Source: an uncultured Methanosarcinales archaeon (GTDB lineage Archaea; Nanobdellota; Nanobdellia; Woesearchaeales; DATDXC01). From it: DNA of 64,000 nt. Below are positions 1-64,000 of this stretch, one piece after another (the stretch's first letter is position 1; every line of letters starts with the position of its first letter). Below the pieces are notes generated by a model. It had not been told where the DNA came from and ran no database searches. It saw only the letters and a list, made by a program, of their open reading frames with translations. The stretch covers positions 11,143 to 75,142 of the forward strand of contig CAZDZV010000006.1 of assembly GCA_964510025.1 (NCBI GenBank), in the 5' to 3' direction. Made by a program: the position numbers and the translations under genes.

Positions 1-227
1 CACCCTTCTTTTTGACAGGTCTGCCACAGCAAATATCAGAAATAAAACTAGCAAAAACCCTATTATAGGAAATATTCTACCCTTCACCACTTTTTTATCT
101 AAATTGAAGTTCTAGTCTTAAATAGTTTTCGGTTATATATGCTACACAAAAGGTAGTTAAAAACCGCTTGCCTTAAAATAAAAAAGTTTAAAAACAAGTA
201 GGTAATTACCTATTTCTAGGTGGTAAA

Positions 228-2774
228 ATGAACAAACTAGCTTTGATAAGTTTATTCTGTGTTATAGTCCTTGTGACTGGTGTTTATGGAATTGGCTATC
301 CTGTTCGTGGTAAAGTTAATGATGCCATTGATTGCGCAGATGGGGGGGCCAGAAGAGTGATACATGTTTACGTAACAGGGGATCCAGATAACTACGACAC
401 ATGTTACACCACGTCATATTTAGACAATAATAATTACGAATGTGATACTGAAAATATACCTGGGCATACTGTCGAAATTGGAAGCAGTATCACGGTTGAG
501 GTTATAGACAAAGGGGATGGTTATTATTCTGAACCTATATCTGTATTAGTTGATACGGTAACAAATGTACCTGATCTGCAACTAATTAAAGAAGGGATAA
601 TAGAACACCCAGATTATCCAACATGCCAGGGAGACACTGATGGTGATTATATAAATCAGGTTAGCGACAACTGTCCTTCTGTTTTCAACTGGGAGCAATA
701 CAATGCAGACAACGATGGCAGCGGCGATGCCTGCGATTGCGACAGCAGCGATGATACTGTTTACCATAACGCTCCTGAAATATGCGATGGCCAGGATAAC
801 CAGTGCGATGGGGATATTGGCTTTGGTGAGGTTGATGAAGGATGCGACGATGATTCAGATGATTATTGCGACCAGGCTATGACCACAGTTGGAACTCCTG
901 CTGTCTGCCCAAACGGTGGCGATGACTGTGATGATACAAATTCAGCTGTTAATCCAGGGGCATCAGAATCATGCAATGGATTAGATGACAATTGCGATGA
1001 TGTTATTGATGAAGGAGGAGATGCTCTTTGCAATCCTGGAGAGACCTGCACTGGTGAAGATGGCTGTATTGCTTCATCTTTCACATTATCATGGGAAGTT
1101 GTATTTGAGTCTACTTTGTTAACATATACAGATAGCTTCAATGCTGGTGTCGGTACAGGAGCATCAGATGGGTATGGTTCTGAAGATATCCTTCAGCCGC
1201 CTCCAAGCCCCAGTGGGATTGAGATGAAAACCATTGTGGATCTGGTGGCTCTGACAAAAGACTACAGACTAGATGATTCTGCAACGAAAATCTGGGAGAT
1301 AAAGTTGAAAGCGCAGGACCAGACAGGGGTCGGGTTTACTGGAAAGAATACGATATCCTGGTTCTTAGCTGATATACCTGATGATGTCAGACTTCTGATG
1401 ATAGACTACGGGACTGACAGTGCAAAGACCAATGTTGTAAATACTATTGACCTAAAGGTTGATCCTGACAACAAATATAGATTTGAGGTTTCAGGGGCAG
1501 ATGGGACCTATAGGTATCTGGAACTGATAGCAAGGCAGGTATCACCATCTGACAATATCGCTTACTATCCCTTTGACTCTGATTTCCTGGATGCTTCAGG
1601 AAACTTCCATGACGGAATTTCTCATGGGGACATCCAGTTTATCCCGGGGGTGATTAATGATGCAGCACTGTTCGATGGAGATGGAGATTACCTTGATATA
1701 GGCCTTTTTGTGCCCACTGACTCATTTAGCGTATCAGCCTGGGTAAAGAAAGCTGCTACCGCAAACGAGGACCAGGCCATCTTTGGCTATGGCACAGACG
1801 ATTATTTTGGTTACATGGGATTGATGAATATAGACCACAGCGGCTATAAGATGCCTTGGGGATCCATGTATACGACTGAAAGCCTGGATGACCAGTGGAC
1901 TTTCGTCACATGGGTAAGGGAGAGCACAGATAATCATTTCAGGGTTTATGTAGACGGTGAGATTTTTGCGCATATATATGGTACATGGACAGGATTGCTT
2001 CTGCCGCCTGCAAATAATACGCAATCAATAGGGGTCTCGCTAAACCATGCAAGCCCTATGGCAGACACATATTTCAGCGGCTATCTTGATGAGCTAAGAT
2101 TCTACGACAGGGTTCTGACAGAGCAGGAGATAGTAAATATGTGCAATGCAGACCAGGCAGCATCTGGCATTATCCCGGCAGACCAATGCTATAATATGAT
2201 GCCGCTTTCATCAGGATGGAATCTTGTTTCTATGCCGATCGTACCAACTGAATTCAACAAAGACAGGGAGATTTCCCTAAAGCAGGGCTGGAATCTTTTT
2301 GGGCATGTTTCCAAGGCTCCATTCTATTGGCTTGATGCAAAGATACGAAAAGCAGGGGAGACAAAAACAATAGAAGAAGCGCATTCAGATGTGTGGGTCC
2401 AGTCTACTATATACCATTTTGACCCTGGACAACAGGTCTATACCTTTGTGCCTGGAGACACTGACTACCTGGAGCCAAGCAAAGGCTACTGGCTGTATGC
2501 GTTCGAAGATGATCTGACCCTGATACTGGAAAACGCAGGTGGAGCAGCTATGGAAAACGACTTCTTGTGGACAGACGCTGAAATAAGCGATGGAACAGAG
2601 ACAAAAACACTTGAAGAGGCAAACCAGGCCGGATGGCTGCAATCGACAGTCTATTATTATGACGCAGAAGAGCAGGTTTACAAATTCGTGCCTGGAGACG
2701 ATGACTACACTTATCCATGGAAAGGCTACTGGATCTACTGCAACATAGATGACCTGACCCTGACTATCAGCTAA
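228..2774 (+). CDS. secreted mosaic surface protein: TSP3-like Ca-binding repeat, Cys/Asp-rich repeats, LamG-like domain, duplicated C-terminal ~95-aa module
   Basis: 848-aa ORF. ATG 228 is preceded by aggtgg. Hydrophobic leader MNKLALISLFCVIVLVTGVYG. DNCPSVFNWEQYNADNDGSGDACD is thrombospondin type-3-like. CDGQDNQCDG and CNGLDDNCDDVIDEG repeats. LamG_3-like FDGDGDYLDIG ... GYLDELRFYDRVLTEQEI. The tail module QST.Y..D...QVY.FVPGD.DY..P.KGYW.Y...DDLTL occurs twice. Confidence 0.75.
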   Translation: MNKLALISLFCVIVLVTGVYGIGYPVRGKVNDAIDCADGGARRVIHVYVTGDPDNYDTCYTTSYLDNNNYECDTENIPGHTVEIGSSITVEVIDKGDGYYSEPISVLVDTVTNVPDLQLIKEGIIEHPDYPTCQGDTDGDYINQVSDNCPSVFNWEQYNADNDGSGDACDCDSSDDTVYHNAPEICDGQDNQCDGDIGFGEVDEGCDDDSDDYCDQAMTTVGTPAVCPNGGDDCDDTNSAVNPGASESCNGLDDNCDDVIDEGGDALCNPGETCTGEDGCIASSFTLSWEVVFESTLLTYTDSFNAGVGTGASDGYGSEDILQPPPSPSGIEMKTIVDLVALTKDYRLDDSATKIWEIKLKAQDQTGVGFTGKNTISWFLADIPDDVRLLMIDYGTDSAKTNVVNTIDLKVDPDNKYRFEVSGADGTYRYLELIARQVSPSDNIAYYPFDSDFLDASGNFHDGISHGDIQFIPGVINDAALFDGDGDYLDIGLFVPTDSFSVSAWVKKAATANEDQAIFGYGTDDYFGYMGLMNIDHSGYKMPWGSMYTTESLDDQWTFVTWVRESTDNHFRVYVDGEIFAHIYGTWTGLLLPPANNTQSIGVSLNHASPMADTYFSGYLDELRFYDRVLTEQEIVNMCNADQAASGIIPADQCYNMMPLSSGWNLVSMPIVPTEFNKDREISLKQGWNLFGHVSKAPFYWLDAKIRKAGETKTIEEAHSDVWVQSTIYHFDPGQQVYTFVPGDTDYLEPSKGYWLYAFEDDLTLILENAGGAAMENDFLWTDAEISDGTETKTLEEANQAGWLQSTVYYYDAEEQVYKFVPGDDDYTYPWKGYWIYCNIDDLTLTIS

Positions 2775-4134
2775 ACATTATTTTTTTCTTGTTTCTTTGC
2801 GTCATTATGCATAGTAATATTAGTATGAATACCAGAACTGACAGTGCTACCAAAGCAATGTCTTTTGCGGACTTTTTTTGCGATTGGAGTATTATCTCCT
2901 GCATAATCTCTTCCTCGGTGATTCCGCTGATAGCAACATTTTCTAGATTATAGCCTTCTGCTTTAAAGTACACAAATTTTTCATCTTCATCGACCTTAAT
3001 GGTATTTAGCTTTTCCCACTGGTTTGTTTTCTGAATCCTGTTGTATAGGTATACGTCGTTTTCAGTGAGTTGATTGGTTTGCAGCCATGTTTTCTCCACC
3101 TTAAAGGTAAACACCACTTTCTCAACATCATCATCATCCATATTTCTTTTGACTATCTCAAACTGGCTATATGCTATGCCAGGTGGTTCGCTTGCAGCGA
3201 AAGCCGGTAGCACGCTTTTCACAGCCATGCCTACATTCTTGACTTTCTTTTTCGTAAAGATGGAGATGCTTTCTATAGCCATGCCATCCAGTACAACATT
3301 GACCGGCTTATCAGGGGTAATCTCCTGGTATCTGATCTTTTTCTGAATGATCTCCACAGGTGCTACCGCAACTGGCTGATCGGCGGTGGGAGCAGCGCTT
3401 CCTGCCCCGCCACCGCCGCCTCCGCCGCTGCATACCCCGCAATCCTGGGGGCAAGTCGAGCATGTTTCATCCGGACTGCAAGTCCCATCACCGCAGTCAG
3501 AGACAGCATCGACAGTAAAATAGGCATAGTTTGTCCTTACATTGTTTTCTGAATCATTTGCATAGATCTGGATTAGATATTCGCCATCCGCCAGGTCTTC
3601 GATATTTATTTCGCTGAAATTGCATTCCCTGCATAAGGTGATATTTGCTCCGCCATCAAAGCTATACCAGATTGTATCATTGTAATCCCTTATGGTTGTT
3701 GCATTCACCACAACAGAATCCTCGTCATAAGCTGTAGTTGACGGCGCATCGATTGAGACGATTGCCAGCAATTGCATTACCGGAGCTACGTTATAGGCAC
3801 CATAATCAGTAGTTAAGCTCACAGAATTAGATACATAGTTACCTTCATTATCCACCATCTTTGCATGCAAAATATCACCAGCATTCCAATCATAACTAGG
3901 TATCAAATCAGGATCGCAACAGTAAACATTGTCCCATGCATTTACAATACAGGAATCATTATTCGGTTCAGTATTCTCTGTGTAGATTACTACCTCTCTC
4001 CAAGCTGGTTCAGTTCCATCATAGGCGTTGCTGATTTCCCCACAGATTAAGGGAGCCCCAATAGCATTTATGCTCAGTAAAAAAAATACGGATATGTACA
4101 GTAGCACAAATTTATTCTTGTTGCCAGTTAACAT
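2767..4134 (-). CDS. surface protein with PGF-pre-PGF-like domain and C-terminal membrane anchor
   Basis: 455-aa ORF. Leader FVLLYISVFFLLSINAIGA. Poly-Gly linker CSGGGGGGGAGSA. PGF-pre-PGF-like block VNVVLDGMAIESISIFTKKKVKNVGMAVKSV ... FVYFKAEGYNLENVAISG. C-terminal TM IALVALSVLVFILILLCIM plus a basic tail. The 3' end overlaps the convergent 228..2774 gene by 8 nt. Confidence 0.7.
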   Translation of the reverse strand: MLTGNKNKFVLLYISVFFLLSINAIGAPLICGEISNAYDGTEPAWREVVIYTENTEPNNDSCIVNAWDNVYCCDPDLIPSYDWNAGDILHAKMVDNEGNYVSNSVSLTTDYGAYNVAPVMQLLAIVSIDAPSTTAYDEDSVVVNATTIRDYNDTIWYSFDGGANITLCRECNFSEINIEDLADGEYLIQIYANDSENNVRTNYAYFTVDAVSDCGDGTCSPDETCSTCPQDCGVCSGGGGGGGAGSAAPTADQPVAVAPVEIIQKKIRYQEITPDKPVNVVLDGMAIESISIFTKKKVKNVGMAVKSVLPAFAASEPPGIAYSQFEIVKRNMDDDDVEKVVFTFKVEKTWLQTNQLTENDVYLYNRIQKTNQWEKLNTIKVDEDEKFVYFKAEGYNLENVAISGITEEEIMQEIILQSQKKSAKDIALVALSVLVFILILLCIMTQRNKKKIMFS

Positions 4135-5581
4135 CGTCTGTTATGAATACACTATATGCTTCCTCCAAAGCTATTTCAAAATTTCCAATCTTAAAGGGCC
4201 CAATGTCAATAGAGCCATCCCATTCTTGTGTTGTTGCATCCCAGCGATTTACACTATTACTGGTTGGGATGCTGTCCATCAAATCATGAGCATCAGTATA
4301 AGTTGTATTACCATACAATGATACAAAATGTCTACCATTATGTTTGTTTTTATCTTCCACATAATTCATCGATATACTTTGGTTTTCAATGAGGCTGCCC
4401 GCCCAGCTCCACTCCATTGATATAGGGCTATCTGTCTTAAGATATACATATACAGCTGATGCTGTCTTATTGATATTAAAATTGCACGGTTCTGCACTGC
4501 AAAAAGCTGGAGGGGGGCAAGAGAATTCTGTACAAACCCAGTAATCTACTGTCGGATCTTCCGGTTGATAAATATAGAATCTCACACTATCAAACTCCTG
4601 AGAAAGCTCTAGCAAATCTTCAGCATCACTTATATATGATGCATTGAGATAAAGACCTAGATAATTCTTGGCAGAATCACCACTTTTCCTCGCAAACGTA
4701 AAATTCTGCTTTCCGACTATGTCAATTGTCTTGTTCAGGCCTCTGTCATTGACAGCAAAAACCCTGTAGTACACTCTTCTGTTCTGCAGCGCTGCTGCAT
4801 CCAGGAATGATTCTTCACCAACACCTATCGTAACGCAGTTGCTCCATCCAGACTGCAGGGAGGTTGTATTGCATATCATAATGTCCTTTGTGTAGTTAGT
4901 GTCGGCAACATCCCATGTCAAGGTGACACCCTCAGCTTCATCGAGGCTTATGTTGAGCCCCATAGGACCCAAAGGATACTTGCTGTAATTAACATCAACA
5001 TAGCTTGAGTTAACTGCTGTGCCGTTATCAGTGCCGTCGAAGGCCACAGCTTCGCATGTCCAGTTTGCCCCTATTGTGACATTTCCGTCCAATATGAGGC
5101 TGATGTTGTCAAACTCAGGCTTATGGGTGCCGTTTACGAACCATTTATAATAATACGAGAGATTATCATAGTTATCGTCAGAGCCGGTTGCAGTGCAGTT
5201 CAGATCGCTCGTCTCGTTTGGATTGGCGGGAAGAACCTCTACAGTCAGCACAGCTGGTGCTGTGTTGTCGACGCTCACATTCGCAAATGTGCTCAGGCTG
5301 TAATACCCTGTCAGGCTTGGGGCACCTAGATAGGTCAAGATTCCTGTTATGCTTAATATGACTGTTATCATGCTTATCGTCAGAAGAATATTTGTTTTTT
5401 CAAGCCTTCTTTGTTCAAGCTGCCTTATCTCTGACGTTATCTGCCTGACGCGGGCCTCGTAGCCCTCTATCCTCTCAGCATAATAACGCTTCAGCTCCCC
5501 ATCGACCATTGACCTATACCTGTCGGCAAGATGGATATAGCCTACAAGCTCTGCTCTTTTCTTCCTAAGTCTGTCGATCAT
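4112..5581 (-). CDS. type-II membrane-anchored, sequon-dense extracellular protein
   Basis: 489-aa ORF with an ATGA overlap to the upstream gene. Coiled-coil cytoplasmic N-terminus, one TM (ILLTISMITVILSITGILTYLG), then about 400 aa with about 20 N-x-S/T sequons. Domain pattern LNCTATGSDDNYDNLSYYYKWFVNG...NWTCEAVAFDG. Confidence 0.65.
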   Translation of the reverse strand: MIDRLRKKRAELVGYIHLADRYRSMVDGELKRYYAERIEGYEARVRQITSEIRQLEQRRLEKTNILLTISMITVILSITGILTYLGAPSLTGYYSLSTFANVSVDNTAPAVLTVEVLPANPNETSDLNCTATGSDDNYDNLSYYYKWFVNGTHKPEFDNISLILDGNVTIGANWTCEAVAFDGTDNGTAVNSSYVDVNYSKYPLGPMGLNISLDEAEGVTLTWDVADTNYTKDIMICNTTSLQSGWSNCVTIGVGEESFLDAAALQNRRVYYRVFAVNDRGLNKTIDIVGKQNFTFARKSGDSAKNYLGLYLNASYISDAEDLLELSQEFDSVRFYIYQPEDPTVDYWVCTEFSCPPPAFCSAEPCNFNINKTASAVYVYLKTDSPISMEWSWAGSLIENQSISMNYVEDKNKHNGRHFVSLYGNTTYTDAHDLMDSIPTSNSVNRWDATTQEWDGSIDIGPFKIGNFEIALEEAYSVFITDDVNWQQE

Positions 5582-6036
5582 TTTGTTCTGTTGTATACTG
5601 TCCAGATTGTCTTTTCATTTCTGTGCAGCAACTCCCCTATATCATGATAGCTGATTTCGAAATTATCCTTGATAAAAACAACAATTGCGCCTAGCAGGCT
5701 TGATCCTGATTTCAAAGCGTCAAAAGGGATGTCATACTTTGAATAGCTGTAGCTGTAGCTTCTTGGATACTTTCTCTTAGAGTTCCTGTAAGCAAGCCAG
5801 CAAGAAGAAACCTCTTTATCCAGCAAACCCGCTATCTCCTTAAAAGACTTGTCCATATTCTCCCGCAGAAACTTAACAACTGTCTCAAGTGGGCTTAGCT
5901 TATCATTGAAGATAGAAACAGGCAATTTGTCTTCACCTTCCAGCAAGCCAAAAACCTCTTCAGCGCTAAGGTCATACTTAGCCCTAAACCTGTCAAACCT
6001 TTCCTGCAATTGCACTAAATCAGTTTCCTGAATCAT
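5578..6036 (-). CDS. tandem helix-turn-helix DNA-binding protein
   Basis: 152-aa ORF with ATG at 6036. Two sigma70-region-4/LuxR-like HTH units: LSPLETVVKFLRENMDKSFKEIAGLLDKEVSSCWLAYRNSKRK and LLGAIVVFIKDNFEISYHDIGELLHRNEKTIWTVYNRTK. First gene of a 3-gene overlapping minus-strand operon. Confidence 0.5.
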   Translation of the reverse strand: MIQETDLVQLQERFDRFRAKYDLSAEEVFGLLEGEDKLPVSIFNDKLSPLETVVKFLRENMDKSFKEIAGLLDKEVSSCWLAYRNSKRKYPRSYSYSYSKYDIPFDALKSGSSLLGAIVVFIKDNFEISYHDIGELLHRNEKTIWTVYNRTK

Positions 6037-6285
6037 ATAAATAAGTATTAAAATTATATTTGTAAGTATATAAATCTTTTTATTTTATATTTGTAAGTTT
6101 CATTAAAATTTAAGTAAGTATTATCTTTTTATTTGTAAGTAATTTTATATATTTATAAGTATTTAATTTTATAAATAAGCAATAAAACAATATTTGTAAG
6201 CTTATATATTATATAAATAAGTAATTAATAAATATTTAAAAGTATAAATTTATATTAATAAGTAATAAATATTTATTTGTAAGAA
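6037..6285. repeat. AT-rich array of ~12 tandem 20-21-bp units with core AT(T/A)(T/A)(G/A)TAAG (iteron-like)
   Basis: TAAG cores at 6042, 6063, 6094, 6115, 6136, 6156, 6176, 6197, 6218, 6259 and 6280, plus a degenerate AAAG at 6239. Exact TATTTGTAAG at 6057, 6088, 6130, 6191 and 6274. Spacing is 20-21 bp except for one 31-bp unit. Almost no G/C. Confidence 0.8.
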
Positions 6286-7359
6286 CTATTTCTTGACAGG
6301 TTTCATATCTTTTGTCTTTTCCTTGTCAGGCTTGTCATCCTTCTTCTCTTTATCGTTCTTCTCTTCTTTTTTCTCTGATTTGACTTCAGCTGAAGCTTCA
6401 GCTGGCTTGCCTTCCAGATGCTTATTGAGGTATTCCTGAAGCTTTAGTCCCTGTGCAAACAAGGGATTGTCCTTGAGCAGATCTTCAAAGGCCTTTGACA
6501 TTATCTCTGCTTTCTCTATCTTAAATTCAAACTCGCCCCTTAGCTTGCCTTCCATCTCCTTGAACCTGTCTGCAAGCTTCCTGAAATATTCCTCAACCTC
6601 GGCAAGTACCTTCTTAACCTTCTTATCGTGTTTCTCTATCTTCTCTATCTTTGTCTCAAACTCCTTCTTCTTCAGGAATGTGCCGGAAGAGACCTCCAGC
6701 TTATCCACCTTGGCAGTAAGCTCCTTAAGCTCGCCTTTGAGGCTTTCAAGCTTGTCTGCAAATGTGTTAAACGCTTCAAAGCTTTTCTGCGCTTCTATGA
6801 AAACATTGTCCACCCTGTCAGCATGCCTCTCTACCTCGGCAGTTATCTTCTTCACGGTCATTATCTCTGTCTTGACCTCCTCATTGAGCTTTATGACCTG
6901 CTCTATGCCCCTGAAAACATTTACCTGGTCCCTTATTTTCCTCAGCTGGTCCATTATGTTCTTCATCATCTCTTCTTTAGCTTCCAGAATTCCCCGTAAC
7001 CCTTCTATCTTTCCATCCTCTTTCTGGACCTGGATCATCAGCTTGTCTGGATGCACGCTCTCTACCAGGTCAGCTGCCTTTGTGGCCTTAACCTCGATCA
7101 TTCCGACTGTCCTTTGAGTATCATTAATCTGCCCCCTTATCTCCCCTATCTGTTCGTTCATGGTGGCAAACCTTTCGCCTGTAGATTTCCTCATCTCTTT
7201 CAGGCTTTCCAGGGTGCCGTTTATCTTCGTAAGGTCTGCCTGGATCATCTCTACTTTCTGAGAAACATTCGCATCTGCAGGAATCTCTTTGTTCTCCTCT
7301 TCCTCTTCGTCATCAGATTCCTCTTCTTGCTTCTTTTTTTTCTTTTTAAAAGGCCACAT
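6286..7359 (-). CDS. long coiled-coil protein with Lys-run/acidic N-terminus and Lys-rich tail
   Basis: ATG at 7359; the ORF track begins one codon earlier at GTG 7362. N-terminal KKKKKKQEEESDDEEEEE, then about 300 aa of heptad-like E/K/L-rich sequence. No catalytic motif seen. Confidence 0.6.
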   Translation of the reverse strand: MWPFKKKKKKQEEESDDEEEEENKEIPADANVSQKVEMIQADLTKINGTLESLKEMRKSTGERFATMNEQIGEIRGQINDTQRTVGMIEVKATKAADLVESVHPDKLMIQVQKEDGKIEGLRGILEAKEEMMKNIMDQLRKIRDQVNVFRGIEQVIKLNEEVKTEIMTVKKITAEVERHADRVDNVFIEAQKSFEAFNTFADKLESLKGELKELTAKVDKLEVSSGTFLKKKEFETKIEKIEKHDKKVKKVLAEVEEYFRKLADRFKEMEGKLRGEFEFKIEKAEIMSKAFEDLLKDNPLFAQGLKLQEYLNKHLEGKPAEASAEVKSEKKEEKNDKEKKDDKPDKEKTKDMKPVKK

Positions 7360-7455
7360 CACACCAAATAATTAATAGACTACTATATTAAACTTTTGCA
7401 TAAAAGAAAACTTTATATATGTATTAAACGAATATTGGCCAAAAGGGGTGATAAA

Positions 7456-7929
7456 TTGAAGAAGGTTTCTCATATTGATGACTTTAGGACTCCTAACTAC
7501 AGGGTTTTCTATGCAGGACCTTATTTCAATCTTGATCTGTGGTATGAGATCACATGGAACAAGAAACATCTTAAAAAGCTGAAAAAACATGCGCAAAACC
7601 CCCATCTCTTCCATAAGCAGTTCCACGATAAGAAGTCAGACGATGCAAAGAAGAGGCATTTCAGGGAGCATGTGATTGACAGCATCCCTTTTCATGAAAA
7701 GATACTGGATGAGCATCAAAGAAGGCTTGACACTATCTTAGAGCTGATGCCTTTGCGAAAATACAAGAAGATCGTAGGCATCTCCATCAAACACGGCGGC
7801 ACGCCAGAATTTTTTGTCTATGACAAAATCAACAAGGAGGTATTTTTTGTTGTAGAGCATCTCACAGACGAAAGGAAAAAATGGATTAAGCTTGTCAGGA
7901 AATTATGTGATGTAATAATATTAAAATGA
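7456..7929 (+). CDS. hypothetical protein with C-terminal VRR-NUC / PD-(D/E)xK-like pattern
   Basis: Frame is open from 7396. TTG 7456 lies a few nt after the SD-like ggggtga; the start is uncertain. C-terminal GGTPEFFVYDKINKEVFFVVEHLTDERKKWIKLVRKL resembles the G.PD-hhh...hhh-E.K...W layout of VRR-NUC, but the Lys position is not conserved. Confidence 0.4.
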   Translation: MKKVSHIDDFRTPNYRVFYAGPYFNLDLWYEITWNKKHLKKLKKHAQNPHLFHKQFHDKKSDDAKKRHFREHVIDSIPFHEKILDEHQRRLDTILELMPLRKYKKIVGISIKHGGTPEFFVYDKINKEVFFVVEHLTDERKKWIKLVRKLCDVIILK

Positions 7930-8004
7930 TTATATTTAATACTTTTTAGCACTATGTTTATATATTTTTTAGGAAGGGGAAAAATCAATGCAAGGGGGTA
8001 GTAC

Positions 8005-9669
8005 ATGAAAAAAGGAACTGTACTGCTACTAATCTTGATAGTAAGCTCTTTTGCTAGCTTGGCAGATGAAGTCCTCATAAATTCCAAAGACTGGAAAGAT
8101 GTATACTCGGGCATGCAGTACGGATTTCTTTCCGGCAAAACGCCAAAATTCATAACAGGAGAAAAGCATGCCACCGTAATACTTAATGAGATCCGAAAGC
8201 AGGGCAACTTCATTGAGGTATACAGCTCACGGGACAAGCCTTTTATTATCGGTTATGAGTCGCTGCTTCTGTCAGAAGGCTATGATGCAGCCGAGACTAC
8301 ATCAAGATCATTGAGTATAGAACTCGCAAAAAAGCTTACGAATGTCACACGATTCATAATCATAGACGATTCCTACGGCTATAATGCAGTCGCAGCTTCT
8401 CCTTATGCGATGGTCACAGATGCGTATGTTCTTTTTGCAGACCGTAGCAACATTGGAGAGATTGTCAATTTCCTCGAAAGCCGTACTGTATCTTATCTAA
8501 TGATCTACGGGCACGTGGATAGGGAAGTCAGGGAAAGGCTTGCGAAGTTTAATCCTGAAGTGATAAACAATGACGGCGACAGGTTTGAGAATAATATTGA
8601 CATTGTAGAAAAATACAAGGAAGTTGAATCTACCAGGCAGGTTATCCTTACAAACGGTGAGTTCCTGGAAGGGGAGATACTGTCTGGAAACTTCCCGGTG
8701 CTGTTCATAGGGCAGAACAATGTGCCTGAAAAGATAAGGGAATATATCGTCAATAGTGATATAGAGGTCGGTGTCCTGATAGGGAACGATCTTGTTGGCA
8801 CAGCGAGCGTGGTAAGGAGACAGACAGGCATCAGCACATTTGTTAAATTTGCAAGGTCAGCCAGGCAACCACAGGGTGCAATCTCCCAGGTTGAGGGCCT
8901 GGACATATTCAGGGTTCCCAGATATGAGCTAAGCCTGAGCATCGATTCAGTAAGGTATAATGCAGCCGCAAGGCAGCTTGAGGTTTCGATAAAGAATGAT
9001 GTGGACCTTTCGACGTATCTGAGGGGGACATACACTCTCACCAGCGGAGACCAGGAGCAGACTGTAGGGGATGTCGATCCTGTTTTCTTGGAAGGCCAAG
9101 ATACAAAGACAGTTGTCTATGATATTGATCCGATAGCTGGTGAAGAGGACATAACAGCAAGAGTTTTCATAATCTATGGGGAATCCAAAGGTTCTCTAGA
9201 AAGGATATTGGAAGGGACCTACCCTGTAGACAGGATAGATGTGCTTGATGACACCTCTGTCACCATACAAAAAGTAGTCTACAACAAAGGGAACGACAAG
9301 TTCCATATCTATCTCACAAATGCTGGGGATATACCAGCTTACGCAGATACCGAGATCATAGACCTCCTTATAATAGATGAAAGGCAGACTTTTGGCTCAG
9401 ATGAAGTGATAAAGATAATGCCTGGAAGAACCAGGGCTTCTACAATTAAGGTTGAGCTGGCAGATGAGGACTTGGAGAACAATGAGATAGTGAGAGCCAG
9501 AGCTTATTACGGCCAGAGGGAGGATGCTCTTGTCAAGATCGTTGAAGGTGATTTTGAGCTGGTTATAAAAGCCTTTGATATAATGACATACTTGCCAGTA
9601 GCCCTCATCCTAGTGCTACTAATCTTGATATTGCTGGCCAGAAAGAAAAAGAAGAAAAAGAAATTCTAA
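8005..9669 (+). CDS. secreted, C-terminally anchored envelope protein (cell-wall-binding-repeat-2-like N-terminal region)
   Basis: 554-aa ORF. Leader MKKGTVLLLILIVSSFASLA. YGYNAVAASPYAMVTDAYVLFADRSN...LMIYGHVDREV resembles CW_binding_2 modules (low certainty). C-terminal TM YLPVALILVLLILILLA followed by KKKKKKKKF. Confidence 0.6.
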   Translation: MKKGTVLLLILIVSSFASLADEVLINSKDWKDVYSGMQYGFLSGKTPKFITGEKHATVILNEIRKQGNFIEVYSSRDKPFIIGYESLLLSEGYDAAETTSRSLSIELAKKLTNVTRFIIIDDSYGYNAVAASPYAMVTDAYVLFADRSNIGEIVNFLESRTVSYLMIYGHVDREVRERLAKFNPEVINNDGDRFENNIDIVEKYKEVESTRQVILTNGEFLEGEILSGNFPVLFIGQNNVPEKIREYIVNSDIEVGVLIGNDLVGTASVVRRQTGISTFVKFARSARQPQGAISQVEGLDIFRVPRYELSLSIDSVRYNAAARQLEVSIKNDVDLSTYLRGTYTLTSGDQEQTVGDVDPVFLEGQDTKTVVYDIDPIAGEEDITARVFIIYGESKGSLERILEGTYPVDRIDVLDDTSVTIQKVVYNKGNDKFHIYLTNAGDIPAYADTEIIDLLIIDERQTFGSDEVIKIMPGRTRASTIKVELADEDLENNEIVRARAYYGQREDALVKIVEGDFELVIKAFDIMTYLPVALILVLLILILLARKKKKKKKF

Positions 9670-9719
9670 AAAGGTAAACTATTTAAACATATCAGCAACT
9701 TTAGAGGTAGGTGAAGACT

Positions 9720-9986
9720 ATGGCAAAGAAAAAGAAAGAAAACGCCCCCCAGAGTGTTAGCAAAGAGGAGCAGATCGGTTTTCATAAGGGCGCTTTATCC
9801 ACATTAGCTAAAGAAAGGGAAGAGATGATGAGGATATTGCAGATTGTTGAGCAGCTTATGCAGATGCACATTAAAGGGTTGAAGGATTTGGGAATAGACT
9901 TAGAGGCAGCTGCAAAAAAAAACCAGAAACAGTCTGAAAAGAAGCCAAAGGAGCCTAAGAAACCCATAGAGGATATGCTTAGATGA
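9720..9986 (+). CDS. small basic coiled-coil protein, unknown function
   Basis: ATG 9720 follows gaggtaggtga; the ORF track starts at GTG 9711. 88 aa, Lys-rich at both ends. ATGA overlap with the next gene. Confidence 0.4.
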   Translation: MAKKKKENAPQSVSKEEQIGFHKGALSTLAKEREEMMRILQIVEQLMQMHIKGLKDLGIDLEAAAKKNQKQSEKKPKEPKKPIEDMLR

Positions 9987-10378
9987 TTTTTTATGCATTT
10001 GGCCATCCAAAAATTAGCGCTAAGCATAGGACCACCCTGGAGTTCACCAAAAGCCCAAGCCTGACAAAAGCAGGAGACTGTATTCTTGGGGTAAATTCTG
10101 ATTTTGACCCAGATAGCTTAATAAGATTCATCCAGAACAGAAAAATCCTAAGCATGGCTATATCTGCTGGCCAGATATCTGATGAGCTTACTTTCACCGT
10201 AAACCCAGGTTTTAGAAGCAGAGAAGAGCTGGTAATAAGGAAAAGTGATTTTATCTCAGAACGGACCTTAGGCACCAATGCCGATAAAGCCTGCACCGAT
10301 ATAAACAGGGATTTGATCAAAAAATTAAGGAATAAAGAAAAAATCAAGATACAGCTGTATGAAAAAGACGCTAAGTAA
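9983..10378 (+). CDS. DUF371-family archaeal protein
   Basis: 131 aa. N-terminal FGHPKISAKHRTTLEFTKSPSLTKAGDCILGV matches the DUF371 signature as I recall it (GH.N..A.H.TT.E.T....LT..GDCI.GV). Confidence 0.6.
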   Translation: MIFYAFGHPKISAKHRTTLEFTKSPSLTKAGDCILGVNSDFDPDSLIRFIQNRKILSMAISAGQISDELTFTVNPGFRSREELVIRKSDFISERTLGTNADKACTDINRDLIKKLRNKEKIKIQLYEKDAK

Positions 10379-10811
10379 AAAAGATAAAAAAGAGATAAAT
10401 GAGAGGATAAGACAGTACAATTACCAGATAGACAAGAAACAGAAAGCTGATATTCTAGATGACAGGATCCTGGTCGAAGATGAGGCTTTGCTCTTTCGCA
10501 AAGACAGCGATATTTACCCCACCTTAAGGCTGATCCTCAAACAGGATACAAAGCTGAAGAAGATTACAGTGGATATGGGCGCTATCAGGTTTATCGCAGA
10601 TGGTGCAGATATCATGCGTCCCGGAATCGTGCATATTGAACCAGGAATCCAGAAAGGGGATCCTGTCGTTATAGTGGACATCGAACATGAGAAGCCATTT
10701 GCGCTTGGGATCTCTCTTCATAGTTCAGAGGATATGCAGAAAACGCAATCCGGAAAAGCGATCAAAAATATCCATTATGTGGGAGACGATATCTGGAACA
10801 CTAGTCACTAG
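10359..10811 (+). CDS. PUA-domain RNA-binding protein (MCT-1/Tma20-like)
   Basis: 150 aa. KKITVDMGAIRFIADGADIMRPGIVHIEPGIQKGDPVVIVDIEHEKPFALGISL is a typical PUA domain. Confidence 0.7.
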   Translation: MKKTLSKKDKKEINERIRQYNYQIDKKQKADILDDRILVEDEALLFRKDSDIYPTLRLILKQDTKLKKITVDMGAIRFIADGADIMRPGIVHIEPGIQKGDPVVIVDIEHEKPFALGISLHSSEDMQKTQSGKAIKNIHYVGDDIWNTSH

Positions 10812-11262
10812 CTTTTATTCTTCTTGTTTTGGGGACATAGTTCAGCAGTTTATCTCCCGCAATCTTGCCGCACCCTAGGAAGTCATCCTTGTTTCTAACC
10901 AGCACGAATCCTGTCAGGCTGCCTTTATATTCCAGGTCATAGCCTTTGAGCCATTCTCGGGACTTTTTCTCATCCAGTTCAAGAATATTTTTGCATGCGC
11001 ATGGGCCTATGAGCTGGCTTCCTTCTATGCTAAGCCTTACCTGATCTTCTCTAAGTTCTGCGATATATAGTCCATAAGAATTTACTCTTAGTTTAGACAG
11101 ATCAATTTTTTTTACGTCCTCATTCACGATATATATCTTGTCCTTCTGGCTCAGCAGGAAGACATAATCAAGATCCTCCTCGAAGCCAAATTGCCTCCTG
11201 AATATCCCTAGAATGCCCTGTTTTTCCTTGTTGTTGAGTATCTTAAGCTTCATATTCCCCAT
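10801..11262 (-). CDS. Nip7-like ribosome-biogenesis protein with C-terminal PUA-like domain
   Basis: 153 aa. YGLYIAELREDQVRLSIEGSQLIG ... GFVLVRNKDDFLGCGK pattern. Overlaps the aIF5B stop, so it is probably co-transcribed. Confidence 0.55.
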   Translation of the reverse strand: MGNMKLKILNNKEKQGILGIFRRQFGFEEDLDYVFLLSQKDKIYIVNEDVKKIDLSKLRVNSYGLYIAELREDQVRLSIEGSQLIGPCACKNILELDEKKSREWLKGYDLEYKGSLTGFVLVRNKDDFLGCGKIAGDKLLNYVPKTRRIKASD

Positions 11263-13007
11263 ACAGGATTGTTCTTTCTCTTCATCTGCGAGATTTCCTT
11301 CAGCAGCTCGATCTCTTCCTTGGACAAGTACTGCTTCAGCTCCTTCATCTTTCTGAAATCGTCTTCAGGTATGTCTGAATAGAGGATATCCCCCTCATTG
11401 ATCTGCCTTCCTACTGTAACTCCGTCCACAGATATGGCTATCTGCTGGTTCCTCTCTGCCACCCTTATGTTTTCCTGGTCTTTCTGCATGGCTTTTATCT
11501 CTCCGATGGTCCGCCCGTCCTCTTTCATTATGGGGGTGCCTATTCTAAGCTTGCCCGCTATGATATCTACCCCGCATATTGCTGGGTTGGACTGTCTGAA
11601 TACATAGCCTTTCATCAGCTGTAGCTTGGCAGGCCTTACCAGCTCATCAAGCTGTCCGGCCTCTAATCTTGTCTTTTCTTGCTGCTGCCATTTTTCTAGA
11701 TCTTCGATAAGCTTGTAGATTACGTCATTTGTGATTACCTTTACATTCTCCTTGCATATTCCTGAACTGTCTTCGACATTAAAGCCGAGCACGACAGAAT
11801 ACAGCGGATTTGACTCATAATTCGCCTCAGCATCTGCAAGCTCTTTTTTCTTAATAGTGCCGATGGTGGCCTTTTTTATCGGAACATCTTTGTCCCTTAG
11901 CAGTTTTATCAGCGCTTCCAGGGATCCCAGAGTATCTGCCTTGATGACAACCCCTTCCTTGTCTGTTTCAATGACAACCTCCTCAATTTCTTTTTGGACC
12001 TCCTCTTTTGCTTTATCTATGTTATCCGAAGCAGCTCTTATCGGCATTCCGGCTACTACAGCCTCCACACCAGGCGCAATTATCCTTACACCTGTAGCAG
12101 CGACCACCTCCTTCACAGGCTTGAACCTGCTTTTCCTGTCCCTCATCTCAGCCAGTGCTGCTGGCTCAAAAAGCCCCCTTACCTTGGTCACTATAGGTTC
12201 ACCCAGCGACCCGATAACGATAGTATCGTTCTTCTTCAGCGTTCCATCGTAGATTATGACATCCAGACAGGTGCCAAGCCCTTTCTGCTCTTTTACTTCC
12301 ATTATAGTGCCTTTTGCTTTGCCGCTGACATCGCACTTAAGGCAGCTCTCCAGAAATTTCTGTGCCAGTCCTGTGAGGACCATCAGAAGCTCAGCTATAC
12401 CTTCGCCTGTGTGCGCTGATGTAGGCACTATGGCTATCTGCTTGGTATAGTCATCAATCCTATCAAACCTTTCTGAGTTGAATCCAAGCTCAGATAATTT
12501 CCCCACAAGAGTGTAGATCTTGTTGTCCAGCTGCTGACGCACAGACTCTGCCTGGCTGCCTATGTTTTCAATCAAAAAATCCTTTTTTTTCTGCCAACCC
12601 GAAACAAGGTCAATCTTGTTCGCGGCGATGACAAAGGGGGTCTTATAGTTCTTCAATATCTCAATGGATTCCATTGTCTGGGGCTTGACGCCTTCATTGA
12701 TATCTACAACTAAGATAGCAATATCTGCCAGATTTCCCCCTCTTTTTCGAAGATTTGTAAAAGCTGCATGCCCCGGCGTATCGATAAACAGCAATCCCGG
12801 GATAGTAAGCTCCATCTTTAGCGAGGTCAGCAGTTTTCCGCAGATCTTTCTTATAACGTCCAAAGGGATTATGGAAGCGCCAATAGCCTGTGTGATTGCT
12901 CCTGCCTCTGCTTTTACAATAGCTGTCCCCCTGATCTGATCAAGGATGCTTGATTTTCCGTTGTCTACATGGCCCAATGTGGTGCATATTAAGCTTCTTG
13001 TTACCAT
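11250..13007 (-). CDS. infB: translation initiation factor aIF5B
   Basis: 585 aa. GTPase motifs GHVDNGKSS (G1), DTPGH (G3) and NKID (G4), with colinear domain II-IV length typical of aIF5B. Confidence 0.9.
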   Translation of the reverse strand: MVTRSLICTTLGHVDNGKSSILDQIRGTAIVKAEAGAITQAIGASIIPLDVIRKICGKLLTSLKMELTIPGLLFIDTPGHAAFTNLRKRGGNLADIAILVVDINEGVKPQTMESIEILKNYKTPFVIAANKIDLVSGWQKKKDFLIENIGSQAESVRQQLDNKIYTLVGKLSELGFNSERFDRIDDYTKQIAIVPTSAHTGEGIAELLMVLTGLAQKFLESCLKCDVSGKAKGTIMEVKEQKGLGTCLDVIIYDGTLKKNDTIVIGSLGEPIVTKVRGLFEPAALAEMRDRKSRFKPVKEVVAATGVRIIAPGVEAVVAGMPIRAASDNIDKAKEEVQKEIEEVVIETDKEGVVIKADTLGSLEALIKLLRDKDVPIKKATIGTIKKKELADAEANYESNPLYSVVLGFNVEDSSGICKENVKVITNDVIYKLIEDLEKWQQQEKTRLEAGQLDELVRPAKLQLMKGYVFRQSNPAICGVDIIAGKLRIGTPIMKEDGRTIGEIKAMQKDQENIRVAERNQQIAISVDGVTVGRQINEGDILYSDIPEDDFRKMKELKQYLSKEEIELLKEISQMKRKNNPVWGI

Positions 13008-13103
13008 GATTTTTGGATTTTTTGGTTGTTTTTAAATGTTGCTACTTTTTCCGAACATAAATCATTATATATTCAGATGCATTCGAAATATAGAGTGGTT
13101 TGC

Positions 13104-13454
13104 ATGCATTGGAAGCAGATAGCTCTTTTGGTTATGTTCGGGGTTGTAGGTGTTAATTTACTTGGAAGATCCTATATCCCCCCATTGGAAGCTGGCCAGG
13201 AGATGGAAATGTTTTTTACAGTGCGCAATCCGACAAAGTATGATCTTGAGGATCTAAATGTCAAGGTGCACATCTATGATCTAGGGTTGACGCTTTTTTC
13301 AAATGAATTTCACTTAAATGACGAAACGCATAAGCTTGTCAGGATCAGCTGGATAGCACCCTCAAGGCTTGGCAAAGGCAGCTACCTTGCTAGAATTTCC
13401 GTTGGAAATGACCATCTTAAGGATATAAACCATGTCTCCCTTACTGCAAATTGA
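13104..13454 (+). CDS. small secreted/membrane-anchored beta-sandwich-like protein
   Basis: ORF track starts at TTG 13026. ATG 13104 gives MHWKQIALLVMFGVVGVNLLG (signal/anchor) followed by about 95 aa. No family recognised. Confidence 0.35.
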   Translation: MHWKQIALLVMFGVVGVNLLGRSYIPPLEAGQEMEMFFTVRNPTKYDLEDLNVKVHIYDLGLTLFSNEFHLNDETHKLVRISWIAPSRLGKGSYLARISVGNDHLKDINHVSLTAN

Positions 13455-13489
13455 AAAGTTTTTTATTGTGATTTCTTTTTCTGGTTTTT

Positions 13490-14488
13490 ATGCAGGAAGG
13501 AAAGGCAAAGATCTCCTATAAGCCTGGAAAGATAAGCAAAGCAATGGAAGTGTTCTATAACCCTGTTATGAGACTAAATAGGGACATAACCATTTTGCTG
13601 CTTAGCTGCATCAAAGAAAGCAACCTTGCTGTCGCAGACCCCTTGGCAGGAACAGGAATACGGAGTATAAGGCTCATGTTGGAGCTGAAAAGAAAGATCA
13701 AAAGCATCTTTATAAATGATAATTCAGAAAAAGCTGTAAGATGCATAAGAAAAAACCTTAAAATAAATAAAATTAAGGAGGGTGTGGTTGTGTCAAACCA
13801 GGACGCAAACCTTTTTCTGCTGAATTCACAAGGATTTGACTTTATTGATATAGACCCCTTCGGAACGCCTAACCCTTATCTTGATTCGGCAGTTAAGAGA
13901 ATATCAAGAAAAGGCATCATGGCTGTGACTGCAACTGATACCTCAGCTCTTGCAGGGACATACCCCAAGGCATGCCTTAGAAAATATTGGGCGCATCCCT
14001 TGAGAAATGAGCTTATGCATGAGGTTGGCATTAGGATACTGATAAGAAAAGTGCAGCTGGTTGGCGCCCAGTATGATAAGGCCATGATACCTATTTTCTC
14101 CTATTCCAAGGACCATTATATGAGGATATTTCTTCGGTGCAATAAAGGAAAGGGCCACGTGGATAGCCTTCTTAGTGAGCATGGACTCTTCAGAAAGGCA
14201 GGGCCATTGTGGCTTGGTAAGCTTTGGGACAGCAGGCTGGCATCAAAGATGTACAGGAACAATAGTGTTGATGAAAATAAGAGGTTCCTTGGGATAATCA
14301 AAGACGAGAGCAGAATTGACACTGTTGGATTCATTGATACCCATAGGATCGCTAAGCAGGTACCTAGGAAATCAGAGATGATCAATAAGATAAAGGGCCT
14401 TGGCTTCAAAGCTTCTGAAACACATTTTAGCGATACAGGGATAAGGACAGATATCGATTTTGACAGGATTATCCAACTGCTCTCCTGA
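13490..14488 (+). CDS. trm1: tRNA (guanine26-N2)-dimethyltransferase Trm1
   Basis: 332 aa. VFYNPVMRLNRDITILLL, DPLAGTGIRSIR (SAM motif) and DIDPFGTP. Confidence 0.85.
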   Translation: MQEGKAKISYKPGKISKAMEVFYNPVMRLNRDITILLLSCIKESNLAVADPLAGTGIRSIRLMLELKRKIKSIFINDNSEKAVRCIRKNLKINKIKEGVVVSNQDANLFLLNSQGFDFIDIDPFGTPNPYLDSAVKRISRKGIMAVTATDTSALAGTYPKACLRKYWAHPLRNELMHEVGIRILIRKVQLVGAQYDKAMIPIFSYSKDHYMRIFLRCNKGKGHVDSLLSEHGLFRKAGPLWLGKLWDSRLASKMYRNNSVDENKRFLGIIKDESRIDTVGFIDTHRIAKQVPRKSEMINKIKGLGFKASETHFSDTGIRTDIDFDRIIQLLS

Positions 14489-14747
14489 CATCGATAATCT
14501 CTGCAGAATTAACTCCCTCTAAATCTGAGATCTGTTCTGCAACAGGGTCGGGGCTTCCTTTCTGCTCATCCATCACAAAGAAAATCTTCAAAGCCTTAAG
14601 ACCGAAAGCAACCGGTTCTATCTCTGTTTTTGTCTCCCCTTCACCTGCAAATTCAGCAATCTTGGCCTTTGCTTTGGTCTCAACCTTAGAAAGATCGATT
14701 TCAGGTGACTGGGGCATTATCTTGACAGTTACAATCGCATTTGCCAT
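14469..14747 (-). CDS. ef1b: elongation factor aEF-1beta
   Basis: 92 aa. The MANAIVTVKIMPQSPEIDL... layout and size are typical of archaeal EF-1beta. Confidence 0.8.
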   Translation of the reverse strand: MANAIVTVKIMPQSPEIDLSKVETKAKAKIAEFAGEGETKTEIEPVAFGLKALKIFFVMDEQKGSPDPVAEQISDLEGVNSAEIIDVRRAVG

Positions 14748-14748
14748 C

Positions 14749-14916
14749 TTAGTTCGGACCAGTAAAGCCGCAAGAAGGGCATGTATATTTAGCAGATATG
14801 GATCTGCAGTGCTTGCACCTTATTACCTCATGCTTGCCGCATTTAGGGCAGGGAAACCTTGCTGTGCCTTCAAGATTGGTGATTCTCACCCTGCATGAAG
14901 AGCATTTTAATTCCAT
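14749..14916 (-). CDS. small double zinc-finger protein (DUF1610 / HVO_2753-like), below the ORF-track size cut-off
   Basis: My own translation gives MELKCSSCRVRITNLEGTARFPCPKCGKHEVIRCKHCRSISAKYTCPSCGFTGPN (55 aa). Four CxxC pairs. The stop lies 1 nt before the aEF-1beta start, which is the classical archaeal gene pair. Confidence 0.75.
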   Translation of the reverse strand: MELKCSSCRVRITNLEGTARFPCPKCGKHEVIRCKHCRSISAKYTCPSCGFTGPN

Positions 14917-14939
14917 GATGCTTAGGACTCTGCCTCGCT

Positions 14940-15980
14940 TTAAAAAGGTTTTGTTTCGATAATATTTTCTTTTACAGAAATCTTTCTTCCCAAAAACCTT
15001 TCACAGACATATATGTTGGTAAGGGTATGGTCTGATACCTGTGATACCTTTATCCTTTGGCCTTTTAATGCCAAAAAAGGGATTAGGTTGTCTGCAAGAT
15101 GCTGATCAACCGGAGCTTTGCTCTCAATTTCTTTCAATAGCATCTCTGCAGCTTCCTTACCCACATCTTCAGCTCTCTTTCCCTTTTCACCCAGGGAATC
15201 TGACCCTATCCTGACAGGATTTTCATAGTCTATCTCTTCAGCATCTTTTGAGAAGATAGCCCATAGTGTGATGCCAGAGCCTGTAGACTCAGTGTTGCAG
15301 TATTCCGCCCTTATCTCCACAGGACATGACAGCTTGCTGAGCAGAAGCTTCGCAGTTCTTGCCTGCCTTTCGGCGACCTGTGCTTTTTGCAGTTCAAGCG
15401 AAGCATGAGATATGCCTTTTATCTGTATTAGCCTGCCCTGCTCTACTAGATCTATCTTTTTGTCTGACTCTTTTGGTTTTATCTTGAGGTCTATCCTGCC
15501 GCCTCCTTTCGGATAATACCCGCGTCTTATGATGCGGGAATCAATCGCTGCATATTTCAGCAGATGCACCAAAAAAACATTCTTGAAATAATCAAAAGGA
15601 ATGGCCCATCTTGTATCTGTGCCCCCGGTTATCTTGAGCCTGGATGGTCTTTTGGCTAGCACCAATGGCAGCACTATCGACTGGAGCAGAAGGCTTACCG
15701 AACCTGCAGTGCCGATATCAATAGACAAGTTTTGCGGCTTTATCGCCCCCGGTATATACCTTAATTTCAGGGACCCTACTTCTCCTCCCCCTGCCTTGGC
15801 TCCGGCAAGCATTTCAAGGGCTTTTATGCAATGGCTGTGCTGGGCCTTTAGCCCCGGGTTGGCCCTGCCCTGCCTTATGTTCTTTATCTCAAATGGTTTT
15901 CCGGTCATCGTAGACAATGCCAGCGCAGTCCTTACGATCTGCCCGCCTCCTTCGCCATAGCTGCCGTCTATTTCAATCAT
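14940..15980 (-). CDS. rtcA: RNA 3'-terminal phosphate cyclase
   Basis: MIEIDGSYGEGGGQIVRTALALS...NPGLKAQH. I place the start at ATG 15980; the ORF track extends to TTG 16019. A TTTAAA box lies about 25 nt upstream, which is a leaderless-type arrangement. Confidence 0.85.
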   Translation of the reverse strand: MIEIDGSYGEGGGQIVRTALALSTMTGKPFEIKNIRQGRANPGLKAQHSHCIKALEMLAGAKAGGGEVGSLKLRYIPGAIKPQNLSIDIGTAGSVSLLLQSIVLPLVLAKRPSRLKITGGTDTRWAIPFDYFKNVFLVHLLKYAAIDSRIIRRGYYPKGGGRIDLKIKPKESDKKIDLVEQGRLIQIKGISHASLELQKAQVAERQARTAKLLLSKLSCPVEIRAEYCNTESTGSGITLWAIFSKDAEEIDYENPVRIGSDSLGEKGKRAEDVGKEAAEMLLKEIESKAPVDQHLADNLIPFLALKGQRIKVSQVSDHTLTNIYVCERFLGRKISVKENIIETKPF

Positions 15981-16152
15981 GCGAATATAGAATTGATAAG
16001 GATTTAAATATCTTGCCAATAAAAAAAATAAGAAAAAATAAAAAAAATCTATGTGAGGAACTTTGGTTCTCTCACCTCAGATAGCCAAATTTAGGTGTTA
16101 ATAGCTTAAAAAGCGTAGTTTATTTATAAATACGCTTATATTTGCCAAAATT

Positions 16153-16214
16153 TAAAGCTTTATATAGCCTCCTAAAGCTTTATAAAAGATAATTTAGCCC
16201 TTTAAAACTTTATA
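16153..16214. promoter_or_regulatory. three copies of palindromic BRE/TATA-like element TAAA(G/A)CTTTATA
   Basis: Copies at 16153-16164, 16173-16184 and 16203-16214. The core TAAAGCTTTA is its own reverse complement. Related AAA(G/A)(C/T)TTTATA boxes precede several genes here (16943, 50300s, 7410s). Confidence 0.45.
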
Positions 16215-16286
16215 TATGCATTATTGACCTATATCTCTTAAGCAATATTAGAAATCTTTTTAAAGAGTAGTCAGTTAGTAGAATCC

Positions 16287-16934
16287 ATGAAGAGAATAGC
16301 TGTTTTGGCGATGCTCATATTACTCTCGCAAATGTCTTTTGGCGCTATTCTTCATGGCACAATATACGACACGAAGTTCAATAAGCTAAACGATGTTATA
16401 GTTGAGATAAATTCAACTCCCCCCCAGATCTTTGTTTCTAAAGAAGGGCAATATTCTTTTGTTCTTGACCCAGGACCATATAAGATCACCGCTAAATACC
16501 AGCTCAGTGATGCAAACTACCTTTATTCAGAGTCAAACGTGACAATCGCCAGGAATGGCTACTTTCTGGTAGACCTGTTCCTTAGGCCTGCCAGGAAGAT
16601 TGAAATGCCGACAGGAGCTGTTGTCGGAACCAACGTATTCCTAAATTATTCGATACTCGCATCGGTTAGCGTAACTCTGCTTATAATTTTGGGATTCTCA
16701 GTCTACAAGCTTCGTTCCAGCAATCCTCAAGCCCCTGAATTTGATGACTATACAAACAAGGTCCTTAATGCTGTCAGGGAAGAGGGAGGTAGGACCACCC
16801 AGAAGGACATAAGGAAAAAGATAGCATTGTCTGAAGGAAAGATAAGCCTCATAATATCTGATTTAGAGAACAAAGGGATATTGAAGAGGATCAAAAAAGG
16901 AAGGGGAAACATCATTATCTTAAGCAAGAGATAG
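16287..16934 (+). CDS. membrane protein: extracellular carboxypeptidase-regulatory-like domain, TM, cytoplasmic winged-helix domain
   Basis: 215 aa. Leader MKRIAVLAMLILLSQMSFGA. HGTIYDT...VSKEGQYSFVLDPGPYKITAKY. TM ILASVSVTLLIILGFSVY. C-terminal wHTH TTQKDIRKKIALSEGKISLIISDLENKGILKRIKKGRGNII. Confidence 0.6.
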   Translation: MKRIAVLAMLILLSQMSFGAILHGTIYDTKFNKLNDVIVEINSTPPQIFVSKEGQYSFVLDPGPYKITAKYQLSDANYLYSESNVTIARNGYFLVDLFLRPARKIEMPTGAVVGTNVFLNYSILASVSVTLLIILGFSVYKLRSSNPQAPEFDDYTNKVLNAVREEGGRTTQKDIRKKIALSEGKISLIISDLENKGILKRIKKGRGNIIILSKR

Positions 16935-16942
16935 TTCTATAG

Positions 16943-16955
16943 AAAAGTTTATAAA
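16943..16955 (+). promoter_or_regulatory. BRE/TATA-like box AAAAGTTTATAAA upstream of the ParB-like gene
   Basis: Matches the recurrent A-rich/TTTATA promoter pattern seen upstream of other genes in this window. About 115 nt before ATG 17070. Confidence 0.4.
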
Positions 16956-16991
16956 CAATCTAAGCTAGAGCACTTCAGAAGGGGGTTGTTT

Positions 16992-17053
16992 AATATTGTT
17001 CAACCATTTAACAATATTCAACCATTTTACAATTAAACCACAGATTTATGGTT
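16992..17053. promoter_or_regulatory. repeat cluster in the leader of the ParB-like gene (candidate parS/operator)
   Basis: Inverted repeat AATATTGTT (16992-17000) / AACAATATT (17010-17018). Direct 11-mer TTCAACCATTT at 16999 and 17017. AACCA (17036) -N8- TGGTT (17049). Confidence 0.5.
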
Positions 17054-17069
17054 AAAAAAGTGGGTTTTT

Positions 17070-17882
17070 ATGGGCAGAATTCAGGAGAGATTAGAGCTAG
17101 CCTTGTCAGAATTCGCAGCTCAGGAAAAAAAGGAAAAAGAGAGTATACTATTTCTACCTTTGAGTGAAATAAAGCTTAATCCCAACAGGATAAGAAGAAA
17201 GATCAACAGAGAGGAGATTGCAGATATGGCTAACAACCTGAAGAAGTTTGGCATACTTCAGCCTCTTGAAATCAACGGAAAAAAAGAAGTGGTCCTGGGC
17301 AACAGGAGATTTGAGGCTGCAAAACTAGCTTCTTTGGAGAAGGTTCCTTGTGTAATACGCAACAGCTCAGACATCTTGGAGATGGAAAAACAGCTTGTTT
17401 CCGACCTTCACACAAAGCATCTAAGTGTGCTTGAGAGGGCAATAGCTTTTAGCACCCTTATGGAACTGAAGTCAATGACCAAATACGCGCTTGCAAAATA
17501 TCTAAATCTAAGCCACAACCTTGTATGCAGGACCTTGGCGCTGCTGAAAGCAAATGAGAATACCATGAGATTGATCAGGCTAGGCAGAATCAGCCAGAGA
17601 AAGGTAGCTATGGTTTTGTATAGGCTGAAAGACAAAAAAATGGAAGATTTCGTGATTCAGGAGATAATAGGCAGAAAGATGAATATAGTTCAGGCAGGAA
17701 ATTTCATAGCAGAGATAAATGATCCTGAGATATTCAAGAAGCATTTCTTGACAAGAATAAAGGCTTTCAAAACAACAGTGATGCACTTTAGGGAAAAGCT
17801 CGAAAAACTCAATCTTACCGAAGAGCAAAGAAAAGAGATTCTGGAAGAGCTAAGGTCCATTGATTTCAGTGAAATATTATGA
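17070..17882 (+). CDS. ParB/Spo0J/KorB-like protein (ParB N-terminal domain + HTH)
   Basis: 270 aa. LPLSEIKLNPNRIRRKIN...ILQPLEI...VLGNRRFEAAKLA contains the GxxRxxA arginine patch. HTH KYALAKYLNLSHNLVCRTLALLK. No ParA is nearby. ATGA overlap with the next gene. Confidence 0.75.
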   Translation: MGRIQERLELALSEFAAQEKKEKESILFLPLSEIKLNPNRIRRKINREEIADMANNLKKFGILQPLEINGKKEVVLGNRRFEAAKLASLEKVPCVIRNSSDILEMEKQLVSDLHTKHLSVLERAIAFSTLMELKSMTKYALAKYLNLSHNLVCRTLALLKANENTMRLIRLGRISQRKVAMVLYRLKDKKMEDFVIQEIIGRKMNIVQAGNFIAEINDPEIFKKHFLTRIKAFKTTVMHFREKLEKLNLTEEQRKEILEELRSIDFSEIL

Positions 17883-18718
17883 AGGTTGATTTCGATTTCC
17901 ATACCCATACTGACGTATCTGATGGTAGCTTAAGCCCTTCTGCCCTGGTCAGAAAAGCCAAGCGTGAAGGATTGAGGCTTATTGCGATAACAGACCACGA
18001 CAATATTGACGGTATACCTGAAGCAGTTGAGACTGGCAGGAAGATAGGTATTGATGTCATTCCGGGTGTGGAGATTAGCATTGACTTCAAGGCTACGATG
18101 CATATGTGCGGCTACTTCATCGACATAACTGATACCCAGCTCAGAAAAGCCCTGAAGTTTGTGCAGGATGCTCGCAGAGACAGAAATCCTCAGATTATCG
18201 ATAAGCTGAACAAGCTGGGCATGGATGTGAGGATTGAAGATGTTAAGAAACATGCAGGCAGGGATCAGATTGGAAGGCCCCATTTCGCAAAAGCGCTTAT
18301 CGAGAAAGGCTATGTTACGACAAAAGAAGAGGCCTTTGAAAAATATCTGGCAAAAGGCAGGCCGGCGTATGTAGACAAGAAGCGGCTTGACAGGGAGAAA
18401 GCAGTGAAGACCATCCTGGATGCAGGAGGCACTGCTGTCCTTGCGCATCCCAAGCAGCTTCGCCTGGACACTGCCAAAGAATACAGGAAGCTTTTTATGG
18501 AGATGAAGGAATTGGGCGTCTCTGGCATCGAAGCATACTCAAGCTGCCATACAGAAGATGAAAATAAGATGTTCAGGGAGATCGCTGATGAGCTGGGGAT
18601 GCTTGTCACCGGAGGCAGCGACTTCCATGGTGACACAAAACAAGATGTTGAACTAGGGGAATTCGGAGAGAACATTGATATTGACGTGGATAAGTTGGTT
18701 GAAAAGATGAAAGCATGA
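17879..18718 (+). CDS. PHP-domain phosphoesterase, COG0613 (TrpH/YciV-like); candidate 3',5'-bisphosphate nucleotidase
   Basis: 279 aa. DFHTHTDVSDGSLSPSALVRKAKREGLRLIAITDHDNIDG, ...AHP..., GGSDFHG. The stops and starts at both ends overlap as ATGA. Confidence 0.8.
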   Translation: MKVDFDFHTHTDVSDGSLSPSALVRKAKREGLRLIAITDHDNIDGIPEAVETGRKIGIDVIPGVEISIDFKATMHMCGYFIDITDTQLRKALKFVQDARRDRNPQIIDKLNKLGMDVRIEDVKKHAGRDQIGRPHFAKALIEKGYVTTKEEAFEKYLAKGRPAYVDKKRLDREKAVKTILDAGGTAVLAHPKQLRLDTAKEYRKLFMEMKELGVSGIEAYSSCHTEDENKMFREIADELGMLVTGGSDFHGDTKQDVELGEFGENIDIDVDKLVEKMKA

Positions 18719-20118
18719 GAGAAAAGCACATTTTCTGGCTTCTGCTTGTTTTTATTGTATATATGCATTTTGAAGACCTGGTGAAGCTCTATTTCAATTA
18801 TCATCCGATAGCGCATGGGTTCAAGTATGTTTTTGCCCTGGTATTCTTCCTTATATGGATTTTTCAGATTGGGGTAGTTAATACAAGATTTACGATACCT
18901 CTGGCTGTTTATCTGTTCTTTGTATTTGTCCAGTTCATAAATCCCCTCATGTTTGGAAAACAGGGCTTTATGTTGTCGGTTATTGGGTCGCTTTACTATA
19001 TAGCATTTGTGCCCTTGTTTTTTGTTGCCCATCGGGTATTTGATATAGAAAGGCTGAAAAAGACACTATGGATTGTCTTAGGCTTGGCTTGCTTTTCAGC
19101 TCTGGCAGCGCATATACAGTTCTTCCTTGGCTGGCAGAGATACCTCCAGCTGATGCCTTACAGCCATGAGATGTTCCTGAGGACCAAAAACTTTGTTTTC
19201 CATGGGCCTTTGGCTTTCAGCGTAAAGCCCCCAAGATACTGGTATGTTGCAGGCATAATGATCAGCAGCATTTTTGTTCTTTCTGAAAAGAAAAAGCTCA
19301 TAGCTGGCTTTCTGGGCCTTAACTGCTTGCTTGCTTTGGCCCTTTCAGGAATGAGGTTTGCCATGGCAGCTTCTTTTTTTTCCCTGATGATAGTCTTTTT
19401 CTTTGGACTAAGAAAGCAGAAAATATCTAATGCGATGAGGATAGCTGCAGTTTTGATACTGCTATTGACTATGTTTTTCCCTTTCTCGATGCTTCCCAAG
19501 CAAAGGTACATTCAGTTCATCACAAATCCTGTTGGTACATATATCCAGCAAAGAGGGAGGATGTGGCCACAGTTTTTCAGGGATATCGTCAAATATCCGT
19601 TAGGCACAGGATTGAGGGCCGGAGGGCATATTGACACCGAAAGGTTTAAGGTACCTGATGTATCGATGCGTGCCGGAGAAAACTACATAGCAGTCATCGC
19701 TTCCCAGATTGGCATATTTGGGCTGATTGCAGTGCTTTGGCTATATGTTGCGATAGCCCGAAAATTCTATGAAAACTTGTCCCTGAGGAGATTCAGATAT
19801 TTTGTCAGTCTGGGCATATTTGCCCTGCTATTTTCCTTTATGTTTGAGGTGGGTTTTTTCCCGGGAGAAGGCCCGAGCTACTGGATGTTCTGGCTGTTTT
19901 CAGGTGTCTTGTTCAAAATAGATAAGATGGAGGTACAAAAGATGCGAAAAACATATTCTTTGGCTAGCGAAAGTTTTTTTCTCAGGGGAATTCCTGATGT
20001 AAGGGTATGGCTCTTACAAAGCAAATTTGTCAAGCTGGGCCATAGGATATTCTGTTGTTTCAGGAATTCAAGGTTTTTTAGGTTTATTGAGAATATAGTC
20101 AAGTATGCGGAAATTTAA
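18715..20118 (+). CDS. polytopic membrane protein, O-antigen ligase/polymerase (Wzy_C)-like
   Basis: 467 aa, about 10-12 hydrophobic helices. The loop GTGLRAGGHIDTERF lies between helices, as in the Wzy_C family. Confidence 0.5.
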   Translation: MREKHIFWLLLVFIVYMHFEDLVKLYFNYHPIAHGFKYVFALVFFLIWIFQIGVVNTRFTIPLAVYLFFVFVQFINPLMFGKQGFMLSVIGSLYYIAFVPLFFVAHRVFDIERLKKTLWIVLGLACFSALAAHIQFFLGWQRYLQLMPYSHEMFLRTKNFVFHGPLAFSVKPPRYWYVAGIMISSIFVLSEKKKLIAGFLGLNCLLALALSGMRFAMAASFFSLMIVFFFGLRKQKISNAMRIAAVLILLLTMFFPFSMLPKQRYIQFITNPVGTYIQQRGRMWPQFFRDIVKYPLGTGLRAGGHIDTERFKVPDVSMRAGENYIAVIASQIGIFGLIAVLWLYVAIARKFYENLSLRRFRYFVSLGIFALLFSFMFEVGFFPGEGPSYWMFWLFSGVLFKIDKMEVQKMRKTYSLASESFFLRGIPDVRVWLLQSKFVKLGHRIFCCFRNSRFFRFIENIVKYAEI

Positions 20119-20893
20119 GGTCCTGGTTGCCATACTATCGCTGATTGTCGTCGTGGAACTAGTTTTGAGGTTATTCGGTTTTGGGAACCCTGTGCTCTAC
20201 GTTGAGGACCCGGATATAGGGTATCTGCCGAAAGCCAATCAAAGCATATACAGGTTTGGCAACAAAATATACTACAATGAATATCATCAAAGGTCTGATG
20301 ACCTGATGGCAGATCCAGACTATAGGGTATTTATGTTGGGTGATTCTGTCCTGAATGGTGGGACCTTAATAGACCAGAAAGATACAATCAGTGAGATATT
20401 AGAGAGGCAGTTAAATTCATTCTGTAATTGTAAAGGCGAGGTCCTAAGCGCATCTGCCAAAGGATGGGCAATAGAAAATGAGTATGAATACCTTAGAAAA
20501 TTCGGCACTTTTAATTCAAGTCTGATTATATGGGTGATAAATGAAGGTGATTTGTACCAAAAAAAGAATTTGGGCCGAGACTATCCGTCAAAACCTTACT
20601 TATTTGCTTTGTCTAAGGTATTTTTCCACTATCTGCGCCCGAGAAAATCCGCTTCTGGATCCCAGAATCCGCCGTTGTCCTTTCTTTCACTTTTGAAGAC
20701 TGACTCTCAAGTCGTTATAGTGCAAATACCTAAAAGAAGATCTACTTCAGGAAAGCTGGATATTCAATTAGAAAGAATTGATATCAGGCTTAGTGACAAT
20801 GCGTACAGGGATGATATCCACCTTAACAGGCAAGGCAATTATATTGCCAGTGAAATTATATTTTCCACTATTAAGGACAAAATATTAGACTGA
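20105..20893 (+). CDS. membrane-anchored SGNH/GDSL-type hydrolase
   Basis: 262 aa. N-terminal TM. Block I FMLGDSVLNGG and block V DDIHLN (DxxH). Confidence 0.6.
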   Translation: MRKFKVLVAILSLIVVVELVLRLFGFGNPVLYVEDPDIGYLPKANQSIYRFGNKIYYNEYHQRSDDLMADPDYRVFMLGDSVLNGGTLIDQKDTISEILERQLNSFCNCKGEVLSASAKGWAIENEYEYLRKFGTFNSSLIIWVINEGDLYQKKNLGRDYPSKPYLFALSKVFFHYLRPRKSASGSQNPPLSFLSLLKTDSQVVIVQIPKRRSTSGKLDIQLERIDIRLSDNAYRDDIHLNRQGNYIASEIIFSTIKDKILD

Positions 20894-20937
20894 AAATCAG
20901 CCGATTATTGAAAAGTCTCTGCTAAAATAATCATAAG

Positions 20938-21762
20938 ATGGAAGGATATTTGATAATAGCAGCTTACCAACAAAAGTTCCTTGAGATGGCCTCGAATCTA
21001 GCACTATCGATAAGGTTGAAGGATGACAGGCCAATAGCAATCGCAGTTAAGGACATTAAGGTTGATCCAGGCTCTAAAAGAATATTTGATCACATAATTG
21101 AGATACCGCATGAAAAGTCCAGAAAGGCGCATCTTAATAAGTTTATTATGAATGAACTTACCCCTTTCAGCAAAACGATGTACATTGATGCAGATTGCCT
21201 AATGGTCAAGGATGATATTTCTATTATTTGGAAAAAGCTAAAGAAATACAATTTCACAGTACAGGGGACCAAGGTGGAATATGGAAACCATAGAGGGATT
21301 GACGTTTTAAATGTCAAAGACAAACTTGGCATTCCTTATTTTGTAAAGTCAAATAGCGGATTAATTTATTTTGATAAAACTAAAAAAACAAAGAAAGTTT
21401 TTGAGAAATTGAATTGGTATTTGTTGAAAGATGAAAAGATACTGCGTGTTCCATTTCGCGGTCAAATCAAAGATGAGACTTATATCGGTGCTGTAATGGG
21501 GCACCTTGAGCTTGAACCATTTCCAGTTGTATTTAGACATTATTTTCAGCTCAAGCAATGGATGCAGTGTGTATCAGCTAGGTATTGTGCAGAGATCGAT
21601 GTTTTGAAAGGAAAATCCAAGATAACCTTCCGAGATGGCCATACTGATAGCCCAACGGTCGCGCACTTTGTCGGCTTTGTAGGCAAAAGGCAGCTTTATT
21701 TAAGGGAATCGAATAGGCTAAGAAAAGAATTTGGATTTTCTAAAAATAAGATTTTATGCTGA
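20938..21762 (+). CDS. putative GT-A-fold glycosyltransferase (GT8-like, DxD)
   Basis: 274 aa. MYIDADCLMVKDD is a DxD motif in a nucleotide-diphospho-sugar-transferase-like context. The family call is tentative. Confidence 0.4.
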   Translation: MEGYLIIAAYQQKFLEMASNLALSIRLKDDRPIAIAVKDIKVDPGSKRIFDHIIEIPHEKSRKAHLNKFIMNELTPFSKTMYIDADCLMVKDDISIIWKKLKKYNFTVQGTKVEYGNHRGIDVLNVKDKLGIPYFVKSNSGLIYFDKTKKTKKVFEKLNWYLLKDEKILRVPFRGQIKDETYIGAVMGHLELEPFPVVFRHYFQLKQWMQCVSARYCAEIDVLKGKSKITFRDGHTDSPTVAHFVGFVGKRQLYLRESNRLRKEFGFSKNKILC

Positions 21763-22667
21763 ATAGACCAAGTTGTACATTATCATTCTTCGTGGCAAGA
21801 ACAGATGTCTCATTTATGATGCATACCATACCCCATCTGGTGCGGATGGCTAATTATCCATTTAGTAAAAAAATTATTTTTGTAGATTCAAAGGATCTGA
21901 AAAGCGACAAGAAAAACCGGGCTAATATAGGGACACTAGAAGAAGTCAGAGATAAATGCAAGGAGCTGCAAGATCAGAATATAATTGATGAGATTATTGA
22001 CTTTGATTATACACATCCTATCGTAGCAGAGACATACAGAAAATATTTTGAAAAAAATTTGAGACATACCCATAATTGGAAAGGTTACCCGGTATATGGA
22101 AATCTTTTTGCAATTGAAAACTGCGATTCAGATTATTTATTGCATTTTGATAGCGACATACTAATGTATCAAGACAACAATTTTAGCTGGGTTGATGCGA
22201 GTATGAAGATAATGGGGGGTAATTGTAACATAGTTACGACCAGGCCCCTCGCAGGCCCATCTGAAAAATCTTCGCCAGGATATCACTTAAGCCAGACATT
22301 TGGAAGTCGATGCTATTTGATACATACTAAAAGACTTAAACAGATATTACCCCTGCCCCTTTTGGTAAGCTTCAGACGCACAAGAATACTGGATTCCTTT
22401 CCCCAGCGAATCAAAAAAAAGTTATATTTGAGTTTCGAAAAGGGCGAGCTGGATTCATGGGAATTGATGGTTGGAGCAGCGCTGAGGAAAAACAGGAAAT
22501 TTCGGGCAATACTATCTTCAGATAAGGCGTGGACTTTGCACCCAAAGGATCATGGTGAGCAATTTATTAGGTTGCTTCCCGAAATTATCCAGAGGATTGA
22601 GCATAAAGATTTTCCTTTGGAACAGGAAAAGAAATACGATCTTGATTTGAATTTATGGACTCGATAA
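21756..22667 (+). CDS. putative GT-A-fold glycosyltransferase
   Basis: 303 aa. KKIIFVDSKD ... LLHFDSDILMYQ (DxD). Tentative. Confidence 0.3.
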   Translation: MLNRPSCTLSFFVARTDVSFMMHTIPHLVRMANYPFSKKIIFVDSKDLKSDKKNRANIGTLEEVRDKCKELQDQNIIDEIIDFDYTHPIVAETYRKYFEKNLRHTHNWKGYPVYGNLFAIENCDSDYLLHFDSDILMYQDNNFSWVDASMKIMGGNCNIVTTRPLAGPSEKSSPGYHLSQTFGSRCYLIHTKRLKQILPLPLLVSFRRTRILDSFPQRIKKKLYLSFEKGELDSWELMVGAALRKNRKFRAILSSDKAWTLHPKDHGEQFIRLLPEIIQRIEHKDFPLEQEKKYDLDLNLWTR

Positions 22668-23683
22668 GAAAGAAACCAAAAATATTTTTCTATTTGCCTG
22701 AGGAATATCTTCCGCAAGGCCAGATACCAGAGGATTATACAGAATTCTGGGACTACTGTGTAAAGAACTGGAATGGGTACTATGCGGGAATTCTAGTCTG
22801 GACCCTTAAGACGTACCTATTGCTTAAAGATTATGTTTCATGCAAATTAGTTACAAACATTCCTGAAAAAGGGATAATCATTGCTCATAGAAAATCCTTA
22901 CCTGCAAAACCGAAGCCGAAGCAGCTCTTTGTTTGCATCAAGGCAGATAAGTCAGTACACCCATATTCGCAGATCCATCTGGTGCAAAATTCTTGTGACT
23001 GTCTCTTCAAAAGGTCACCCGGACTGTGGCAGACATACTATGTCCCCCGTTGGCCCCAGGATAAATTGAAGCCAAGGTCAAAATCGAGAGGCACAAGACT
23101 AGAGAATGTTGGTTATTATGGGGTAAGACGGGAGCTGGCCAAAGAGTTACAGTCTAAAAAATTTGAGAGACTTATGCAATCGAACGGTTTTAAGTGGCAT
23201 ATTTTTTCCAATCCGAAGAAGTGGGTTGATTACAGCAAAACAGATGCTATTGTAGCGGTTAGGAGTTTTAAAAAACAGGGATTCAATAATAAGCTAGCGT
23301 CTAAACTATATAATGCGTGGCGAGCAGGTGTACCTGTATTATTGGGGCCAGAGACAGCTTATCAAAATGAGAAAAAAAGCCGGTTTGATTATATGGAAGT
23401 AAATTCAGCAAATGAAATAATCTCAGCACTTAAAAGCTTAAGAAAGAATCATAGGTTATACAAGCAAATGGTGAATAATGGAATTATCCGATCCAAAGAG
23501 GTCAGTCAGAATAAGATTATCGGTCTTTGGAAATCTTTTTTGGTGAATGTTGCAGTTCCTGCATATCGAAGGCACTGTAAAAATCGTATTTCCACTAACA
23601 TGTTCCTGCTGCAGAGATATTTTTATAACGTATATTATCAACTTCATTTTAAATTTAGGTCGAAAATTTTGTATGGCATATAA
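22655..23683 (+). CDS. putative GT-B-like glycosyltransferase
   Basis: 342 aa. C-terminal NNKLASKLYNAWRAGVPVLLGPE resembles the GT-B donor-binding helix. Tentative. Confidence 0.3.
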   Translation: MDSIRKKPKIFFYLPEEYLPQGQIPEDYTEFWDYCVKNWNGYYAGILVWTLKTYLLLKDYVSCKLVTNIPEKGIIIAHRKSLPAKPKPKQLFVCIKADKSVHPYSQIHLVQNSCDCLFKRSPGLWQTYYVPRWPQDKLKPRSKSRGTRLENVGYYGVRRELAKELQSKKFERLMQSNGFKWHIFSNPKKWVDYSKTDAIVAVRSFKKQGFNNKLASKLYNAWRAGVPVLLGPETAYQNEKKSRFDYMEVNSANEIISALKSLRKNHRLYKQMVNNGIIRSKEVSQNKIIGLWKSFLVNVAVPAYRRHCKNRISTNMFLLQRYFYNVYYQLHFKFRSKILYGI

Positions 23684-24194
23684 TAAAATATTTGGGATAG
23701 GTCTTTCAAAAACTGGGACTACATCTTTAGCTAGGGCCTTGGAGATTTTGGGATTTAGGACTGTTCACTCCCCTAGGAAGTCCTATTTATATGAGAAAAG
23801 AAGAGGCCTTCCATATTTCTCTACATTAGAAGAATATAGGGGTTTTACAGATTTTCCTTGTTGGGCAATATACAAAGAAGTGGATATTTTGTATCCGGGC
23901 AGCAAATTTATCCTAACTGTTCGAAATCCTCATGATTGGTACGTCAGCAGAAAGAAGCATTATAAAGCAAGACTGAAACAGGATATCAAACTTGATTGGG
24001 ATATGAGCAAAAAGTCAATGGATAAACTTCTGAAACATAACCAAGAAGTGATGGGGTATTTTAAGAGAAGAAAAAAAGATTTACTAGTGCTTGATATTGC
24101 AAAGGGAGAAGGTTGGGACAAGCTGTGCCGGTTCCTGCAGGTCCAAGAACCTTCCTTAACATTCCCCCACCTTAACAAGTCAGAATGTCTGTGA
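23673..24194 (+). CDS. sulfotransferase-family protein (1 of 3)
   Basis: ATG 23673 gives MAYNKIFGIGLSKTGTTSLARALEILGF, a PAPS 5'-phosphosulfate-binding P-loop-like motif. The ORF track start at 23547 overlaps the previous gene and is probably over-extended. Confidence 0.6.
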   Translation: MAYNKIFGIGLSKTGTTSLARALEILGFRTVHSPRKSYLYEKRRGLPYFSTLEEYRGFTDFPCWAIYKEVDILYPGSKFILTVRNPHDWYVSRKKHYKARLKQDIKLDWDMSKKSMDKLLKHNQEVMGYFKRRKKDLLVLDIAKGEGWDKLCRFLQVQEPSLTFPHLNKSECL

Positions 24195-25051
24195 AACCTA
24201 TTGTTTCCGTGATTATACCTGTCTATAATGATTTCAGGATAGTAAAATGTCTAAAAGCTCTGAAGAATCAGACATATCCAAGAGAAAGATATGAGATCAT
24301 AGTAGTTGACAACAACTCTGACAAACACTTCCTGACAAATCTTAGGAAATATAAAATAAGATTATTGTCTGCAAAAGAAGGGACTTATGCAGCCAGAAAT
24401 AAGGGGATTAAGGCAGCCAAAGGGGATATATTAGCATTTACTGATGCTGACTGCATACCTGCAAAAGAGTGGATAGAAAAAGGGGTAGATGCTATTCGCA
24501 ATCAGGCAGCTGGATTAGTAGCAGGAAAAATTGAGTTGTTTCCAAAAGGAAACAGGCCGACCATTGCAGAGATGTTTGAAATCATTACTGGATTTAGGCA
24601 AGAACTTTATGTTAAAAAATGGCATTTTGGAGCTACAGCAAATGTCTTTACAAAGAAGCAAGTGATTAATAAGGTTGGGCCTTTTAATGATTACCTAATA
24701 TCTGGTGGTGACTTAGAATTCGGAAAAAGGATTTTTGAAGCAGGCTATATGCAAATCTATGCACCTGAAGTTATTGTCTGGCATCCGGCAAGAGGCTCTG
24801 TCTTGAAGATATTGGGAAAGCATCGCAGGGTAGTGAGGGGCATAAACTGCATACAAAAGACTAAATCCATAAAGAAATTATTGGTGGATATTAAGGATGA
24901 CTGGCCGCAGCTGGCAGATTTTAGAGAAATTTTAGGGGATCGACGCCTAAAAAAATTTAGGTTAAAGGCATCTATATTTTTTATTTTACTCCTTGTTCGT
25001 TTTGCACGAACATCACAAAGAATATTTTTTATAGACCGCAAAAATAGCTAA
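24185..25051 (+). CDS. GT2 glycosyltransferase
   Basis: VSVIIPVYNDFRIVKCLKALKNQTYPRERYEIIVVDNNS ... AFTDADCIP (DxD). Confidence 0.85.
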   Translation: MSVKPIVSVIIPVYNDFRIVKCLKALKNQTYPRERYEIIVVDNNSDKHFLTNLRKYKIRLLSAKEGTYAARNKGIKAAKGDILAFTDADCIPAKEWIEKGVDAIRNQAAGLVAGKIELFPKGNRPTIAEMFEIITGFRQELYVKKWHFGATANVFTKKQVINKVGPFNDYLISGGDLEFGKRIFEAGYMQIYAPEVIVWHPARGSVLKILGKHRRVVRGINCIQKTKSIKKLLVDIKDDWPQLADFREILGDRRLKKFRLKASIFFILLLVRFARTSQRIFFIDRKNS

Positions 25052-26091
25052 TGAGAAGGAAAGCAGCGCTTTTATTCCCAACATTCCATGGTGGAGGTGC
25101 GGAAGCAGTATGTGCCTGGATATTAGATGCTTTGAAAGGCAGATATGATATAGATTTATTCACCTGTCAAAAAATTACGGCAGAAGAACTTAACAGGTTT
25201 TATGGAACCAAATTATCCAGAAACTCGTTTAGGCTTATTTATAGCAAGCTATTCAATGCGCTTATCCGGATTAACAAAATTTTGCCTTTTGATCCTAATC
25301 TTAGAAGCAGACTGCTAAAAATTACCTTTGAAAAATTTAAGCAAGATTATGATCTTGTTATAAATGGGAAGGATGAAATAGACATCAGTGAAAAAAGTAT
25401 TCATTATATCCATTTTGCAGGCAATCTCATTAAGGGCAAACCATTGCATAAGCATCGTTACATAGCGAATTCCAGAAGTACGGCTAAGCGTGCTGGCTTT
25501 AGGGATATAGGGGTAGTCTATCCGCCCGTGTGTAAAAGGTTTAAAAAAGTTCCCTGGAAATCAAAAGAAGAAGGCTTCATAATAATAGGCAGGATTACAG
25601 AAGAAAAGGGTACACATAAGGCAATTCAAATACTGCAGAAAGTGAGGGCCAAAGGATATGAGGTTAACCTCCATATCGTAGGGACAGTTTATAATTGGCG
25701 CTATTTTGGTTTGGTGAAAAAGATGGCCAGGAAAAGGGATTGGGTGATCCTACATAAGTCAATTTCTAACTATCGGCTTAAAAAGTTGTTGGAAAAGAAT
25801 AAATATGGCATACATTGTAAAGGCGGTGAGCCCTTCGGTATCGATCCTGCGGAAGTGCTTTATTCAGGCGGCATACCGTTTGTACGTAATAAAGGGGGGC
25901 AGACTGAGATTGTCGGAGACAAAAGGCTGATATTCGGGTCCGAGGATGAGGCTGTAGAGAAGATATGCAAGGTGCTTAGCTCAAAAAAAATTCAGGCTCA
26001 TTTATTAAAAAAACTAAATAAAAGAAAAAAAATATTGGGATGCGACAGGTTTAGAGAGAATTTTTTGAAGGCTATCCACAAAATGCAATGA
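25051..26091 (+). CDS. GT4-type (GT-B) glycosyltransferase
   Basis: 346 aa. EKGTHKAIQIL...GEPFGIDPAEVLYSGGIPFV, an E-x7-E-like region. Confidence 0.6.
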   Translation: MRRKAALLFPTFHGGGAEAVCAWILDALKGRYDIDLFTCQKITAEELNRFYGTKLSRNSFRLIYSKLFNALIRINKILPFDPNLRSRLLKITFEKFKQDYDLVINGKDEIDISEKSIHYIHFAGNLIKGKPLHKHRYIANSRSTAKRAGFRDIGVVYPPVCKRFKKVPWKSKEEGFIIIGRITEEKGTHKAIQILQKVRAKGYEVNLHIVGTVYNWRYFGLVKKMARKRDWVILHKSISNYRLKKLLEKNKYGIHCKGGEPFGIDPAEVLYSGGIPFVRNKGGQTEIVGDKRLIFGSEDEAVEKICKVLSSKKIQAHLLKKLNKRKKILGCDRFRENFLKAIHKMQ

Positions 26092-26915
26092 AGAGAGGCA
26101 TCTATCTCTTAGCAAATGACCAGGTCTTAGATAATACGCTCGCATTAATCAATAGCATACGTTTTTTTGATCCATATGCATCAATTATCATGATACCTTA
26201 CGATTGTCATGATGTCCGCATAACAACTATTCTGAGAGAGAAATATGGCATTCCGAAGTACCGGAATGATTCGCTGCTCAATAGAATTGACCTGAAAATT
26301 AAGGAGTTTTTTGGAAAGAAATTTTTTACCAGACCTAATCAGTTTAGGAAGCAAGCCTGTTGGTTTGGACCTTTTGATGAATTTCTTTATCTAGACACCG
26401 ACATTGTGGTTTTTGAAAGAATAATTAACAATCTAGAACATCTTAAAAACAAGGATTTTGTTTTTTGTGACTATCAGCACAAGAACGGAATAAAATATTT
26501 GTTTAATCCGCCAATCAAGAATGCCTTAGAAAAAGAGGATCTGAAATTTGTTTTTAACGCTGGTTTTTGGGGATCAAGAAAAGAACTGATAACAGAGCGC
26601 AAGCTATATGGCGCACTTGAAGAATGCGCCAAAAATATGAATTTTTTTGATTTTTCAGCAAAAGTTACTGATATGCCAATTTTTAATTATTTAGTTTTAA
26701 GGAAAATAAAAAAAAGAATCAATTTGGTAAGGGATCTAGAAAGAAAAGGACCAGGAAATTGGGCAGGGATGGATCATTTTATCAGAAAAGGGAACCGGCT
26801 TTTTGATCCAAATGTAAAGCAGTACCTCAAATACCTGCATTGGGCTGGGATTAATATCCAAAAAGGTTGTCCTTACTATGATGTATGGAATTACTATCGG
26901 AGATTGAATAAGTGA
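26088..26915 (+). CDS. putative GT-A-fold glycosyltransferase (GT8-like)
   Basis: 275 aa. GIYLLANDQVLDNTLALINSIR ... FLYLDTDIVVF (DxD). Tentative. Confidence 0.35.
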   Translation: MKRGIYLLANDQVLDNTLALINSIRFFDPYASIIMIPYDCHDVRITTILREKYGIPKYRNDSLLNRIDLKIKEFFGKKFFTRPNQFRKQACWFGPFDEFLYLDTDIVVFERIINNLEHLKNKDFVFCDYQHKNGIKYLFNPPIKNALEKEDLKFVFNAGFWGSRKELITERKLYGALEECAKNMNFFDFSAKVTDMPIFNYLVLRKIKKRINLVRDLERKGPGNWAGMDHFIRKGNRLFDPNVKQYLKYLHWAGINIQKGCPYYDVWNYYRRLNK

Positions 26916-27667
26916 ATATCTGTTTTTCAACGCTCGCATTGGGAAAAAAGTACCAAGAAATGGCCAAGACCCTTGCCGCTGATATCAAAAAATTCAATCC
27001 AAAAATGAAGATAATTATTTTATCAGACGATACTAAGGTCTTTGAAGATATGGACAATGTGATGGCGATACATCATTGCCAGCAGGGAGTGATGTTCCCT
27101 TACCATGATAAAAGATTTGTTGTAGCTGAAGCGTTGAGACGATTTGACGCTACATTATTTGTAGATGCTGACAGCAGGTTGAACTCGTATGTTGATATAT
27201 CGGGCATATCAAGAGAGGATATATACTGTAACCAGACTGAAAATCTGATAGCTCACATTAAGAAATACAACCCAGATCGTTTATACCATGTAAACAAGAT
27301 AGCCAAGAAAATGTCAATTAATCCCGATAAGGTAACTTATATGGGAGAATCTTTTTTTTTTATCGGAACAAAAAAGATTCAGGATTTTATCTATTATTGG
27401 GGCAAGATAGTAGGATATTTGGAAATTCACAGGATTGTTGCAGGAGCAGGCATTTCGATGGGACTCGCTGCACATAAGGCAGGTATCAAAATATGTGAAT
27501 CAGACAGGTTGCTTACCGCTTCAAGATCCTTTGAACATATCAATATTGCCAAAAAAAAGAGTAAGCAGTCTCTTTACGAATCATTTAAGAACAGGTTCCT
27601 TTACCACTATAGGCTTAATAAAGCTAGGATAAAAGCTATATCAGATTTTGATTTTTACTACAGATAA
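26912..27667 (+). CDS. putative GT-A-fold glycosyltransferase
   Basis: 251 aa. GTG start in a GTGA overlap. LFVDADSRL (DxD). Contains a T10 run at 27352-27361. Tentative. Confidence 0.3.
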   Translation: MNICFSTLALGKKYQEMAKTLAADIKKFNPKMKIIILSDDTKVFEDMDNVMAIHHCQQGVMFPYHDKRFVVAEALRRFDATLFVDADSRLNSYVDISGISREDIYCNQTENLIAHIKKYNPDRLYHVNKIAKKMSINPDKVTYMGESFFFIGTKKIQDFIYYWGKIVGYLEIHRIVAGAGISMGLAAHKAGIKICESDRLLTASRSFEHINIAKKKSKQSLYESFKNRFLYHYRLNKARIKAISDFDFYYR

Positions 27668-27668
27668 T

Positions 27669-28598
27669 ATGAATGAACCTAAGCCTTTTCTCTCAATCGT
27701 GACACCAACATTGGGAAGATTTTCAGAATATTGGCTAGAATCATTGCTGTCAATTGAAGGGGATGTTGAGTTTATCTTGGCATATCCACCACATTCCGAT
27801 ACCCTTACGATAAACGACCTTAGACTAAAGGTCATTATTAGCGATTTTATTGGGGAGGTCATGCAAAGAGCAGCTGGATTAAGGCATGCGAAAGGAAAAT
27901 ATGTTTTAGCATTGGATGACGATGATTATGTGCACCCCAATATAGTTGAATTGGCTAAGGATTATTTTGATAAATATCCCGGAAGCTGGCTTTTTAGGTT
28001 GCAGAAACATGGTATCGATTACAAGAATATGCAGGATATTCGAGCCCCGTGGAAACCTGTCAAAAAAGTCGAGAAGATGAAGCTCTTAGAAATACCCATT
28101 GCTCCCCTAAGAAAAAGGTTTGAACCGATGGCTTTATGGCCCCAGTATAGAAGAAAAGACCATCATGGCATTCATTCAGAAAATTTCGTAGATAGGATAT
28201 GGAGAAACGATTTGGTACAGCCTGCAGTAGATGATTTTTTTGACTGTTTGAAAATTTTTGGACAGGTCAGATATATCCCCCCGAAAAATTCATATGGATT
28301 TGACAGAGTTATGTCCCTTTTTCTGCAGGCCAAATACTTTGAGCCTGGAATAAAAATAGGGCATTGGATTAAAGATTCAGAAGCACAGATAAGAAAAGTA
28401 CATATGCCAAATGAGTTAAAGCCTGCTAGATTCCACTTTCTTTCCCATTTAGTTTTAGTGAAGAAATTTCCCCGATACGGCTACCTTTGGAACTTATTTT
28501 TTGAGACATTTTGGGATATACCCCGAAAAATTGGGAAGGCATTAAAGATCAGACAGCGGCAGAATCATAAACTGGGTAAGACGATTAAAATGAGGTAG
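27669..28598 (+). CDS. GT2-like glycosyltransferase
   Basis: ATG 27669 lies 1 nt after the previous stop; the ORF track starts at TTG 27648. LSIVTPTLGR ... VLALDDDDYV. Confidence 0.45.
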   Translation: MNEPKPFLSIVTPTLGRFSEYWLESLLSIEGDVEFILAYPPHSDTLTINDLRLKVIISDFIGEVMQRAAGLRHAKGKYVLALDDDDYVHPNIVELAKDYFDKYPGSWLFRLQKHGIDYKNMQDIRAPWKPVKKVEKMKLLEIPIAPLRKRFEPMALWPQYRRKDHHGIHSENFVDRIWRNDLVQPAVDDFFDCLKIFGQVRYIPPKNSYGFDRVMSLFLQAKYFEPGIKIGHWIKDSEAQIRKVHMPNELKPARFHFLSHLVLVKKFPRYGYLWNLFFETFWDIPRKIGKALKIRQRQNHKLGKTIKMR

Positions 28599-28612
28599 TC
28601 TGCAAGAAGAAA

Positions 28613-29476
28613 TTGGCTAACGAAACATATATTTCCGTGATTGTCCCCGTATATAACGGAGAGAAGACCATTGAGAGATGTTTATGCTCACTTGCAAATC
28701 AGCGCTATCCTAAAAAAAGATATGAAGTGATAATAGTCGACAATAATTCCACTGATGATACAAAAAAAATAATTGAGAAATATCCAGCTAAATATTTGTG
28801 TGAAAAAAAAAGAGGTTCTTATGCTGCAAGAAATAAAGGTATTAGATATGCTAAAGGCAGAATCTTGGCATTTACTGATGCAGACTGCATGGCTCATGTG
28901 AATTGGATAGCAGATGCTGTTAGGGAATTTTCAGACAAAAAAACCGGATGCGTCGCCGGAAGGATAGGTGCAGGTCAAAGAAATAGCCATATAGAAAGGT
29001 ATATTGCTAAAAAGAAGCTGCTTATACAAAAGAAAGAACCATGCGGTCTGCCGCTCCCCTATGCAAAGACAGCAAACGCTTTTTATAGAAAAGAAGTTTT
29101 TGACAAGATAGGATTGTTTGAAGAATGGATTTCCGGAGGAGATGCTGATCTCTGCTGGAGGATGCAGAAGAAAACAGAATATGGGCTGAAGTTTTCGCGT
29201 GCGCTAGTTATACATAAACATAGGACCTCAACAGCAGGATTGTTTAAGCAGTGCTTTAAGTGGGGTATAGGCAATGCCTTCTTGAAAAAAAAATACCGAG
29301 AAATGCCGCAAATATCATTTAGGGGCCGTTTGTGGATTATTTGCCGGATCCTCTTCGGTTTGCCCATGCTTTTTTATCTGATCCTAAAAAAGGACTCATC
29401 TGACAGATTATTTGATAGGCTAGCATTTATTGGATGGCATTTAGGAATGTTTATCGGATTTATAAAAAAAAGATGA
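28613..29476 (+). CDS. GT2 glycosyltransferase (paralog of 24185..25051)
   Basis: ISVIVPVYNGEKTIERCLCSLANQRYPKKRYEVIIVDNNSTDDT ... AFTDADCMA. TTG start. Confidence 0.85.
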   Translation: MANETYISVIVPVYNGEKTIERCLCSLANQRYPKKRYEVIIVDNNSTDDTKKIIEKYPAKYLCEKKRGSYAARNKGIRYAKGRILAFTDADCMAHVNWIADAVREFSDKKTGCVAGRIGAGQRNSHIERYIAKKKLLIQKKEPCGLPLPYAKTANAFYRKEVFDKIGLFEEWISGGDADLCWRMQKKTEYGLKFSRALVIHKHRTSTAGLFKQCFKWGIGNAFLKKKYREMPQISFRGRLWIICRILFGLPMLFYLILKKDSSDRLFDRLAFIGWHLGMFIGFIKKR

Positions 29477-30303
29477 AAGGTCCAGATTTCATTGTCTTAG
29501 GAGCGGCAAAAGCAGGAACTACCTCTCTTTATCATTACTTAAAGCAGCATCCGGCAATTTTTATTCCAAGTAAAAAGGAATTAAGATTTTTTACTAACAG
29601 GACAGCTGATATTGACGAATATCTGAGGTTTTTCGTGGAGAAATCTGATAAAGTAGCCGGGGAAGTTTCAAGTGATTACTTGTATTCCGGACCCGATACT
29701 GCTAAAAGGATAAAGAAATATTTTCCAGGTGTAAAGCTTATAGCTATACTGCGAAATCCTATTGATAGGGCATATTCAGAATATTGTATGGATCTAAGAC
29801 TTGGAAAAGTCACAGGAAGTTTTGCTGATGAGTTGGGGGGGAAATTCAAAACAAGGTATCTTAATCAGGGATTTTATCATAAGCAGATAAAAAGATATTT
29901 AAAAATATTTGATGAGAAACAATTTAGGGTTTGGCTTTATGATGACCTGTGCCAGGATCCTATGAAGCTATTACAGGAAATTTTTAAATATATCCGTGTA
30001 GATACTAACTTTATACCCAATATCAAAATAAAACATAATAAAGGGGCTGTACCAAAAAATATTTTTGTTCAGGTTTTAGTCCAAAGACCTAATATATTAA
30101 GAAAAGTATTTAGAAATTTTTCAGCACTATTTTTTCCTTTACATATTAGACAAAGAATTCGTAATAGTATAATAAATCACAATTTAAGGAAAATTCTTCC
30201 TATGGATTCAGACATAAGAAGGTCTTTATTAGAGTTTTATAGATCTGACATAATTAAGTTACAGACCCTAATGAATCGTGATTTGTCTTCATGGTTGCGC
30301 TAA
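29473..30303 (+). CDS. sulfotransferase (Sulfotransfer_1-like; 2 of 3)
   Basis: ATG 29473 in an ATGA overlap gives MKGPDFIVLGAAKAGTTSLYHYLKQHP (5'-PSB loop). RNPIDRAYSEY is the 3'-PB region. Confidence 0.8.
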   Translation: MKGPDFIVLGAAKAGTTSLYHYLKQHPAIFIPSKKELRFFTNRTADIDEYLRFFVEKSDKVAGEVSSDYLYSGPDTAKRIKKYFPGVKLIAILRNPIDRAYSEYCMDLRLGKVTGSFADELGGKFKTRYLNQGFYHKQIKRYLKIFDEKQFRVWLYDDLCQDPMKLLQEIFKYIRVDTNFIPNIKIKHNKGAVPKNIFVQVLVQRPNILRKVFRNFSALFFPLHIRQRIRNSIINHNLRKILPMDSDIRRSLLEFYRSDIIKLQTLMNRDLSSWLR

Positions 30304-30309
30304 CATAAT

Positions 30310-31218
30310 ATGCAAATCCAAATATCTGCCATAGTATGTACATATAACAGAAGCAATTATCTTAAGAGAACTTTGAAAAGCTTGATTAAACAGAGTTTAG
30401 ATAACCAGGTGTATGAAATAATTGTGGTAGATAACGCATCAACAGATAATACTAAGAAGATGGTTTCAGAATATTCAAGAATTAATTTTAAATACAGCTA
30501 TGAGAGCAAATTGGCTTTATCTATTGCTAGAAATACAGGTTTAGAAAAAGCAAAAGGTAAATATGTTGCATATATCGACGATGATGCAATAGCTGATGAA
30601 TATTGGTTACAGAATATTCTAAGTTCTTTTAAAAAAGAGAAGAATGTTGGCTGTATCGGAGGGAGGGTAAAACCAATTTGGGAAAGCAAAAAACCAGTAT
30701 GGTTGGATTACAACCTATACCCTTTTCTCAGCTTGCTGGATAAGGGAAAGAAAAGATATATCTTTTCGGAATCTGAGTGGTTCTCCGGGACCAATATGGC
30801 TTTCAGAAAGGATTTGTTAAGAAAAATAGGGGGGTTTCCCGTACATCTCGGTAGAAAAGGCAATTATCTTTTGTCCGGGGAAGAGGTTTATGTCAAGCAG
30901 AAAATCGAGAACCTAGGCTACTTAGCCCTCTATAATCCAGAAGCTCTTGTGCATCACAGTATACCTGGCAGTAGGCTTGCAAAGCAGTGGTTTATTGGAA
31001 GGTTGTTTTGGCAAGGCGTTACCAATGCCGTAATGGAGCCAAAAAAACCTTTTTTGCACCAGCTAAGATCGGGAATCGCTATGTCCCTGCCCGTTTTCTT
31101 CAACCTAGATTCACTTTCTGCCTTGTTCGACAGTTCAGATGATCCAAAGCTTTTCTATGAGAAATGCAGGGTGATTGGCAGATTTGGCTATAGCATGAAG
31201 ATGCTAAGATTGATATGA
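30310..31218 (+). CDS. GT2 glycosyltransferase
   Basis: ISAIVCTYNRSNYLKRTLKSLIKQS...YEIIVVDNASTDNT...YIDDDAIA. Confidence 0.85.
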   Translation: MQIQISAIVCTYNRSNYLKRTLKSLIKQSLDNQVYEIIVVDNASTDNTKKMVSEYSRINFKYSYESKLALSIARNTGLEKAKGKYVAYIDDDAIADEYWLQNILSSFKKEKNVGCIGGRVKPIWESKKPVWLDYNLYPFLSLLDKGKKRYIFSESEWFSGTNMAFRKDLLRKIGGFPVHLGRKGNYLLSGEEVYVKQKIENLGYLALYNPEALVHHSIPGSRLAKQWFIGRLFWQGVTNAVMEPKKPFLHQLRSGIAMSLPVFFNLDSLSALFDSSDDPKLFYEKCRVIGRFGYSMKMLRLI

Positions 31219-32231
31219 AAATCGCGTATCTATCAGACAACTGGCCATGGTTTGGTAGATATAGCTCATATTCTCGATTAATTCACTATATTAAGAAGCT
31301 TTCAGATGTTGATGTTGTAGAGACAAAATACACTTTACCCAGGAAGGTCATGGGAAAGATTTATTCTACTGTCCAGGGCGTCGGCAGAAAAGACTCAGTG
31401 TTTGCTGCATCTGAATTTCTGTTCAGGAAAAAAATAAACAGGGGACTGGCCCATGTCCTGTATTACGATACGCATTATCCGATGTGGAAAAAAGAGCTGA
31501 AAAATGTTGTTACCACCATACATCATCCGCCAGACAGGATGCTTCCGGCCCTTATGAAGATGAATCTTAGAAATGTTTCCAAAGCCATCGTACTATCTAG
31601 AAAAAATATTGAATTCTACAAAGAAGCTGTGGGTGAAAATAATGTTGTATTCATCCCTCATGGTGTAGACACTGAATTTTTCAGCCCTGCTGAAACCTGC
31701 GATGAACAAAGAATGCTTTTCGTAGGTCAAAATGGAAGGAATACTGTAATGTTTTCAAAAGTTGTAAAAAAATTGCTCAGACATAATCCTGATTTGATAT
31801 TTGATTTGCTAGTAGTAAAAGACAAGAGGACTGTCTCAGGATTGAAAGAACTTAGGCACCTTCCTAATGTTAACTGGCTTTCTACTAAGAGCAGCGAAGA
31901 GCTTAGAGATATTTACCAGAGAAGTTATCTGTTAGTGATGCCAATGGAAAGCTGCTCAGCCAACAACGCTATTGTTGAGTCTTTGGCATGCGGGCTGCCT
32001 GTAGTGACAACTGATGTTGGTGGTATCAGGGATTATGGTGGAGGAACTGTCTATAAGACAGCAGATAATGTTCAGGAGACTGTTGAACTTGTAGAAAAGT
32101 ATTTGGAAGATAGATCATTTCGGGATAAGATCGCAAAAGACTGCAGGTATTTTGCAGTTGAAATTCTGGATTGGAAGAAAATTGCAATATTGCATATGGA
32201 TTTTTACATTCAGATGGCCTATGAAAAATAG
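31215..32231 (+). CDS. GT4 glycosyltransferase
   Basis: LVMPMESCSANNAIVESLACGLPVVTTDVGG. ATGA overlap. Confidence 0.75.
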   Translation: MKIAYLSDNWPWFGRYSSYSRLIHYIKKLSDVDVVETKYTLPRKVMGKIYSTVQGVGRKDSVFAASEFLFRKKINRGLAHVLYYDTHYPMWKKELKNVVTTIHHPPDRMLPALMKMNLRNVSKAIVLSRKNIEFYKEAVGENNVVFIPHGVDTEFFSPAETCDEQRMLFVGQNGRNTVMFSKVVKKLLRHNPDLIFDLLVVKDKRTVSGLKELRHLPNVNWLSTKSSEELRDIYQRSYLLVMPMESCSANNAIVESLACGLPVVTTDVGGIRDYGGGTVYKTADNVQETVELVEKYLEDRSFRDKIAKDCRYFAVEILDWKKIAILHMDFYIQMAYEK

Positions 32232-33129
32232 TCTTGAAAAGAAAAAACCACTGGCGACAGTTATTGTACCCACATACAACCATGCCTGTTTCATCGAAGA
32301 TGCACTGGATAGCCTGCTGAATCAGAGCTATGAAGAAATTCAGATAATTGTCGTGGATGATGGCTCAACAGACCAGACAAGCAAGATTTTGACAAAATAC
32401 AAAAAAGACATTAAATATGTTTATCAAAAGAATTCAGGCCAGGCCGCTGCAATCAAAAAAGGCATAGGGTTGGCAAAAGGCACATATATCTTCATCTTAA
32501 ATGCTGATGATATGTTCATGGCAAATAAGATTGGCAAAGTTGTTTCAGTATTCGAATCCTGCCCGACGGTAACGCATGTCTCGCATCCTGTCCTGGAATG
32601 GGATGGAACATCTAGAAAAATAGAGCCTATACCCAGCCAGATATTGAATAAAGTAATCGATGGAAAAAGACTGTTAGAGTATTTTTACCTGAACAGGTTC
32701 TACGGCGGTGGATCTACCGTAGCTGGCAGAGCATCTATCTGGAAAGAAATCCATATTCCAAGGCAGGTTGATATGTTCATTGATGAATATCTGGCCATCT
32801 CATCTTTAAGAACCGGTTCAGGCTATTTTATAGGTACACCCCTCTCCATATACCGGATTCATGATTCCAACTATTCCAGAATCCCAATAGCCAGGAAGGC
32901 TCTAAGAAATATGAAGGCAAATAAGGCCATACTGGATCAGCTGGACGGTGAGATAAAAATAATGTATGAACTAAAAACAAGGATAGCATATCTGAAATAT
33001 AAGGAGATTATATGCAAAAAAGAGCTCGCGGATGTGATCTCTTTGTGGCAATTTCTATTTAGGCATAAGAGCCTGATGAGATGGAAGACAATCAAAAATT
33101 ATCGGATCCTGCATAGAACAGTCCTATGA
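32221..33129 (+). CDS. GT2 glycosyltransferase
   Basis: ATG 32221; the ORF track start at 32152 is over-extended. LATVIVPTYNHACFIEDALDSLLNQSYEEIQIIVVDDGSTDQT ... ILNADDMF. Confidence 0.85.
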   Translation: MKNSLEKKKPLATVIVPTYNHACFIEDALDSLLNQSYEEIQIIVVDDGSTDQTSKILTKYKKDIKYVYQKNSGQAAAIKKGIGLAKGTYIFILNADDMFMANKIGKVVSVFESCPTVTHVSHPVLEWDGTSRKIEPIPSQILNKVIDGKRLLEYFYLNRFYGGGSTVAGRASIWKEIHIPRQVDMFIDEYLAISSLRTGSGYFIGTPLSIYRIHDSNYSRIPIARKALRNMKANKAILDQLDGEIKIMYELKTRIAYLKYKEIICKKELADVISLWQFLFRHKSLMRWKTIKNYRILHRTVL

Positions 33130-34034
33130 AAACCAGTGTAATCATCCCTAGCTATAGAAGACCGGCATGCCTGCAAAAATGCTTAAACGCATTGGAGAAC
33201 CAGTCAGTTGCGCCGGAAGAAATAATTGTGGTTCTCAGAAAAAATGATATAGAGACTGTCAGCATGGTAAAAAGAGAGAATTGCAGGGCTATTTATGTAA
33301 ATAGTCCTGGGCAGGTAGCTGCACTCAACACTGGATTAGATAATGCCTTAGGCGACATAATAGCGATTACAGACGATGATGCTGTACCCCACAAGGATTG
33401 GATTAAACTGATTGAAAGGCACTTTAGAAATGACAATGATTTGGCTGGACTCGGGGGGAAGGACAATCTTTACATCGATTACAGGTTGTTGAGGGGTAAA
33501 AAAAGGCTGGTTGGAAAGATCCGATGGTTTGGAAGCATAGTGGGAAATCACCATCTGGGATACGGGCGACCCAGGGAGGTGGACCATCTTAAAGGCGTCA
33601 ATATGAGTTTCCGCAAGGAAGCTATCAAAGATTTACGCTTCGATAAGCGGTTAAGGGGGCTGGGTGCCCAGGTTAGAAATGACACTGCCTTCTGCTTACA
33701 GCTCAAGAGAAAAGGCGCCAAGCTGGTATATGACCCAGAAGTTGTCGCTGACCATTTTCAGGCACCTAGATTTGAGAGGGATAAACGTGGAAATTTTGAC
33801 TATAGTGCTGTATTAGACGGTGCTTTTAACGAGACTCTTGTTCTATTAGAGTACCTCCCTTTCTTTGGAAAGATCTGCCACCTTTTTTTTGCCTTACTTA
33901 CGGGGAATATCTTCACCCCGGGCCTGATCCAGTTCATCCGAATCCTGCCAAGAGAAAAAAAAGATGCTGTTCATAGGTTTTTGGCTTCTTTGGAAGGCAG
34001 AAAGAAAGCCATTCTATTAACATGGATAAAGTAG
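33126..34034 (+). CDS. GT2 glycosyltransferase
   Basis: TSVIIPSYRRPACLQKCLNALENQS ... ITDDDAVP. Confidence 0.8.
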   Translation: MKTSVIIPSYRRPACLQKCLNALENQSVAPEEIIVVLRKNDIETVSMVKRENCRAIYVNSPGQVAALNTGLDNALGDIIAITDDDAVPHKDWIKLIERHFRNDNDLAGLGGKDNLYIDYRLLRGKKRLVGKIRWFGSIVGNHHLGYGRPREVDHLKGVNMSFRKEAIKDLRFDKRLRGLGAQVRNDTAFCLQLKRKGAKLVYDPEVVADHFQAPRFERDKRGNFDYSAVLDGAFNETLVLLEYLPFFGKICHLFFALLTGNIFTPGLIQFIRILPREKKDAVHRFLASLEGRKKAILLTWIK

Positions 34035-35155
34035 CTTTCATAGTCAGCCACCCGATCCAGTATTTCTCTCCGCTATTTAGATTACTATCGAAAAAAATGG
34101 ACCTTACGGTCATTTATCTATCAGATGAAACATTGAAGACTTTCATGGATAAAGAATTTTCAGCAGCGATTAAGTGGGATATTCCTTTGTTAAAAGGGTA
34201 TAGGTACAAATTACTAAAAAATAATTCACCTGTCCATTCTGTTTCCAGGCCACCTTTTGGTTTATTAAATCTTGGGATTCTAAATGAGATAACCAATAAA
34301 AAATATGATTGCATAATAGTCCATGGGTGGCATTATGTAAGCCATTGGTTAGTCTACATCCTATGTATCCTTAGGCAGCTGCCTTTCTATATTAGGTCTG
34401 AATCTCCCCTAAACCAGGAAAAAACAAAGCCTGATTGGAAGATTTACATCAAAAAAATTTTACTTGGATATTTATTTCGTAGGGCAGCTGGTCTTCTGGC
34501 GATTGGAACTCAAAACAGGAGATTCTATGGGTTCTATGGGGTAGAAAATAAAAAAATCTTTTATGCACCTTATTCTGTCGATAATGATAGGCTTATGCCA
34601 AAAAAACGTAAAACTAAAAAAGACAAAATAGTAATCTTGTTTGTTGGGAAGCTTATAGAGAAAAAAAGGCCTATGGATCTGTTGCAGGCCTTTGAAAGGA
34701 TAAGTTATGAAACAAAAGCCCTGTATTTTGTAGGCGAAGGAAAAATGAAGAGACAGCTGCAAAAATATACGAAAAAAAATCATCTAAAAAACGTATTTTT
34801 CCCTGGATTTGTAAATCAGACAGCCCTCCCAGACTATTATAATATGGCGGATATATTTGTGCTTCCGTCTGGAATAGGAGAAACCTGGGGGCTGGTAGTA
34901 AACGAAGCAATGTGTTTTGGCCTCCCAGTTATAGTATCGGATATTTCAGGATGCAGCACAGATTTGGTAAAACAAGGCAAAAATGGCTACATATTTAAAA
35001 CAGGAGATATAGGACAATTGTCACGATATTTGAACATGCTTATAAAAAATAAGAAACTAAGAAACCAGATGGGATCTAGGTCTCTCAAAATCATAGGTCA
35101 ATTTAGCTGCAAAGCAGCAGCCGAAGGGATTGCTAAGGCTGTCAAGAGAAAATGA
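34022..35155 (+). CDS. GT4 glycosyltransferase
   Basis: FVLPSGIGETWGLVVNEAMCFGLPVIVSDISG. Confidence 0.8.
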   Translation: MDKVAFIVSHPIQYFSPLFRLLSKKMDLTVIYLSDETLKTFMDKEFSAAIKWDIPLLKGYRYKLLKNNSPVHSVSRPPFGLLNLGILNEITNKKYDCIIVHGWHYVSHWLVYILCILRQLPFYIRSESPLNQEKTKPDWKIYIKKILLGYLFRRAAGLLAIGTQNRRFYGFYGVENKKIFYAPYSVDNDRLMPKKRKTKKDKIVILFVGKLIEKKRPMDLLQAFERISYETKALYFVGEGKMKRQLQKYTKKNHLKNVFFPGFVNQTALPDYYNMADIFVLPSGIGETWGLVVNEAMCFGLPVIVSDISGCSTDLVKQGKNGYIFKTGDIGQLSRYLNMLIKNKKLRNQMGSRSLKIIGQFSCKAAAEGIAKAVKRK

Positions 35156-36963
35156 AGCCATTTTTAAAAATAAGGAAAATTTTAGGACTTTTCAGAAAAC
35201 TCGAAATCCGCTTAGTTTACTTTGCGATCCCTATAGTTCTTTCGTTTCTAATAGCATTTTTTGAAGGCCTAAGCATCGGACTGCTAATACCCTTGGCTAA
35301 AGGGATTGTGGAGATGGAATTCAGTTTTGTGAGAAACCTTCCTTTTTTTAAGACAATCAATGACCTTTTCCCCCAGTTGCTAGCGCATAATAGGGCGATC
35401 TTTGTGACTCTTGTACTGATCATATTCATCTCAGCAGTCTTAAAAAATGTCTTCACCTATCTATCTTCCGTCATAGTAAGATATCAAATACGGCAAGCTG
35501 CGCATAAAGCAAGAAAGCACATATTCAATAGATATCTAAGTTTTGGCAAGCTTTTTTATGACAGGAATAATGAGGGCCATCTGCAAAGCATACTGCTCAG
35601 CTATACAAACTCGATCATAGGTCAGCTAGGCTCTATCTCCCACCTCATGAACGGCTCCGCTATGCTTCTTGTGTATTTTATTATGATGTTTTCCATATCC
35701 TGGAGATTGACTGTATTCATTCTGCTGATATTTCCGGTCCTGAACCTATCACTGAAATATCTGATTGCGAAGATAAAGAAAACCTCAAAGTTCTCGGCAG
35801 ATGCTAGGAAGAGGATGAACAGGGCAGTCTTCAACGTGCTTTCGTCTATACCGATTATAAAGGCATATACGAAAGAGGAGGAGGAAAAGAAGAACTTTGA
35901 CAAAATGAGCGAAGAAATGTCAAAATGGGACTTCAGTATGGATAAAAAATACGACCTGATAGGGCCAATGCAGGAAGTTATAACCTTGATAGCAGTACTG
36001 TTGGTAATCTCAGCCATGGCCTTCTTGTTTATAAAAACTAAGACAGGTGATATCTACGGGTTTGCCGTATTTTTTTATCTGTTGAAGAAATCCATGGGCA
36101 CGTTTGGTATCTTTAACAGCTTCAAGGGATCATTGGCAAAAGCCTCCGGACAGGTGCAAGAAATAATGCATATTCTCAGTGAGAAGAATAAGCATTATGT
36201 AAAAGGAGGAAGAAAAGAATTCAATGGATTGGAATCAGAGATTAAGCTGAGTAGGCTAAGCTTCCATTATGACTCAAAAGTTCCCATAATCAAGGACATA
36301 TCCTTCTCTATCAGAAAAGGAAAGATGACGGCTATTGTAGGGCCAACTGGCTCAGGTAAGACAACAATAATCAATCTTCTTCTGAGATTTTATGAATGCC
36401 CTGAAGGTTCTATATTTGTAGATGGGCGGGATATCAAGGAGTTCACGTTAAAATCGATAAGAAAGCATATGGCCCTTGTCAGCCAGGATACTATGCTTTT
36501 CAATGATACATTGAGAAAAAATATGACCTACGGAATAGACAGACAGGTGTCTCAGCAGGAGTTGGCTAGGATAGCAAAAAAGGCCCGGATCTATGACTAC
36601 ATCAAGAAGCTTCCGCGTGGCTTTGAAACGGTTATAGGTGATAGGGGAGTGCAGCTTTCTGGAGGTGAAAAGCAGAGGATATCGATTGCAAGAGCCCTCT
36701 TGAAGAACGCCGATATATTGATACTAGATGAAGCCACAAGCTCCCTGGACTCCAGAACAGAAAAGCTCATTCAGGAAGCTATCTACGAAGCTGTGAAGGG
36801 GAGAACCTCTATAGTCATCGCACACCGGCTTTCGACTATAAAGAACGCTGACAAGATTATCATCATTGAGAAAGGCAAGATAATTGAAAAAGGAAAACCC
36901 AAGGAACTGCTTGGAAAAAAAGGCAGATTCTATCAATATTGGCAGGAGCAGAAGTTTGAATAA
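35152..36963 (+). CDS. ABC exporter, fused permease/ATPase (MsbA-type)
   Basis: 603 aa with six N-terminal TM helices. Walker A GPTGSGKTT, signature LSGGEKQRISIARAL, Walker B ILILDEATSSLD and H-loop IVIAHRLST. Confidence 0.9.
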   Translation: MKPFLKIRKILGLFRKLEIRLVYFAIPIVLSFLIAFFEGLSIGLLIPLAKGIVEMEFSFVRNLPFFKTINDLFPQLLAHNRAIFVTLVLIIFISAVLKNVFTYLSSVIVRYQIRQAAHKARKHIFNRYLSFGKLFYDRNNEGHLQSILLSYTNSIIGQLGSISHLMNGSAMLLVYFIMMFSISWRLTVFILLIFPVLNLSLKYLIAKIKKTSKFSADARKRMNRAVFNVLSSIPIIKAYTKEEEEKKNFDKMSEEMSKWDFSMDKKYDLIGPMQEVITLIAVLLVISAMAFLFIKTKTGDIYGFAVFFYLLKKSMGTFGIFNSFKGSLAKASGQVQEIMHILSEKNKHYVKGGRKEFNGLESEIKLSRLSFHYDSKVPIIKDISFSIRKGKMTAIVGPTGSGKTTIINLLLRFYECPEGSIFVDGRDIKEFTLKSIRKHMALVSQDTMLFNDTLRKNMTYGIDRQVSQQELARIAKKARIYDYIKKLPRGFETVIGDRGVQLSGGEKQRISIARALLKNADILILDEATSSLDSRTEKLIQEAIYEAVKGRTSIVIAHRLSTIKNADKIIIIEKGKIIEKGKPKELLGKKGRFYQYWQEQKFE

Positions 36964-38053
36964 TAAATTAAGAGTTCTCTTGATAGGCAATTATGCTGCC
37001 AATAATCAAAAAAGCATGCAAAGATTTGCCACTATGATGAAAAAAGGGCTGGAAAAAAGAGGGCATTATGCTATTTTAGCTATACCTACAGCGATTTTTG
37101 GAAAATTTTTTGCAGATACCAATAAGGGGCTCGGTAAATGGCTAGCATATATTGATAAGTTTATTGTTTATCCCTTCTATTTGATCAGACAAGCGAAAAA
37201 ATTCGACCTTGTGCATATTTGCGACCATGGTAATTCCATCTACTCGTTATTTACCGGAAGAACGCCGTGTGTGGTTACCTGCCACGACACAATGGCTATC
37301 AGATGCGCTTTAGGAAAGATAAAAGAAAATAAGCTTCATTTAACTGGAAGAATATTCCAGAAGCTGATAGCCTTCGGCATAAAAAAATCTGACTATGTCG
37401 TATGCATATCAAAAAAAACCAAATCGGATCTGCTAAAAATACTACGTATAGACAGGATTAGCTTGGTTTATAATGGACAGGTGTTTAAGCCGATGCCAAA
37501 AAAAGTATCAAAAAGATATCTCAGGAAGCTTAAAGTCAATATCCCTTACTTTCTGCATGTAGGCAATAACAATTGGTATAAGAACCGGATCGGCGTTTTA
37601 AAGATATTTAGCGATCTAGAACTGCCAGGTTACGGCTTGGTGATGGTGGGCGCTTCTTTTTCAAGGGGCATGAAGGATTTTGTAGCTAAACATAATTTAC
37701 CTGTAAGAGAAATCACATCAGCTGACGATAATGAGCTGGGGGCATTGTATTCTAATGCTGAAGCGCTGATATTTCCGTCTCTGGAAGAAGGTTTTGGTTG
37801 GCCTATAATTGAGGCCCAGGCATGCGGATGTCCTGTCTTCACCACTGACAGAAATCCGATGAAAGAGGTTGCAGGAGATGGCGCTATATATTTTCAGAAT
37901 CCCGAGAGCCACAGACAATGTGCGGATATTATTATCAATAATTTGGCGAAAGCAAGGAATAAAATAAAAAAAGGTTTAGAAAACGCTGCAAGTTTCAAAC
38001 CGAGTTACATGATAGATGGTTATATCAAAATCTACAAGTCATTGAAAAAATGA
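36956..38053 (+). CDS. GT4 glycosyltransferase
   Basis: I prefer TTG 36956, giving MNNKLRVLLIGNY with an 8-nt overlap on the ABC stop, over TTG 36884, which has an 80-nt overlap. LIFPSLEEGFGWPIIEAQACGCPVFTTDRNP. Confidence 0.8.
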   Translation: MNNKLRVLLIGNYAANNQKSMQRFATMMKKGLEKRGHYAILAIPTAIFGKFFADTNKGLGKWLAYIDKFIVYPFYLIRQAKKFDLVHICDHGNSIYSLFTGRTPCVVTCHDTMAIRCALGKIKENKLHLTGRIFQKLIAFGIKKSDYVVCISKKTKSDLLKILRIDRISLVYNGQVFKPMPKKVSKRYLRKLKVNIPYFLHVGNNNWYKNRIGVLKIFSDLELPGYGLVMVGASFSRGMKDFVAKHNLPVREITSADDNELGALYSNAEALIFPSLEEGFGWPIIEAQACGCPVFTTDRNPMKEVAGDGAIYFQNPESHRQCADIIINNLAKARNKIKKGLENAASFKPSYMIDGYIKIYKSLKK

Positions 38054-38170
38054 GGATTCTTTACATTGTCTAAATGAAGGATATAATAGCTCAAGCTACA
38101 ACAAGATGAAACTAAGTACGATACAAATTAAAGAAAGGATTGTAGGTTTGTTCAGTTTAGTAGGAACAAG

Positions 38171-38935
38171 ATGTTAATCAACATGCTAAAAAAGAGTGAA
38201 TATGTGCGAAAAAAATACCATGGCATAAAAGATTTTTTTTATGGCCTTAAATACTTTTCAGGAACTAAAAAAGGTCTAAAATACTTTATAGTTGTATGTC
38301 AAGCAAGGACAGGCAGTACATTATTGATGGACTTATTAGGTTCACACCCGAATATTAAAGTAGACCATCACAGCTTTTTTAAGATAGATAATTTGAAGCA
38401 TAAAATAACCCAGCAAAAAGCAAATACGCGTAAATTCTGCAGGGGATTCAAGTTTAGGTTGTACGATGATGGAAAGGAATATGATTTTAGCAAAATGTAT
38501 CAATTCTTTTGCTCTCTGGATAATGCAGATATTAAGATGATCCACCTAATCAGAAAAAACCAGCTAAGACAGTCCCTTTCCGCAGAAGTGGTAGACTATT
38601 ACAAGAAAATTGGATTGACAAGGCTTCATTCAAAAGATAAGAATCCTGAGATACCGAAAATAAAGGTAGATATCCAAAAGACGCTAAATCGGATTAATTA
38701 TTCAAGAAAGTTGCTAAAGGCAGAGAATGATCTGCTCAAGCATTTCCGCCATCATACAGTTAATTATGAAAAAGATCTTTTGCATTCAACCGACCATCAA
38801 AAAACATCAGACAAGATATTTGCATTTTTGGGCCTCCCCTCTGCTAAGGTCAGTTCAGATTATCGAAAGACAAGTATTGACAACCCATCAGAATATATTG
38901 ATAATTTTAATCAATTGAGGTTGCACTACGAATGA
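38171..38935 (+). CDS. sulfotransferase-family protein (Stf0-like P-loop; 3 of 3)
   Basis: 254 aa. YFIVVCQARTGSTLLMDLLGSHPNI. Preceded by the largest gap of the block (117 nt). Confidence 0.6.
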   Translation: MLINMLKKSEYVRKKYHGIKDFFYGLKYFSGTKKGLKYFIVVCQARTGSTLLMDLLGSHPNIKVDHHSFFKIDNLKHKITQQKANTRKFCRGFKFRLYDDGKEYDFSKMYQFFCSLDNADIKMIHLIRKNQLRQSLSAEVVDYYKKIGLTRLHSKDKNPEIPKIKVDIQKTLNRINYSRKLLKAENDLLKHFRHHTVNYEKDLLHSTDHQKTSDKIFAFLGLPSAKVSSDYRKTSIDNPSEYIDNFNQLRLHYE

Positions 38936-40059
38936 AAGTCCTGGAAGTGATATCATCACTGAATCCTAGAACAGGCGGCACTGCTGAATCCCTAAAGCAA
39001 CTGGAAAAGATACTGTCCAGCAAGCATACTATAGAAATACTCTGTCTTGATAAACCAAAATCTCCATGGCTAAGGGATTTCAAAAGCAAGATATATGCCT
39101 TGGGTCCAGCAATCACCAGATATGCATTTTCTAAAAGGCTTCTAGGTTGGCTAAGAAAGAATGCAGTCAGCTATGATTGCATTATAGTCAATGGCATATG
39201 GCAATATGTGGGTTTTGCTGTATGGCTCATCCTAAAAAATTCCGAAACACCGTATTTTATCTATGCACATGGAATGCTGGATCCTTGGTTTAAAAAAAAC
39301 TATCTTATCAAGCATTTAAAGAAGTCAATTTATTGGCCTATCCAATACAGAATACTAAAAGACGCAGAAGCGGTTGTTTTTAACTGCAAGGAAGAAGCCC
39401 GGTTAGCCTCAAAATCATTCTGGCCAAATAGATGGAATTCAAAAATAATTAGTCATGGCATCTTTAAGCCGCCTGTCAACAAATCTCATCTTGTTGCCGG
39501 CTTTTTGGACAGATACAAAATACCTAGAAACCAGAATTTAATCCTCTTTTTGGGACGCATACACGAAAAAAAAGGCATTGATAACCTGGTGAAATCATTC
39601 GCAGAACTTAGCTCCGATTACCGCTTAATCATTGCCGGTCCTGAGTCAGCCTACGGCAATAGGATGAAAAGGCTTGCAAAAAAACTCGGTATCAGCCACA
39701 AAATTACATGGACAGGGATGCTCGAAAACGACCTAAAATGGGGTGCTTTCTATGCATCAGATGCATTTATTCTTCCTTCTCATCAAGAAAACTTTGGGAT
39801 TGCAGTAGTAGAAGCTTTGGCATGTGGATTGCCTGTCTTGATTTCAGATAAGGTGAATATATGGAAGAAGATTTATGATTTCAGTGCGGGTTTTGTTGAG
39901 AATGATAGCCTTGAAGGAACTTCAAAATTGTTGAAAAGATGGCATCTAGCTAGTGAAGAGAAAAAGAAAAAGATGGCTAAGTCAGCGAAAATTTGTTTTG
40001 AGTCTAACTTTGATATAAACAAGAATATCAGCCAGTTGATTAGGCTTGTCAGTAAATGA
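38932..40059 (+). CDS. GT4 glycosyltransferase
   Basis: MKVLEVISSLNPRTGG ... FILPSHQENFGIAVVEALACGLPVLISDKVN. Confidence 0.85.
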   Translation: MKVLEVISSLNPRTGGTAESLKQLEKILSSKHTIEILCLDKPKSPWLRDFKSKIYALGPAITRYAFSKRLLGWLRKNAVSYDCIIVNGIWQYVGFAVWLILKNSETPYFIYAHGMLDPWFKKNYLIKHLKKSIYWPIQYRILKDAEAVVFNCKEEARLASKSFWPNRWNSKIISHGIFKPPVNKSHLVAGFLDRYKIPRNQNLILFLGRIHEKKGIDNLVKSFAELSSDYRLIIAGPESAYGNRMKRLAKKLGISHKITWTGMLENDLKWGAFYASDAFILPSHQENFGIAVVEALACGLPVLISDKVNIWKKIYDFSAGFVENDSLEGTSKLLKRWHLASEEKKKKMAKSAKICFESNFDINKNISQLIRLVSK

Positions 40060-41021
40060 ATGTGAAAAAAGACATCTCAATAGTCATCCCGACATATAAC
40101 GGCTCAAGGTACCTGCCCGAAGTGTTAAACGCTTTGAGGAATCAGGAAGGCCTAAAGGAGATATCCTGGGAGGTTATTGTCGTAGATAATAACAGCACAG
40201 ACACTACGCCGAAGATCGTCGAAGAATTTCAGAAAAAATGGGATATGGACAATAAATTAAGGTATCTTGTTGAAAAAAGACAAGGCGCAGCGTATGCGAG
40301 GGAAACTGGTGTAAGAAATGCAAAAAGCAAGATTATTGGGTTTCTTGATGATGATAATATTCCTGAGAAGAACTGGATCCTGGAAGCTTATAGATTTGGG
40401 TCTGAACATCATGAAGCAGGAGCATGGGGGAGTAGGATCAAAGCAAGATATGAAAAAATGCCGCCTGAAAATTTCGATAGCATAAAGATGTATTTTGCGA
40501 TTATGGAAAAAGGGGAAAATGCTTATTGTTCTGAAGCTAAAAAATTTGTCTTGCCCCCTAGTGCTGGTCTTGTGGTAAGAAAAGATATATGGCCCGCATC
40601 ACCTTTATTGCTAACTGGAAGAACAAAGGAAACATGGCTAGCTGGTGAAGATATAGAGCTATTAGTTAGAATACAGAATAAAGGCTATGGAATATGGTAC
40701 AATCCAAGGATGGAAATTACACATATAATACCTGCTGCAAGGCTTGAGCCAGAATATGCCATTAACTTGATGAAAGGGATTGGATTATGCAAATACATAA
40801 CCAGGATGTTGAGACAATATGTATTGGCTAGACCTGTGGCCATAGTGGGATATTGTATTTCAGATTTTTTAAAGATGATGAAATTTATGCTCAGGTTCCG
40901 AGCCAAAATAATAAAAGATGCTCTGCTGAAGGCTGAATTTTTTTTATATCTGTACAGTTTTTATAGCCCTTTTTATTTTTTATTTAGATACCCAAAAAAG
41001 TTTTTTCTGATAGGAAAATGA
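40056..41021 (+). CDS. GT2 glycosyltransferase
   Basis: ISIVIPTYNGSRYLPEVLNALRNQ...WEVIVVDNNSTDTT...FLDDDNIP. Confidence 0.85.
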   Translation: MNVKKDISIVIPTYNGSRYLPEVLNALRNQEGLKEISWEVIVVDNNSTDTTPKIVEEFQKKWDMDNKLRYLVEKRQGAAYARETGVRNAKSKIIGFLDDDNIPEKNWILEAYRFGSEHHEAGAWGSRIKARYEKMPPENFDSIKMYFAIMEKGENAYCSEAKKFVLPPSAGLVVRKDIWPASPLLLTGRTKETWLAGEDIELLVRIQNKGYGIWYNPRMEITHIIPAARLEPEYAINLMKGIGLCKYITRMLRQYVLARPVAIVGYCISDFLKMMKFMLRFRAKIIKDALLKAEFFLYLYSFYSPFYFLFRYPKKFFLIGK

Positions 41022-41833
41022 CAAAAATTAAAGATGCTGTTGATAAAGCATATATCATTTGTCATAGCTCATCCACTGAAGAATTATCCAAGAGTTTAAC
41101 AAAGAACAATTTAGATGTAGAAGAATTAAGACAAAAACCTAAAAAAAGTTGGAATAAATATTCAAACATATACAAATGCTTGCTTAATCACGAAAGGGCA
41201 TGGAAAAAAGCACTGAACAATGAATTTACATTGATAGTTGAAGAGGATTTTGTACCTGTTAGTAATTTTGGAGACTTTTCTTTACCATTTGATCCAAAAA
41301 AGGATTTTGGAATCTGCTGGATTTATTACTGCGGACCAAGGATTTATAGTGCTTCAGACACAGGCTATATAGAAGGTGGTGCAACTTCCCTAGTTGCATA
41401 TATAATAAACAAAAAAAGCGCAGCGCTTCTAATCGAATTTGCCAAAAAAATGAAAAAAACTATGAAGGGAAAGTATTATCCATTTGATTCAGATATAGAC
41501 GGTTATTTTATAAAGAAAGGATTGAAAAACTATATCGCTTTCAGAAACTATGGCGAGCATGGCGGGCTTCCGAATCCTGAACACAGGCAGAATAAAACAG
41601 GAAACCAAGGTATACACAGGGCTGATGTGTTGGCCGGAAAACTTGATTTTATGCCCCTTTATTCCAAGCACAATATCATTATATATATCGTTGTAAGGAT
41701 AAAGGCAAGAATCAAGGGACTAGTACGTTTATTCAGCGGAAGATATTTAAGGCCAAAGATCTTCTGCTCATCAAGCTTTCCGTTGAGGCTTTTGAAGTGT
41801 GCGATTAAAAGGCATTTGACATGGAACCTATGA
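41018..41833 (+). CDS. GT25-like glycosyltransferase
   Basis: AYIICHSSSTEE ... CLLNHERAWKKALNNEFTLIVEEDFVP resembles the LPS/LOS GT25 pattern (C.LSH..W...liLEDD). Confidence 0.45.
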   Translation: MTKIKDAVDKAYIICHSSSTEELSKSLTKNNLDVEELRQKPKKSWNKYSNIYKCLLNHERAWKKALNNEFTLIVEEDFVPVSNFGDFSLPFDPKKDFGICWIYYCGPRIYSASDTGYIEGGATSLVAYIINKKSAALLIEFAKKMKKTMKGKYYPFDSDIDGYFIKKGLKNYIAFRNYGEHGGLPNPEHRQNKTGNQGIHRADVLAGKLDFMPLYSKHNIIIYIVVRIKARIKGLVRLFSGRYLRPKIFCSSSFPLRLLKCAIKRHLTWNL

Positions 41834-42384
41834 AAGACTTGCTTAAAGGGACAGTTGCATCTGCCGGCCCAAGTTTTAGCTTGAGCAACAGGTTTAGAAG
41901 AGCTGTCTGGAATCTGGTATATCATGTTATGTTCAGGTTATCTCCGGTGTTTTTTCATGAGTGGCGCTCTATCCTGCTAAGGCTGTTCGGGGCAGAAATC
42001 GGCAAAGGCTGCCACATATACCCAAGAGCAGCAATATGGGCCCCGTGGAACCTTAAAACAGGTGATTTTGTAGGCATAGCCGATGATGTGAAGCTTTATA
42101 ACCAGGCAGAGATAGTCATAGGTGACCTCACAGTAATCTCACAAGGGTCCCATATATGTACCGGCACACATGATTATCAGAAAAAGGCGTTTCCGGTCAT
42201 CATCAAGCCAGTTACCATAGGAAAAAGGGCCTGGATATGCGCTGATGCATTCATACATCCGGGAGTCAGCATCGGCGAAGGGGCAGTTGTCGGAGCTAGA
42301 TCTGTTGTGACTAGAGATATTAAGAAATGGACAGTCTGCGCTGGAAATCCGTGCACTGAGATTAGGAAAAGAAATGTTATATAA
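41821..42384 (+). CDS. hexapeptide-repeat O-acetyltransferase (WcaF-like)
   Basis: ILLRLFGAEIGKGCHIYPRAAIWAPWNLKTGDFVGIADDVKLYN...IGDLTVISQGSHICTGTHDY...GARSVV. An alternative start is ATG 41830 in an ATGA overlap. Confidence 0.8.
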   Translation: MEPMKDLLKGTVASAGPSFSLSNRFRRAVWNLVYHVMFRLSPVFFHEWRSILLRLFGAEIGKGCHIYPRAAIWAPWNLKTGDFVGIADDVKLYNQAEIVIGDLTVISQGSHICTGTHDYQKKAFPVIIKPVTIGKRAWICADAFIHPGVSIGEGAVVGARSVVTRDIKKWTVCAGNPCTEIRKRNVI

Positions 42385-43222
42385 TCTTACTATAGTCATT
42401 CTCACATTCAATTCAGCAAGAACAATCAACGAAGTTGTTTCTTCATGCAGGCATTTGTCTGAAAAAATACTGGTTGTGGACTCATACAGCAAGGATGACA
42501 CTGTTAAGATTGCAAGGTCTCTCGGATGCAAAGTCCTGCAGCATACGTTCAAGGATTACTCGACGCAAAGGAACTGGGCGCAGCAGAAAGTAAGAACTCA
42601 ATGGGTTCTGCATCTCGATAGTGATGAGATAATCTCCAAGAAACTGGCTGACAGCATCCAGGCAGCTTTCTCAAAAAAATCAGATAATGACGGCTATCTT
42701 ATGAAAAGGCTTACTTATTTTATGGGCAAGCCAATCAGATTTGGCCACATGAACCCAAACTGGCACCTGAGGCTTTTTAAGGTCAAGACCGGATATTGTG
42801 AGGACAGGTTGTATGACCAGCATTTTATCGCAAAAGGCAATCTCGCAAGATTGGACGGCTACATATTGGATGTTCCCAAAAAATCTGTAGAAGAATGGAT
42901 AGATAATCATAATCGATGGTCGACAGCAGAAGCAGAGGAGCTCTTGTCTGGAAATTCTTTATGCAAGAGCCTGCCTGGGAAACTTAACAAGGATCCCAGA
43001 ATAAGGAAAAGGCTGATAAAGAATAATGTGTATTACAGGCTACCGCCGCTTGTCAGGCCTTTTATCTTCTTTGGTTACAGCTACATCGTGCGGCTGGGCT
43101 TTTTAGATGGACGGGCGGGATTTATATACAGCATACTCCAGTCTTTCTGGTTCCGGTTCCTGGTGGATGTGAAAATTCTAGAAAGGAAAATCTTTATAAA
43201 ATACGCTAGATTCAGGAGATAA
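42374..43222 (+). CDS. GT2 glycosyltransferase
   Basis: LTIVILTFNSARTINEVVSSCRHLSEKILVVDSYSKDDT ... HLDSDEII. Confidence 0.8.
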   Translation: MLYNLTIVILTFNSARTINEVVSSCRHLSEKILVVDSYSKDDTVKIARSLGCKVLQHTFKDYSTQRNWAQQKVRTQWVLHLDSDEIISKKLADSIQAAFSKKSDNDGYLMKRLTYFMGKPIRFGHMNPNWHLRLFKVKTGYCEDRLYDQHFIAKGNLARLDGYILDVPKKSVEEWIDNHNRWSTAEAEELLSGNSLCKSLPGKLNKDPRIRKRLIKNNVYYRLPPLVRPFIFFGYSYIVRLGFLDGRAGFIYSILQSFWFRFLVDVKILERKIFIKYARFRR

Positions 43223-43223
43223 G

Positions 43224-44444
43224 ATGAAGTTAGTGGATGATAAAGGGAAAGTCTTGGGAAGGATAAACATATTTGATCTGATGATAGTCATACTGGTTTT
43301 TTTGCTTCTGTTGCAGGGGACTATCCATATAGCTAGGAACTGGACACTTTCCGAGCCTGAACAGGTTCTTGTTAAGATAAAAGGTGAGCTCTGCAATGTT
43401 GATTCCAGCCTGAAAACAAGAGATTGTGGCTCTTCATTGCCAGAATATTTTTACGACAATATCTACATCGGACAGGCTATGAGAAGCAAGGGCGAAATTA
43501 TAGCCAAGGTTGATAAGATAGAAGCCATAGGTGAAACAGAAGCCAAAAAGATTGTTCTCACGCTTGAGGTCAGGGCACAGCTTCAGGACAATGAGCTTAC
43601 CTTTCTGGGCCAAGAGCTGAAGATCAACAGAAGATTTGTATTCGCTACGCCGACGATTAATTTTGGGGTGAATGTCATATATCTTGACAGCAATATCATT
43701 GAGCAGGCAGCCGAGACCATAACCGATGCAACTGCAAACCGGCAAACCAGGATATATGATGGCTGGGATTCTGTCATAGGGGAGTTGTGCACTTTGGATG
43801 AGGCAGATCACGCAAAAGAATGTGGAATAGATATTCCGGACTGGTTTGTCAATCGTATCGAAAATCTGGGGACTATTGAAGATAAGAATGCGATTATCAA
43901 GGTTCAGGAGATAAGGCAGATGATGGTAGACCAGATGACAACTGTCATCATCCTTAACTTAACCACCTATGACAATGAAGCCAAAGAAAAGATGTTTCAG
44001 GGGGTACCTTTGAAGATAAACAATAGGCTGGTTGTAAAAAGTCCCCAAATTAATTTTGGGGTAAAGATATTGAATATCGGGACTGGGCTTCCTGAAGAAT
44101 CCAGGCTTCACGAAAAAACAATAATACTGAAAATAGAAAATCTGGAGCCGGAAATATTCAACAGTATACAGGAAGGCATGACAGAGAAAAACAACAACAA
44201 TGAAGTTATAGCTGAGATAGTTGGCAAGACAGTCCAGCCCCACATTTTGCTGTTGACTACAGAAGATGGCCAGCTGCTGACAGAAGAGCATCCGATAAAC
44301 AAGGATATCACCCTGGAGACCCTTATAAAAGCATCGAAATCCAGGGATTACTATTATAACGGGCAGCTCGTTAAGATCGGAAATCCCCTCACAGTAAAGA
44401 CCGATATTATGGATTTAAATGGAGAGATAATAGCGATATCTTGA
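43224..44444 (+). CDS. DUF4330-like membrane-anchored protein with internal duplication
   Basis: N-terminal MKLVDDKGKVLGRINIFDLMIVILVFLLL is DUF4330-type. Repeated ELKINRRFVFATPTINFGVNVIYLD / PLKINNRLVVKSPQINFGVKILNIG. Confidence 0.55.
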   Translation: MKLVDDKGKVLGRINIFDLMIVILVFLLLLQGTIHIARNWTLSEPEQVLVKIKGELCNVDSSLKTRDCGSSLPEYFYDNIYIGQAMRSKGEIIAKVDKIEAIGETEAKKIVLTLEVRAQLQDNELTFLGQELKINRRFVFATPTINFGVNVIYLDSNIIEQAAETITDATANRQTRIYDGWDSVIGELCTLDEADHAKECGIDIPDWFVNRIENLGTIEDKNAIIKVQEIRQMMVDQMTTVIILNLTTYDNEAKEKMFQGVPLKINNRLVVKSPQINFGVKILNIGTGLPEESRLHEKTIILKIENLEPEIFNSIQEGMTEKNNNNEVIAEIVGKTVQPHILLLTTEDGQLLTEEHPINKDITLETLIKASKSRDYYYNGQLVKIGNPLTVKTDIMDLNGEIIAIS

Positions 44445-45595
44445 TTGAAGTGAATATTCTTACAAGGGATTTCTTCCCAGACTACAGTGCGGTGGCTAAA
44501 AAGATGACCGGGCTAGCAGAGGATCTTACAGCTGCCGGCATAGACGTTCAGGTATACACAGCTAATCCGCAGTATTACTGCAGAGAAAAGCCTGAAAAGC
44601 GCAGAAATATCAGAAGGGTTTTATGCACCTCGTTCGATAAGGATAATCTCTTATTGAGGGCCATTAATGAGGTTAGCTTTGGAATATCAATATTTGCTAT
44701 CTTGCTTTTTTCGAAAAAAAAGATGAATATAATCCCCTCTCTTCCATTTTCGCTTCAGCTCTCTGCTCTCCTTTTAAGGAAAATAAGAAACCAGGATTAC
44801 ATCATAATAAACTATGAGATTATGCCCGAACTTATGTGTTCCTCCGGTCTAATGTCATATGATGGCCCCTTCTTCCGGATGCTCAACAAGATAGCCAAGA
44901 AAGTGCTTGATAACGCCAGGTGCATTATTACTTTAACTGCATCTATGAGCAAAAAGCTGGAAAGCAAGGTCAGAAAAAAGATAGTGACTATCCCGAATTG
45001 GACTGACACAGATGTCTATTACCCCATCAAAAGAAAAGAAAACGAATTCTTGAGAAGAAACAAGCTTTCAGATAGCTTCGTTGTATCATACTCAGGTAAT
45101 TTCGGCAGGTACATGGATTTTGATACTGTACTTAAGGCTGCGGAGCTTTTGCCCCAGATAAGATTTCTTTTTATAGGTAATGGGGCGCAAAAGGGCAGAA
45201 TAACCAAGGCAGACAATATTTTTTATCATGATTATCTGCCAAACTCAAGGATCAATGAATCTCTGAATTCCGGAAATATAGCATTGGTGCTTACAAACCA
45301 GAAAGATGACGATTATGTTATGCCGAGCAAGATCCTTGACCTGATGGCTGCTGGAAGGCCAATAGTTGCTGTATCAAGAAATTCGGAGATTAAAAAGATA
45401 ATTGCCAGGTCAAGGAACGGGTTTGTTGTAAATCCTGGAGAACCAGATAGCCTAAAAAGAGCTATTCTGGCCCTGAAGAACGACAAAAAATTGCAGAAAG
45501 AAATGGGCAAAAACTCAAGGGATTATGCTGCTAGACATTTTTCCAGAAAGAAGATTACCGGGCAGTATGTTGAACTGCTGAAGAAAAATTTATAA
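44441..45595 (+). CDS. GT4 glycosyltransferase (WcaI-like)
   Basis: 384 aa. TTG start in a TTGA overlap. YVMPSKILDLMAAGRPIVAVSRNSE. Confidence 0.6.
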   Translation: MIEVNILTRDFFPDYSAVAKKMTGLAEDLTAAGIDVQVYTANPQYYCREKPEKRRNIRRVLCTSFDKDNLLLRAINEVSFGISIFAILLFSKKKMNIIPSLPFSLQLSALLLRKIRNQDYIIINYEIMPELMCSSGLMSYDGPFFRMLNKIAKKVLDNARCIITLTASMSKKLESKVRKKIVTIPNWTDTDVYYPIKRKENEFLRRNKLSDSFVVSYSGNFGRYMDFDTVLKAAELLPQIRFLFIGNGAQKGRITKADNIFYHDYLPNSRINESLNSGNIALVLTNQKDDDYVMPSKILDLMAAGRPIVAVSRNSEIKKIIARSRNGFVVNPGEPDSLKRAILALKNDKKLQKEMGKNSRDYAARHFSRKKITGQYVELLKKNL

Positions 45596-45617
45596 ACTAC
45601 CTGCCTAGGCGAAGATT

Positions 45618-46229
45618 ATGGGCATTCTGAAAAGGGTTTTGGATTTTGGGATAGCTGCCATAGCTTTAGCTGTTTCTCTGCCGGTCTTCATCACAATTTC
45701 GGCCCTTATAGTGGCAGATTCAGGCTTCCCTGTTTTTTTTAGTCAGCGGAGGGTAGGCCATAGGCAGAAAAAATTTACCCTGTATAAATTTCGCACAATG
45801 GTTAAAGATGCCGAAAAGATCAAGCACAGGTACAAGAAGCTTGATTATACTGACGGGCCTGTTTTTAAGATTAGAAAAGATCCAAGATACACAAAAATAG
45901 GGCTTTTCCTTGCAAAGACGAGCTTGGATGAGCTACCTCAGCTTTTCAACGTCCTGAAAGGTGACATGTTCATTGTTGGGTTTAGGCCGCCTACACCTGA
46001 AGAGGTAAAAGAGTATAAAGAATGGCAGCTTGAGCGTTTTAAGGGCTATCCTGGGATTACATCTCTTTGGGCCATATCGGGGATGCACAATATAAGGTTT
46101 GATGACTGGATAAAGATGGATATAAAATACAGCAAAAAAGCCAATTTTTTTCTGGATATGAAAATAGTTGCAAAAACAGTCACAAAAATCATAGAAAACA
46201 TATATGCTTCACTTAAACACGGTCTGTAG
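45618..46229 (+). CDS. monotopic phosphoglycosyl transferase (Bac_transf; PglC / WbaP C-terminal type)
   Basis: 203 aa. Re-entrant helix LDFGIAAIALAVSLPVFITISALIV. RVGHRQKKFTLYKFRTM, GPVFKIRKDPRYTKIG, DELPQLFNVLKGDMFIVGFRP. Confidence 0.85.
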   Translation: MGILKRVLDFGIAAIALAVSLPVFITISALIVADSGFPVFFSQRRVGHRQKKFTLYKFRTMVKDAEKIKHRYKKLDYTDGPVFKIRKDPRYTKIGLFLAKTSLDELPQLFNVLKGDMFIVGFRPPTPEEVKEYKEWQLERFKGYPGITSLWAISGMHNIRFDDWIKMDIKYSKKANFFLDMKIVAKTVTKIIENIYASLKHGL

Positions 46230-46571
46230 TTTTCTCGTATATTTTATCGGATCCTTTTCCTTTAGGGTTTTTATTAGCTTGAAATAAGGGATAACCTCTG
46301 ATTCTATTTTTCTGAACAATCTCTCCCCCTTTGCAGTCAGCTTCAGCTCTTTGTTCTCATAGCTGACCAGTTTTTTTTTCTGCAGTATCTCTAGATTCTT
46401 ATATAATGCCCTCTCCTGTTTCTTCGCAATTTTAGCTTTCTTGACAATCTCAATAAAGCTGACCTTGTTAATCGAGACAACAAGGGGCCTGTCCTTTATC
46501 CTTTTATTGGCTTCCTGGAACCATTTGCCCAGTGCGTAAAGGATGTACTTTTGTACCTTGGTCATCTTCAT
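46209..46571 (-). CDS. small winged-helix DNA-binding protein
   Basis: 120 aa. ALYKNLEILQKKKLVSYENKELKLTAKGERL is wHTH-like. Convergent 21-nt overlap with the transferase gene. Confidence 0.45.
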   Translation of the reverse strand: MKMTKVQKYILYALGKWFQEANKRIKDRPLVVSINKVSFIEIVKKAKIAKKQERALYKNLEILQKKKLVSYENKELKLTAKGERLFRKIESEVIPYFKLIKTLKEKDPIKYTRKLQTVFK

Positions 46572-46608
46572 ATTTCTTCAATATTGAAACCAAGATATAA
46601 AAATATTG

Positions 46609-47019
46609 CTATTTTAGCCTTCTTATCATCTTAAGCGCAGATTCAACGCTTCTTTTTGCATAGCTTTCTATTCTCTTTATGCCGTCTGCCCGGGTCATCT
46701 TGGGTCCTGAAATTCCCAAAGACACCGGTTTGCCTGACTGTACGCTTATGTCTGCGATCTTTCTTGCTGCGTTATTGGCCACGATCTGATCATGGTCTGT
46801 ATCTCCCTCTACAACCGCGCCTAAGCAGACTACCCCGTCAATTTCTTTCCTCTTGACAAGCTTGCTTACCGCGAGGGGTATATCAAAAGCTCCTGGCACC
46901 CTTATTGTCTTGGCTGCCGTTGCTCCCAAAAATCCCGCATGCTCTTGTGCAATCTTGCTCATAAGATGGGTTATATCTGCGTTGTAGTCTGAGACCACAA
47001 ATCCTAGCTTTTCGTTCAT
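46609..47019 (-). CDS. ribH: 6,7-dimethyl-8-ribityllumazine synthase
   Basis: 136 aa. GFVVSDYNADITHLM, RVPGAFDIPLAV, DGVVCLGAVVEGDTDHD. Confidence 0.85.
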   Translation of the reverse strand: MNEKLGFVVSDYNADITHLMSKIAQEHAGFLGATAAKTIRVPGAFDIPLAVSKLVKRKEIDGVVCLGAVVEGDTDHDQIVANNAARKIADISVQSGKPVSLGISGPKMTRADGIKRIESYAKRSVESALKMIRRLK

Positions 47020-47540
47020 TTTTTTGCCTCCACCTGATCTCTGAATTTGATCAGGTACTTATCATAATCATAAACCCTTGCACCCCTGACCCCGAAGATA
47101 TATGCTAAATTCACTTTCAAGAAATCAGTGACGTCGAATCCATTTCCGTCCCATCGGGTGAAGTATCTTCCGTCACGATAATAGAAAGACGCATAGCCGG
47201 CTTGGGCCAGAGCAGCCAGATTGCCGGGTGTCAGGTCGGTATTTGGCTGGGAATATGCCCTTACTAGAGCCGTTAGCTCCGTTTGATACACTCCAATATC
47301 GGCCTTAGGTAGCATTTCTGAAATTGCCTTTCTTAAAGCTTTGCGCTTTCTTGTTCTAACCAAGTTAGTTGCCATTGTTCTTCTTTGTAAAAAGTCTGAA
47401 TCTCTAGGTACCGGCTGTCTTCCTGTTCTGTAGGCTCTTTCTTCCGAATATAGACTGTCTATGTCATATCTCGCTATCTCCCTTTCTGCTAAGAAATTCC
47501 TGTTTCGGATTCTTCCTGTCAGCAGCTGCATCCTGGTCAT
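47016..47540 (-). CDS. uncharacterised 174-aa protein embedded in the riboflavin operon
   Basis: ATGA overlaps at both ends (47016-47019 and 47537-47540). It is the only long frame in this 0.5-kb interval. Arg/Tyr-rich with no motif recognised. Confidence 0.55.
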   Translation of the reverse strand: MTRMQLLTGRIRNRNFLAEREIARYDIDSLYSEERAYRTGRQPVPRDSDFLQRRTMATNLVRTRKRKALRKAISEMLPKADIGVYQTELTALVRAYSQPNTDLTPGNLAALAQAGYASFYYRDGRYFTRWDGNGFDVTDFLKVNLAYIFGVRGARVYDYDKYLIKFRDQVEAKK

Positions 47541-48004
47541 CTGATTCCACCTGCATCTGATTTGCCCTGCCTGACGCCCTTGCCTGCCTTCATCTTTAGC
47601 TTGTCCTTTCCTGTTGCAAGCGCTATTGTATTCAAGGCATGGTCATAGGTCCGGTTGTAGACAATATCATAAAGTTCCTTGTCGCCCTGTGCCTCATCCA
47701 GGTGCACAAAAACCTCGATTATGTGCTTGTTGGCCAGAAGCTGGACAGTGATTATGCCCTGAGAAGCCTCATGCGCGCATGTCTTGTCAACTGGCTTATC
47801 CCCTGGCATCCCCAAAGCCATACATATATCGCAGCTATGCTCTTCAAAAAGCTTCTTGCATGCGACAGGCAGATCTTTAACGCCCGGTACAGTATACCTC
47901 TCAATCTTGATTCCGCTTAGCATACTATCGTCTACAGCCTTCCTCACTATATGGTACATGTCCACCCTGGCGAACATTGTATCTGCTATGCCTATCTTAA
48001 TCAT
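47537..48004 (-). CDS. ribC: archaeal-type riboflavin synthase
   Basis: 155 aa. MIKIGIADTMFARVDM... N-terminus. Size and layout resemble the MJ1184-type enzyme. Adjacent to ribH and rbkR. Confidence 0.75.
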   Translation of the reverse strand: MIKIGIADTMFARVDMYHIVRKAVDDSMLSGIKIERYTVPGVKDLPVACKKLFEEHSCDICMALGMPGDKPVDKTCAHEASQGIITVQLLANKHIIEVFVHLDEAQGDKELYDIVYNRTYDHALNTIALATGKDKLKMKAGKGVRQGKSDAGGIR

Positions 48005-48018
48005 GCTGCACCCCCAGA

Positions 48019-48657
48019 TTATTTCGTTATAATGACAGTATCACTTTCATTGATCTTTAGGTATTTTCTAAGATTAACAGGCGAGATTATCTCAATAATA
48101 TCCTCGCCATGCCTGGTTCTTTCAGGAACAACTATAGCTGCTTGTTTCCCCCCTAGCTTTATCTTGTAGCATTTCAATGAACCGAATGTCCTCTCTTTTG
48201 TTTTAAACCCTGATATTTTTATTTCTTCTAGGTCAGATAAAAACAACAAAAGCGATTCCTTGTCTATCTTGACATTTAGTGTGCCTGGATAGGCCTCAAA
48301 CCCGAGTCTGCTGTTGAACTGCCTCTGATAATTTAATTGGGATACATAATATGACCCTTCTCCTATTCCTGATTTCACAGAACCTTCTAAAGAATCTTTA
48401 GCATCAAATAATTTTCTTATCCTGCAATAGTGTTCTTTTAAGAAGCTCCTGCCTTTTTCATCAATATTTAATACAACACCACTTGTAGATGCTAGCCGTC
48501 TTATGAGCCCAGACTGCTCCATTTCCCGCAATTTTCTGCTTATGGACTGTTGGGATAAACCAAATTTTTTGGCTAACTTAATAGTGGATGTTTCAAACTT
48601 GCCAAAAAATCCGCCTTTTTTCGCGATATGGACTAGTAGCTCCAGATATTCATACAT
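48019..48657 (-). CDS. rbkR: RbkR-type fusion: winged-helix regulator + CTP-dependent riboflavin kinase
   Basis: 212 aa. HTH FGLSQQSISRKLREMEQSGLIRR. Kinase part YPGTLNVKI ... VPERTRHGEDIIEIISP. Confidence 0.75.
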   Translation of the reverse strand: MYEYLELLVHIAKKGGFFGKFETSTIKLAKKFGLSQQSISRKLREMEQSGLIRRLASTSGVVLNIDEKGRSFLKEHYCRIRKLFDAKDSLEGSVKSGIGEGSYYVSQLNYQRQFNSRLGFEAYPGTLNVKIDKESLLLFLSDLEEIKISGFKTKERTFGSLKCYKIKLGGKQAAIVVPERTRHGEDIIEIISPVNLRKYLKINESDTVIITK

Positions 48658-48675
48658 ATCTTATAGGAATAAGTA

Positions 48676-48703
48676 GATACTTATAAATTTTATGATACTT
48701 ATA
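48676..48703. promoter_or_regulatory. direct repeat GATACTTATA x2 in the rbkR/DUF460 divergent promoter region (candidate RbkR operator)
   Basis: Copies at 48676-48685 and 48694-48703, 18 bp apart, 19-46 nt upstream of the rbkR start (48657). Confidence 0.35.
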
Positions 48704-48762
48704 GATGAGTAATTAAAGATAAACAAAAAATATTATAAAACAAGCTGCAACATTGATCATAG

Positions 48763-49944
48763 ATGCAAAAAAAGCTGCTTATTGTTGGCATTGATCCTGG
48801 CACTACTCTAGCCTATGCAGCTATCGATACAGCGGGTAATCTGGTCAGAGTATTCTCAAAAAAAAATATTGATCTTAGCACCCTGATTGCTCACCTGATT
48901 GGTTTGGGCAAGCCGCTGGTTATTACCGGAGATAAAGAGCATACGCCGGAATTTGTGCAAAAGGTGGCTGTGAAGGTTGGTGCGAAGGTAGTGTCCCCAA
49001 GCTACGATCTCAAGGTAGAAGAGAAAAGGAGACTGGTAAAGGAATATGATACTAACAACCAGCATGAGATTGATGCCCTTGCATCTGCCTTCTTTGCTCT
49101 TAACAAGGTAAGCCCGTTGCTAAAAAAGATAGATATCTTCGTGAAACACTATGGCAAAGAGAAGATAAGGAACGAGCTTATAGAATTTGTGGTCGGAAAA
49201 GAGCTTAATATAAAAGATGCGGCCGATATCATCGAAGAGCCTGAAAAAGAGGAAGTGAAGATAATTAAGGATGTTGTTGATGAGAAAAAGTTGTCTGAAA
49301 AAGACTTCCTCCAGCTATACAGGAAATATAAGGATGCACTAGAAGATATTGAATTGCTGAGAAATCAGAATAACAAGCTAAGGGACAGGCTGAAACAGAT
49401 AAAGAAGGACTATACATATATGTTTCAGAAAGCCACAAGATCTCAGTTGGATGATAAGTTGCAGTCCTTATTGACCTTCAAGGAAAGAAGACTAAAGGTC
49501 TATGACAGCCAGATCAGGCAAAAGGAGAACGGAATAAAGGAAATGCAGGATGAGATAACTACCTTGATCTATTTCTTATCAAATGTAGGTTCAAATATCC
49601 TGTTGAAGAAATTAGACAATTTAGGTACCAAGGAATTTCAGAAAAAGGAGGAGATTCTGAATATATCCGAAGGTGATGTCCTGCTGGTTAAAGACCCGGA
49701 CATAATAAGCGACAGCGTGGTTGACAAAATAAGAGATAAGGTAAACTATATATTCTATAAGAAAAAGGTCAGTAGGAAAATAAAGGAAAAGCTGCCTTTT
49801 GTTTTTATTGACTCGGGGAAAATCAGGATCGAGGAAAACAGTTATTTTGCTATCACCGACAAAGACAGGTTTAATGCGCTAAAAGGCGATCAGGACCTGA
49901 TAAAGGATATTGTCAACAACTATCAGAAAAGCAGAAAAGTCTAA
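48763..49944 (+). CDS. DUF460 / COG2433-like protein (RNase-H-fold N-terminus + long coiled coil)
   Basis: 393 aa. LLIVGIDPGTTLAYAAIDTAGNLV is a RuvC/YqgF-like start. Central K/E-rich coiled coil. Confidence 0.55.
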   Translation: MQKKLLIVGIDPGTTLAYAAIDTAGNLVRVFSKKNIDLSTLIAHLIGLGKPLVITGDKEHTPEFVQKVAVKVGAKVVSPSYDLKVEEKRRLVKEYDTNNQHEIDALASAFFALNKVSPLLKKIDIFVKHYGKEKIRNELIEFVVGKELNIKDAADIIEEPEKEEVKIIKDVVDEKKLSEKDFLQLYRKYKDALEDIELLRNQNNKLRDRLKQIKKDYTYMFQKATRSQLDDKLQSLLTFKERRLKVYDSQIRQKENGIKEMQDEITTLIYFLSNVGSNILLKKLDNLGTKEFQKKEEILNISEGDVLLVKDPDIISDSVVDKIRDKVNYIFYKKKVSRKIKEKLPFVFIDSGKIRIEENSYFAITDKDRFNALKGDQDLIKDIVNNYQKSRKV

Positions 49945-50240
49945 TAAAAACGGAACAAGACAGTTACTCTATATACTTGCCTGCTGGTAAGCCTGTTCTT
50001 TGAATGCAGTCTTCTCGAAATCTTCAGCTCTCCTTTAAAGCTTTTCTTCAGCTTCTTGCCCAGGGAAAGCAGAAATCTGTTCGAAGATATATAATAGTCC
50101 ACCCCTGTCTTCAGCTTCTCAACCTTGGCAATCCATGCTTTCTCGTTGTTCTTAAATTGGTTTTTGATAAACCTGAATGCTTCTTCATCAGGATTTCTTA
50201 GCTGCAGTATTCCCTCAAAATATTGCGGATTTTTTTCCAT
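49941..50240 (-). CDS. small NMD3-like domain protein
   Basis: 99 aa. YFEGILQLRNPDEE...WIAKVEKLKTGVDYYISS resembles the central part of NMD3-family proteins. Much shorter than canonical NMD3. Confidence 0.35.
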   Translation of the reverse strand: MEKNPQYFEGILQLRNPDEEAFRFIKNQFKNNEKAWIAKVEKLKTGVDYYISSNRFLLSLGKKLKKSFKGELKISRRLHSKNRLTSRQVYRVTVLFRFY

Positions 50241-50340
50241 GATATTGTTGATATATCTTTTTTTAAATAACTATCTATATTTTTAACTGAATCTCCCTAA
50301 ATAGAAAGCTTTTTATTTAGGCCGTGAACCAATCATAAGG

Positions 50341-50946
50341 ATGGGCAAAAAAAATAATTTTTTAAAAGGTGTCAAAAAAACCTGGAAGTTTATATGGGAG
50401 GATGACAGTCTCCTGAGCTGGATTCTGAACATAATCCTGGCCTTTGTACTCATCAAGTTTATTGTGTATCCCGGCCTGGGTTTTGTTCTTTCGACATCTC
50501 ATCCTATTGTTGCTGTTGTTTCAGGATCTATGGAACATGACCAGGCTTTTGACGGTTGGTGGGAATCAAATGGGGAATGGTATGTTAGTGCTGGGATCAC
50601 CAAAGAGCAGTTTGCAGGTTTCGATTTTCAAGATGGCTTTAATAAAGGCGACATAATGATACTTAGGGGCATAAAAACAAAAGATATAAAAATAGGGGAA
50701 GTGATTGTTTTTGAGAGCAAAAGACCTGACCCCATAATACATAGGGTAGTGAAGAAATGGGAGCAGGATAATGATTACCTGTTTCAGACAAAAGGGGATA
50801 ATAATATCGGCTCTATAAAATCGCCGTATCTGGATGAGACAACTATCGGAGAAGAACGGATCATCGGTAAGGCAGTATTTCGGGTTCCCCTGCTAGGCTA
50901 TATCAAGATATGGTTTGTGGAGCTTATCCAGTTGTTTACAAGGTGA
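50341..50946 (+). CDS. archaeal/ER-type signal peptidase I (S26B)
   Basis: 201 aa. TM anchor, SGSMEH (Ser box), IIHRVV (His box) and GDNN. Confidence 0.75.
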   Translation: MGKKNNFLKGVKKTWKFIWEDDSLLSWILNIILAFVLIKFIVYPGLGFVLSTSHPIVAVVSGSMEHDQAFDGWWESNGEWYVSAGITKEQFAGFDFQDGFNKGDIMILRGIKTKDIKIGEVIVFESKRPDPIIHRVVKKWEQDNDYLFQTKGDNNIGSIKSPYLDETTIGEERIIGKAVFRVPLLGYIKIWFVELIQLFTR

Positions 50947-50950
50947 GAAT

Positions 50951-51271
50951 ATGTTTTGTCCAAAATGCGGTTCAATATTGGTGCCAAAAAAAGAAGGTAA
51001 AAAGACAGTAGTTAAGTGCTCCTGCGGCTATAAGGCAAAAAACCAGGAATCTACCATAATCCGTGAGGAGGTGGTGGATAATACTAAAGAAGTAGAGCTT
51101 ATTGATGATGATAAAAGCCTTGAGACCCTGCCTAAGATGAAGGCAGAATGCCCAAAATGCCAGAACAATGAGGCTTATTTCTGGGAAGTGCAGACCAGAG
51201 CTTCAGATGAGCCCGCAACCAAATTTCTTAAGTGCACGAAATGCAAGCATGTGTGGCGGGACTATAATTAA
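50951..51271 (+). CDS. tfs: transcription factor S (TFS / RpoM-like)
   Basis: ATG 50951 follows aggtga. N-terminal Zn ribbon CPKCGS...CSCGY. C-terminal CPKCQNNEAYFWEVQTRASDEPATKFLKCTKCKHVWR with the acidic DE loop. Confidence 0.85.
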   Translation: MFCPKCGSILVPKKEGKKTVVKCSCGYKAKNQESTIIREEVVDNTKEVELIDDDKSLETLPKMKAECPKCQNNEAYFWEVQTRASDEPATKFLKCTKCKHVWRDYN

Positions 51272-51813
51272 AGTATATAAGGGTTATTTCTAGCTTGCTC
51301 GAGAACACCTACTAGCTGCACCAGGCCCTCAGCTCCTGGAAACCCATTGCCTATATAGCCTCTTGCTCTAAGAATATCGCATGCGTCCCTGAATTCGTCC
51401 CCGCCGCCTGTCACCATCACAACAGCAATACGTTGGGTAGCAGCATCTCTCCCAAGCAAAGCCAGGGTTTCAATGCCTGATTCATCATGAGAATAAGACA
51501 GGGTGTTTCCTGTTCTTGGATGTACAATCTGGATTCTCCTGCTATCAACAGGCTCTCCTTGAACTAATCTTTTTGTGCTATAATTTACAGCTAAGAAAAC
51601 CATCAGTGGATCTAGTTCCCTTACCCTATCAGCTACAGACTCAGGGGTTGTTTCGGCTGAAACAGCTTCTGCAACAGCATCATAACCAGCATCCTTCAGC
51701 GTACTTATGTAAAGATCCGCTAACTCAGTTCTAGGATGAAACACTGCAATCTTATTTGGCATACAGGATATGTATAAAGCTTTACTATATAAATGTTTGT
51801 ATTTAGTTATCAC
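51268..51813 (-). CDS. hypothetical alpha/beta (flavodoxin/receiver-like?) protein, GC-rich relative to neighbours
   Basis: The ORF track starts at GTG 51813 and an in-frame ATG lies at 51762 (MPNKIAVFH...), so the start is unresolved. The stop forms TTAA with the convergent tfs stop. Confidence 0.4.
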   Translation of the reverse strand: MITKYKHLYSKALYISCMPNKIAVFHPRTELADLYISTLKDAGYDAVAEAVSAETTPESVADRVRELDPLMVFLAVNYSTKRLVQGEPVDSRRIQIVHPRTGNTLSYSHDESGIETLALLGRDAATQRIAVVMVTGGGDEFRDACDILRARGYIGNGFPGAEGLVQLVGVLEQARNNPYIL

Positions 51814-52036
51814 TTTTAAGTGATGACTGCCCTACAAACCTAGAATTCTGCAATTTTAGGCTTTAATGCGTCTTTCATGCAAGACATGAATAACGACTCT
51901 GTGCTTCTCTTTGATCGGCCCACATCGGCTTTCTATTTTCATTGAGCCCATTTTATTTATATATAGGCAAGATAATGCTTTGATAATATATAAAAGCTGT
52001 GTTTATTTTGGGGAATTTGTGAGTCGACAAATCCCT

Positions 52037-52966
52037 CTAAATTATGATGTCTTTTAGGATTCCTTGTTTTACTAATTCGATATTTATCAAGTAATCATTA
52101 TGCAGAAAAGTTTCAAATAATGATTTCTTTGTTGTTTTCCATCCAAGACCATCGGTAATCCAAATTAAGTCGATTCCTTGTTTTCTTAAGAAGTCTGATA
52201 AGTACTGATATTCACCAGCTGTTGACTTTAATTTTGACCCACCGCCACTATAATAATTGGTTTCAATTACAAAAATCTTATTTTTTGATTTCTCAAATAC
52301 TGCAAAATCAAATATTCGATTGGTTTTATCAAGTTCAATATCAAAATTCCATTTCTCCTTGATCTTTTTTTGTGTTGCTTGCGGAATGTAGTCCAAGTTA
52401 TTTTTCTCTGAGAATTTCAGTATTATCTTCTCAACAATGCTCTCCATTGATTGACCTGTACGGTTTTTTCTTGCATTTGTATCCATTCCTACTTCGACAC
52501 CAAAGCAATAGTCAACAATATTCTTAACATTTTTATCTTTGAATATACTTTTTAATCCCGATTCCTTAAAGAAAATTAGTATGTCTTCTCTTATATCTGA
52601 AGTAAGCTCAACATCAGGATTAAATAATTCCAGTTTACTACCAGACTTTAGCTCTTCAAAATCATCAATGATGTTTACTGCCTTTAATTTGCTTTTTCTG
52701 ATAGCAATGAGAATTGGAAGAACCTTTCTTACATTTGGATATTCAGTAATAAGTTCAATGAATTCTTTTTCTATATCGCTTTTTCCAATTAACACATTAA
52801 GAAGATTTAGCTCTTTTTCAATTAAGTGAGTGTTATTCTTAACTTTCTCAAAATCAACAAAATAATCCCATGTAAATATGGAATCTGTCAAAGTTTGTAC
52901 AAGATAGTCAAATATCCCTTTCTCATCTTTTAGGTTTAATTTTTCATATGTTTGTAAGTATTTCAT
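52037..52966 (-). CDS. type II restriction endonuclease, DpnII/MboI family (GATC)
   Basis: 309 aa. FTWDYFVDFEKVKNN...ELNLLNVLIGK matches the DpnII-family N-terminus as I recall it. ggtga SD. Last gene of the methylase operon. Confidence 0.7.
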   Translation of the reverse strand: MKYLQTYEKLNLKDEKGIFDYLVQTLTDSIFTWDYFVDFEKVKNNTHLIEKELNLLNVLIGKSDIEKEFIELITEYPNVRKVLPILIAIRKSKLKAVNIIDDFEELKSGSKLELFNPDVELTSDIREDILIFFKESGLKSIFKDKNVKNIVDYCFGVEVGMDTNARKNRTGQSMESIVEKIILKFSEKNNLDYIPQATQKKIKEKWNFDIELDKTNRIFDFAVFEKSKNKIFVIETNYYSGGGSKLKSTAGEYQYLSDFLRKQGIDLIWITDGLGWKTTKKSLFETFLHNDYLINIELVKQGILKDIII

Positions 52967-52975
52967 TTCTTCACC

Positions 52976-53809
52976 TTAATAGTTTGTAACGACAACTTCA
53001 TTTATCTTTCCCCTTTTGTCCCCATTACAATTGATCATTCTTGTTGCCTGAACAAAATGGATTTCATAATTAGGATATAATTCTTTAATAAATTTTGTAT
53101 CGCTATTGCTTAACATCACAAGGCAACCATTATCATCCAGTTTTTTGAATACTTCAGCAAGCTGTTTCTGCTCTTCTTCTAAAAATGTGTCTTTTGTGTA
53201 GGTTGTAAAACTCTTTCCTTTTTTAAGTGGATAATAAGGAGGATCAAAATAAATAAAGTCTCCTTTATTTGCTAGATTAACAACCTTTTCGAAAGACATT
53301 ACTTTAATCGTAACATTTTTCAATAATTCTGAAACTAGTCTTAATCTATCTTCTTGGACAATATCTGGATTTTTGTAGGAACCCATCGGAACGTTGAATT
53401 TTCCCTTTGAGTTTACTCTATATAGTCCATTGAAGCAAGTCTTATTTAAATAAATGAATCGTGCTGCTCTTTCAAGAGAAGGTAATTCTTTTGGATTTGT
53501 TGCACGAATTGTTAAATAATATTTTTTGCCTTCAACCATATGATATTCCTTATGCTGTTTTAATTCAATTATTAATCTCTCTACATCACCCCTTATGGTT
53601 TCGTAAGCATTGATTAATTCTTCATTTATGTCTGAAATAATAATTTCAGAAGGATTAAACTTTTGAATTATATAGAAGAAAACTGCTCCGCTACCAACAA
53701 AAGGCTCTAAATAGCGATTAAACTTCTTTGGAAATAATGGCTCAAACTGTTCTAAAAGTTGACCTTTACCGCCTGCCCATTTAACAAATTTGGGGATTTG
53801 GATATTCAT
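52976..53809 (-). CDS. dam: Dam-family N6-adenine DNA methyltransferase (GATC; DpnM-like)
   Basis: 277 aa. KWAGGKGQLL, EPFVGSGAVFF (motif I) and FDPPYYP (motif IV). The start overlaps the OLD stop (ATGA). Confidence 0.9.
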   Translation of the reverse strand: MNIQIPKFVKWAGGKGQLLEQFEPLFPKKFNRYLEPFVGSGAVFFYIIQKFNPSEIIISDINEELINAYETIRGDVERLIIELKQHKEYHMVEGKKYYLTIRATNPKELPSLERAARFIYLNKTCFNGLYRVNSKGKFNVPMGSYKNPDIVQEDRLRLVSELLKNVTIKVMSFEKVVNLANKGDFIYFDPPYYPLKKGKSFTTYTKDTFLEEEQKQLAEVFKKLDDNGCLVMLSNSDTKFIKELYPNYEIHFVQATRMINCNGDKRGKINEVVVTNY

Positions 53810-55563
53810 TTTTTATTCTCCACCAATTCAGAAACAAATACTTTTAAATTGTCTGTTACCAAATAACTTTTTTCTAATAATTTTTCACATATCATCTTAC
53901 AAATATACTTTTTCAACCCTTCATCACAGAAATTAATCACTTCTTTATCTGAATTTTTACTTTTTATCTTTTCAGTTGCAAAATTCAAAATTTCACTATT
54001 ATTATATGCCTGATTTGTTCTTTCCTTAAATTCATCATAAGCCATAATAGTATAGTGGTTTCTTTTATCTTTTAAAAATTCATTAATTGTTTCTAAAATT
54101 AATTTTGGTTCAAAAATATCTTCAATCTCAAAATTAGCTACATTATTTTCATAATTATCAAAACGCTTAACATATTTACATTCTACACTAAAACAGTTAT
54201 ATGTTTTTGACTTTATTTGTTGAAATATACTTTTTCCAGCTGTATCAAAATCAAAAAGTGCGATAATTTTTGGCTTAAAAGATAGATTATTGCAAAACAA
54301 TTCTAGAAATTGTAGGTAACCTTTATATTTATCAACCCCTCCTGCAACAAGAATATTAGGTTTGATAATTTTTAGTTGTTCAAATAATGCAAATAAATAA
54401 TCTTTATCTTCCTGTCCTTCCACCAATAGATTGAAAGGCAAGATCTCCCAAGAATCATTCTTAGAAATTCCTAGGTGCTCTTTGACCATGTACACTTTTT
54501 CAATACCTGCAGCATTATTTATTCTTGTATTTACTTCATAGAATTTCTCGTCTTTTTTCCTGATGTATTCTTTTAATTGTATATCTGCTTCTAGCAAAAC
54601 TACTTCTTCCACTTTCTCAAGCCGTATAAAATTTGGAGAATGTGTATTAATAATGGTTTGATATTTTTTTGAAAGTTGAAACAAGATATCACTTACCCTT
54701 TTCTGAAGTGATGGTTGAAGAAATGCTTCTGGCTCGTCAAACCCCCAGATAATCTCTTTTCCAGTTTTATCAGATATATATTCGATTAAAGAGTATAAAA
54801 CAATTCTCTGAATTCCGCTCCCTTTTGTTTCAATTTTGTTTGAATTGCTATCAATCAGAGTAAAATCAATTAAATCAGATAAAACTTCTCGTAAGTTAAT
54901 GTATTTTGGGAATAGAATTTCTGCCCTCCATAATGAATTATCTATCCCATTAATTCCATTTGTATATTTTTTGATATTTTCAGTAAGTTCTTTTTTTATT
55001 TCTACTAATGCCTTTTCAGATTCTTCAATAAAAGTATTCAAATGTTCCATTGGTTTTGTTTTTCTTTTTCTCAGATTATCCAGGGGAGTTAATAATTCAT
55101 TACTAACAAACCTTGCAATCTCTTTAGAAGTGTCAATATTACTAGCTTCGACCATAATAAATTGATATTTATTTAGAACATTTTTACAATCTTTATCGCT
55201 CATTAGGGTTTCTTGTTTACCTTTTACTTTTATTTTGCCCTCTATCGTTAATGATTTGATTCCCTTTTTCTGCTCTTTATATGTTGTAGAAATAGTAATT
55301 CTATCTTGATTTTTATTAACAAATTCAGCTGTGATTTTTGTTCTGAATCCTGCTCCTCTTTTTCCATAGTAGATATGATGAGGAATATCCTCGTTAGCAT
55401 TAAATTTATTTTCGTCTAACGAGAAGAACAAATTTATAGCTCGTAATACATTTGTTTTACCAACATTATTTGAACCACAAATGATTTTATAGTTATCATT
55501 AGAGAAATCAATCTTTAACTTACTTATTGATCTGTAATTACTTATACTTATTTTCTTTAACAT
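53806..55563 (-). CDS. OLD-family nuclease: ABC-type ATPase + C-terminal TOPRIM
   Basis: 585 aa. Walker A GSNNVGKTN, signature-like KGSGIQR, Walker B IIWGFDEPEAFLQP and THSPNF. TOPRIM residues LLVEGQEDKDYL and ALFDFDTAG. Confidence 0.75.
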   Translation of the reverse strand: MLKKISISNYRSISKLKIDFSNDNYKIICGSNNVGKTNVLRAINLFFSLDENKFNANEDIPHHIYYGKRGAGFRTKITAEFVNKNQDRITISTTYKEQKKGIKSLTIEGKIKVKGKQETLMSDKDCKNVLNKYQFIMVEASNIDTSKEIARFVSNELLTPLDNLRKRKTKPMEHLNTFIEESEKALVEIKKELTENIKKYTNGINGIDNSLWRAEILFPKYINLREVLSDLIDFTLIDSNSNKIETKGSGIQRIVLYSLIEYISDKTGKEIIWGFDEPEAFLQPSLQKRVSDILFQLSKKYQTIINTHSPNFIRLEKVEEVVLLEADIQLKEYIRKKDEKFYEVNTRINNAAGIEKVYMVKEHLGISKNDSWEILPFNLLVEGQEDKDYLFALFEQLKIIKPNILVAGGVDKYKGYLQFLELFCNNLSFKPKIIALFDFDTAGKSIFQQIKSKTYNCFSVECKYVKRFDNYENNVANFEIEDIFEPKLILETINEFLKDKRNHYTIMAYDEFKERTNQAYNNSEILNFATEKIKSKNSDKEVINFCDEGLKKYICKMICEKLLEKSYLVTDNLKVFVSELVENKK

Positions 55564-55579
55564 TATTTCCCCAGTATAG

Positions 55580-56365
55580 TCAAATAAGCTTATTCTTTAT
55601 AGAGTTTATCCTTTTTATTGTGGTTTTTAAAAAATTCTCCTCTTTATCAATACCTATAAATTGTCGATTAAGCATACTTGATACAACCCCTGTAGTACCA
55701 GATCCATTAAATGGATCTAGTACAACGGCATTTTCTTTTGTTGAAGATGCGATAATTCTTCTCAATAATTCTATTGGCTTTTGAGTGGGATGCTTTCCAT
55801 GAGTCTTTTCGCTCATTGGAGTTAACGGAATATGCCAAATGCTCCTCATTTGTTTACCTTTTGGAGCAATATTATCATCCCATTCCCTCATTAAATCATA
55901 ATTAAAAACATGAGGAATCTTCCCATCTTTTCTTGCCCATAAAACAGTTTCATGTGCATGAGCAAAATACCTGCAGCTTAAATTTGGTGGTGCATTAGGT
56001 TTAAACCATGCAATTTCATTTAATAATTTGAAATTGAGCTTTTGTAACGCATATCCTACTTGGTATATATTATGCATTGTCCCAGAAATCCAAATAGTAC
56101 CATTATCTTTTAATACCTTACGACATGCATTTATCCATTCATAAGTGAATTTGAAATCTTTGTCTATTCCATTAGATTTATCCCAGTCTGCTTTATTAAC
56201 TGAGACCATTTTACCAGCCCTGCAAGAGATCCCTCCGTTAGATAGGAAATAAGGTGGATCTGCAAAAACCATATCAACAGATTTTTCAGGTAATGTGTTT
56301 AGAATACTAATACAATCATTATGGAAAAGTTGCACAGTTTCAGACTTGTAATAGGGTTTAATCAT
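55580..56365 (-). CDS. beta-class N6/N4 DNA methyltransferase, DpnA (M2.DpnII)-like
   Basis: 261 aa. VDMVFADPPYFLSNGG (motif IV first), PNLSCRYF, HPTQKP, LDPFNGSGTTGVV (motif I). Near-colinear with S. pneumoniae DpnA as I remember it. Confidence 0.85.
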   Translation of the reverse strand: MIKPYYKSETVQLFHNDCISILNTLPEKSVDMVFADPPYFLSNGGISCRAGKMVSVNKADWDKSNGIDKDFKFTYEWINACRKVLKDNGTIWISGTMHNIYQVGYALQKLNFKLLNEIAWFKPNAPPNLSCRYFAHAHETVLWARKDGKIPHVFNYDLMREWDDNIAPKGKQMRSIWHIPLTPMSEKTHGKHPTQKPIELLRRIIASSTKENAVVLDPFNGSGTTGVVSSMLNRQFIGIDKEENFLKTTIKRINSIKNKLI

Positions 56366-56558
56366 TTATAAATCTAATAAAGTCCTTTATTATAAACTTT
56401 GTTATTAAACTTTCGAAATATTACTATTTTCTTTGCAATGAGCCGTCTCATCGCCCCCTCTCTTCGCAGATCCTTCTATATACAATGCAAGCCTTATGTA
56501 TTACATACTCCGAACGTTGCTTATAAACGATGGGAGCCTTAAATTAGGTGGTGATAAA

Positions 56559-57113
56559 ATGACCTTGGAATATAAGCGTGAACCTCTAGAAGAGGATGAA
56601 GTGTTGGCTTTAAGGAGAGCATCTACTTTCTTTGAAGAAGAATTAGTTATAAACTGTCTGTTAGATACTGGCATGAGAGTATCAGAGCTTGCCAACCTAA
56701 GAGAAGAAAATATCTCCTGGCAAAGAAACTGTATCAGCTTGATAGGAAAAGGTAATAAGCGTAGGGTGATCCCAATGAGTAAAAGAGTAAGGCTACTCCT
56801 ATTAGACTGTTTTTCTCACAATAATACCAAATTTCCATTAGCCATGCGAACAATCCAAAAATATGTTAAAATCGTGGCAGACAAGGCAAGGATAAGAAAA
56901 ACTGTAAGCCCTCACGTGCTAAGACACACATTTGCAGTAACCTATCTTCACAGAGGAGGCAATTTAAGGGCATTACAGGCTATTCTAGGGCATAGTTCCA
57001 TAACAACTACTGATATTTACCTCAACTACTCAGGGAAGCGAGTTATTGATGATTTTCAAAGAATATGGAATGAGCCAGATACAAATAACAAGTTATTGAC
57101 GGGGTATTTTTAA
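56559..57113 (+). CDS. tyrosine recombinase, catalytic domain only
   Basis: ATG 56559 follows ggtggtga; the ORF track starts at 56496. TGMRVSEL (Arg), HVLRHTFA (H-x-x-R), LGHSS, TDIYLNY (Tyr). Confidence 0.75.
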   Translation: MTLEYKREPLEEDEVLALRRASTFFEEELVINCLLDTGMRVSELANLREENISWQRNCISLIGKGNKRRVIPMSKRVRLLLLDCFSHNNTKFPLAMRTIQKYVKIVADKARIRKTVSPHVLRHTFAVTYLHRGGNLRALQAILGHSSITTTDIYLNYSGKRVIDDFQRIWNEPDTNNKLLTGYF

Positions 57114-57115
57114 AA

Positions 57116-58162
57116 ATGGCAAAAAACATCTTCTTTTTTATTATTAAGCATGGAGCTTTGCTTGGCATAGCATTTCCATTTATATTATCCATAAAAATAA
57201 GCACATCTCCTTTTGGTTTGGTACATTTAGTGTTAACCCTAATTATTTTGGAATACTATGCTTATTCCATACACCAGTTTTTATTTGATTTTCAGGATAA
57301 AAGAAGAAAGTTAAGAATAAAAAAATTTGAAGAGTCTAAACTGATTGATAAATTCCTAAATGCTAAATTAGATTACTCTAAATCTTCAGAACTATTAGAG
57401 TTAATTTCTATTATAAAGAATACAGAATTCTTGCCAAAATTAAAAGAAATGTATAATCAGAAAATCGAAGAAAAAATGATTTATGCTGAAAGACTACTTG
57501 AGAAATTACAGCACCAAGAAGAAATACAAGAACTTGAGCTGAAGAAAAGTCAACTTAATAACAACATTCAATATCTAATAAAGCAAGAAAAGGAGATGAC
57601 TCAAACAGAAGAAGAAAGGAAGGAAGATCTAAAGGGGGAGATGAATCTTGAAGAAAATAAGGTGTTTGAAGAGTCAGATCTTACTGATGAAAAAGCAAAT
57701 TTTCTTCTGGAAGAAGGATACGAACAAACCAATCAATATTCAATTATGGAAGAAGGAAATATCTCGGTTTATATCAAACCCGTACTTAATCATTCAAAAT
57801 CACATATGTTTTTGGTTTACGAATTAAAGCAGATTTTGGAACATTGGTATGAAGCTGAAAACATAGAAGAGCATCTAACAAAGGATGCAGACCTTACTTT
57901 CAAGTATAACAAGAAAATCTACGCTCTGGAAGTTGAGACAGGAACATTGCTGAAAAAGAAAGACCAAGCTAGAGATAAAGTAGAATATCTAAATAGGAAA
58001 TATCAAAACAGATGGATGTTCATAGTAACAAATAGAAACCAAGTGGCTAAATACAAGAAATTAGGAATAGTCAGTGAGAGAAAGCAGGTGACAAAAAATC
58101 TTGATAAGATGCTAAAACTCCGCACCCCCCTAGATCGGGTGTCTGAGGAATTTCCCGACTAA
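57116..58162 (+). CDS. unknown: 2 TM helices + coiled coil + C-terminal PD-(D/E)xK-like domain
   Basis: 348 aa, starting 2 nt after the recombinase stop. TM helices GALLGIAFPFILSI and LVHLVLTLIILEYYAY. E/K-rich coiled coil. C-terminal HMFLVYELKQ...KDADLTFKYNKKIYALEVETG. Confidence 0.5.
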   Translation: MAKNIFFFIIKHGALLGIAFPFILSIKISTSPFGLVHLVLTLIILEYYAYSIHQFLFDFQDKRRKLRIKKFEESKLIDKFLNAKLDYSKSSELLELISIIKNTEFLPKLKEMYNQKIEEKMIYAERLLEKLQHQEEIQELELKKSQLNNNIQYLIKQEKEMTQTEEERKEDLKGEMNLEENKVFEESDLTDEKANFLLEEGYEQTNQYSIMEEGNISVYIKPVLNHSKSHMFLVYELKQILEHWYEAENIEEHLTKDADLTFKYNKKIYALEVETGTLLKKKDQARDKVEYLNRKYQNRWMFIVTNRNQVAKYKKLGIVSERKQVTKNLDKMLKLRTPLDRVSEEFPD

Positions 58163-58215
58163 AAAATCACTAAAATAGTCACTTATTCAATCTCCGTATA
58201 ATATCACTTCTTATA

Positions 58216-58977
58216 TTACATAAGGCTATTTTCCAGCTTCTCAATTTTTACAAGCATCTCGTACTTCTCTTTGAATTCTTCCATACTTAACTCTCCCTCC
58301 ACATACTTCATCTTGAGTGCTTCCAATGGTTCAATTGTAGATTCTTTTGTGGATTGCTTCGGCTCTCTCTTCGTACCAAAAGCCATGTTTATCTTGTTTT
58401 GTAAGTCTTTATTTGTAATGTAAGCATAGATTTGGGTAGTATGGATATCAACATGCCCAAGAGATCTCTGAACATAGTAGAGGTCGACTCCTTTTTCTAG
58501 TAGATAGGTTGCATAGGTATGTCTCAATGTATGAAAACTGTAAGCATACCTTTGCTGTCCAAGTTGTGTTTTGAAAGTCTCGATACTAAGCTTAGCTTTC
58601 AGAAGATATTTTCTAAAATGCTTGCTTAAAATGTTGTTAGCAAATGGTCTTCCAGAATAGTTTGAAATAAAATACTCTGATTCATCTGAAAGCCTGAACC
58701 ATTTCTCAATCAATGGTTTGACTTTTTCAGGTAGCATCACTACTCTGTCTTTGCTACCTTTTCCCTGTCTTACAATTACCCTTTCAGCTTCAAGATCAAC
58801 ATCTTGTTTTTTCAGATTGCAGACTTCACTTATACGCAGACCACAAAACAAGGCAATAATACAGCCCATAAATATATTTGCATCATCAATCTGCTCAAAA
58901 AGTGCCATTAATTGCTTTTTATTGAAAACATTAGGTAGTTTTCTTTTTGTATTTGGTCTCCCGAATCTCATCTTCAC
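58216..58977 (-). CDS. tyrosine recombinase/integrase (XerA-like catalytic domain + C-terminal extension)
   Basis: CGLRISEV (Arg), HTLRHTYATYLL, LGHVDIHTTQIYAY (Tyr). The start is GTG 58977 or ATG 58971. Confidence 0.8.
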   Translation of the reverse strand: MKMRFGRPNTKRKLPNVFNKKQLMALFEQIDDANIFMGCIIALFCGLRISEVCNLKKQDVDLEAERVIVRQGKGSKDRVVMLPEKVKPLIEKWFRLSDESEYFISNYSGRPFANNILSKHFRKYLLKAKLSIETFKTQLGQQRYAYSFHTLRHTYATYLLEKGVDLYYVQRSLGHVDIHTTQIYAYITNKDLQNKINMAFGTKREPKQSTKESTIEPLEALKMKYVEGELSMEEFKEKYEMLVKIEKLENSLM

Positions 58978-59381
58978 ATCCTCGCAATAAGGTTTAATCC
59001 ATGATCCCTGATCACTTGGGTTACATCTTCAAACCTTTCCTGTCTTCGCTTTAAAGCCTCAGAAACCGCTTTTTTCTGCGATATAGTCCTCTGCTTGATC
59101 TGGAACTTGATGTCAATCGGAATCTTTTCTAAAAGCAACCATCTGTAAACCGTAAAGGGGTTATAGCTACTTTTGATAAGAAAATCATACAACTCCTTCT
59201 CTAGCCCAAGAACTAGAAACTTCTTCCTATTATAATGAAAATGAGCTAATTTACCCATAATCTGCAAGAAATCACGACTCTCTAGCTGAGGAAGACGACT
59301 ATATACCAATTTCCTCAAGCATTCTAGCTTCTGGACAAAATTTTTCTGCATATCTGCTTGTTTCACGACCGACACCCCCAT
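58974..59381 (-). CDS. unknown 135-aa protein immediately upstream of the integrase (possible detached N-terminal domain or excisionase-like partner)
   Basis: The stop TGA (58974-58976) overlaps or abuts the integrase start. No motif recognised. Confidence 0.4.
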   Translation of the reverse strand: MGVSVVKQADMQKNFVQKLECLRKLVYSRLPQLESRDFLQIMGKLAHFHYNRKKFLVLGLEKELYDFLIKSSYNPFTVYRWLLLEKIPIDIKFQIKQRTISQKKAVSEALKRRQERFEDVTQVIRDHGLNLIARM

Positions 59382-59507
59382 GTCAGCTCAATAAGAAAGA
59401 AAAGACCGACGTGAACTCACAAGATGCAGAATCTATAAATCTTTCTATTATTTACTATTAATTAGTAATAACATATCCTTAAAAATATTGGATTATCTAT
59501 ACAATAT

Positions 59508-59738
59508 ATGGATATCGAAGGGCCTGTATTCAGGATTATCGTAAAGCCGAGCAGTCCAAATAATAAGGTGCTTGGCTATGATAAGGCTAAAAAAGCATAT
59601 AAGGTACAGATAAAAGCAAAACCAGAAAAAGATAAGGCTAACATTGAAACAGTAAAATTTTTGTCCAGATTGCTTAAGAGAAAGGTAAAGATAATAAAAG
59701 GCTTCAGGAGTAAGCAGAAGATACTATCTTTTGAATAA
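59508..59738 (+). CDS. DUF167 (YggU-like) protein
   Basis: 76 aa. FRIIVKPSSPNNKVLGYD...KVQIKAKPEKDKANIETVKFLSRLL...VKIIKGFRSKQKIL. Confidence 0.65.
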   Translation: MDIEGPVFRIIVKPSSPNNKVLGYDKAKKAYKVQIKAKPEKDKANIETVKFLSRLLKRKVKIIKGFRSKQKILSFE

Positions 59739-61688
59739 TTTTCGCCTAACCAGGACCACCAAGATAATAAGGATACCGAAGATAGTCAGGAGGCCGCCTA
59801 AAATGTCAGCAAAAGTCTTTCCATAATAAAGCCTGACATGCTCTGATTCTGGATATACAAGCATAAAGCTTGGGCTAACCAGGTATACCTTATCCGCTCC
59901 TTGCACCTTCCAGTTAGGGAAGTAGGAAACCTTGATTACATGCGGTTTGCCTGTGCAGTCTGTCCTGAATATGATTTCTTCGTCGCTAATTAGCTCTTCG
60001 TTTATTTCACATGCATTATCGATCTTTTTTATGGCCATATTTTCAGCTGAATTCTCAAAGACAACATAATAGCTCAGATTAGACTGCTCAAACCATATCA
60101 TGGAATTTTTTTTCCAGTTCCTCCTCGGATATGTCAGTGGACGATATTTTGGAACTTCGATATATCCTGTCTGGCTGATTTCATATATCTCAATATTTTC
60201 TATCTTCTCCAAAAGCCGGAAACCTGGATGATTCCTAGCCTTGAATTTTACAGAATCAGAGGTAGCTAAGAAATATCTTATGTTGAATAGTCCCATATGT
60301 TTCAGGCCCCTGTCAATATCGACATCAGGGCAGCTCAGGCCCATGATAGGGCAGGAAGCATTTTCAGATAGCTCTGCCTGCATTATGAAATGGAAAGGTG
60401 CTGTGATAGATGAGTCTACAAACAGCCCGGTGATTACTGGTTTATTCGCAAAAACAGGTATAGTCTCAAATGCTCTTGGACTCCCGAATCTGTCATGAGA
60501 GTCGCTGTATTCGTAGAAAATCCTTCCATCAGGCAGATTCTTGAGATAATGTGTTAGTTCAAAGAAAGAACCTTCTTTTTTTTCCAAACCTTCATAGTTC
60601 CATTTTATCCAGCTGGGGGTGTACGCTGTTGTCAGGTTGGCGTATACTAGGACAAGAAGGACAAATAATACGATAAAAATCTCAGTATATTTGGTCTTTT
60701 CTAGAAGATTCTTTATCGGTATAGCGGCCAGAAGCAGCATGAACAGGTAAACAAAAGGTAAAAATCTCACGTTCCATATATGGCCATCTGGCAGTGCAAA
60801 AAAGACAACAAGGGACACAAAGACTATATACATAAAGAAACGTATACGCTCATCCTTGAAGTATAGGATAGCCCCTAAGATTGCGACTGCATAGAAGACA
60901 ATAAGTGTGGGCGGAACTAGAAGCATGATGTTATGCAGCTGGTTCCAGTTGTAGGAGGTTGTATAGCCTATCTTAGCCATGAATGGAACTGACCAGAAAG
61001 CAGAAAGCGAAAAAGCCAGCAGTCCAATTTTCGTAAGATAGACAGAATTATGCTTCAACCTCCTTTGTAGTAAAAAAAAGACCGAGCCTAACGCCGCTAT
61101 CACTGCAACAAAAACATGCGTTAAGGCTATGGAAGCCAGCAACACCGAGTTCAAAATGATATGCTTCCTATGCTTAATGCCATAGTAGAGAAAACCGAAA
61201 TACACCAGCAGTAGTGAAATTGCAATGCTGTGACAAAACTCGCCTGCTAAAGTGCTGGCAATATTACCCCCATACATAGAATGGCTCTCTAAAAAAAGGA
61301 AAGGCAGCACCAGGACAGAGGCTATGACTGGCTTTCTTATGCCCATAAGCTTGAACATCAGATAGGCTGAAGCTGGTAAGGAAAATATTCCTATGACTGT
61401 AATGATCCTAAATGCCAGCTCCAGCGGGATTACATAGGACAAGCCGGCAATTAGTAGAAAAGGCAGCTGGAAATAAAACTGAAACATTGGCAGCCCTGCA
61501 AACCAGGACAAAGAAAAACCTGAAATCCTGCCTTTACCCAGGCTCTCCCTCATAAATCCTGCTGCATGATAATGTGATATAGTGTCTCCTCCAGCCACAG
61601 CCTCAGACTGAAAAACCAGCTGCGGGCTGAAGTAAGCAAATAAGAAAGAGTAGATTATAACCAAAATCAGCATATCTATGTATTTCAT
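59724..61688 (-). CDS. large polytopic membrane protein, GT-C-fold-like (COG5617-like), with extracytoplasmic C-terminal domain and terminal TM
   Basis: 654 aa with about 11-13 TM helices. GGDTISHYHAAG and WFAGLPMFQFYFQLPF lie in the first loops. About 270 aa of soluble domain follow the last N-terminal TM. Final TM LGGLLTIFGILIILVVLV. Confidence 0.45.
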   Translation of the reverse strand: MKYIDMLILVIIYSFLFAYFSPQLVFQSEAVAGGDTISHYHAAGFMRESLGKGRISGFSLSWFAGLPMFQFYFQLPFLLIAGLSYVIPLELAFRIITVIGIFSLPASAYLMFKLMGIRKPVIASVLVLPFLFLESHSMYGGNIASTLAGEFCHSIAISLLLVYFGFLYYGIKHRKHIILNSVLLASIALTHVFVAVIAALGSVFFLLQRRLKHNSVYLTKIGLLAFSLSAFWSVPFMAKIGYTTSYNWNQLHNIMLLVPPTLIVFYAVAILGAILYFKDERIRFFMYIVFVSLVVFFALPDGHIWNVRFLPFVYLFMLLLAAIPIKNLLEKTKYTEIFIVLFVLLVLVYANLTTAYTPSWIKWNYEGLEKKEGSFFELTHYLKNLPDGRIFYEYSDSHDRFGSPRAFETIPVFANKPVITGLFVDSSITAPFHFIMQAELSENASCPIMGLSCPDVDIDRGLKHMGLFNIRYFLATSDSVKFKARNHPGFRLLEKIENIEIYEISQTGYIEVPKYRPLTYPRRNWKKNSMIWFEQSNLSYYVVFENSAENMAIKKIDNACEINEELISDEEIIFRTDCTGKPHVIKVSYFPNWKVQGADKVYLVSPSFMLVYPESEHVRLYYGKTFADILGGLLTIFGILIILVVLVRRKLFKR

Positions 61689-61689
61689 C

Positions 61690-62868
61690 TCAGATATTCA
61701 AAATTCTTGAAACGTTCTCCTTGATTCTTTTTTCAAAATCTGAAACCTTCTCGCCCTCATTTCTTCCGGTAGAAAGCACCTTCATAAGTTCTTTTGTAAT
61801 CTCCAGATTGCCTGCATTTTCCCTGATAAGCTTATCCTCAATATCCTCGACACTGTCAGCATCTATCTTAATCTCATCAAACTCCTTGGTTGTTAAGGAT
61901 ACGGTATTTTTCATGACAAAATATGCTCCTTTATCATATATCATCTGGATGATGCTCTTAAAGTCGATATCAGAAGGTTTCCCTGTCTCCAGCACGCCGC
62001 CTAACCTTATGGTCACGATTGTATTGATAAACTCCTTATCCTTGATTTCGTCCTTAAGCATCGATTCCACCTGCTCCACGGTCCTGTGGTCGCATTCCAG
62101 CTTTATAGGATAGGTGTTGTAGATCTGCACAGGTTCCCAGCTAAGCTGGCCTTCTTCGTAAATATAGAAGCCGCCGTTTCCTAGTTTTTCCAGCTCCGAG
62201 AAGTTGTTTGGAAAAAGCGGCCCTGGATATGAGATCATACCATAGCCTTGCTCAGCCTTATTGTAGACAAAATGTGGATGTCCGCCAGCGTAGTAATTGA
62301 AATTCCTTGGAAGCAGGGAGATGGGTTGCGAATCTGCATTTTGCATCTCCTTTGGCTTTAGCTCTGTCAGCAATGAGTGGAACATGAAAATTTTGAAGCC
62401 ACCTTCCTTTTCCAGAGGATCCCGGTTAAGTTCTTCATAAAAACCCTTTTCAAGGCCCCCTCTTTTGCCCACCAGCCCTGTAATCTTTGCTCCTGTAATC
62501 TCATCTATGGTGAACTGCAGGTCCAGCTTCCCGTCCTTTACCTTGCCTCTAGCTACGTTTATGCATAAACCAGCATTTTCGAGCACATCCAGCATAGTCT
62601 TTCCAGAAGGTGAAAAATCGTGGCTGCCTGCAATTATATAGAAAGGGATTCCTTTGTCCTTGATCTCCTTGAGCTTTTTTGTGACCGCTTTAAGCTTGTC
62701 GATGGCTGGCAAAGAAGTATTGAAAAGGTCACCTGAAACTATGATAAAGTCGACTTTTTTGCTTGCTGCAAGGTCAATTGCCTTTTGGAATGCCTGCAGG
62801 CTTATGTTGTTTAGCTTAGGGTCTCTCCAGCTGCCAATATGGCAGTCTGCCAGATGAGCGAATTTCAT
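61690..62868 (-). CDS. mre11: Mre11/SbcD-type metallophosphoesterase nuclease
   Basis: 392 aa. Motifs HLADCH, VSGDLFN, AGSHD, MFHS and GGHPH. Directly downstream of herA. Confidence 0.7.
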   Translation of the reverse strand: MKFAHLADCHIGSWRDPKLNNISLQAFQKAIDLAASKKVDFIIVSGDLFNTSLPAIDKLKAVTKKLKEIKDKGIPFYIIAGSHDFSPSGKTMLDVLENAGLCINVARGKVKDGKLDLQFTIDEITGAKITGLVGKRGGLEKGFYEELNRDPLEKEGGFKIFMFHSLLTELKPKEMQNADSQPISLLPRNFNYYAGGHPHFVYNKAEQGYGMISYPGPLFPNNFSELEKLGNGGFYIYEEGQLSWEPVQIYNTYPIKLECDHRTVEQVESMLKDEIKDKEFINTIVTIRLGGVLETGKPSDIDFKSIIQMIYDKGAYFVMKNTVSLTTKEFDEIKIDADSVEDIEDKLIRENAGNLEITKELMKVLSTGRNEGEKVSDFEKRIKENVSRILNI

Positions 62869-62901
62869 ATTAGCAGGTAATCGACAAATATATATAAAGA
62901 T

Positions 62902-64000
62902 TTATGATAATTTGATGCCGCTAAAATCTCTTGGGCTATCAGATTTATCTTTCCTGGAAAAATTATCGAAGAGGCTGATCTTTATAGGCGTGGCGAACCT
63001 AGCGAAGTTGCTTGAAAGGATAGCTTCGCCCACATCTAGCGAAGCGATGTTCCTGTCGTCCTCGCTAAGATCCTGGGCTGCTGAATCTATGATGGCCTGT
63101 CTTTCAGGCTTCATCTCTATGCCCAAGATTATCTTAGTATTTATATTTGCCAGTATCTGCCTCGGTATCAGAGAGGGCAGCTGCGTTATGGCTGTCAGAC
63201 CAACTTTAAATTTCCTTCCTTCCCTAGCGATCGTGGAAAATATATTTGGACCTTTTTCCAGGACTTCCTTGCCTAGCACTCTGGGTGCTTCTTCTAATAT
63301 TATTGAAATAACAGGCTTGTCCCGTAAAGTCCCTTCTGTTTTGTAATGCTTGTATTTGTTAAAGACCTCTGTGCTAATGAGGCTGCCGATCAGGATCTCT
63401 ATTTCACCAGCATATCCTGAAGTGTCTATTATTACTGTTTTGCTTGCTTCAAGCTCTTGGCCTATATCCCTTAATGTCGAAATCCCGCTCTTAAGCTGGA
63501 AGATACCGTTAAAAAATAGCTGGTTATCTGCAAAATCAATATCCAACAGCCTGAGCATCCTTCTTCTTAGGACAGCAAGTGTAGCTTCATTGAACCCATC
63601 CACTGGTTTCTCCAGGATTATGGCTTCGATCCATTTTTTTTGGTATTTGTGATAAAAGGCAGCCAGGCCTTCCCTTTGGGCCTGCGACCAGTCAACGACC
63701 CCGTTGAAATGTGCAGGTCTGATGAGCTCCAGGTTTATCCTAAGGGTTTTGCCCCCGGGAGGGGCATCTTTTGGCCGGTAATATACGATATTATTCTTAG
63801 TAGGGTGGTTCTTTATCCTACCATAGTACTCATCATGAGGATCAAGGACAAGTATGCCGCAGTAATCCTTGTCGATGCTGTCCCAGAGCATGCATGACAT
63901 AAGGTTAGATTTTCCTTTTCCTGTTGTTGCAGGAATAAGGATATGATGTGAGAAAGCCTTTACACCATCCAGGTATATGCCTACATCCAACACCTTGCTG
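62902..64000 (-). CDS. herA: HerA-type (COG0433) ATPase/helicase, N-terminus outside the window
   Basis: Walker [11 protein letters not shown] lies only about 25 aa after the listed GTG start, and the frame stays open to position 64000. [34 protein letters not shown]. Confidence 0.65.

Follow-up and report, generated by a model that had tools for sequence, protein, structure and literature searches.

A phased direct-repeat array upstream of a tandem-HTH gene is a probable cooperative promoter-operator of a woesearchaeal surface-protein operon

Introduction

The binding sites of several archaeal repressors, among them MDR1, Phr, and LrpA, are located between TATA box and start site. Upstream of its own gene, Ss-LrpB of Sulfolobus recognizes three 15-bp boxes that are in phase. 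MarA, SoxS, and Rob are AraC-family monomers in which two HTHs read an asymmetric site of ~20 bp through two successive major grooves. Plasmid iterons, such as the 22-bp repeats of R6K, pPS10, and P1, are bound by a Rep initiator, and iterons also lie upstream of the par operon in the partition centromeres parC/ParR of R1 and tubC/TubR of pBtoxis. Cbp1 of Sulfolobus is a tandem-HTH protein that binds CRISPR direct repeats. To our knowledge, gene regulation in DPANN archaea, which are either uncultured or available in co-culture only, is almost entirely unexplored.

Here, we analyzed a repeat array in a 64-kb stretch of woesearchaeal DNA (the window, meaning all 64,000 nucleotides of it) that abuts the gene of a 152-aa tandem-HTH protein. 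The array resembles Ss-LrpB-type operators in that the sites are phased and lie upstream of the regulator's gene, with cooperative occupancy implied and a site predicted at the core promoter. It differs from them in having up to 12 sites rather than 1 to 3, all of them direct, and in the coupling of the regulator gene to genes for giant surface proteins. Unlike the Lrp/AsnC or winged-helix dimers, the 152-aa protein is a single chain carrying two sigma-4-like HTHs.

With MarA, SoxS, and Rob it shares the principle of one polypeptide with two HTHs, an asymmetric bipartite site of ~17 bp whose half-sites are ~10 bp apart, and an orientation relative to the promoter that matters, whereas it lacks the AraC fold, is archaeal, and is associated with long phased arrays. 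Membership of the AraC/XylS family was rejected, as no HTH_18 or HTH_AraC Pfam match was obtained for the 152-aa protein. Like plasmid iterons, the array consists of direct repeats of ~20–22 bp on one helical face and adjoins the gene of a presumed autoregulating binder; unlike them, it has neither a Rep-type protein nor a plasmid or virus context, occurs as several arrays per chromosome, and has a BRE/TATA element embedded in it. The likeness to parC and tubC is that ~10 short direct repeats flank the promoter of the binder's operon, where a cooperative filament would also repress that operon. A type Ib, II, or III partition centromere was considered and dismissed, because the downstream membrane and surface genes have no Pfam NTPase (ParA, ParM, or TubZ). 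Cbp1 (PDB 2lvs) is likewise an archaeal protein of repeated HTHs associated with direct-repeat arrays and gave a weak Foldseek match (E = 0.17), but this structural match is not significant, the repeats and the genomic role differ, and there is no CRISPR array here.

Results

Phased direct repeats fill the interval upstream of the HTH gene

An AT-rich repeat block of 249 bp occupies the whole interval between the start of the HTH gene and the stop of a coiled-coil gene, and the boundaries given in a preliminary description of this DNA were reproduced by the ORFs on both sides. The unit is best read on the minus strand, since both flanking genes are on that strand; there, in the sense of the HTH gene, it is TACTTAYA, i.e., (T)ACTTA(C/T)A, with A/T-rich sequence after it. 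The features are as follows:

6037–6285, minus strand: whole array, 12–13 direct copies of TACTTAYA, from direct reading and a position weight matrix (PWM).
6283, 6262, 6242 (degenerate), 6221, 6200, 6179, 6159, 6139, 6118, 6097, 6066, 6045, minus strand: positions of the C of CTTA.
5578–6036, minus strand: tandem-HTH gene, 152 aa, proposed array binder, from ORF, profile, and AlphaFold2 model.
6286–7362, minus strand: coiled-coil ORF, 358 aa, with acidic and lysine-rich ends and weak matches to DUF5798 and BLOC1_2.

The G+C content of the array is 9.6%, compared with 39% for the window. It is the lowest of any 249-bp stretch there (the runner-up has 20.9%), which bears out the earlier remark that this is the most AT-rich part. 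On the plus strand, 12 TAAG tetramers were found (6042, 6063, 6094, 6111, 6115, 6136, 6156, 6176, 6197, 6218, 6259, and 6280), together with a degenerate AAAG core at 6239, and 17 of the 18 G residues of the block fall within (G)TAAG. The successive TAAG spacings are 21, 31, 17, 4, 21, 20, 20, 21, 21, 41, and 21 bp, seven of which are 20 or 21 bp. The 20–21-bp period proposed earlier describes most spacings, and one interval is 31 bp. The exact 10-mer TATTTGTAAG occurs five times in the array (6057, 6088, 6130, 6191, and 6274), as reported, and once elsewhere in the 64 kb. PWM matches within the array are at 6283, 6200, 6139, 6097, and 6066.

The shuffled-composition control proposed in the preliminary description was run and did not reproduce the periodic TAAG spacing. 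Dinucleotide-preserving shuffles of the array (n = 5,000) contained 3.0 TAAG on average and 9 at most, and in 0 of 5,000 were 12 TAAG, seven spacings of 20–21 bp, or the observed phase vector obtained. Similarly, when 12 sites were placed at random, seven spacings of 20–21 bp arose in 0 of 20,000 trials. The array of 12 same-strand cores is thus real. Tandem Repeats Finder (TRF), also suggested at that stage, detected periodicity across 6149–6283 with 72% matches, although the period that it returned was 41 bp, i.e., two units.

An RNA element at the array was considered and rejected after RNA folding, in which the sense-strand RNA was less stable than its shuffles (z = +1.0) and formed no structure. 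Rfam and tRNA scans of the window returned no matches.

The adjacent gene encodes a protein with two sigma-4-like HTHs

The AlphaFold2 model of the 152-aa protein (pLDDT 91, pTM 0.74) comprises an N-terminal helical hairpin and two three-helix domains resembling sigma-70 region 4. Both HTHs superpose on region 4 of sigma-E bound to −35 DNA (43 residues, 0.6 Å), and the structural matches are to sigma-4, LuxR, and Lrp-type HTH domains. The alignment indicates an internal duplication into two similar HTH units, with recognition helices ...EKTIWQAY... and ...ERTIWTVYNR.... Pfam returned Sigma70_r4_2 and HTH_23 only, both below threshold, and searches for an NCBIfam family and for a sequence relative in the PDB were negative. 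A sigma-70 or ECF sigma factor was rejected as an identity: the protein has just two region-4-like domains and no region 2, all NCBIfam sigma models score ~25 bits on it against cut-offs above 270, and the organism is an archaeon with TBP/TFB.

A profile search (E ≤ 1e-10) collected 2,040 clusters at 50% identity, and the named homologues belong to Woesearchaeota or Nanoarchaeota. No relatives of the family were found in IMG/VR or PLSDB. A metagenome scan with the window protein yielded only two loci, both distant and incomplete. The family also occurs as forms of ~330–360 aa with four HTH units (among P0018–P0067; 65–1060 in L035). An apparent C-terminal HTH module is present on giant proteins, such as P0022 (5,919 aa, match at 5568–5718) and P0029 (3,886 aa); these may be genuine fusions or result from merged gene calls.

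The motif and its phasing recur upstream of HTH homologues

For comparison with relatives, one genome per species was scanned, which returned 116 relatives, and 80 loci were kept; motif statistics were computed on 76 non-redundant 400-bp regions upstream of HTH homologues from Woesearchaeota and Nanoarchaeota genomes. The first four homologous loci each carry 4–8 sense-strand copies of (T)ACTTACAT directly upstream of the HTH gene. Across the 76 regions, the top 7-mer is ACTTACA, with 141 occurrences in 52 regions, so that the arrays sought beside HTH orthologues, as the preliminary description had advised, do exist. The 7-mer is enriched ~20-fold over the loci as a whole and is strongly oriented (141 sense versus 23 antisense), and the iterated PWM gave 211 sense and 23 antisense matches in the upstream regions. 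Of the ~216 sense-strand PWM matches in 546 kb of loci, 152 fall at −400 to 0 of the start of an HTH-family gene; the remaining clusters stand before a second HTH paralogue (L038) or before a 1,313-aa gene followed by an HTH gene (L009). Among full-length homologues, 12 of 68 upstream regions lack a PWM site, and the strict CTTA[CT]A pattern is missing from 13 of 76. Several of the siteless HTH genes directly follow another gene, and others have variant motifs.

In the relatives, the distances between successive sites cluster at 21–22, 31–32, 42, 53, 63–64, 74, and 84 bp. When the 146 spacings of the relatives were analyzed with the window excluded, the best period was 10.6 bp (R = 0.69), a value reached in 0 of 2,000 null trials, and the signal was kept without the 20–23-bp class (R = 0.57). 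This period equals the DNA helical repeat, which favors proteins assembled along one side of the helix and speaks against a role at the RNA level. Together with the 20–21-bp spacings of the window, it agrees with the earlier statement that the copies are phased at two helical turns on one face.

Several relatives' genomes hold two or three copies of the module. In L009, two operator arrays (799–1010 and 5500–5837) lie within 5 kb of each other. One precedes the 1,313-aa gene that abuts an HTH gene, and the other precedes an HTH paralogue followed by a giant gene; they differ in the right half-site, which is TTA... in one and AATATGTA in the other. Two further loci (L076, ~4690–4949; L078, ~4800–4961) encode shorter paralogues of 137–139 aa with up to eight copies of a shifted motif, (T)ACTACATACAAAGTA, which is the usual core minus one T.

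The array is predicted to contain the promoter of the HTH gene

The sole 31-bp interval among the minus-strand C positions, from 6097 to 6066, holds a likely BRE/TATA element. Around it, the array may be divided as follows:

6083–6285, minus strand: upstream block of 10 phased sites at 20–21-bp spacing, 5' of the predicted BRE/TATA; compare 2–9 upstream sites in relatives.
6067–6081, minus strand: predicted core promoter, a BRE-like AAAAAGA followed by the TATA box TTTATATA (6067–6074), from sequence reading and alignment to relatives.
6052–6068, minus strand: TATA-proximal operator, TA-CTTACAAATATAATT; the nearest 5' site is 31 bp away, three helical turns, as it is in relatives.
6031–6047, minus strand: weak start-proximal operator, TA-CTTATTTAT-ATG, overlapping the start codon and the predicted transcription start.

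Ten sites are therefore 5' of the predicted TATA box and two (6066 and 6045) are 3' of it. Transcription is predicted to start near 6041–6046, ~26 nt beyond the center of TTTATATA. The predicted promoter aligns with GGAAAGCTTTATATAC in L001 and GGCAAGGTTTATATAC in L086, and AAAAAGA-TTTATATA of the window aligns with GGAAAGC-TTTATATAC and GGCAAGG-TTTATATAC of the two closest relatives. The counterpart of the start-proximal operator is the second site of L086. A scan for promoters and terminators gave 0 matches and is uninformative, as its models are bacterial and the organism is archaeal. It had been stated that the array is not a simple promoter, but a predicted promoter does lie within it.

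In ~35 relatives, the BRE/TATA signature aAAGA-TTTATATA or a close variant is found 14–16 bp before the C of one site, the offset being 14, 15, and 16 bp in 14, 11, and 7 cases, respectively (n = 32). Typically, 2–9 sites are 5' of the TATA box and one is between the TATA box and the start codon, and the TATA box usually begins 31–57 nt 5' of the start codon. Across the TATA box, the upstream sites remain in register with the TATA-proximal site at the 10.6-bp period. The closest of them is always at least 31 bp from it, three helical turns, which is also the gap in the window. The TATA-proximal site scores 15.9 bits, compared with 14.8 bits for upstream sites.

From this layout, we propose, with a probability of roughly 0.6, that 6037–6285 is the promoter-operator of an operon comprising the HTH gene and two surface-protein genes, and that it would be occupied as a one-faced cooperative array and autorepressing. 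The HTH protein is probably an autorepressor, the sign of regulation being the weakest step of the argument. Some observations count against this proposal: the window's proximal site abuts the TATA box at an offset of 8 bp, as opposed to the usual 14–16 bp in relatives; the right half-site is unrecognizable in the window; the closest relative has no upstream array; and some homologues lack a site upstream. The sharp TATA offset would also be compatible with a stereospecific positive contact to the initiation complex.

The same protein and sites could accordingly be read the other way round, with the array as an upstream activating sequence or a dual-function switch that recruits or stabilizes TBP/TFB. 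Positive autoregulation would then give on/off (bistable) expression of the surface proteins, with repression only at high occupancy. Most sites (2–10) are indeed 5' of the TATA box, the sharp 14–16-bp offset and the phase kept across the TATA box suggest a stereospecific relation to the initiation complex, and position-dependent dual regulators, such as Ss-LrpB, TrmBL1, and SurR, are common in archaea. However, one site nearly always covers the interval from TATA box to start, a position from which bound protein should obstruct polymerase, this site scores at least as high as those upstream, and L086 retains downstream sites only. An activating or dual role is, on balance, rather unlikely, though it is a serious competitor.

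The right half-site co-varies with the first HTH

The sites of most relatives extend over 17 bp and form an imperfect palindrome, TACTTACAT-nn-TAAGTA; 56–62% of sites have G at +12. The left half, TACTTAC(A), is conserved, and the right half, ~10 bp further, is TAAGTA, CAGA, or ATGTA depending on the relative; in the window it is not recognizable and is A/T-rich only. The HTH2 helix RTIWTVYNR is nearly invariant, as is the left half-site TACTTACA. The HTH1 helix is variable, and the right half-site varies along with it:

HTH1 helices RTIW[T/H/I/A], similar to HTH2: right half TAAGTA.
HTH1 helices with W-Q: right half (C/A)AGA.
HTH1 helices ER[C/N]IW: right half ATGTA.
HTH1 VSSCWL, the clade of the window: right half A/T-only.

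A W-Q helix is accompanied by GA at +12/+13 in 11 of 14 loci, compared with 3 of 42 (Fisher p = 7e-7, a value that carries no phylogenetic correction). This covariation is the best available evidence on the binder; it suggests that the protein encoded next to the array most likely binds it, one chain per bipartite site, and supports the nomination of the two-HTH protein in the preliminary description.

The motif might instead be bound by another factor or be a lineage-wide promoter element, with the HTH protein a passenger. The left half is the same even in very divergent paralogues, as would be the case for a general element. The motif is, however, all but missing elsewhere: the 64-kb window has just five copies of ACTTACA, three of them in the array, no second cluster of the motif is present there, and few matches fall outside the regions upstream of HTH and giant genes in the 546 kb. 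The covariation of the right half-site with the HTH1 helix of the adjacent gene speaks against a passenger as well, and we regard this explanation as improbable. PWM matches outside the array were found on the minus strand of the window at 58396–58430 (58405/58424) and 52949–52958, with 15.5, 11.1, and 13.7 bits; those at 58405/58424 and 52958 lie inside coding regions, one of them in codons 3–5 of a DpnII gene, and are taken as chance.

Array size varies from two to twelve sites

The number of sites varies within the clade from 2 to 12. The closest relative, L086 (56% identity), has a TATA box and two downstream sites without an upstream array, and L001 has four or five sites. Because of these smaller numbers, the twelve sites of the window look like a local expansion, which fits the 41-bp TRF period, and a large array does not appear essential to the module, since L086 manages with two sites. 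The extreme A+T content is peculiar to the window, whose right half-site is A/T-only; arrays of relatives are not notably AT-rich between sites.

Part of the window array probably grew by duplication, as the TRF period at 72% matches indicates. That the array merely arose from AT-rich DNA through slippage or tandem duplication, as a phase-variable tract or curved DNA with no specific binder, is a reading for which this period and the range of array sizes speak, but it is highly improbable. Only the motif positions are conserved, the spacers being different, and the motif and its phasing recur at loci whose flanking DNA cannot be aligned.

The array heads a putative surface-protein operon in a chromosomal context

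Two genes follow the HTH gene on the same strand:

4112–5581, minus strand: 489-aa gene, with a 4-nt overlap between its start and the HTH stop codon.
2767–4134, minus strand: 455-aa gene for a secreted, membrane-anchored protein, the third of the putative operon.

The 489-aa protein has a coiled coil at its N-terminus and a transmembrane segment; its extracellular portion contains an Ig-like repeat also found in the giant proteins of relatives. The gene is probably co-transcribed with the HTH gene. The order of HTH, 489-aa-like, and 455-aa-like genes is also found in L035. An overlap of 4–14 nt between the HTH stop and the following ORF is present in most of ~70 loci. That ORF is usually longer than 1,300–2,000 aa and runs off the retrieved locus, with examples of 4,738 and 3,143 aa. 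The putative operon of the window is a smaller version of this layout of HTH and giant surface protein.

An 848-aa protein (228–2774, plus strand) with Laminin_G_3 and MopE metal-binding motifs is encoded convergently with the end of the HTH/surface-protein operon and adds to the local surface-protein cluster. A very close homologue of the 358-aa coiled-coil protein (E = 1e-136) is encoded in L047, on the strand opposite to a different HTH paralogue that lies ~2 kb away. From 16287 to 46229, ~30 kb of tightly packed, co-directional plus-strand genes open with a DUF7343/HTH_24 protein (16287–16934) and a ParB_N/HTH_ParB protein (17070–17882) and include a Wzy_C O-antigen-ligase-like protein (18715–20118) and an ABC exporter (35152–36963). 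This run resembles a cluster for surface-glycan biosynthesis with a ParB-like protein at its head; the ParB-like gene is 11 kb from the array and unrelated to it. A low-GC island at 52000–56400 (28–30% versus 39%) carries a DpnII-type restriction endonuclease (52037–52966, minus strand) and an AAA_15/AbiEii-like ATPase with a DUF3226-like C-terminus (53806–55563, minus strand), and is probably a horizontally acquired defense island.

Iterons are tandem direct repeats of ~17–22 bp beside a Rep gene on an extrachromosomal or viral replicon; the array has 12 units of 20–21 bp, but no Rep was found among the neighbors scanned, and its surroundings are chromosomal. The neighboring genes in the window encode aIF5B, DUF371, Trm1, RtcA (RNA 3'-phosphate cyclase), riboflavin-synthesis enzymes, and PUA-domain proteins. 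The preliminary description had likened the array to plasmid or viral iterons and to cooperative nucleoprotein arrays and had suggested a possible DNA-unwinding region, while considering a chromosomal origin unsupported; the latter judgment agrees with our finding no Orc1/Cdc6 among ~30 ORFs scanned, and the iteron and unwinding reading is not supported, given the chromosomal context, the multi-copy module, the embedded BRE/TATA, and the lack of relatives in IMG/VR and PLSDB. The array motif is not ORB-like, and the arrays of relatives are always accompanied by an HTH gene. A replication origin, in which an initiator binds the repeats and the 90% A+T DNA unwinds on a chromosome, a plasmid, or an integrated virus, has in its favor direct repeats of ~21 bp, an iteron-typical length, in the lowest-GC stretch of the window, and a low in cumulative GC skew around 7–16 kb, though skew follows gene orientation here, but it is scarcely credible given chromosomal housekeeping genes as neighbors, no Rep in the scanned ORFs, a module with two or three copies per genome and, in L009, two arrays within 5 kb of each other, a motif fixed in orientation relative to the gene and arranged around BRE/TATA, and arrays in relatives with no marked A+T excess between sites.

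Discussion

If the array is a cooperative autorepressing operator, its action may be pictured as follows. One 152-aa monomer would occupy each site, its HTH2 contacting the left half and its HTH1 the right, in successive major grooves. Neighbors at 21-bp spacing would touch head to tail, possibly via the N-terminal hairpin, and these contacts would lead to cooperative occupancy over ~250 bp. Protein at sites 6066 and 6045, at and downstream of the TATA box, would block TBP/TFB or RNA polymerase, so that the protein represses the operon to which its gene belongs, along with the surface-protein genes that are translationally coupled to it. Cooperativity would come from the ten upstream sites, which would also raise the local concentration and sharpen the response.

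A bolder view is that the array and its sigma-4-like HTH protein form a DPANN-specific switch for giant surface proteins, in which the protein polymerizes along one DNA face across BRE/TATA and acts on TBP/TFB/RNA polymerase as a promoter-specificity or bistable factor. A stereospecific action of this kind is conceivable because one site has a fixed 14–16-bp offset and phase from the TATA box, yet we regard the proposal as doubtful and put it forward as speculation. Were it true, a sigma-region-4 fold would be serving the control of archaeal initiation.

Literature searches on Woesearchaeota and DPANN, HTHs, giant surface proteins, and the motif retrieved no description of the family, the motif, or the architecture. 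The predicted regulator/operator module on giant surface-protein genes is, as far as these searches show, previously undescribed; it is DPANN-wide, and the array of the window is among its largest. A false origin-of-replication lead has been removed. In its place, a regulator family (~2,000 clusters at 50% identity), its predicted DNA site, the promoter architecture, and the putatively regulated genes have been defined from sequence alone, for an uncharacterized family without a dedicated Pfam or NCBIfam model or a solved relative. The predicted site even says which HTH probably reads which half. With the motif, the regulon can be searched for in any Woesearchaeota genome. The giant surface proteins that the module is predicted to control are thought to mediate host attachment and are prime candidates for host recognition.

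What the first reader, a model, noticed from the sequence alone, without database searches (positions are those of the whole stretch)
16943..17882. Orphan ParB/KorB-like protein with its own upstream repeat cluster heads the glycan super-operon
The 270-aa protein has a bona fide ParB N-terminal domain (GNRRFEAA arginine patch) and an HTH. No ParA is nearby, and the gene is translationally coupled (ATGA) to the PHP gene and through it to the rest of the 29-kb block. Its ~115-nt leader contains several repeats. One is the inverted repeat AATATTGTT-N9-AACAATATT. Another is the 11-mer TTCAACCATTT repeated 18 bp apart. A third is AACCA-N8-TGGTT. This is parS- or operator-like. ParB-family proteins that act as transcription regulators are known from plasmids (KorB). 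A ParB-like regulator, or CTP-dependent clamp, controlling a polysaccharide operon in an archaeon would be unusual.
Basis: partly seen in the sequence, partly recalled or inferred. Interest (0 to 1): 0.5.

Follow-up and report, generated by a model that had tools for sequence, protein, structure and literature searches.

The report
Archaeal ParB-like regulator heading glycan operons
A small clade of tiny (DPANN) archaea has taken a bacterial-type chromosome-partition protein (ParB), dropped its ParA partner, and placed it with a conserved 20-base palindromic DNA site at the head of cell-surface sugar-polymer gene clusters, probably as an operon-specific switch.

Summary
ORF 17070-17882 is a ParB_N + HTH_ParB protein. 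It overlaps the next gene by ATGA and heads a 29-kb same-strand block of glycosyltransferase, sulfotransferase, Wzy, ABC-exporter and Bac_transf genes. No ParA is present.

The leader repeats are two tandem 18-bp-spaced copies of a 20-bp site (consensus TATTGTwmmATGGTTGAATA; 16997-17016 and 17015-17034, minus orientation).

- **Gene placement.** In 12 further loci with readable downstream sequence (47-78% protein identity; the window makes 13), the gene sits at or one gene inside the 5' end of a polysaccharide cluster. Cluster content and upstream flanks differ between loci.
- **Site conservation.** A leave-one-out weight matrix puts the top hit of each of 20 non-redundant loci just 5' of the ParB gene (17 loci) or between it and the first glycan gene (3 loci).

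The protein keeps GxRR and the base-binding loop. It lacks both CTP-hydrolysis residues, the canonical Box III and the canonical C-terminal domain.

Best reading: an operon-specific ParB-family regulator that works like KorB, VirB or BisD. DNA binding, nucleotide binding and the sign of regulation are inferred, not shown. I found no published description.

The parts
16948..16955 (+). TATA-box-like TTTATAAA. This is the presumed archaeal promoter of the parB-like gene and operon.
   Evidence: Read directly from the sequence. It is invariant in the alignment of four close relatives and recurs upstream in most orthologous loci. Its promoter function is inferred.
16981..16985 (+). GGGGG run about 24 nt downstream of the TATA box, with unexplained conservation. 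It may mark the transcription start region.
   Evidence: TTTATA-N18-30-GGGGG occurs once in the window. The same arrangement is seen in most orthologous upstream regions. No conserved upstream ORF follows it.
16997..17016 (-). Copy 1 of the conserved 20-bp site. On the minus strand it reads TATTGTTAAATGGTTGAACA.
Evidence: The leave-one-out matrix scores it 24.1 bits, the top hit of the 64-kb window.
17015..17034 (-). Copy 2 of the 20-bp site. On the minus strand it reads AATTGTAAAATGGTTGAATA. It lies 18 bp from copy 1 and overlaps it by 2 bp.
   Evidence: It scores 23.5 bits, the second-best hit in the window, with the next hit at 9.0 bits. The repeat finder reports the 18-nt direct repeat.
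17047..17063 (+). Conserved block TATGGTTAAAAAAGTGG. It holds a forward partial half-site (ATGGTTAAA) followed by a Shine-Dalgarno-like GTGG, 6-22 nt before the start codon.
   Evidence: It is conserved, with a single G-to-A change in L035 (TATGATT), in window, L003, L015 and L035 while the flanking spacers are full of indels. It pairs as an inverted repeat with 17017-17025 (I6).
17070..17882 (+). ParB-family protein of 270 aa. The N-terminal ParB/Srx nucleotide-binding fold carries G77-x-R79-R80. A ParB-type HTH covers about residues 117-217. The C-terminal tail (219-270) is helical and non-canonical.
   Evidence: Pfam and NCBIfam matches. PDB sequence matches to ParB and Noc. AlphaFold2 mean pLDDT 86, with Foldseek matches to ParB, Noc and KorB. 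Clade alignment.
17879..18718 (+). PHP-family phosphoesterase overlapping the parB-like gene by ATGA. Its best model is 3',5'-nucleoside bisphosphate (pAp) phosphatase. It is not a conserved partner of the ParB gene.
   Evidence: PF02811 and NF041577 at 240.7 bits, below the equivalog cutoff of 400. It follows the ParB-like gene only in the window and L001.
18715..46229 (+). Co-directional polysaccharide biosynthesis block. It encodes Wzy-type polymerase, many GT2 and GT4 glycosyltransferases, four sulfotransferase-domain proteins, an ABC exporter, a hexapeptide acyltransferase, DUF4330 and the initiating Bac_transf.
   Evidence: Pfam scans. ORF map showing overlaps and short gaps.

Best explanation
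The gene encodes a ParA-independent member of the ParB/Noc family, present in a small clade of DPANN archaea, that acts as an operon-specific DNA-binding regulator of cell-surface polysaccharide gene clusters.

Inferred mechanism:
1. A dimer recognises the 20-bp imperfect palindrome TATTGTwmmATGGTTGAATA through its ParB-type HTH. The site lies between the promoter (TATA) and the first ORF of the glycan operon. There are two tandem copies plus a partial one in this window.
2. The conserved N-terminal ParB/Srx domain binds a nucleoside triphosphate, with CTP the default expectation. It probably drives N-domain engagement and clamping, as in KorB, VirB, BisD and Noc. Hydrolysis should be very slow or absent because both catalytic residues are replaced.
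3. Occupancy of the site, possibly with spreading into the operon, sets transcription of the parB-like gene and the downstream glycan genes.

The site sits downstream of the TATA box and next to or overlapping the ribosome-binding region. I therefore lean towards negative (auto)regulation that is relieved or modulated by nucleotide state. The sign is not determined.

Shown: family and fold, absence of ParA, conserved placement at glycan clusters, and the conserved site and its position.
Inferred: that this protein binds the site, that it binds NTP, that it clamps or slides, and the regulatory outcome.
For: **Family and fold**
- ParB_N + HTH_ParB, with TIGR00180 above its cutoff.
- Best solved relatives are B. 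subtilis ParB-CDP (4e-24) and Noc.
- The AlphaFold2 model has pLDDT 86. Foldseek gives TM up to 0.85 to Caulobacter ParB, and KorB is also matched.

**Conserved context**
- All 12 further loci with downstream sequence are followed by, or embedded at the 5' end of, Wzz/Wzy/DUF4330/GT/AsnB/NeuB genes. These are L003, L005, L007, L008, L010, L022, L028, L031, L035, L036, L037 and L038, at 47-78% protein identity.
- Upstream flanks differ: YdjM, PCNA/RNase J, an opposite-strand GT, or Wzz.

**Conserved site**
- The leave-one-out matrix top hit in 20 of 20 non-redundant loci lies in the intergenic region 5' of the ParB gene (17 loci) or between it and the first glycan gene (3 loci).
- Scores are 14-30 bits, against 13.6 bits or less for any other position.

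**Spacing rule**
- When the site is 5' of the ParB gene, the next gene overlaps or starts within 30 nt (one exception, L008).
- In L020, L023 and L038 the gap is 73-190 nt and holds the site; in L020 and L023 a TATA box precedes it.
- The site therefore tracks the head of the glycan operon, not the ParB gene itself.

**DNA-level element**
- The site is dyad-symmetric (L037: TATTAAACCA|TGGTTGAATA).
- Its orientation flips between loci.
- The leader RNA fold is not unusual, z = -0.6, and there is no significant Rfam hit (one sub-threshold TD-2 match, E = 0.59).

**Protein-site co-variation**
- K178 next to R177 goes with the left half GTTAA. Non-Lys at 178 goes with GTACC.
- Recognition helix SHT[ST]VCKT goes with a G-rich centre.
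- R177 aligns with Noc R186, equivalent to Caulobacter position 201, a known specificity position (PMC7383237).

**Nucleotide pocket under selection**
- G77, R79, R80, R42, F60, G61, Q64, P65 and D112 are each invariant in 38 of 38 sequences.

**Precedent**
- HTH-ParB homologues outside segregation (KorB, VirB, BisD, Noc) all act as CTP-dependent clamps (PMC12704722).
- VirB lacks one catalytic residue and has weak CTPase activity (PMC10770331).
Against: - There is no experimental evidence of any kind.
- The binder of the site is assigned by co-occurrence, plus co-variation that rests on only two or three evolutionary events.
- Box III (ENLQR) is replaced by SDLH[S/T]K, and Bsu N112, needed for N-engagement, is Asp here. 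Nucleotide binding or clamping may therefore be altered or lost.
- The canonical C-terminal dimerisation domain (PF23552) is absent from the clade. A closed clamp needs some other dimerisation, which is not shown.
- The site is 20 bp, not 16 bp as in parS and NBS, which implies a different dimer geometry.
- Only 64 kb of this genome and 20 kb or less of the others were seen, so further sites elsewhere cannot be excluded.
- A membrane-anchored wHTH protein (DUF7343) is encoded just upstream in this window and could be the regulator here, although most orthologous loci lack it.
Confidence: 0.55

Rival explanations
1. Chromosome organisation or segregation without ParA. The 20-bp site is a true centromere or SMC-loading parS, and the ParB-like protein marks a chromosomal locus. 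Adjacency to glycan genes is then hitch-hiking next to a hypervariable region.
For: - The protein passes the ParB/Spo0J domain model, and its closest solved relatives are chromosomal ParB and Noc.
- In bacteria, parS sites often lie at or in parB.
- The window and L035 share upstream synteny (Trm1, aEF-1beta, RtcA), so part of the conservation is plain synteny.
Against: - No ParA and no LG[KR]GL ParA-binding peptide were found.
- The clade is rare and patchy, with 3 hits among 185,579 GTDB species representatives. That is unlike an essential segregation factor.
- Upstream flanks differ widely while the glycan side is constant.
- In three loci the site moved to the promoter of the first glycan gene, downstream of the ParB gene.
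- No Orc1/Cdc6 was seen among the window ORFs scanned.
- The published survey judges archaeal HTH-ParBs unlikely to act in segregation (PMC12704722).
Confidence: 0.1
2. The conserved site is the operator of a different factor, such as the membrane-anchored DUF7343 wHTH protein encoded upstream or a lineage-wide transcription factor. The ParB-like protein would then do something else, for example nucleotide sensing or an enzymatic Srx/SerK-like role for glycan synthesis.
For: - The DUF7343/HTH_24 protein lies directly upstream in the window (16287-16934) and also in L003.
- ParB/Srx folds can be kinases or ATP binders (PMC12704722).
- The binder of the site has not been shown.
Against: - DUF7343 is absent within 5.8-8 kb upstream in L005, L007, L010, L036 and L037, which all have the site; L038 shows only about 2 kb upstream.
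- The ParB-like gene is the only gene adjacent to the site in all 20 loci.
- The protein keeps a complete ParB-type HTH with invariant recognition-helix residues S148, C153, T155 and L156.
- Variation in the HTH region tracks variation in the site.
Confidence: 0.12
3. Mobile-element or cassette-boundary remnant. The ParB-like gene and its site derive from a plasmid or integrative-element partition or maintenance module. The palindrome would mark a recombination boundary of exchangeable glycan cassettes rather than regulate transcription.
For: - Orphan ParBs are enriched on mobile elements (PMC12704722).
- Glycan clusters downstream differ entirely between close relatives while the ParB side is conserved.
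- The block has lower GC than its flanks.
- An integrase gene lies about 5 kb upstream in L005 and L006.
Against: - No clade member (35% identity or less) and no copy of the site were found in 2.9 million viral contigs.
- Flanks are housekeeping archaeal genes.
- No integrase, replication or conjugation genes lie next to the gene in most loci.
- The site always lies between a TATA box and a start codon, co-oriented with the operon's first gene. This fits expression control.
Confidence: 0.08
4. The repeats act at the RNA level, as a 5'-UTR structure controlling translation or stability, independently of the ParB-like protein.
For: - The repeats lie in the probable 5' UTR, downstream of the TATA box.
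- In many orthologues the site abuts the start codon and overlaps the ribosome-binding region.
Against: - The leader's folding energy is not unusual: z = -0.61, with 58 of 200 shuffles folding as well.
- There is no Rfam family; the best hit has E = 0.59.
- The site occurs in either orientation relative to the gene.
- Non-complementary positions within the palindrome are conserved in sequence rather than by pairing.
- L035 breaks the AACCA/TGGTT pairing.
Confidence: 0.03

Closest known systems
KorB of IncP-1 plasmid RK2, a ParB-family CTP-dependent sliding clamp and repressor
   Same: - It has a ParB/Srx N-domain plus an HTH.
- It binds palindromic operators at or at a distance from promoters and regulates operons.
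- Its structure is matched by the model (8qa8 and 8qa9, E about 2e-8).
- Its function is transcription, not only segregation (PMC12704722).
   Different: - KorB is plasmid-borne, bacterial, has a ParA partner (IncC) and a co-repressor (KorA), and has its own KorB domain and C-terminal domain.
- The archaeal protein is chromosomal and has no ParA. No KorB-domain (PF08535) hit was found.
- Its sequence is closer to Spo0J and Noc than to KorB.
- It has a 20-bp site and lacks both hydrolysis residues.
VirB of Shigella flexneri, a ParB-like CTP switch and anti-silencer that loads at virS
   Same: - It is an orphan ParB-like regulator with no ParA role.
- It loads at a parS-like palindrome near target promoters.
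- It has lost a CTP-hydrolysis residue and has very weak CTPase activity (PMC10770331).
- It controls AT-rich accessory gene clusters.
   Different: - VirB derives from P1-type plasmid ParB, acts against H-NS, and is bacterial.
- Here both catalytic residues and Box III are replaced.
- The host is an archaeon with different chromatin and a TBP/TFB-type promoter.
- Activation versus repression is unknown.
BisD of ICEclc (Pseudomonas), a ParB-like CTP clamp that activates genes at long distance
   Same: It is a ParB-like clamp used to switch on a long set of co-directional genes from a loading site (cited in PMC12704722).
   Different: BisD sits on an integrative conjugative element and works with BisC. 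No such partner or element context is seen here.
Noc, the nucleoid occlusion protein of Firmicutes, and its NBS site TATTTCCCGGGAAATA
   Same: - It is the best NCBIfam model by score (TIGR04285, 103.9 bits) and among the top structural matches.
- It is a ParA-independent ParB paralogue.
- It has Arg at the position equivalent to Noc R186 and a non-Arg residue (His or Asn) at the position of Noc Q158.
- The site shares the outer TATT...AATA of the NBS.
   Different: - The score is far below the Noc cutoff of 315.
- Noc binds dozens of sites across the chromosome and tethers DNA to the membrane through an N-terminal amphipathic helix.
- Here there is a single site cluster per locus at a glycan operon, and the site is 20 bp.
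- The nearest true Noc-like outgroup (P0047) sits next to ParA.
RfaH with ops/JUMPstart, and UpxY of Bacteroides: operon-specific factors for long polysaccharide operons (recalled from general knowledge)
   Same: This is a functional analogy only. A short conserved DNA element at the 5' end of otherwise hypervariable polysaccharide operons is paired with a dedicated factor.
   Different: These are unrelated proteins (NusG paralogues) that act on the elongating RNA polymerase. No sequence or structural relationship exists. The analogy has not been tested.

Membership tests
ParB/Spo0J/Noc family (Pfam ParB_N + HTH_ParB; TIGR00180) | N-terminal ParB/Srx domain with the GxRR (Box II) arginine pair | tested here: met
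   PF02195 at 3.4e-16. G77, R79 and R80 are invariant in 38 of 38 clade members.
ParB/Spo0J/Noc family (Pfam ParB_N + HTH_ParB; TIGR00180) | Central ParB-type helix-turn-helix DNA-binding domain | tested here: met
   PF17762 at 2.7e-11. TIGR00180 scores 90.1 bits against a cutoff of 58.45. The model superposes on the ParB and Noc DNA-binding domains (6y93, 6s6h).
ParB/Spo0J/Noc family (Pfam ParB_N + HTH_ParB; TIGR00180) | Base-contacting C-motif (Box I) loop | tested here: met
   The FGILQP loop aligns with Bsu HGILQP. F60, G61, Q64 and P65 are invariant, and R42 (Bsu R39) is invariant.
Canonical chromosomal ParB (CTPase clamp of ParABS) | Catalytic residues for CTP hydrolysis: Gln of Box I and Glu of GERR | tested here: not met
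   Bsu Q37 aligns with R40 (R in 35 of 38). Bsu E78 aligns with position 78, which is T, N, S, H, A, I or V and never E.
Canonical chromosomal ParB (CTPase clamp of ParABS) | Box III ENLQR P-motif | tested here: not met
   It is replaced by the clade-conserved SDLH[S/T]K. D112 is invariant at the place of Bsu N112.
Canonical chromosomal ParB (CTPase clamp of ParABS) | C-terminal dimerisation domain (PF23552) | tested here: not met
   No clade member carries PF23552, whereas most bacterial hits do. Residues 219-270 are predicted helical but match no solved ParB C-terminal domain.
Canonical chromosomal ParB (CTPase clamp of ParABS) | Adjacent ParA ATPase and the N-terminal ParA-binding peptide LG[KR]GL | tested here: not met
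   No deviant Walker A motif occurs in the window or in the 34 related loci then in hand (L001-L034). No ParA Pfam family appears in the neighbourhoods. The N-terminus is MG[KR]I[LQ]ERL. The outgroups do sit next to ParA.
Canonical chromosomal ParB (CTPase clamp of ParABS) | CTP binding and parS-stimulated clamp closure | not testable with these tools
   This needs DRaCALA or ITC and cross-linking. Published work finds that sequence and AlphaFold3 do not predict nucleotide specificity (PMC12704722).
Canonical chromosomal ParB (CTPase clamp of ParABS) | Cognate palindromic site close to the gene | tested here: met
   A 20-bp dyad-symmetric site lies next to the gene in 20 of 20 loci. It is 20 bp, not the 16-bp parS, and binding has not been shown.
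Noc (TIGR04285) | Score above the family cutoff, with many binding sites dispersed over the chromosome | tested here: not met
   The score is 103.9 bits against a cutoff of 315. Only one site cluster occurs in 64 kb, with the next best hit at 9 bits.
ParB-like transcription regulators (KorB, VirB, BisD): a functional class, not one sequence family | Binding site placed at the promoters or operons that are regulated, with no role for ParA | tested here: met
   The site always lies between a TATA-like box and the first ORF of the glycan operon, including three loci where it lies after the ParB gene. This is positional evidence only.
ParB-like transcription regulators (KorB, VirB, BisD): a functional class, not one sequence family | Demonstrated effect on transcription and NTP-dependent loading or sliding | not testable with these tools
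   This requires in vitro transcription, a reporter, ChIP and nucleotide assays.

The most novel reading that the evidence does not exclude
This would be the first ParB-type nucleotide-switch DNA clamp used for transcription control in Archaea. It would load at a 20-bp parS-like site at the head of long, AT-rich, horizontally exchangeable glycan operons and slide into them. There it would keep the whole operon expressible (anti-silencing or processivity) or shut it off. That makes it a functional counterpart of VirB/virS or RfaH/ops for archaeal surface polysaccharides. Having lost both catalytic residues, it would be a hydrolysis-dead switch, possibly reading CTP, the nucleotide that also feeds CMP- and CDP-sugar and dolichol-phosphate synthesis.
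Probability: 0.25. Interest if true: 0.8.

Novelty: new variant of a known kind. Interest (0 to 1): 0.62.

Why it matters
A recent large survey noted archaeal ParB proteins with the canonical HTH architecture. It called them scattered, rarely linked to ParA and of unknown role (PMC12704722). This finding gives one such clade three concrete things:
- a target process, cell-surface polysaccharide synthesis;
- a defined 20-bp candidate binding site;
- clear predictions that a ParB laboratory could test in vitro within weeks.

If confirmed, ParB-type nucleotide-switch regulation of transcription would extend from bacterial plasmids and pathogenicity elements to the archaeal domain. It would also add a new type of regulator for hypervariable glycan loci. 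Those loci shape the host-symbiont contact surface of DPANN archaea.

Tried and rejected
- **ParA nearby.** I searched all six frames of the window and the 34 related loci then in hand (L001-L034) for the deviant Walker A motif and found none. The outgroup controls did show ParA.
- **RNA element.** The Rfam E-value scan and RNA folding of the leader were both unremarkable.
- **Upstream ORF after the GGGGG run.** Candidate short ORFs in the window, L003 and L015 are not conserved. This was checked by eye on the sequences.
- **Extra copies of the motif inside the glycan block, as for parS or KorB operator arrays.** Hits of the 9-mer and 13-mer elsewhere are at chance level, and matrix scores are 13.6 bits or less.
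- **Defence-system membership.** The PADLOC scan found nothing meaningful.
- **Virus or mobile-element origin.** Viral contigs hold only relatives at 35% identity or less, and no copy of the site.
- **PHP as a conserved partner.** Rejected, because it follows the ParB gene only in this genome.
- **GTDB survey.** It returned only 3 loci. One is labelled Methanosarcinales and matches the P0021-type locus at the same 61% identity and query span, so it is probably mis-binned.
- **Bacterial sigma-70 and terminator scan.** It is uninformative for an archaeon.
- **Not used.** The 1.84-billion-protein profile search was not run.
Full report
**1. The observation**

The ORF 17070-17882 (+) encodes 270 aa.
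- It matches Pfam ParB_N (residues 25-113, 3.4e-16) and HTH_ParB (117-217, 2.7e-11).
- It passes NCBIfam TIGR00180 'ParB/RepB/Spo0J partition protein' at 90.1 bits against a cutoff of 58.45.
- The Noc model scores higher (103.9 bits) but is far below its cutoff of 315.
- The closest solved structures by sequence are B. subtilis ParB-CDP (6sdk, 4e-24), Noc (7nfu) and other chromosomal ParBs.
- An AlphaFold2 model built on 38 clade members has mean pLDDT 86. Foldseek retrieves ParB, Noc and KorB structures, with TM up to 0.85 to Caulobacter ParB.

The stop codon overlaps the start of the next gene (ATGA at 17879-17882). From there to 46229 all ORFs are on the + strand with overlaps or short gaps.

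None occurs elsewhere in the window.

**2. The surroundings**

The window is archaeal chromosome. It carries aIF5B, Trm1, aEF-1beta, RtcA and a CTP-dependent riboflavin kinase. Named homologues of the protein come from Woesearchaeota and Nanoarchaeota MAGs.

The 29-kb block encodes:
- a Wzy-type polymerase;
- about 17 GT2 or GT4 glycosyltransferases;
- four sulfotransferase-domain proteins;
- an ABC exporter;
- a hexapeptide acyltransferase;
- DUF4330;
- the initiating Bac_transf.

The PHP protein coupled to the ParB gene best matches 3',5'-nucleoside bisphosphate (pAp) phosphatase (240.7 bits). That activity would remove the by-product of the sulfotransferases. I read the PHP gene as part of this particular sulfated-glycan pathway, not as a partner of ParB.

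No ParA is present:
- No KGGxGK[ST] motif occurs in any frame of the window or of the 34 related loci then in hand (L001-L034).
- No ParA-type Pfam family appears in any neighbourhood.
- The nearest non-clade homologues do sit beside ParA: P0074 in a parAB operon and P0047 in a Noc-like arrangement. This serves as a positive control.

**3. The protein clade**

The database search finds about 46 clusters at 49-78% identity. All carry ParB_N + HTH_ParB without the C-terminal dimerisation domain PF23552. Scores then drop sharply from 232 to 88 bits, to bacterial Spo0J and Noc at about 32% identity.

The clade is rare:
- 3 loci among 185,579 GTDB species representatives;
- 20 loci in the metagenome collection;
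- none in viral contigs, where the best relative has 35% identity.

Alignment of 38 members gives these counts:
- Invariant: G77, R79, R80 (GxRR); R42; the base-contacting loop F60, G61, Q64, P65; and D112.
- Box I glutamine (B. subtilis Q37) is Arg in 35 of 38.
- The Glu of GERR (E78) is T, N, S, H, A, I or V and never Glu.
- Box III ENLQR is replaced by the clade-conserved SDLH[S/T]K.

The pocket is therefore under selection, but the protein should hydrolyse poorly if at all. VirB is a precedent: it lacks one of the two catalytic residues and has a kcat of about 0.1 per minute (PMC10770331). Nucleotide identity cannot be predicted from sequence (PMC12704722).

**4. Test one: is the gene tied to glycan clusters?**

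Yes, in every locus with readable downstream sequence.

| Locus (protein) | Genes next to the ParB-like gene |
|---|---|
| L003 (P0002) | Wzz, formyltransferase, aminotransferase, epimerase, Wzy |
| L035 (P0005) | Wzz, sulfatase, Wzy, GT4 genes |
| L036 (P0017) | DUF4330, Wzy, GT4, Bac_transf, GT2 genes |
| L005 (P0021) | Wzz, Wzy, GT4, radical SAM, deacetylase, GT2, Bac_transf |
| L010 (P0027) | Wzz just upstream; GT4, GT4, Wzy downstream |
| L007 (P0033) | unknown gene, GT4, AsnB, GT4 genes |
| L037 (P0036) | GT2, Alg14/Alg13-like, six more GT2 genes |
| L038 (P0045) | AsnB, GT4, NeuB, NeuC-like epimerase, NeuA-like CMP-transferase |
| L022 | GT4, GT4, GT8 |
| L028 | DUF4330, Wzy, GT4 |
| L031 | DUF4330, ABC, Wzy |
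| L008 (P0044) | weak Wzz-like gene |

Sources.

Upstream flanks vary: YdjM, PCNA/RNase J, opposite-strand GT or epimerase genes, or the Trm1-aEF1beta-RtcA synteny shared by the window and L035. The constant neighbour is therefore the glycan operon, whose content is different each time.

**5. Test two: is the repeat conserved?**

Yes, and it resolves into one element. In a common orientation the instances read TATTGT[T/A][A/C][A/C]ATGGTTGAATA.
- L037 has an almost perfect palindrome, TATTAAACCA|TGGTTGAATA.
- The divergent L030 and L031 carry TATTGTTTAAGGGTTTAATA and TATTGTTAAGGGGCTTAATA.

In the window the element occurs twice in tandem with an 18-bp period, in inverted orientation (16997-17016 and 17015-17034).

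A leave-one-out position weight matrix puts the best hit of each of 20 non-redundant loci (1.4-64 kb each) in one of two places:
- the intergenic region immediately 5' of the ParB gene (17 loci);
- between the ParB gene and the first glycan gene (3 loci).

Scores are 14-30 bits, against 13.6 bits or less at any other position.

In the three loci of the second kind (L020, L023, L038) the ParB-to-next-gene gap is 73-190 nt and contains the site; in L020 and L023 a TATA box precedes it. Elsewhere the next gene overlaps or starts within 30 nt, with L008 the one exception. The site therefore tracks the head of the glycan operon rather than the ParB gene as such.

**6. DNA or RNA, and who binds?**

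The evidence favours a DNA-level site:
- The element flips orientation between loci.
- Its non-complementary positions are conserved in sequence.
- The leader does not fold unusually well (z = -0.61).
- Rfam finds nothing significant.

The ParB-like gene is the only gene adjacent to the site in all loci. The DUF7343 wHTH gene upstream in the window is absent from most.

Variation in the DNA-contact region tracks the site:
- Lys at 178, next to R177, goes with the left half GTTAA. Non-Lys goes with GTACC.
- The recognition helix SHT[ST]VCKT of L030 and L031 goes with the G-rich centre.

Through the HMMER alignment to Noc, four positions map onto the ParB/Noc specificity positions 173, 179, 184 and 201 (PMC7383237):
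- H/N149 aligns with ParB R173 and Noc Q158.
- T155 aligns with position 179.
- K/E160 aligns with position 184.
- R177 aligns with ParB G201 and Noc R186.

Like Noc, the clade has a non-Arg residue at the first position and Arg at the last. Like the NBS, its site starts TATT and ends AATA. This is suggestive, not proof. The co-variation rests on two or three events, and the site is 20 bp rather than 16 bp.

**7. Mechanism**

Most likely (about 0.55) the protein is an operon-specific regulator. It would bind the site between the TATA box and the first ORF, and use its conserved ParB/Srx domain as a nucleotide switch.

Every characterised HTH-ParB outside segregation (KorB, VirB, BisD, Noc) is a CTP-dependent clamp (PMC12704722). 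Clamping and sliding is therefore the default expectation. I put it at about even odds because Box III and the C-terminal domain are non-canonical.

The operator position downstream of the TATA box and next to the ribosome-binding region leans towards repression or autoregulation. Activation or anti-silencing of a long, lower-GC operon is not excluded.

Rivals are listed separately:
- a ParA-less centromere or SMC-loading role (0.10);
- another factor binds the site (0.12);
- a mobile-cassette boundary (0.08);
- an RNA element (0.03).

**8. Comparison and novelty**

The protein is a member of the ParB/Spo0J/Noc sequence family. It fails four defining features of canonical ParABS ParB:
- the ParA partner;
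- the catalytic residues;
- Box III;
- the C-terminal domain.

It also fails the Noc cutoff. Functionally it most resembles KorB, VirB and BisD, and it is not a sequence member of their subfamilies.

[quoted passage not shown] It does not contain the word polysaccharide. Searches for ParB with Woesearchaeota, DPANN/glycosyltransferase, Wzy/Wzz or polysaccharide clusters found nothing relevant.

I rate it a new variant of a known kind: a ParB-family regulator in a new domain of life, with a new target process and a new site. Everything beyond sequence and comparative evidence remains to be shown experimentally.

**9. Unexplained**

A GGGGG run about 24 nt after the TATA box is conserved in most loci, yet the pattern occurs only once in this window. 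Its role is unknown. It could be the start-site region, a second protein site or a Shine-Dalgarno remnant.

Noticed in passing
window 16287-16934 (+): The gene directly upstream of the ParB-like gene encodes a probable membrane-anchored transcription factor. It has a signal or N-terminal CarboxypepD_reg-like domain, one transmembrane segment and a C-terminal DUF7343/HTH_24 winged helix. A homologue lies 5 kb upstream in L003, but most orthologous loci have none. It could be a second, envelope-sensing regulator of the same region.
   Followed up: partly
window 17879-18718 with 23547-24194, 29434-30303 and 38171-38935: The PHP protein best matches pAp (3',5'-nucleoside bisphosphate) phosphatase. 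The cluster also carries several sulfotransferase genes. This points to a sulfated glycan with built-in removal of the inhibitory by-product pAp. No PAPS-synthesis genes were looked for.
   Followed up: partly
window 16981-16985, and the equivalent position in L003, L005, L007, L008, L013, L015, L020, L021, L022, L028 and L035: A GGGGG run about 24 nt downstream of the TATA box is conserved across orthologous promoters. It is unique to this promoter within the 64-kb window. No conserved upstream ORF follows it, and its function is unknown.
   Followed up: partly
window 52037-56365 (-): A low-GC island (0.29 against about 0.42) encodes a DpnII-type restriction endonuclease, a Dam-like D12 methyltransferase, an N6/N4 methyltransferase and an AAA_15/DUF3226 (OLD-like) ATPase. 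It is probably a horizontally acquired GATC restriction-modification and defence island.
   Followed up: no
window 43224-44441; L028 1849-2676; L031 916-1743; L036 7813-8961; the first gene after the site in L020 and L023: A DUF4330 membrane protein recurs as the first gene after the ParB-like gene or the site in several loci, and also occurs inside the window's cluster. It is an uncharacterised but apparently core component of these archaeal glycan clusters.
   Followed up: no
L012 (CAYLIL010000002.1): A contig carrying the P0021-type ParB-glycan locus is deposited in a MAG labelled 'uncultured Methanosarcinales archaeon'. All other named relatives are Woesearchaeota or Nanoarchaeota, so this contig is probably mis-binned.
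   Followed up: no
window residues 1-12 of the ParB-like protein (17070-17105): The N-terminal peptide MG[K/R]I[L/Q]ERLE is conserved across the clade and predicted helical. It sits where canonical ParB has its ParA-binding LG[K/R]GL peptide and where Noc has its membrane-targeting helix. It may contact an unknown partner.
   Followed up: no

Follow-up and report, generated by a model that had tools for sequence, protein, structure and literature searches.

Gene content related to that of the locus analysed here occurs in glycan loci on two haloarchaeal megaplasmids and in polysaccharide loci of cyanobacteria. The megaplasmid locus of Salinigranum rubrum combines a DUF4330 protein with a fused ABC exporter and a Wzy_C gene of the O-antigen-ligase family, and that of Haloplanus pairs a DUF4330 protein with a Bac_transf sugar transferase. 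The block under study, which occupies positions 17070 to 46229 of a 64-kb window (the whole stretch of DNA that was analysed), is a large yet recognisable type of polysaccharide gene cluster. We consider it likely that this glycan-assembly island is resident in the chromosome of its host, a DPANN (Woesearchaeota-type) archaeon with a tiny genome, and we propose a pathway that proceeds on a lipid carrier. The segment from ORF6 to ORF15, together with the ABC gene, is syntenic with sulfotransferase-bearing cyanobacterial polysaccharide loci, and the nearest relatives of ORF2 belong to FCB-group and KSB1 bacteria. Much of the island is probably bacterial (cyanobacteria-like in part) in ancestry, and the island is now close in composition to the host genome. 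The first-pass annotation had described the enzyme mix as bacterial in style, which the cyanobacterial synteny and the ORF2 relatives bear out, but the occurrence of DUF4330 in the two haloarchaeal loci qualifies that description.

The block spans 29 kb and contains exactly 31 consecutive ORFs in the ORF listing, all of which are on the + strand; long − strand ORFs in the same interval present no credible competitor. Adjacent genes share 4-nt ATGA, GTGA, or TTGA overlaps at 17879, 18715, 26088, 26912, 29473, 31215, 33126, 35152, 38932, 40056, 41018, and 44441, and exactly four gaps are longer than 10 nt (20894 to 20937, 44 nt; 28599 to 28612, 14 nt; 38054 to 38170, 117 nt; and 45596 to 45617, 22 nt). 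Five junctions overlap by 20 to 137 nt if the longest-ORF starts are used, and these are cut to at most 13 nt or to a 1-nt gap by the downstream starts 23673, 27669, 29473, 32221, and 36956, which agree with where the Pfam domains begin. The same-strand arrangement, tight overlaps, and four gaps reported earlier were thus all confirmed by the ORF listing and junction check. Same-strand runs in the flanks of the block within the window comprise only 1 to 6 genes, and a run of at least 31 genes would arise by chance with a probability of very roughly 1e-7 at a switch rate of about 0.4 per junction. The co-directional run amounts to 32 genes because a winged-helix (wHTH/DUF7343) gene upstream (16287 to 16934) also lies on the + strand. 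On the right, the block ends at a convergent − strand wHTH ORF (46209 to 46571), which overlaps ORF31 by 21 nt.

Every function in the block was assigned by homology, and 15 glycosyltransferases are well supported, comprising eight GT2 enzymes, six GT4 enzymes, and the GT-B protein ORF7. The Pfam GT2 threshold is passed clearly by ORF9 (24185 to 25051; Glycos_transf_2, 2e-27), ORF14 (28613 to 29476; 5.5e-36), ORF16 (30310 to 31218; 7.3e-35), ORF18 (32221 to 33129; 1.5e-31), ORF19 (33126 to 34034; 2.8e-18), ORF25 (40056 to 41021; 1.8e-30), and ORF28 (42374 to 43222; 6.7e-16), and in a partial match by the divergent ORF13 (27648 to 28598; Glycos_transf_2, 2.4e-06, 28 bits against a cutoff of 23.3), which has homologues of 35 to 46% identity in cyanobacterial loci L028 and L049. 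The GT4 proteins are ORF10 (25051 to 26091; Glycos_transf_1, 2.2e-16), ORF17 (31215 to 32231; Glycos_transf_1, 3.1e-14), ORF20 (34022 to 35155; Glycos_transf_1, 7.1e-40), ORF22 (36956 to 38053, with a start uncertain among 36884, 36956, and 37016; Glycos_transf_1, 8.1e-19, and Glyco_transf_4, 8.8e-14), ORF24 (38932 to 40059; 1.6e-31), and ORF30 (44441 to 45595; 1.7e-15). These Pfam results reproduce the earlier tally of seven clear GT2, one GT2-like, and six GT4 genes. The family of ORF7 (22655 to 23683) has no Pfam model of its own, and 28 of 60 homologues, from a family with 1112 representative homologues, match PF13524. Its AF2 model (pLDDT 94) shows a predicted GT-B fold glycosyltransferase, and the top Foldseek matches in the PDB (E about 1e-7) are without exception GT-B glycosyltransferases. 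Genes adjoining ORF7 homologues in 12 loci are 36 to 47% identical to ORF25. All 15 of these enzymes lack a signal peptide and are predicted to be soluble or at most weakly membrane associated.

Five further ORFs are transferase candidates of lower standing. Moderate support makes ORF11 and ORF5 candidate GT-A transferases, GT8/GT71-like in the case of ORF11 and GT8-like in that of ORF5. ORF11 (26088 to 26915) belongs to the Npun_R2821/R2822 family (NF045582, 264 bits against a cutoff of 250), shares 50 to 51% identity with copies that stand in tandem in cyanobacterial loci, and has a family profile that matches Mnt2 (6e-4) and glycogenin (0.06 to 0.2) over the DxD region. ORF5 (20938 to 21762) has a DxD motif, aligns to the ORF11 family at 19% identity, and has subthreshold matches to Glyco_transf_8 (E=0.022) and Nucleotid_trans (0.079). 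DxD motifs or faint hints make ORF6, ORF12, and ORF26 candidates only. ORF6 (21756 to 22667) is a conserved protein with a DSD motif and has homologues of 41 to 42% identity in cyanobacterial loci L028 and L086; ORF12 (26912 to 27667), a candidate GT-A protein, is syntenic with cyanobacterial loci, and its DxD residues D85 and D87 are invariant among six homologues. Neither protein found a match in HMM or PDB searches. The previous GT25-like label of ORF26 (41018 to 41833) has as its sole basis a Glyco_transf_25 hit at E=0.087, whose 13 bits fall short of the cutoff of 24, and an NCBIfam search of this protein gave no match. The earlier figure of up to about 20 transferases therefore holds for 15 well-supported and two moderately supported proteins, but for the other three it depends on DxD motifs or faint hints.

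Three sulfotransferases and an acetyltransferase account for the proposed modifications. ORF8 (23673 to 24194; Sulfotransfer_4, Pfam 2e-32) carries the PAPS-binding motifs SKTGTTS (5'-PSB) and RNPHDWYVS (3'-PB), and ORF15 (29473 to 30303; Sulfotransfer_1/3, Pfam 3.8e-15 and 1.7e-14) carries AKAGTTS and RNPIDRAYS and has cyanobacterial homologues that are 36 to 39% identical. ORF23 (38171 to 38935) is a divergent member with the motifs ARTGSTL and RKNQLRQSLS; its Sulfotransfer_3 match (1.4e-06) covers the N-terminal part only and is marginal, clearing the cutoff of 27 by 2 bits with a score of 29.1. With that reservation for ORF23, Pfam and the PAPS-binding motifs confirmed the three sulfotransferases, and ORF27 (41821 to 42384) held as a WcaF-family hexapeptide O-acetyltransferase (NF007797, 195.4 bits against a cutoff of 192; Hexapep, 1.6e-12).

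ORF2 (17879 to 18718) resembles PHP-family 3',5'-nucleoside-bisphosphate phosphatases that act on PAP (3'-phosphoadenosine 5'-phosphate). Its top-ranked NCBIfam model is the nucleoside-bisphosphate phosphatase NF041577, for which it scores 241 bits where the equivalog cutoff is 400, and its best PDB match is the PAP phosphatase Cv1693 (2YB1, 1.4e-38), with the metal-ligand motifs aligned. RNase AM, a 5'-3' exoribonuclease of the same fold family, scores 197 bits (PDB 7UG9, 1.4e-33). The closest relatives of ORF2 are bacterial (54 to 62% identity), and in all five contexts examined genes of PAPS synthesis, for APS kinase/CysD/CysN or Sat-CysC, adjoin these relatives or lie within one to two genes of them. 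We propose that ORF2 clears the PAP left by the sulfotransferases of the block. Sulfation support had been thought missing from the block, and this PAP-phosphatase-type enzyme would supply such a function; the earlier inventory had passed over both ORF1 and ORF2, neither of which is a glycan enzyme in the sense listed.

Only ORF3, ORF4, ORF21, ORF29, and ORF31 have clear transmembrane (TM) predictions, in the form of an N-terminal anchor or a polytopic core. ORF3 (18715 to 20118) is a polytopic protein with about 10 to 11 TM segments in a hydropathy scan and a Wzy_C match (Pfam 1e-07) of 32.3 bits against a cutoff of 31.7 (a 0.6-bit margin); its role could be that of polymerase, ligase, or O-oligosaccharyltransferase. 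ORF21 (35152 to 36963) is a HepA/MsbA-type ABC exporter in which TMD and NBD are fused (ABC_membrane, 3.4e-22; ABC_tran, 2.3e-35), with NCBIfam scores of 504 bits for HepA_fam_ABC, 422 for MsbA, and 246 for PglK, all below the equivalog cutoffs. Exporters of this type accompany ORF7 homologues in 14 metagenome loci. ORF21 is proposed to be a flippase or exporter of lipid-linked glycan, a substrate that cannot be read from sequence. ORF29 (43224 to 44444; DUF4330, 9.7e-21) is a type II membrane-anchored extracellular protein with DUF4330 repeats and a single N-terminal TM segment (residues 16 to 34), which found only itself among 5.8e9 proteins and is proposed as an extracytoplasmic accessory in assembly or anchoring. 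ORF31 (45618 to 46229) is a small (203 aa), PglC-sized monotopic phosphoglycosyl transferase (Bac_transf, 2.8e-58) with a DELPQ (DE) motif and one N-terminal hydrophobic segment, and its match to the EPS_sugtrans/WbaP models is confined to their C-terminal catalytic domain. The Wzy/O-antigen-ligase-like, ABC exporter, DUF4330, and initiating transferase assignments thus stand. The SGNH esterase call for ORF4 (20105 to 20893; membrane anchored at residues 6 to 24 and extracytoplasmic) finds its GDS and DxxH motifs present but lacks HMM support, and PDB searches likewise gave no match; the motifs make ORF4 a candidate O-acetyl esterase or transferase.

Collectively, the block product is most likely a cell-surface sugar chain of complex structure that carries sulfate and acetyl groups, in line with the HMM annotation, which supports a transferase-rich assembly block of this kind. 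The pathway combines domain identities from searches with a step order taken from established lipid-carrier glycan pathways. ORF31 would prime polyprenyl phosphate at the cytoplasmic face, and the chain would be extended by the 15 well-supported glycosyltransferases, to which up to five further candidates may add. Decoration would be performed by ORF8, ORF15, and ORF23 as cytoplasmic, PAPS-dependent sulfotransferases and by the acetyltransferase ORF27, with ORF2 converting the inhibitory by-product PAP to AMP. The lipid-linked glycan would cross the membrane through the ABC half-transporter ORF21, in place of the absent Wzx. Outside, ORF3 would join units into a polymer or hand the glycan to an acceptor, and ORF4 and ORF29 would work on the surface product.

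The very long repeat unit suggested earlier is one possible reading of this gene content, but two alternatives fit equally well. The transferases may build several distinct glycans instead of one giant repeat unit, or they may build an oligosaccharide once for use in protein glycosylation. Among the window ORFs scanned, HMM searches found no genes for Wzx, PCP/Wzz, AglB/STT3, PAPS synthesis, or nucleotide sugars, confirming the reported lack of Wzx, nucleotide-sugar, and PAPS-synthesis genes in the block. The sulfated-glycan model would need PAPS and nucleotide sugars to be supplied by genes beyond this window, a supply that matters in an organism expected to possess limited biosynthesis.

A mis-assembled bacterial fragment is contradicted by the composition of the block (tetranucleotide r of 0.92 to 0.94 to the flanks, which marks it as resident, versus 0.77 to 0.81 for the R-M island), by the absence of any site for the cyanobacterial HIP1 palindrome in the window, by archaeal genes on both sides, and by an independent Logan contig that is 100% identical over 44993 to 46665 and spans the right junction. 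The aIF5B protein of the window is 65 to 75% identical to Woesearchaeota/Nanoarchaeota proteins, and with the flanking genes it supports the reading of a DPANN (Woesearchaeota-type) archaeon as the host, in agreement with the archaeal origin assumed before.

The view of the block as one transcription unit did not hold up as well. Matches to an archaeal BRE/TATA-like motif derived from the window itself lie directly upstream of ORF29 (43188) and ORF31 (45584), and these candidate internal promoters, together with the 117-nt gap, speak against a single unit. Three such motifs in tandem (16154, 16174, and 16204) precede the wHTH/DUF7343 gene (DUF7343, Pfam 9e-15; HTH_24), whose product has a signal/TM segment followed by an extracellular part, then a TM segment and, at the C terminus, a DUF7343/winged-helix domain, and is a candidate membrane-tethered regulator of uncertain membership in the block. 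Between this gene and ORF1, pattern matches on the + strand mark a candidate promoter (TATA-like AAAAGTTTATAAA, 16943 to 16955) and a candidate operator (16988 to 17022) formed by an 18-nt tandem repeat that is also a 16-nt inverted repeat. ORF1 (17070 to 17882), for which the proposed glycan pathway offers no slot, is a bacterial-type ParB/Spo0J/Noc protein (Pfam ParB_N, 3.4e-16, and HTH_ParB, 2.7e-11; TIGR00180 parB_part, 90 bits against a cutoff of 58). It matches Spo0J (4e-24) and Noc (5e-23) in the PDB, is 27 to 33% identical to bacterial ParB/Noc proteins, and may have a regulatory role in the block.

The 31 plus-strand ORFs between 17070 and 46229 (ORF1 to ORF31, numbered 5′ to 3′, the first at 17070-17882 and the last at 45618-46229) would act, judging from their sequences, like a lipid-carrier pathway for a heteropolysaccharide or oligosaccharide. 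The ORF listing of the window contains exactly 31 uninterrupted ORFs over this interval, as counted in the first-pass annotation, a model's reading of the sequence alone that had proposed a super-operon for a sulfated and acetylated glycan. The co-directional run rises to 32 genes when the gene at 16287-16934 (+) is counted and ends on the right at a convergent minus-strand winged-helix ORF (46209-46571). Because strand runs in the flanks of the window are 1 to 6 genes long, a run of 31 is far beyond chance. Start-codon and junction analysis recovered the 4-nt ATGA, GTGA, or TTGA overlaps at 12 of the 12 positions for which they had been listed, and the gaps longer than 10 nt are the four expected: 20894-20937 (44 nt), 28599-28612 (14 nt), 38054-38170 (117 nt), and 45596-45617 (22 nt). 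When the longest-ORF starts are used, five junctions have overlaps of 20 to 137 nt; downstream starts, which coincide with the beginnings of Pfam domains, leave at most 13 nt of overlap or a 1-nt gap. Overall, 27 of the 30 junctions overlap or leave a gap of at most 14 nt, which suggests translational coupling within the block.

A BRE/TATA-like motif, AAAGNTTTATAWA, occurs 15 times in the whole window against 3.3 expected. The matches are mostly intergenic and precede start codons on the same strand by approximately 20 to 115 nt; at several genes the distance is approximately 20 to 30 nt, suggesting that these genes may have short or absent leaders. One such match is found upstream of ORF1, where a TATA-like box spans 16943-16955. 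Between this box and the ORF1 start, an 18-nt tandem direct repeat that is also a 16-nt inverted repeat (TTTAATATTGTTCAACCA / TTTAACAATATTCAACCA) at 16988-17022 is a candidate operator, which we take to be unlike both parS and the Noc-binding site. The gene just upstream of the block (16287-16934, +) is itself preceded by three tandem AAAGCTTTATA BRE/TATA-like motifs (16154-16216) and encodes a 215-aa protein in which a signal/TM segment and a second TM segment flank an extracellular part and a DUF7343 winged helix forms the C terminus; this protein may act on the glycan genes as a membrane-tethered regulator. Within the block, matches lie 22 to 24 nt upstream of the start codons of ORF29 and ORF31, and weaker ones are found at 25535 and 37970. 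Internal promoters before ORF29 and ORF31 are therefore plausible, and the earlier description of the block as one transcription unit is a hypothesis. Scans of the window for sigma-70 promoters and intrinsic terminators gave chance-level results, as expected for an archaeon, and no tRNA or Rfam family was found in the window.

Pfam and NCBIfam searches agree with the seven clear GT2 glycosyltransferases (ORF9, ORF14, ORF16, ORF18, ORF19, ORF25, and ORF28) and the six GT4 enzymes (ORF10, ORF17, ORF20, ORF22, ORF24, and ORF30) recognized in the first-pass annotation. ORF13 is a partial GT2 match (28 bits), and ORF20 weakly matches the PglH and PglJ models. The GT25-like assignment of ORF26 corresponds to a sub-threshold Glyco_transf_25 match, scoring 13.1 bits against a cutoff of 24 (E = 0.087). 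Single-sequence PDB searches with ORF4, ORF6, and ORF7 returned nothing meaningful. The family of ORF7 includes more than 1,100 representative proteins, and 28 of 60 members match PF13524. An AlphaFold model built from the family alignment (pLDDT 94, pTM 0.90) identifies ORF7 as a protein with the two-Rossmann-domain GT-B glycosyltransferase fold: the best 50 PDB matches listed for the model are all GT-B enzymes, for example SdgB, SenB, HepE, and MshA, with E values from 7e-8 to 1.5e-5. ORF11 scores above the cutoff of the NCBIfam Npun_R2821/R2822 family, and a profile of this family that includes ORF5 matches, around the DxD motif, the GT71 mannosyltransferase Mnt2 (6e-4) and the glycogenins of GT8; the GT8 match of ORF5 itself is faint. 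A literature search for the Npun_R2821-R2823 family found nothing. The DxD motif of ORF12 is invariant, a profile search of the PDB with this ORF gave no structural match, and ORF6 matches no Pfam or NCBIfam family model. Of the "up to about 20 transferases" claimed earlier, 15 are well supported, 2 moderately so, and 3 are speculative, so that 20 is an upper bound. Recent tandem duplication of glycosyltransferase genes was ruled out, as the paralogues are merely 20 to 44% identical.

The relatives of the central genes were sought with a metagenome scan seeded with the ORF7 family alignment, which identified 80 loci, and all 31 ORFs were then compared with these by tblastn. Contigs L028 and L086 encode homologues of ORF6, ORF15, ORF7, ORF11 (in 2 to 3 tandem copies), ORF12, and ORF13 at 35 to 51% identity, syntenic with the block, together with GT4 genes and a second sulfotransferase. 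Homologues of ORF7 are accompanied by ORF21-like ABC genes in 14 loci and by ORF25-like GT2 genes in 12. The HIP1 palindrome is a cyanobacterial hallmark, and among the 54 loci that are 5 kb or longer, 38 contain at least 3 copies, against fewer than 0.7 expected. The recurrence of this gene set in HIP1-rich loci thus indicates that the central island shares ancestry with cyanobacterial sulfotransferase-bearing polysaccharide loci. In L028 (11795-14837), and also in L086 and L060, 2 to 3 tandem Npun_R2821/R2822 paralogues sit beside homologues of ORF12, ORF7, ORF6, and ORF13 and sulfotransferase genes, a module that presumably serves a sulfated polysaccharide. A metagenome scan with ORF11 found no relatives, and a genome-contig scan seeded with RtcA found relatives of 42 to 59% identity, on whose contigs tblastn of the 31 ORFs gave generic ABC and GT4 matches only.

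These loci belong to the class described around the xss cluster, which encodes synechan in Synechocystis sp. PCC 6803 (Maeda et al. 2021, PMC8205485). The xss cluster and further EPS clusters of cyanobacteria that bear sulfotransferases share with the block a priming transferase, many glycosyltransferases, PF00685/PF13469-type sulfotransferases, and a Wzy-type protein, and PAPS-synthesis genes are absent from xss and the block alike. The xss cluster has Wzx, a PCP, a two-component/STAND regulator, 2 sulfotransferases, and 8 glycosyltransferases for an 8-sugar unit (PMC8205485), whereas the block has no Wzx or PCP and encodes a fused ABC exporter, 15 to 20 transferases, 3 sulfotransferases, a putative PAP phosphatase, ParB, and DUF4330, in a host that is an archaeon without an outer membrane. 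Beside synechan, 15 to 20 transferases would be exceptional, and it is quite conceivable, if short of probable, that they do not build one giant repeat unit but belong to a composite in which at least two glycan pathways or transcription units are joined head to tail, such as a sulfated module resembling those of cyanobacteria (ORF6 to ORF15 plus the ABC gene) and a second GT2/GT4 set that has a separate priming enzyme. The internal BRE/TATA-like matches, the 117-nt gap at 38054-38170, and the spread of gene GC from 32% to 47% would all fit such a composite, as would the finding that only ORF6 to ORF15, ORF21, and ORF25 have syntenic counterparts in cyanobacterial loci. However, a priming transferase, an exporter, and a Wzy_C protein are each present just once in the block, nearly all its junctions are tight, and the promoter motif is a pattern match.

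The export and assembly genes named in the first-pass annotation were recovered with domain models. The initiating phosphoglycosyl transferase is ORF31, a 203-aa protein (Bac_transf, 2.8e-58) that corresponds solely to the catalytic domain of EPS_sugtrans/WbaP-type enzymes. The MsbA-type exporter is ORF21, a fusion of ABC_membrane and ABC_tran domains that scores 503.8 bits with HepA, 422 with MsbA, and 245.8 with PglK; the HepA model (NF045513) is the best scoring yet remains below its 725-bit equivalog cutoff, and the MsbA match and the PglK match (NF050066, cutoff 1000) likewise fall short of theirs. ORF21, ORF31, and the PHP-domain protein ORF2 are accordingly relatives, not equivalogs, of HepA/MsbA/PglK, WbaP/PglC, and Cv1693, respectively. 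The Wzy-like protein is ORF3, with approximately 10 to 11 TM segments and a Wzy_C match of 32.3 bits, 0.6 above the cutoff of 31.7. None of the 31 ORFs matches Wzx/MOP in Pfam or NCBIfam, and ORF3 and ORF21 are the sole polytopic proteins. No Wzz/GNVR match (PCP/Wzz chain-length regulator) and no ABC2_membrane match (separate Wzm/Wzt) was found in the block, and no AglB oligosaccharyltransferase in the window; the block is neither a canonical Wzx/Wzy cluster, having no Wzx and no PCP, nor a Wzm/Wzt cluster. The DUF4330 protein is ORF29, which has one N-terminal TM segment and extracellular DUF4330 repeats and is by HMM unrelated to Wzz/PCP; a homologue search with ORF29 returned only the self-match, and a literature search on DUF4330 found nothing. 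ORF4, named earlier as an SGNH esterase, has an N-terminal anchor and, by eye, GDS and DxxH from among the four conserved SGNH blocks (GDS, G, GxND, and DxxH). That naming stands at the motif level, with no match in Pfam, NCBIfam, or the PDB and a single-sequence AlphaFold model (pLDDT 37) that is unusable.

The hep genes of Anabaena/Nostoc (hepA ABC exporter, hepC sugar transferase, and hepE GT-B enzyme) combine an MsbA-type exporter with a Bac_transf priming enzyme, the same logic as in the block. Besides the best match of ORF21 to the HepA family, ORF31 matches HepC weakly, ORF27 matches HpsU of the hormogonium polysaccharide (hps) genes, and the ORF7 model resembles HepE (PDB 4XSU) among other GT-B enzymes. 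All these scores are below equivalog cutoffs, which makes the proteins relatives and not orthologues; the domain of the host and its envelope also differ, and we know of no sulfation of HEP or HPS. The Pgl system of Campylobacter jejuni (PglC, the GT4 enzymes PglA/H/J, and PglK) likewise has a priming enzyme of approximately 200 aa with a single hydrophobic segment, GT4 extension enzymes, and a fused TMD-NBD ABC protein that replaces Wzx, but the window encodes no PglB/AglB, and the block has Wzy_C instead, far more transferases, and sulfation genes. Among archaea, a megaplasmid locus of Salinigranum rubrum (NZ_CP026310) unites DUF4330, a Wzy_C protein of the O-antigen-ligase family, and a fused ABC exporter of 603 aa with 29% identity to ORF21, and a megaplasmid of Haloplanus sp. 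GDY1 (NZ_CP098515) carries DUF4330, a Bac_transf transferase 34% identical to ORF31, and GT2/GT4 genes. The DUF4330 identity is 20 to 22%, ORF3 has no pairwise similarity to the S. rubrum Wzy_C protein, and the haloarchaeal genes differ from the block in being scattered over both strands, including nucleotide-sugar genes, and having no annotated sulfotransferase. The earlier remark that the enzyme mix is bacterial in style is thus borne out by the relatives in cyanobacterial loci but not as an exclusive trait, given the distant DUF4330 homologues in haloarchaeal glycan loci.

The Wzy_C Pfam family spans polymerases, WaaL ligases, and PglL-type O-oligosaccharyltransferases. It is possible, although we would not favor it, that no polymer is made. 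A long oligosaccharide would then be assembled a single time on the lipid carrier and flipped by the ABC protein in the manner of PglK, and ORF3, as an O-oligosaccharyltransferase or ligase (PglL/WaaL/WsaB type), would pass it to S-layer proteins, pilins, or a lipid. A block without a chain-length regulator, whose many differing transferases suit a long non-repeating chain, is consistent with this, and the small PglC-like transferase and fused ABC exporter mirror the Campylobacter Pgl logic, down to the PglK match of ORF21 and the weak PglH/PglJ matches of ORF20. Yet the ABC protein is nearer to HepA and MsbA than to PglK, the relatives of the central module sit in cyanobacterial polysaccharide-type loci, and no acceptor protein is identifiable. 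The lipid-carrier pathway may make more than one glycan, a polymer of repeat units, or a long oligosaccharide assembled a single time for the glycosylation of proteins or lipids.

All three sulfotransferases proposed earlier were found again: ORF8 (Sulfotransfer_4, 2e-32, 113 bits), ORF15 (Sulfotransfer_1/3, 56 and 55 bits), and ORF23, the last with a marginal match (29.1 bits against a cutoff of 27). PAPS-binding motifs of the 5′-PSB and 3′-PB types were read in the sequences of all three. The WcaF-family acetyltransferase is ORF27, just above the cutoff (NF007797, 195.4 bits against 192). Neither a PAPS-synthesis nor a nucleotide-sugar gene was found in any window ORF scanned, in line with the first-pass annotation, but the block nonetheless appears to carry support for sulfation in ORF2, a PHP-domain enzyme missing from that inventory. 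The top NCBIfam model of ORF2 is 3′,5′-nucleoside bisphosphate phosphatase (NF041577, 240.7 bits, below the 400-bit equivalog cutoff), and its best solved relative is the PAP (3′-phosphoadenosine 5′-phosphate) phosphatase Cv1693 of Chromobacterium violaceum (2YB1; 1.4e-38 over 252 aligned residues), a 3′,5′-adenosine bisphosphate phosphatase of the PHP/amidohydrolase superfamily. The positions of the PHP trinuclear-metal ligands align between the two (HxH, SDG, DHD, VEIS, H, AHP, and SDFH), and the metal ligands HxH, DHD, E, H, H, and DxH are conserved. The second PDB match is E. coli RNase AM (YciV/TrpH, 7UG9; 1.4e-33), and the RNase RNM model scores 197 bits. A preference of ORF2 for PAP over RNA 5′ ends is a prediction. 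An assignment of ORF2 as a CpsB/Wzh-type PHP tyrosine phosphatase was considered and rejected, all PDB and NCBIfam matches being of the TrpH/Cv1693/RNase AM type.

The closest relatives of ORF2 are bacterial (Chitinispirillaceae, KSB1, Marinimicrobia, and Fidelibacterota) and 50 to 62% identical. In five of the five contexts inspected (relatives of 54 to 62% identity), PAPS-synthesis genes (APS kinase, CysD and CysN-CysC, or a Sat-CysC fusion) are adjacent or 1 to 2 genes away. In L010 and L012 the PHP gene lies among polysaccharide-biosynthesis genes, in L010 with Wzz/BY-kinase and Poly_export, and the remaining contexts have sugar-modification or GT2 genes nearby. PHP genes of the TrpH/Cv1693 type near PAPS-synthesis genes were observed on the bacterial metagenome and MAG contigs L010, L011, L012, L096, L097, and L098, and the one on L012 also has TauE and a CitMHS/TrkA_C permease as neighbors. 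Because PAP is both released by sulfotransferases and inhibitory to them, ORF2 is best read as a putative PAP-recycling member of the sulfation module.

ORF1, also omitted from the earlier inventory, is a canonical bacterial-type ParB/Spo0J/Noc protein with a ParB N-terminal domain and an HTH (TIGR00180, 90.1 bits against 58.45); no ParA partner was found among the window ORFs scanned, and no parS-like site was identified. ORF1 and ORF2 could be housekeeping genes that head the run with no link to sulfation, ORF1 acting in DNA segregation or on the nucleoid and ORF2 as an RNase AM/TrpH-type 5′-3′ exoribonuclease. We regard this as unlikely. The RNase matches of ORF2, its GC content of 47%, which is above that of its neighbors, the canonical nature of ORF1, and the absence of ParB from all five bacterial ORF2 contexts speak for it, but the top-ranking model and structure are those of nucleoside-bisphosphate phosphatase and PAP phosphatase, respectively, PAPS-synthesis genes accompany the close relatives in every context, ATGA overlaps join ORF1 to ORF2 and ORF2 to ORF3, and the same run holds three PAP-producing sulfotransferases.

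Taking the domain identities from these results and the order of the steps by inference, we propose that ORF31 would prime polyprenyl phosphate and that chain extension in the cytoplasm would fall to the glycosyltransferases, which lack signal peptides and are predicted to be soluble or at most weakly membrane-associated. Decoration of the chain would come from the three sulfotransferases and the acetyltransferase of the WcaF type, while ORF2 would clear PAP. ORF21, substituting for Wzx, would move the lipid-linked product over the membrane; outside, ORF3 would polymerize or ligate it, and ORF4 and ORF29 would work extracytoplasmically.

The host is a DPANN archaeon, as first assumed, because among the best 120 relatives of aIF5B all organism-named ones are Woesearchaeota, Nanoarchaeota, or Nanoarchaeia (one named just "archaeon"; 62 to 75% identity), and archaeal genes lie on both flanks: aIF5B, Trm1, RNA 3′-phosphate cyclase, and the DUF7343 wHTH protein on the left and two lumazine-synthase-fold proteins, CTP-dependent riboflavin kinase, and DUF460 on the right. 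The check on composition and continuity, run for tetranucleotides, placed the block close to its flanks (correlation of 0.92 to 0.94, against 0.93 to 0.955 between flanks); the clearly foreign, 29%-GC restriction-modification island at 52-58 kb correlates with the rest of the window at 0.77 to 0.81. An independently assembled Logan contig of 1.7 kb (SRR7048224) is 100% identical over the right junction (44993-46665), a stretch with ORF30, ORF31, the convergent minus-strand ORF, and the terminal part of the lumazine synthase gene. Although the best relatives of several block genes are bacterial and the GC content of the block center (35 to 38%) is below that of the flanks (41 to 45%), it is therefore highly improbable that the stretch from 17 to 46 kb is bacterial DNA, for example cyanobacterial, that an assembly or binning error placed in an archaeal contig. 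Such an origin would require two chimeric joins between archaea-specific genes and is further countered by the absence of HIP1 from the window (0 copies, against 3 to 58 in related cyanobacterial loci), the identity of only 35 to 62% to bacterial relatives, the presence of the window's own BRE/TATA-like motif inside the block, and a lookup of ten proteins in a 15-billion-protein collection, in which eight were found, as singletons at 90% identity.

The block belongs to a known and highly modular kind of gene cluster in which known modules are recombined, and the conceptual advance is modest; its notable features are its size, the DPANN host, the three sulfotransferases with an in-cluster putative PAP phosphatase, and the cyanobacterial affinities. 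It is conceivable, though not the likelier case, that a 29-kb island acquired laterally gives a genome-reduced DPANN archaeon a coat of sulfated, acetylated heteroglycan of the cyanobacterial type, with its own PAP recycling but with PAPS, nucleotide sugars, and the lipid carrier supplied from elsewhere in the genome or from a host. Such a coat, if real, would make the island the first sulfated-glycan pathway to be delineated genetically in Archaea and would offer concrete candidates for archaeal glycan sulfotransferases and for the function of DUF4330. Archaeal sulfated glycans are known, but their sulfotransferases are uncharacterized (PMC11625862), and three candidates open to testing are ORF8, ORF15, and ORF23. 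DPANN archaea are regarded as living attached to hosts and are reported to be rich in glycosyltransferases (PMC12153355). An island of approximately 29 kb for one elaborate, probably sulfated glycan, approximately 2 to 3% of the genome if the latter is approximately 1 Mb, would be a handle on how DPANN archaea build their surface and perhaps on attachment. The recurrence of a PHP-type gene beside PAPS-synthesis genes could in addition help to annotate PAP phosphatases and sulfation loci.

Several other genes in the window merit description. The 848-aa protein encoded at 228-2774 (+) combines a Laminin_G_3 (concanavalin-like) domain with metal-binding motifs of the MopE type; this probable large surface protein could serve as an adhesin or as an acceptor for glycans. 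At 59724-61688 (-), a 654-aa membrane protein has a PF10131 (PTPS_related) domain, a family we take to be GT-C-like, and this protein could be a further surface-glycosylation enzyme outside the block. To the right of the block, an archaeal riboflavin string at 46609-48657 (-) encodes lumazine synthase, an unassigned 174-aa ORF, a second protein with the lumazine-synthase fold (the probable archaeal riboflavin synthase), and a CTP-dependent riboflavin kinase fused to MarR, showing that this DPANN genome has retained some cofactor biosynthesis. Finally, the low-GC (29 to 33%) island at 51900-58977 encodes a DpnII-type restriction endonuclease, a D12 (Dam-type) methyltransferase, an AAA_15/DUF3226 ATPase, and an N4/N6 methyltransferase, has phage-integrase-family genes at its right-hand end (56496-57113, +, and 58216-58977, -), and looks like a recently acquired mobile defense island.
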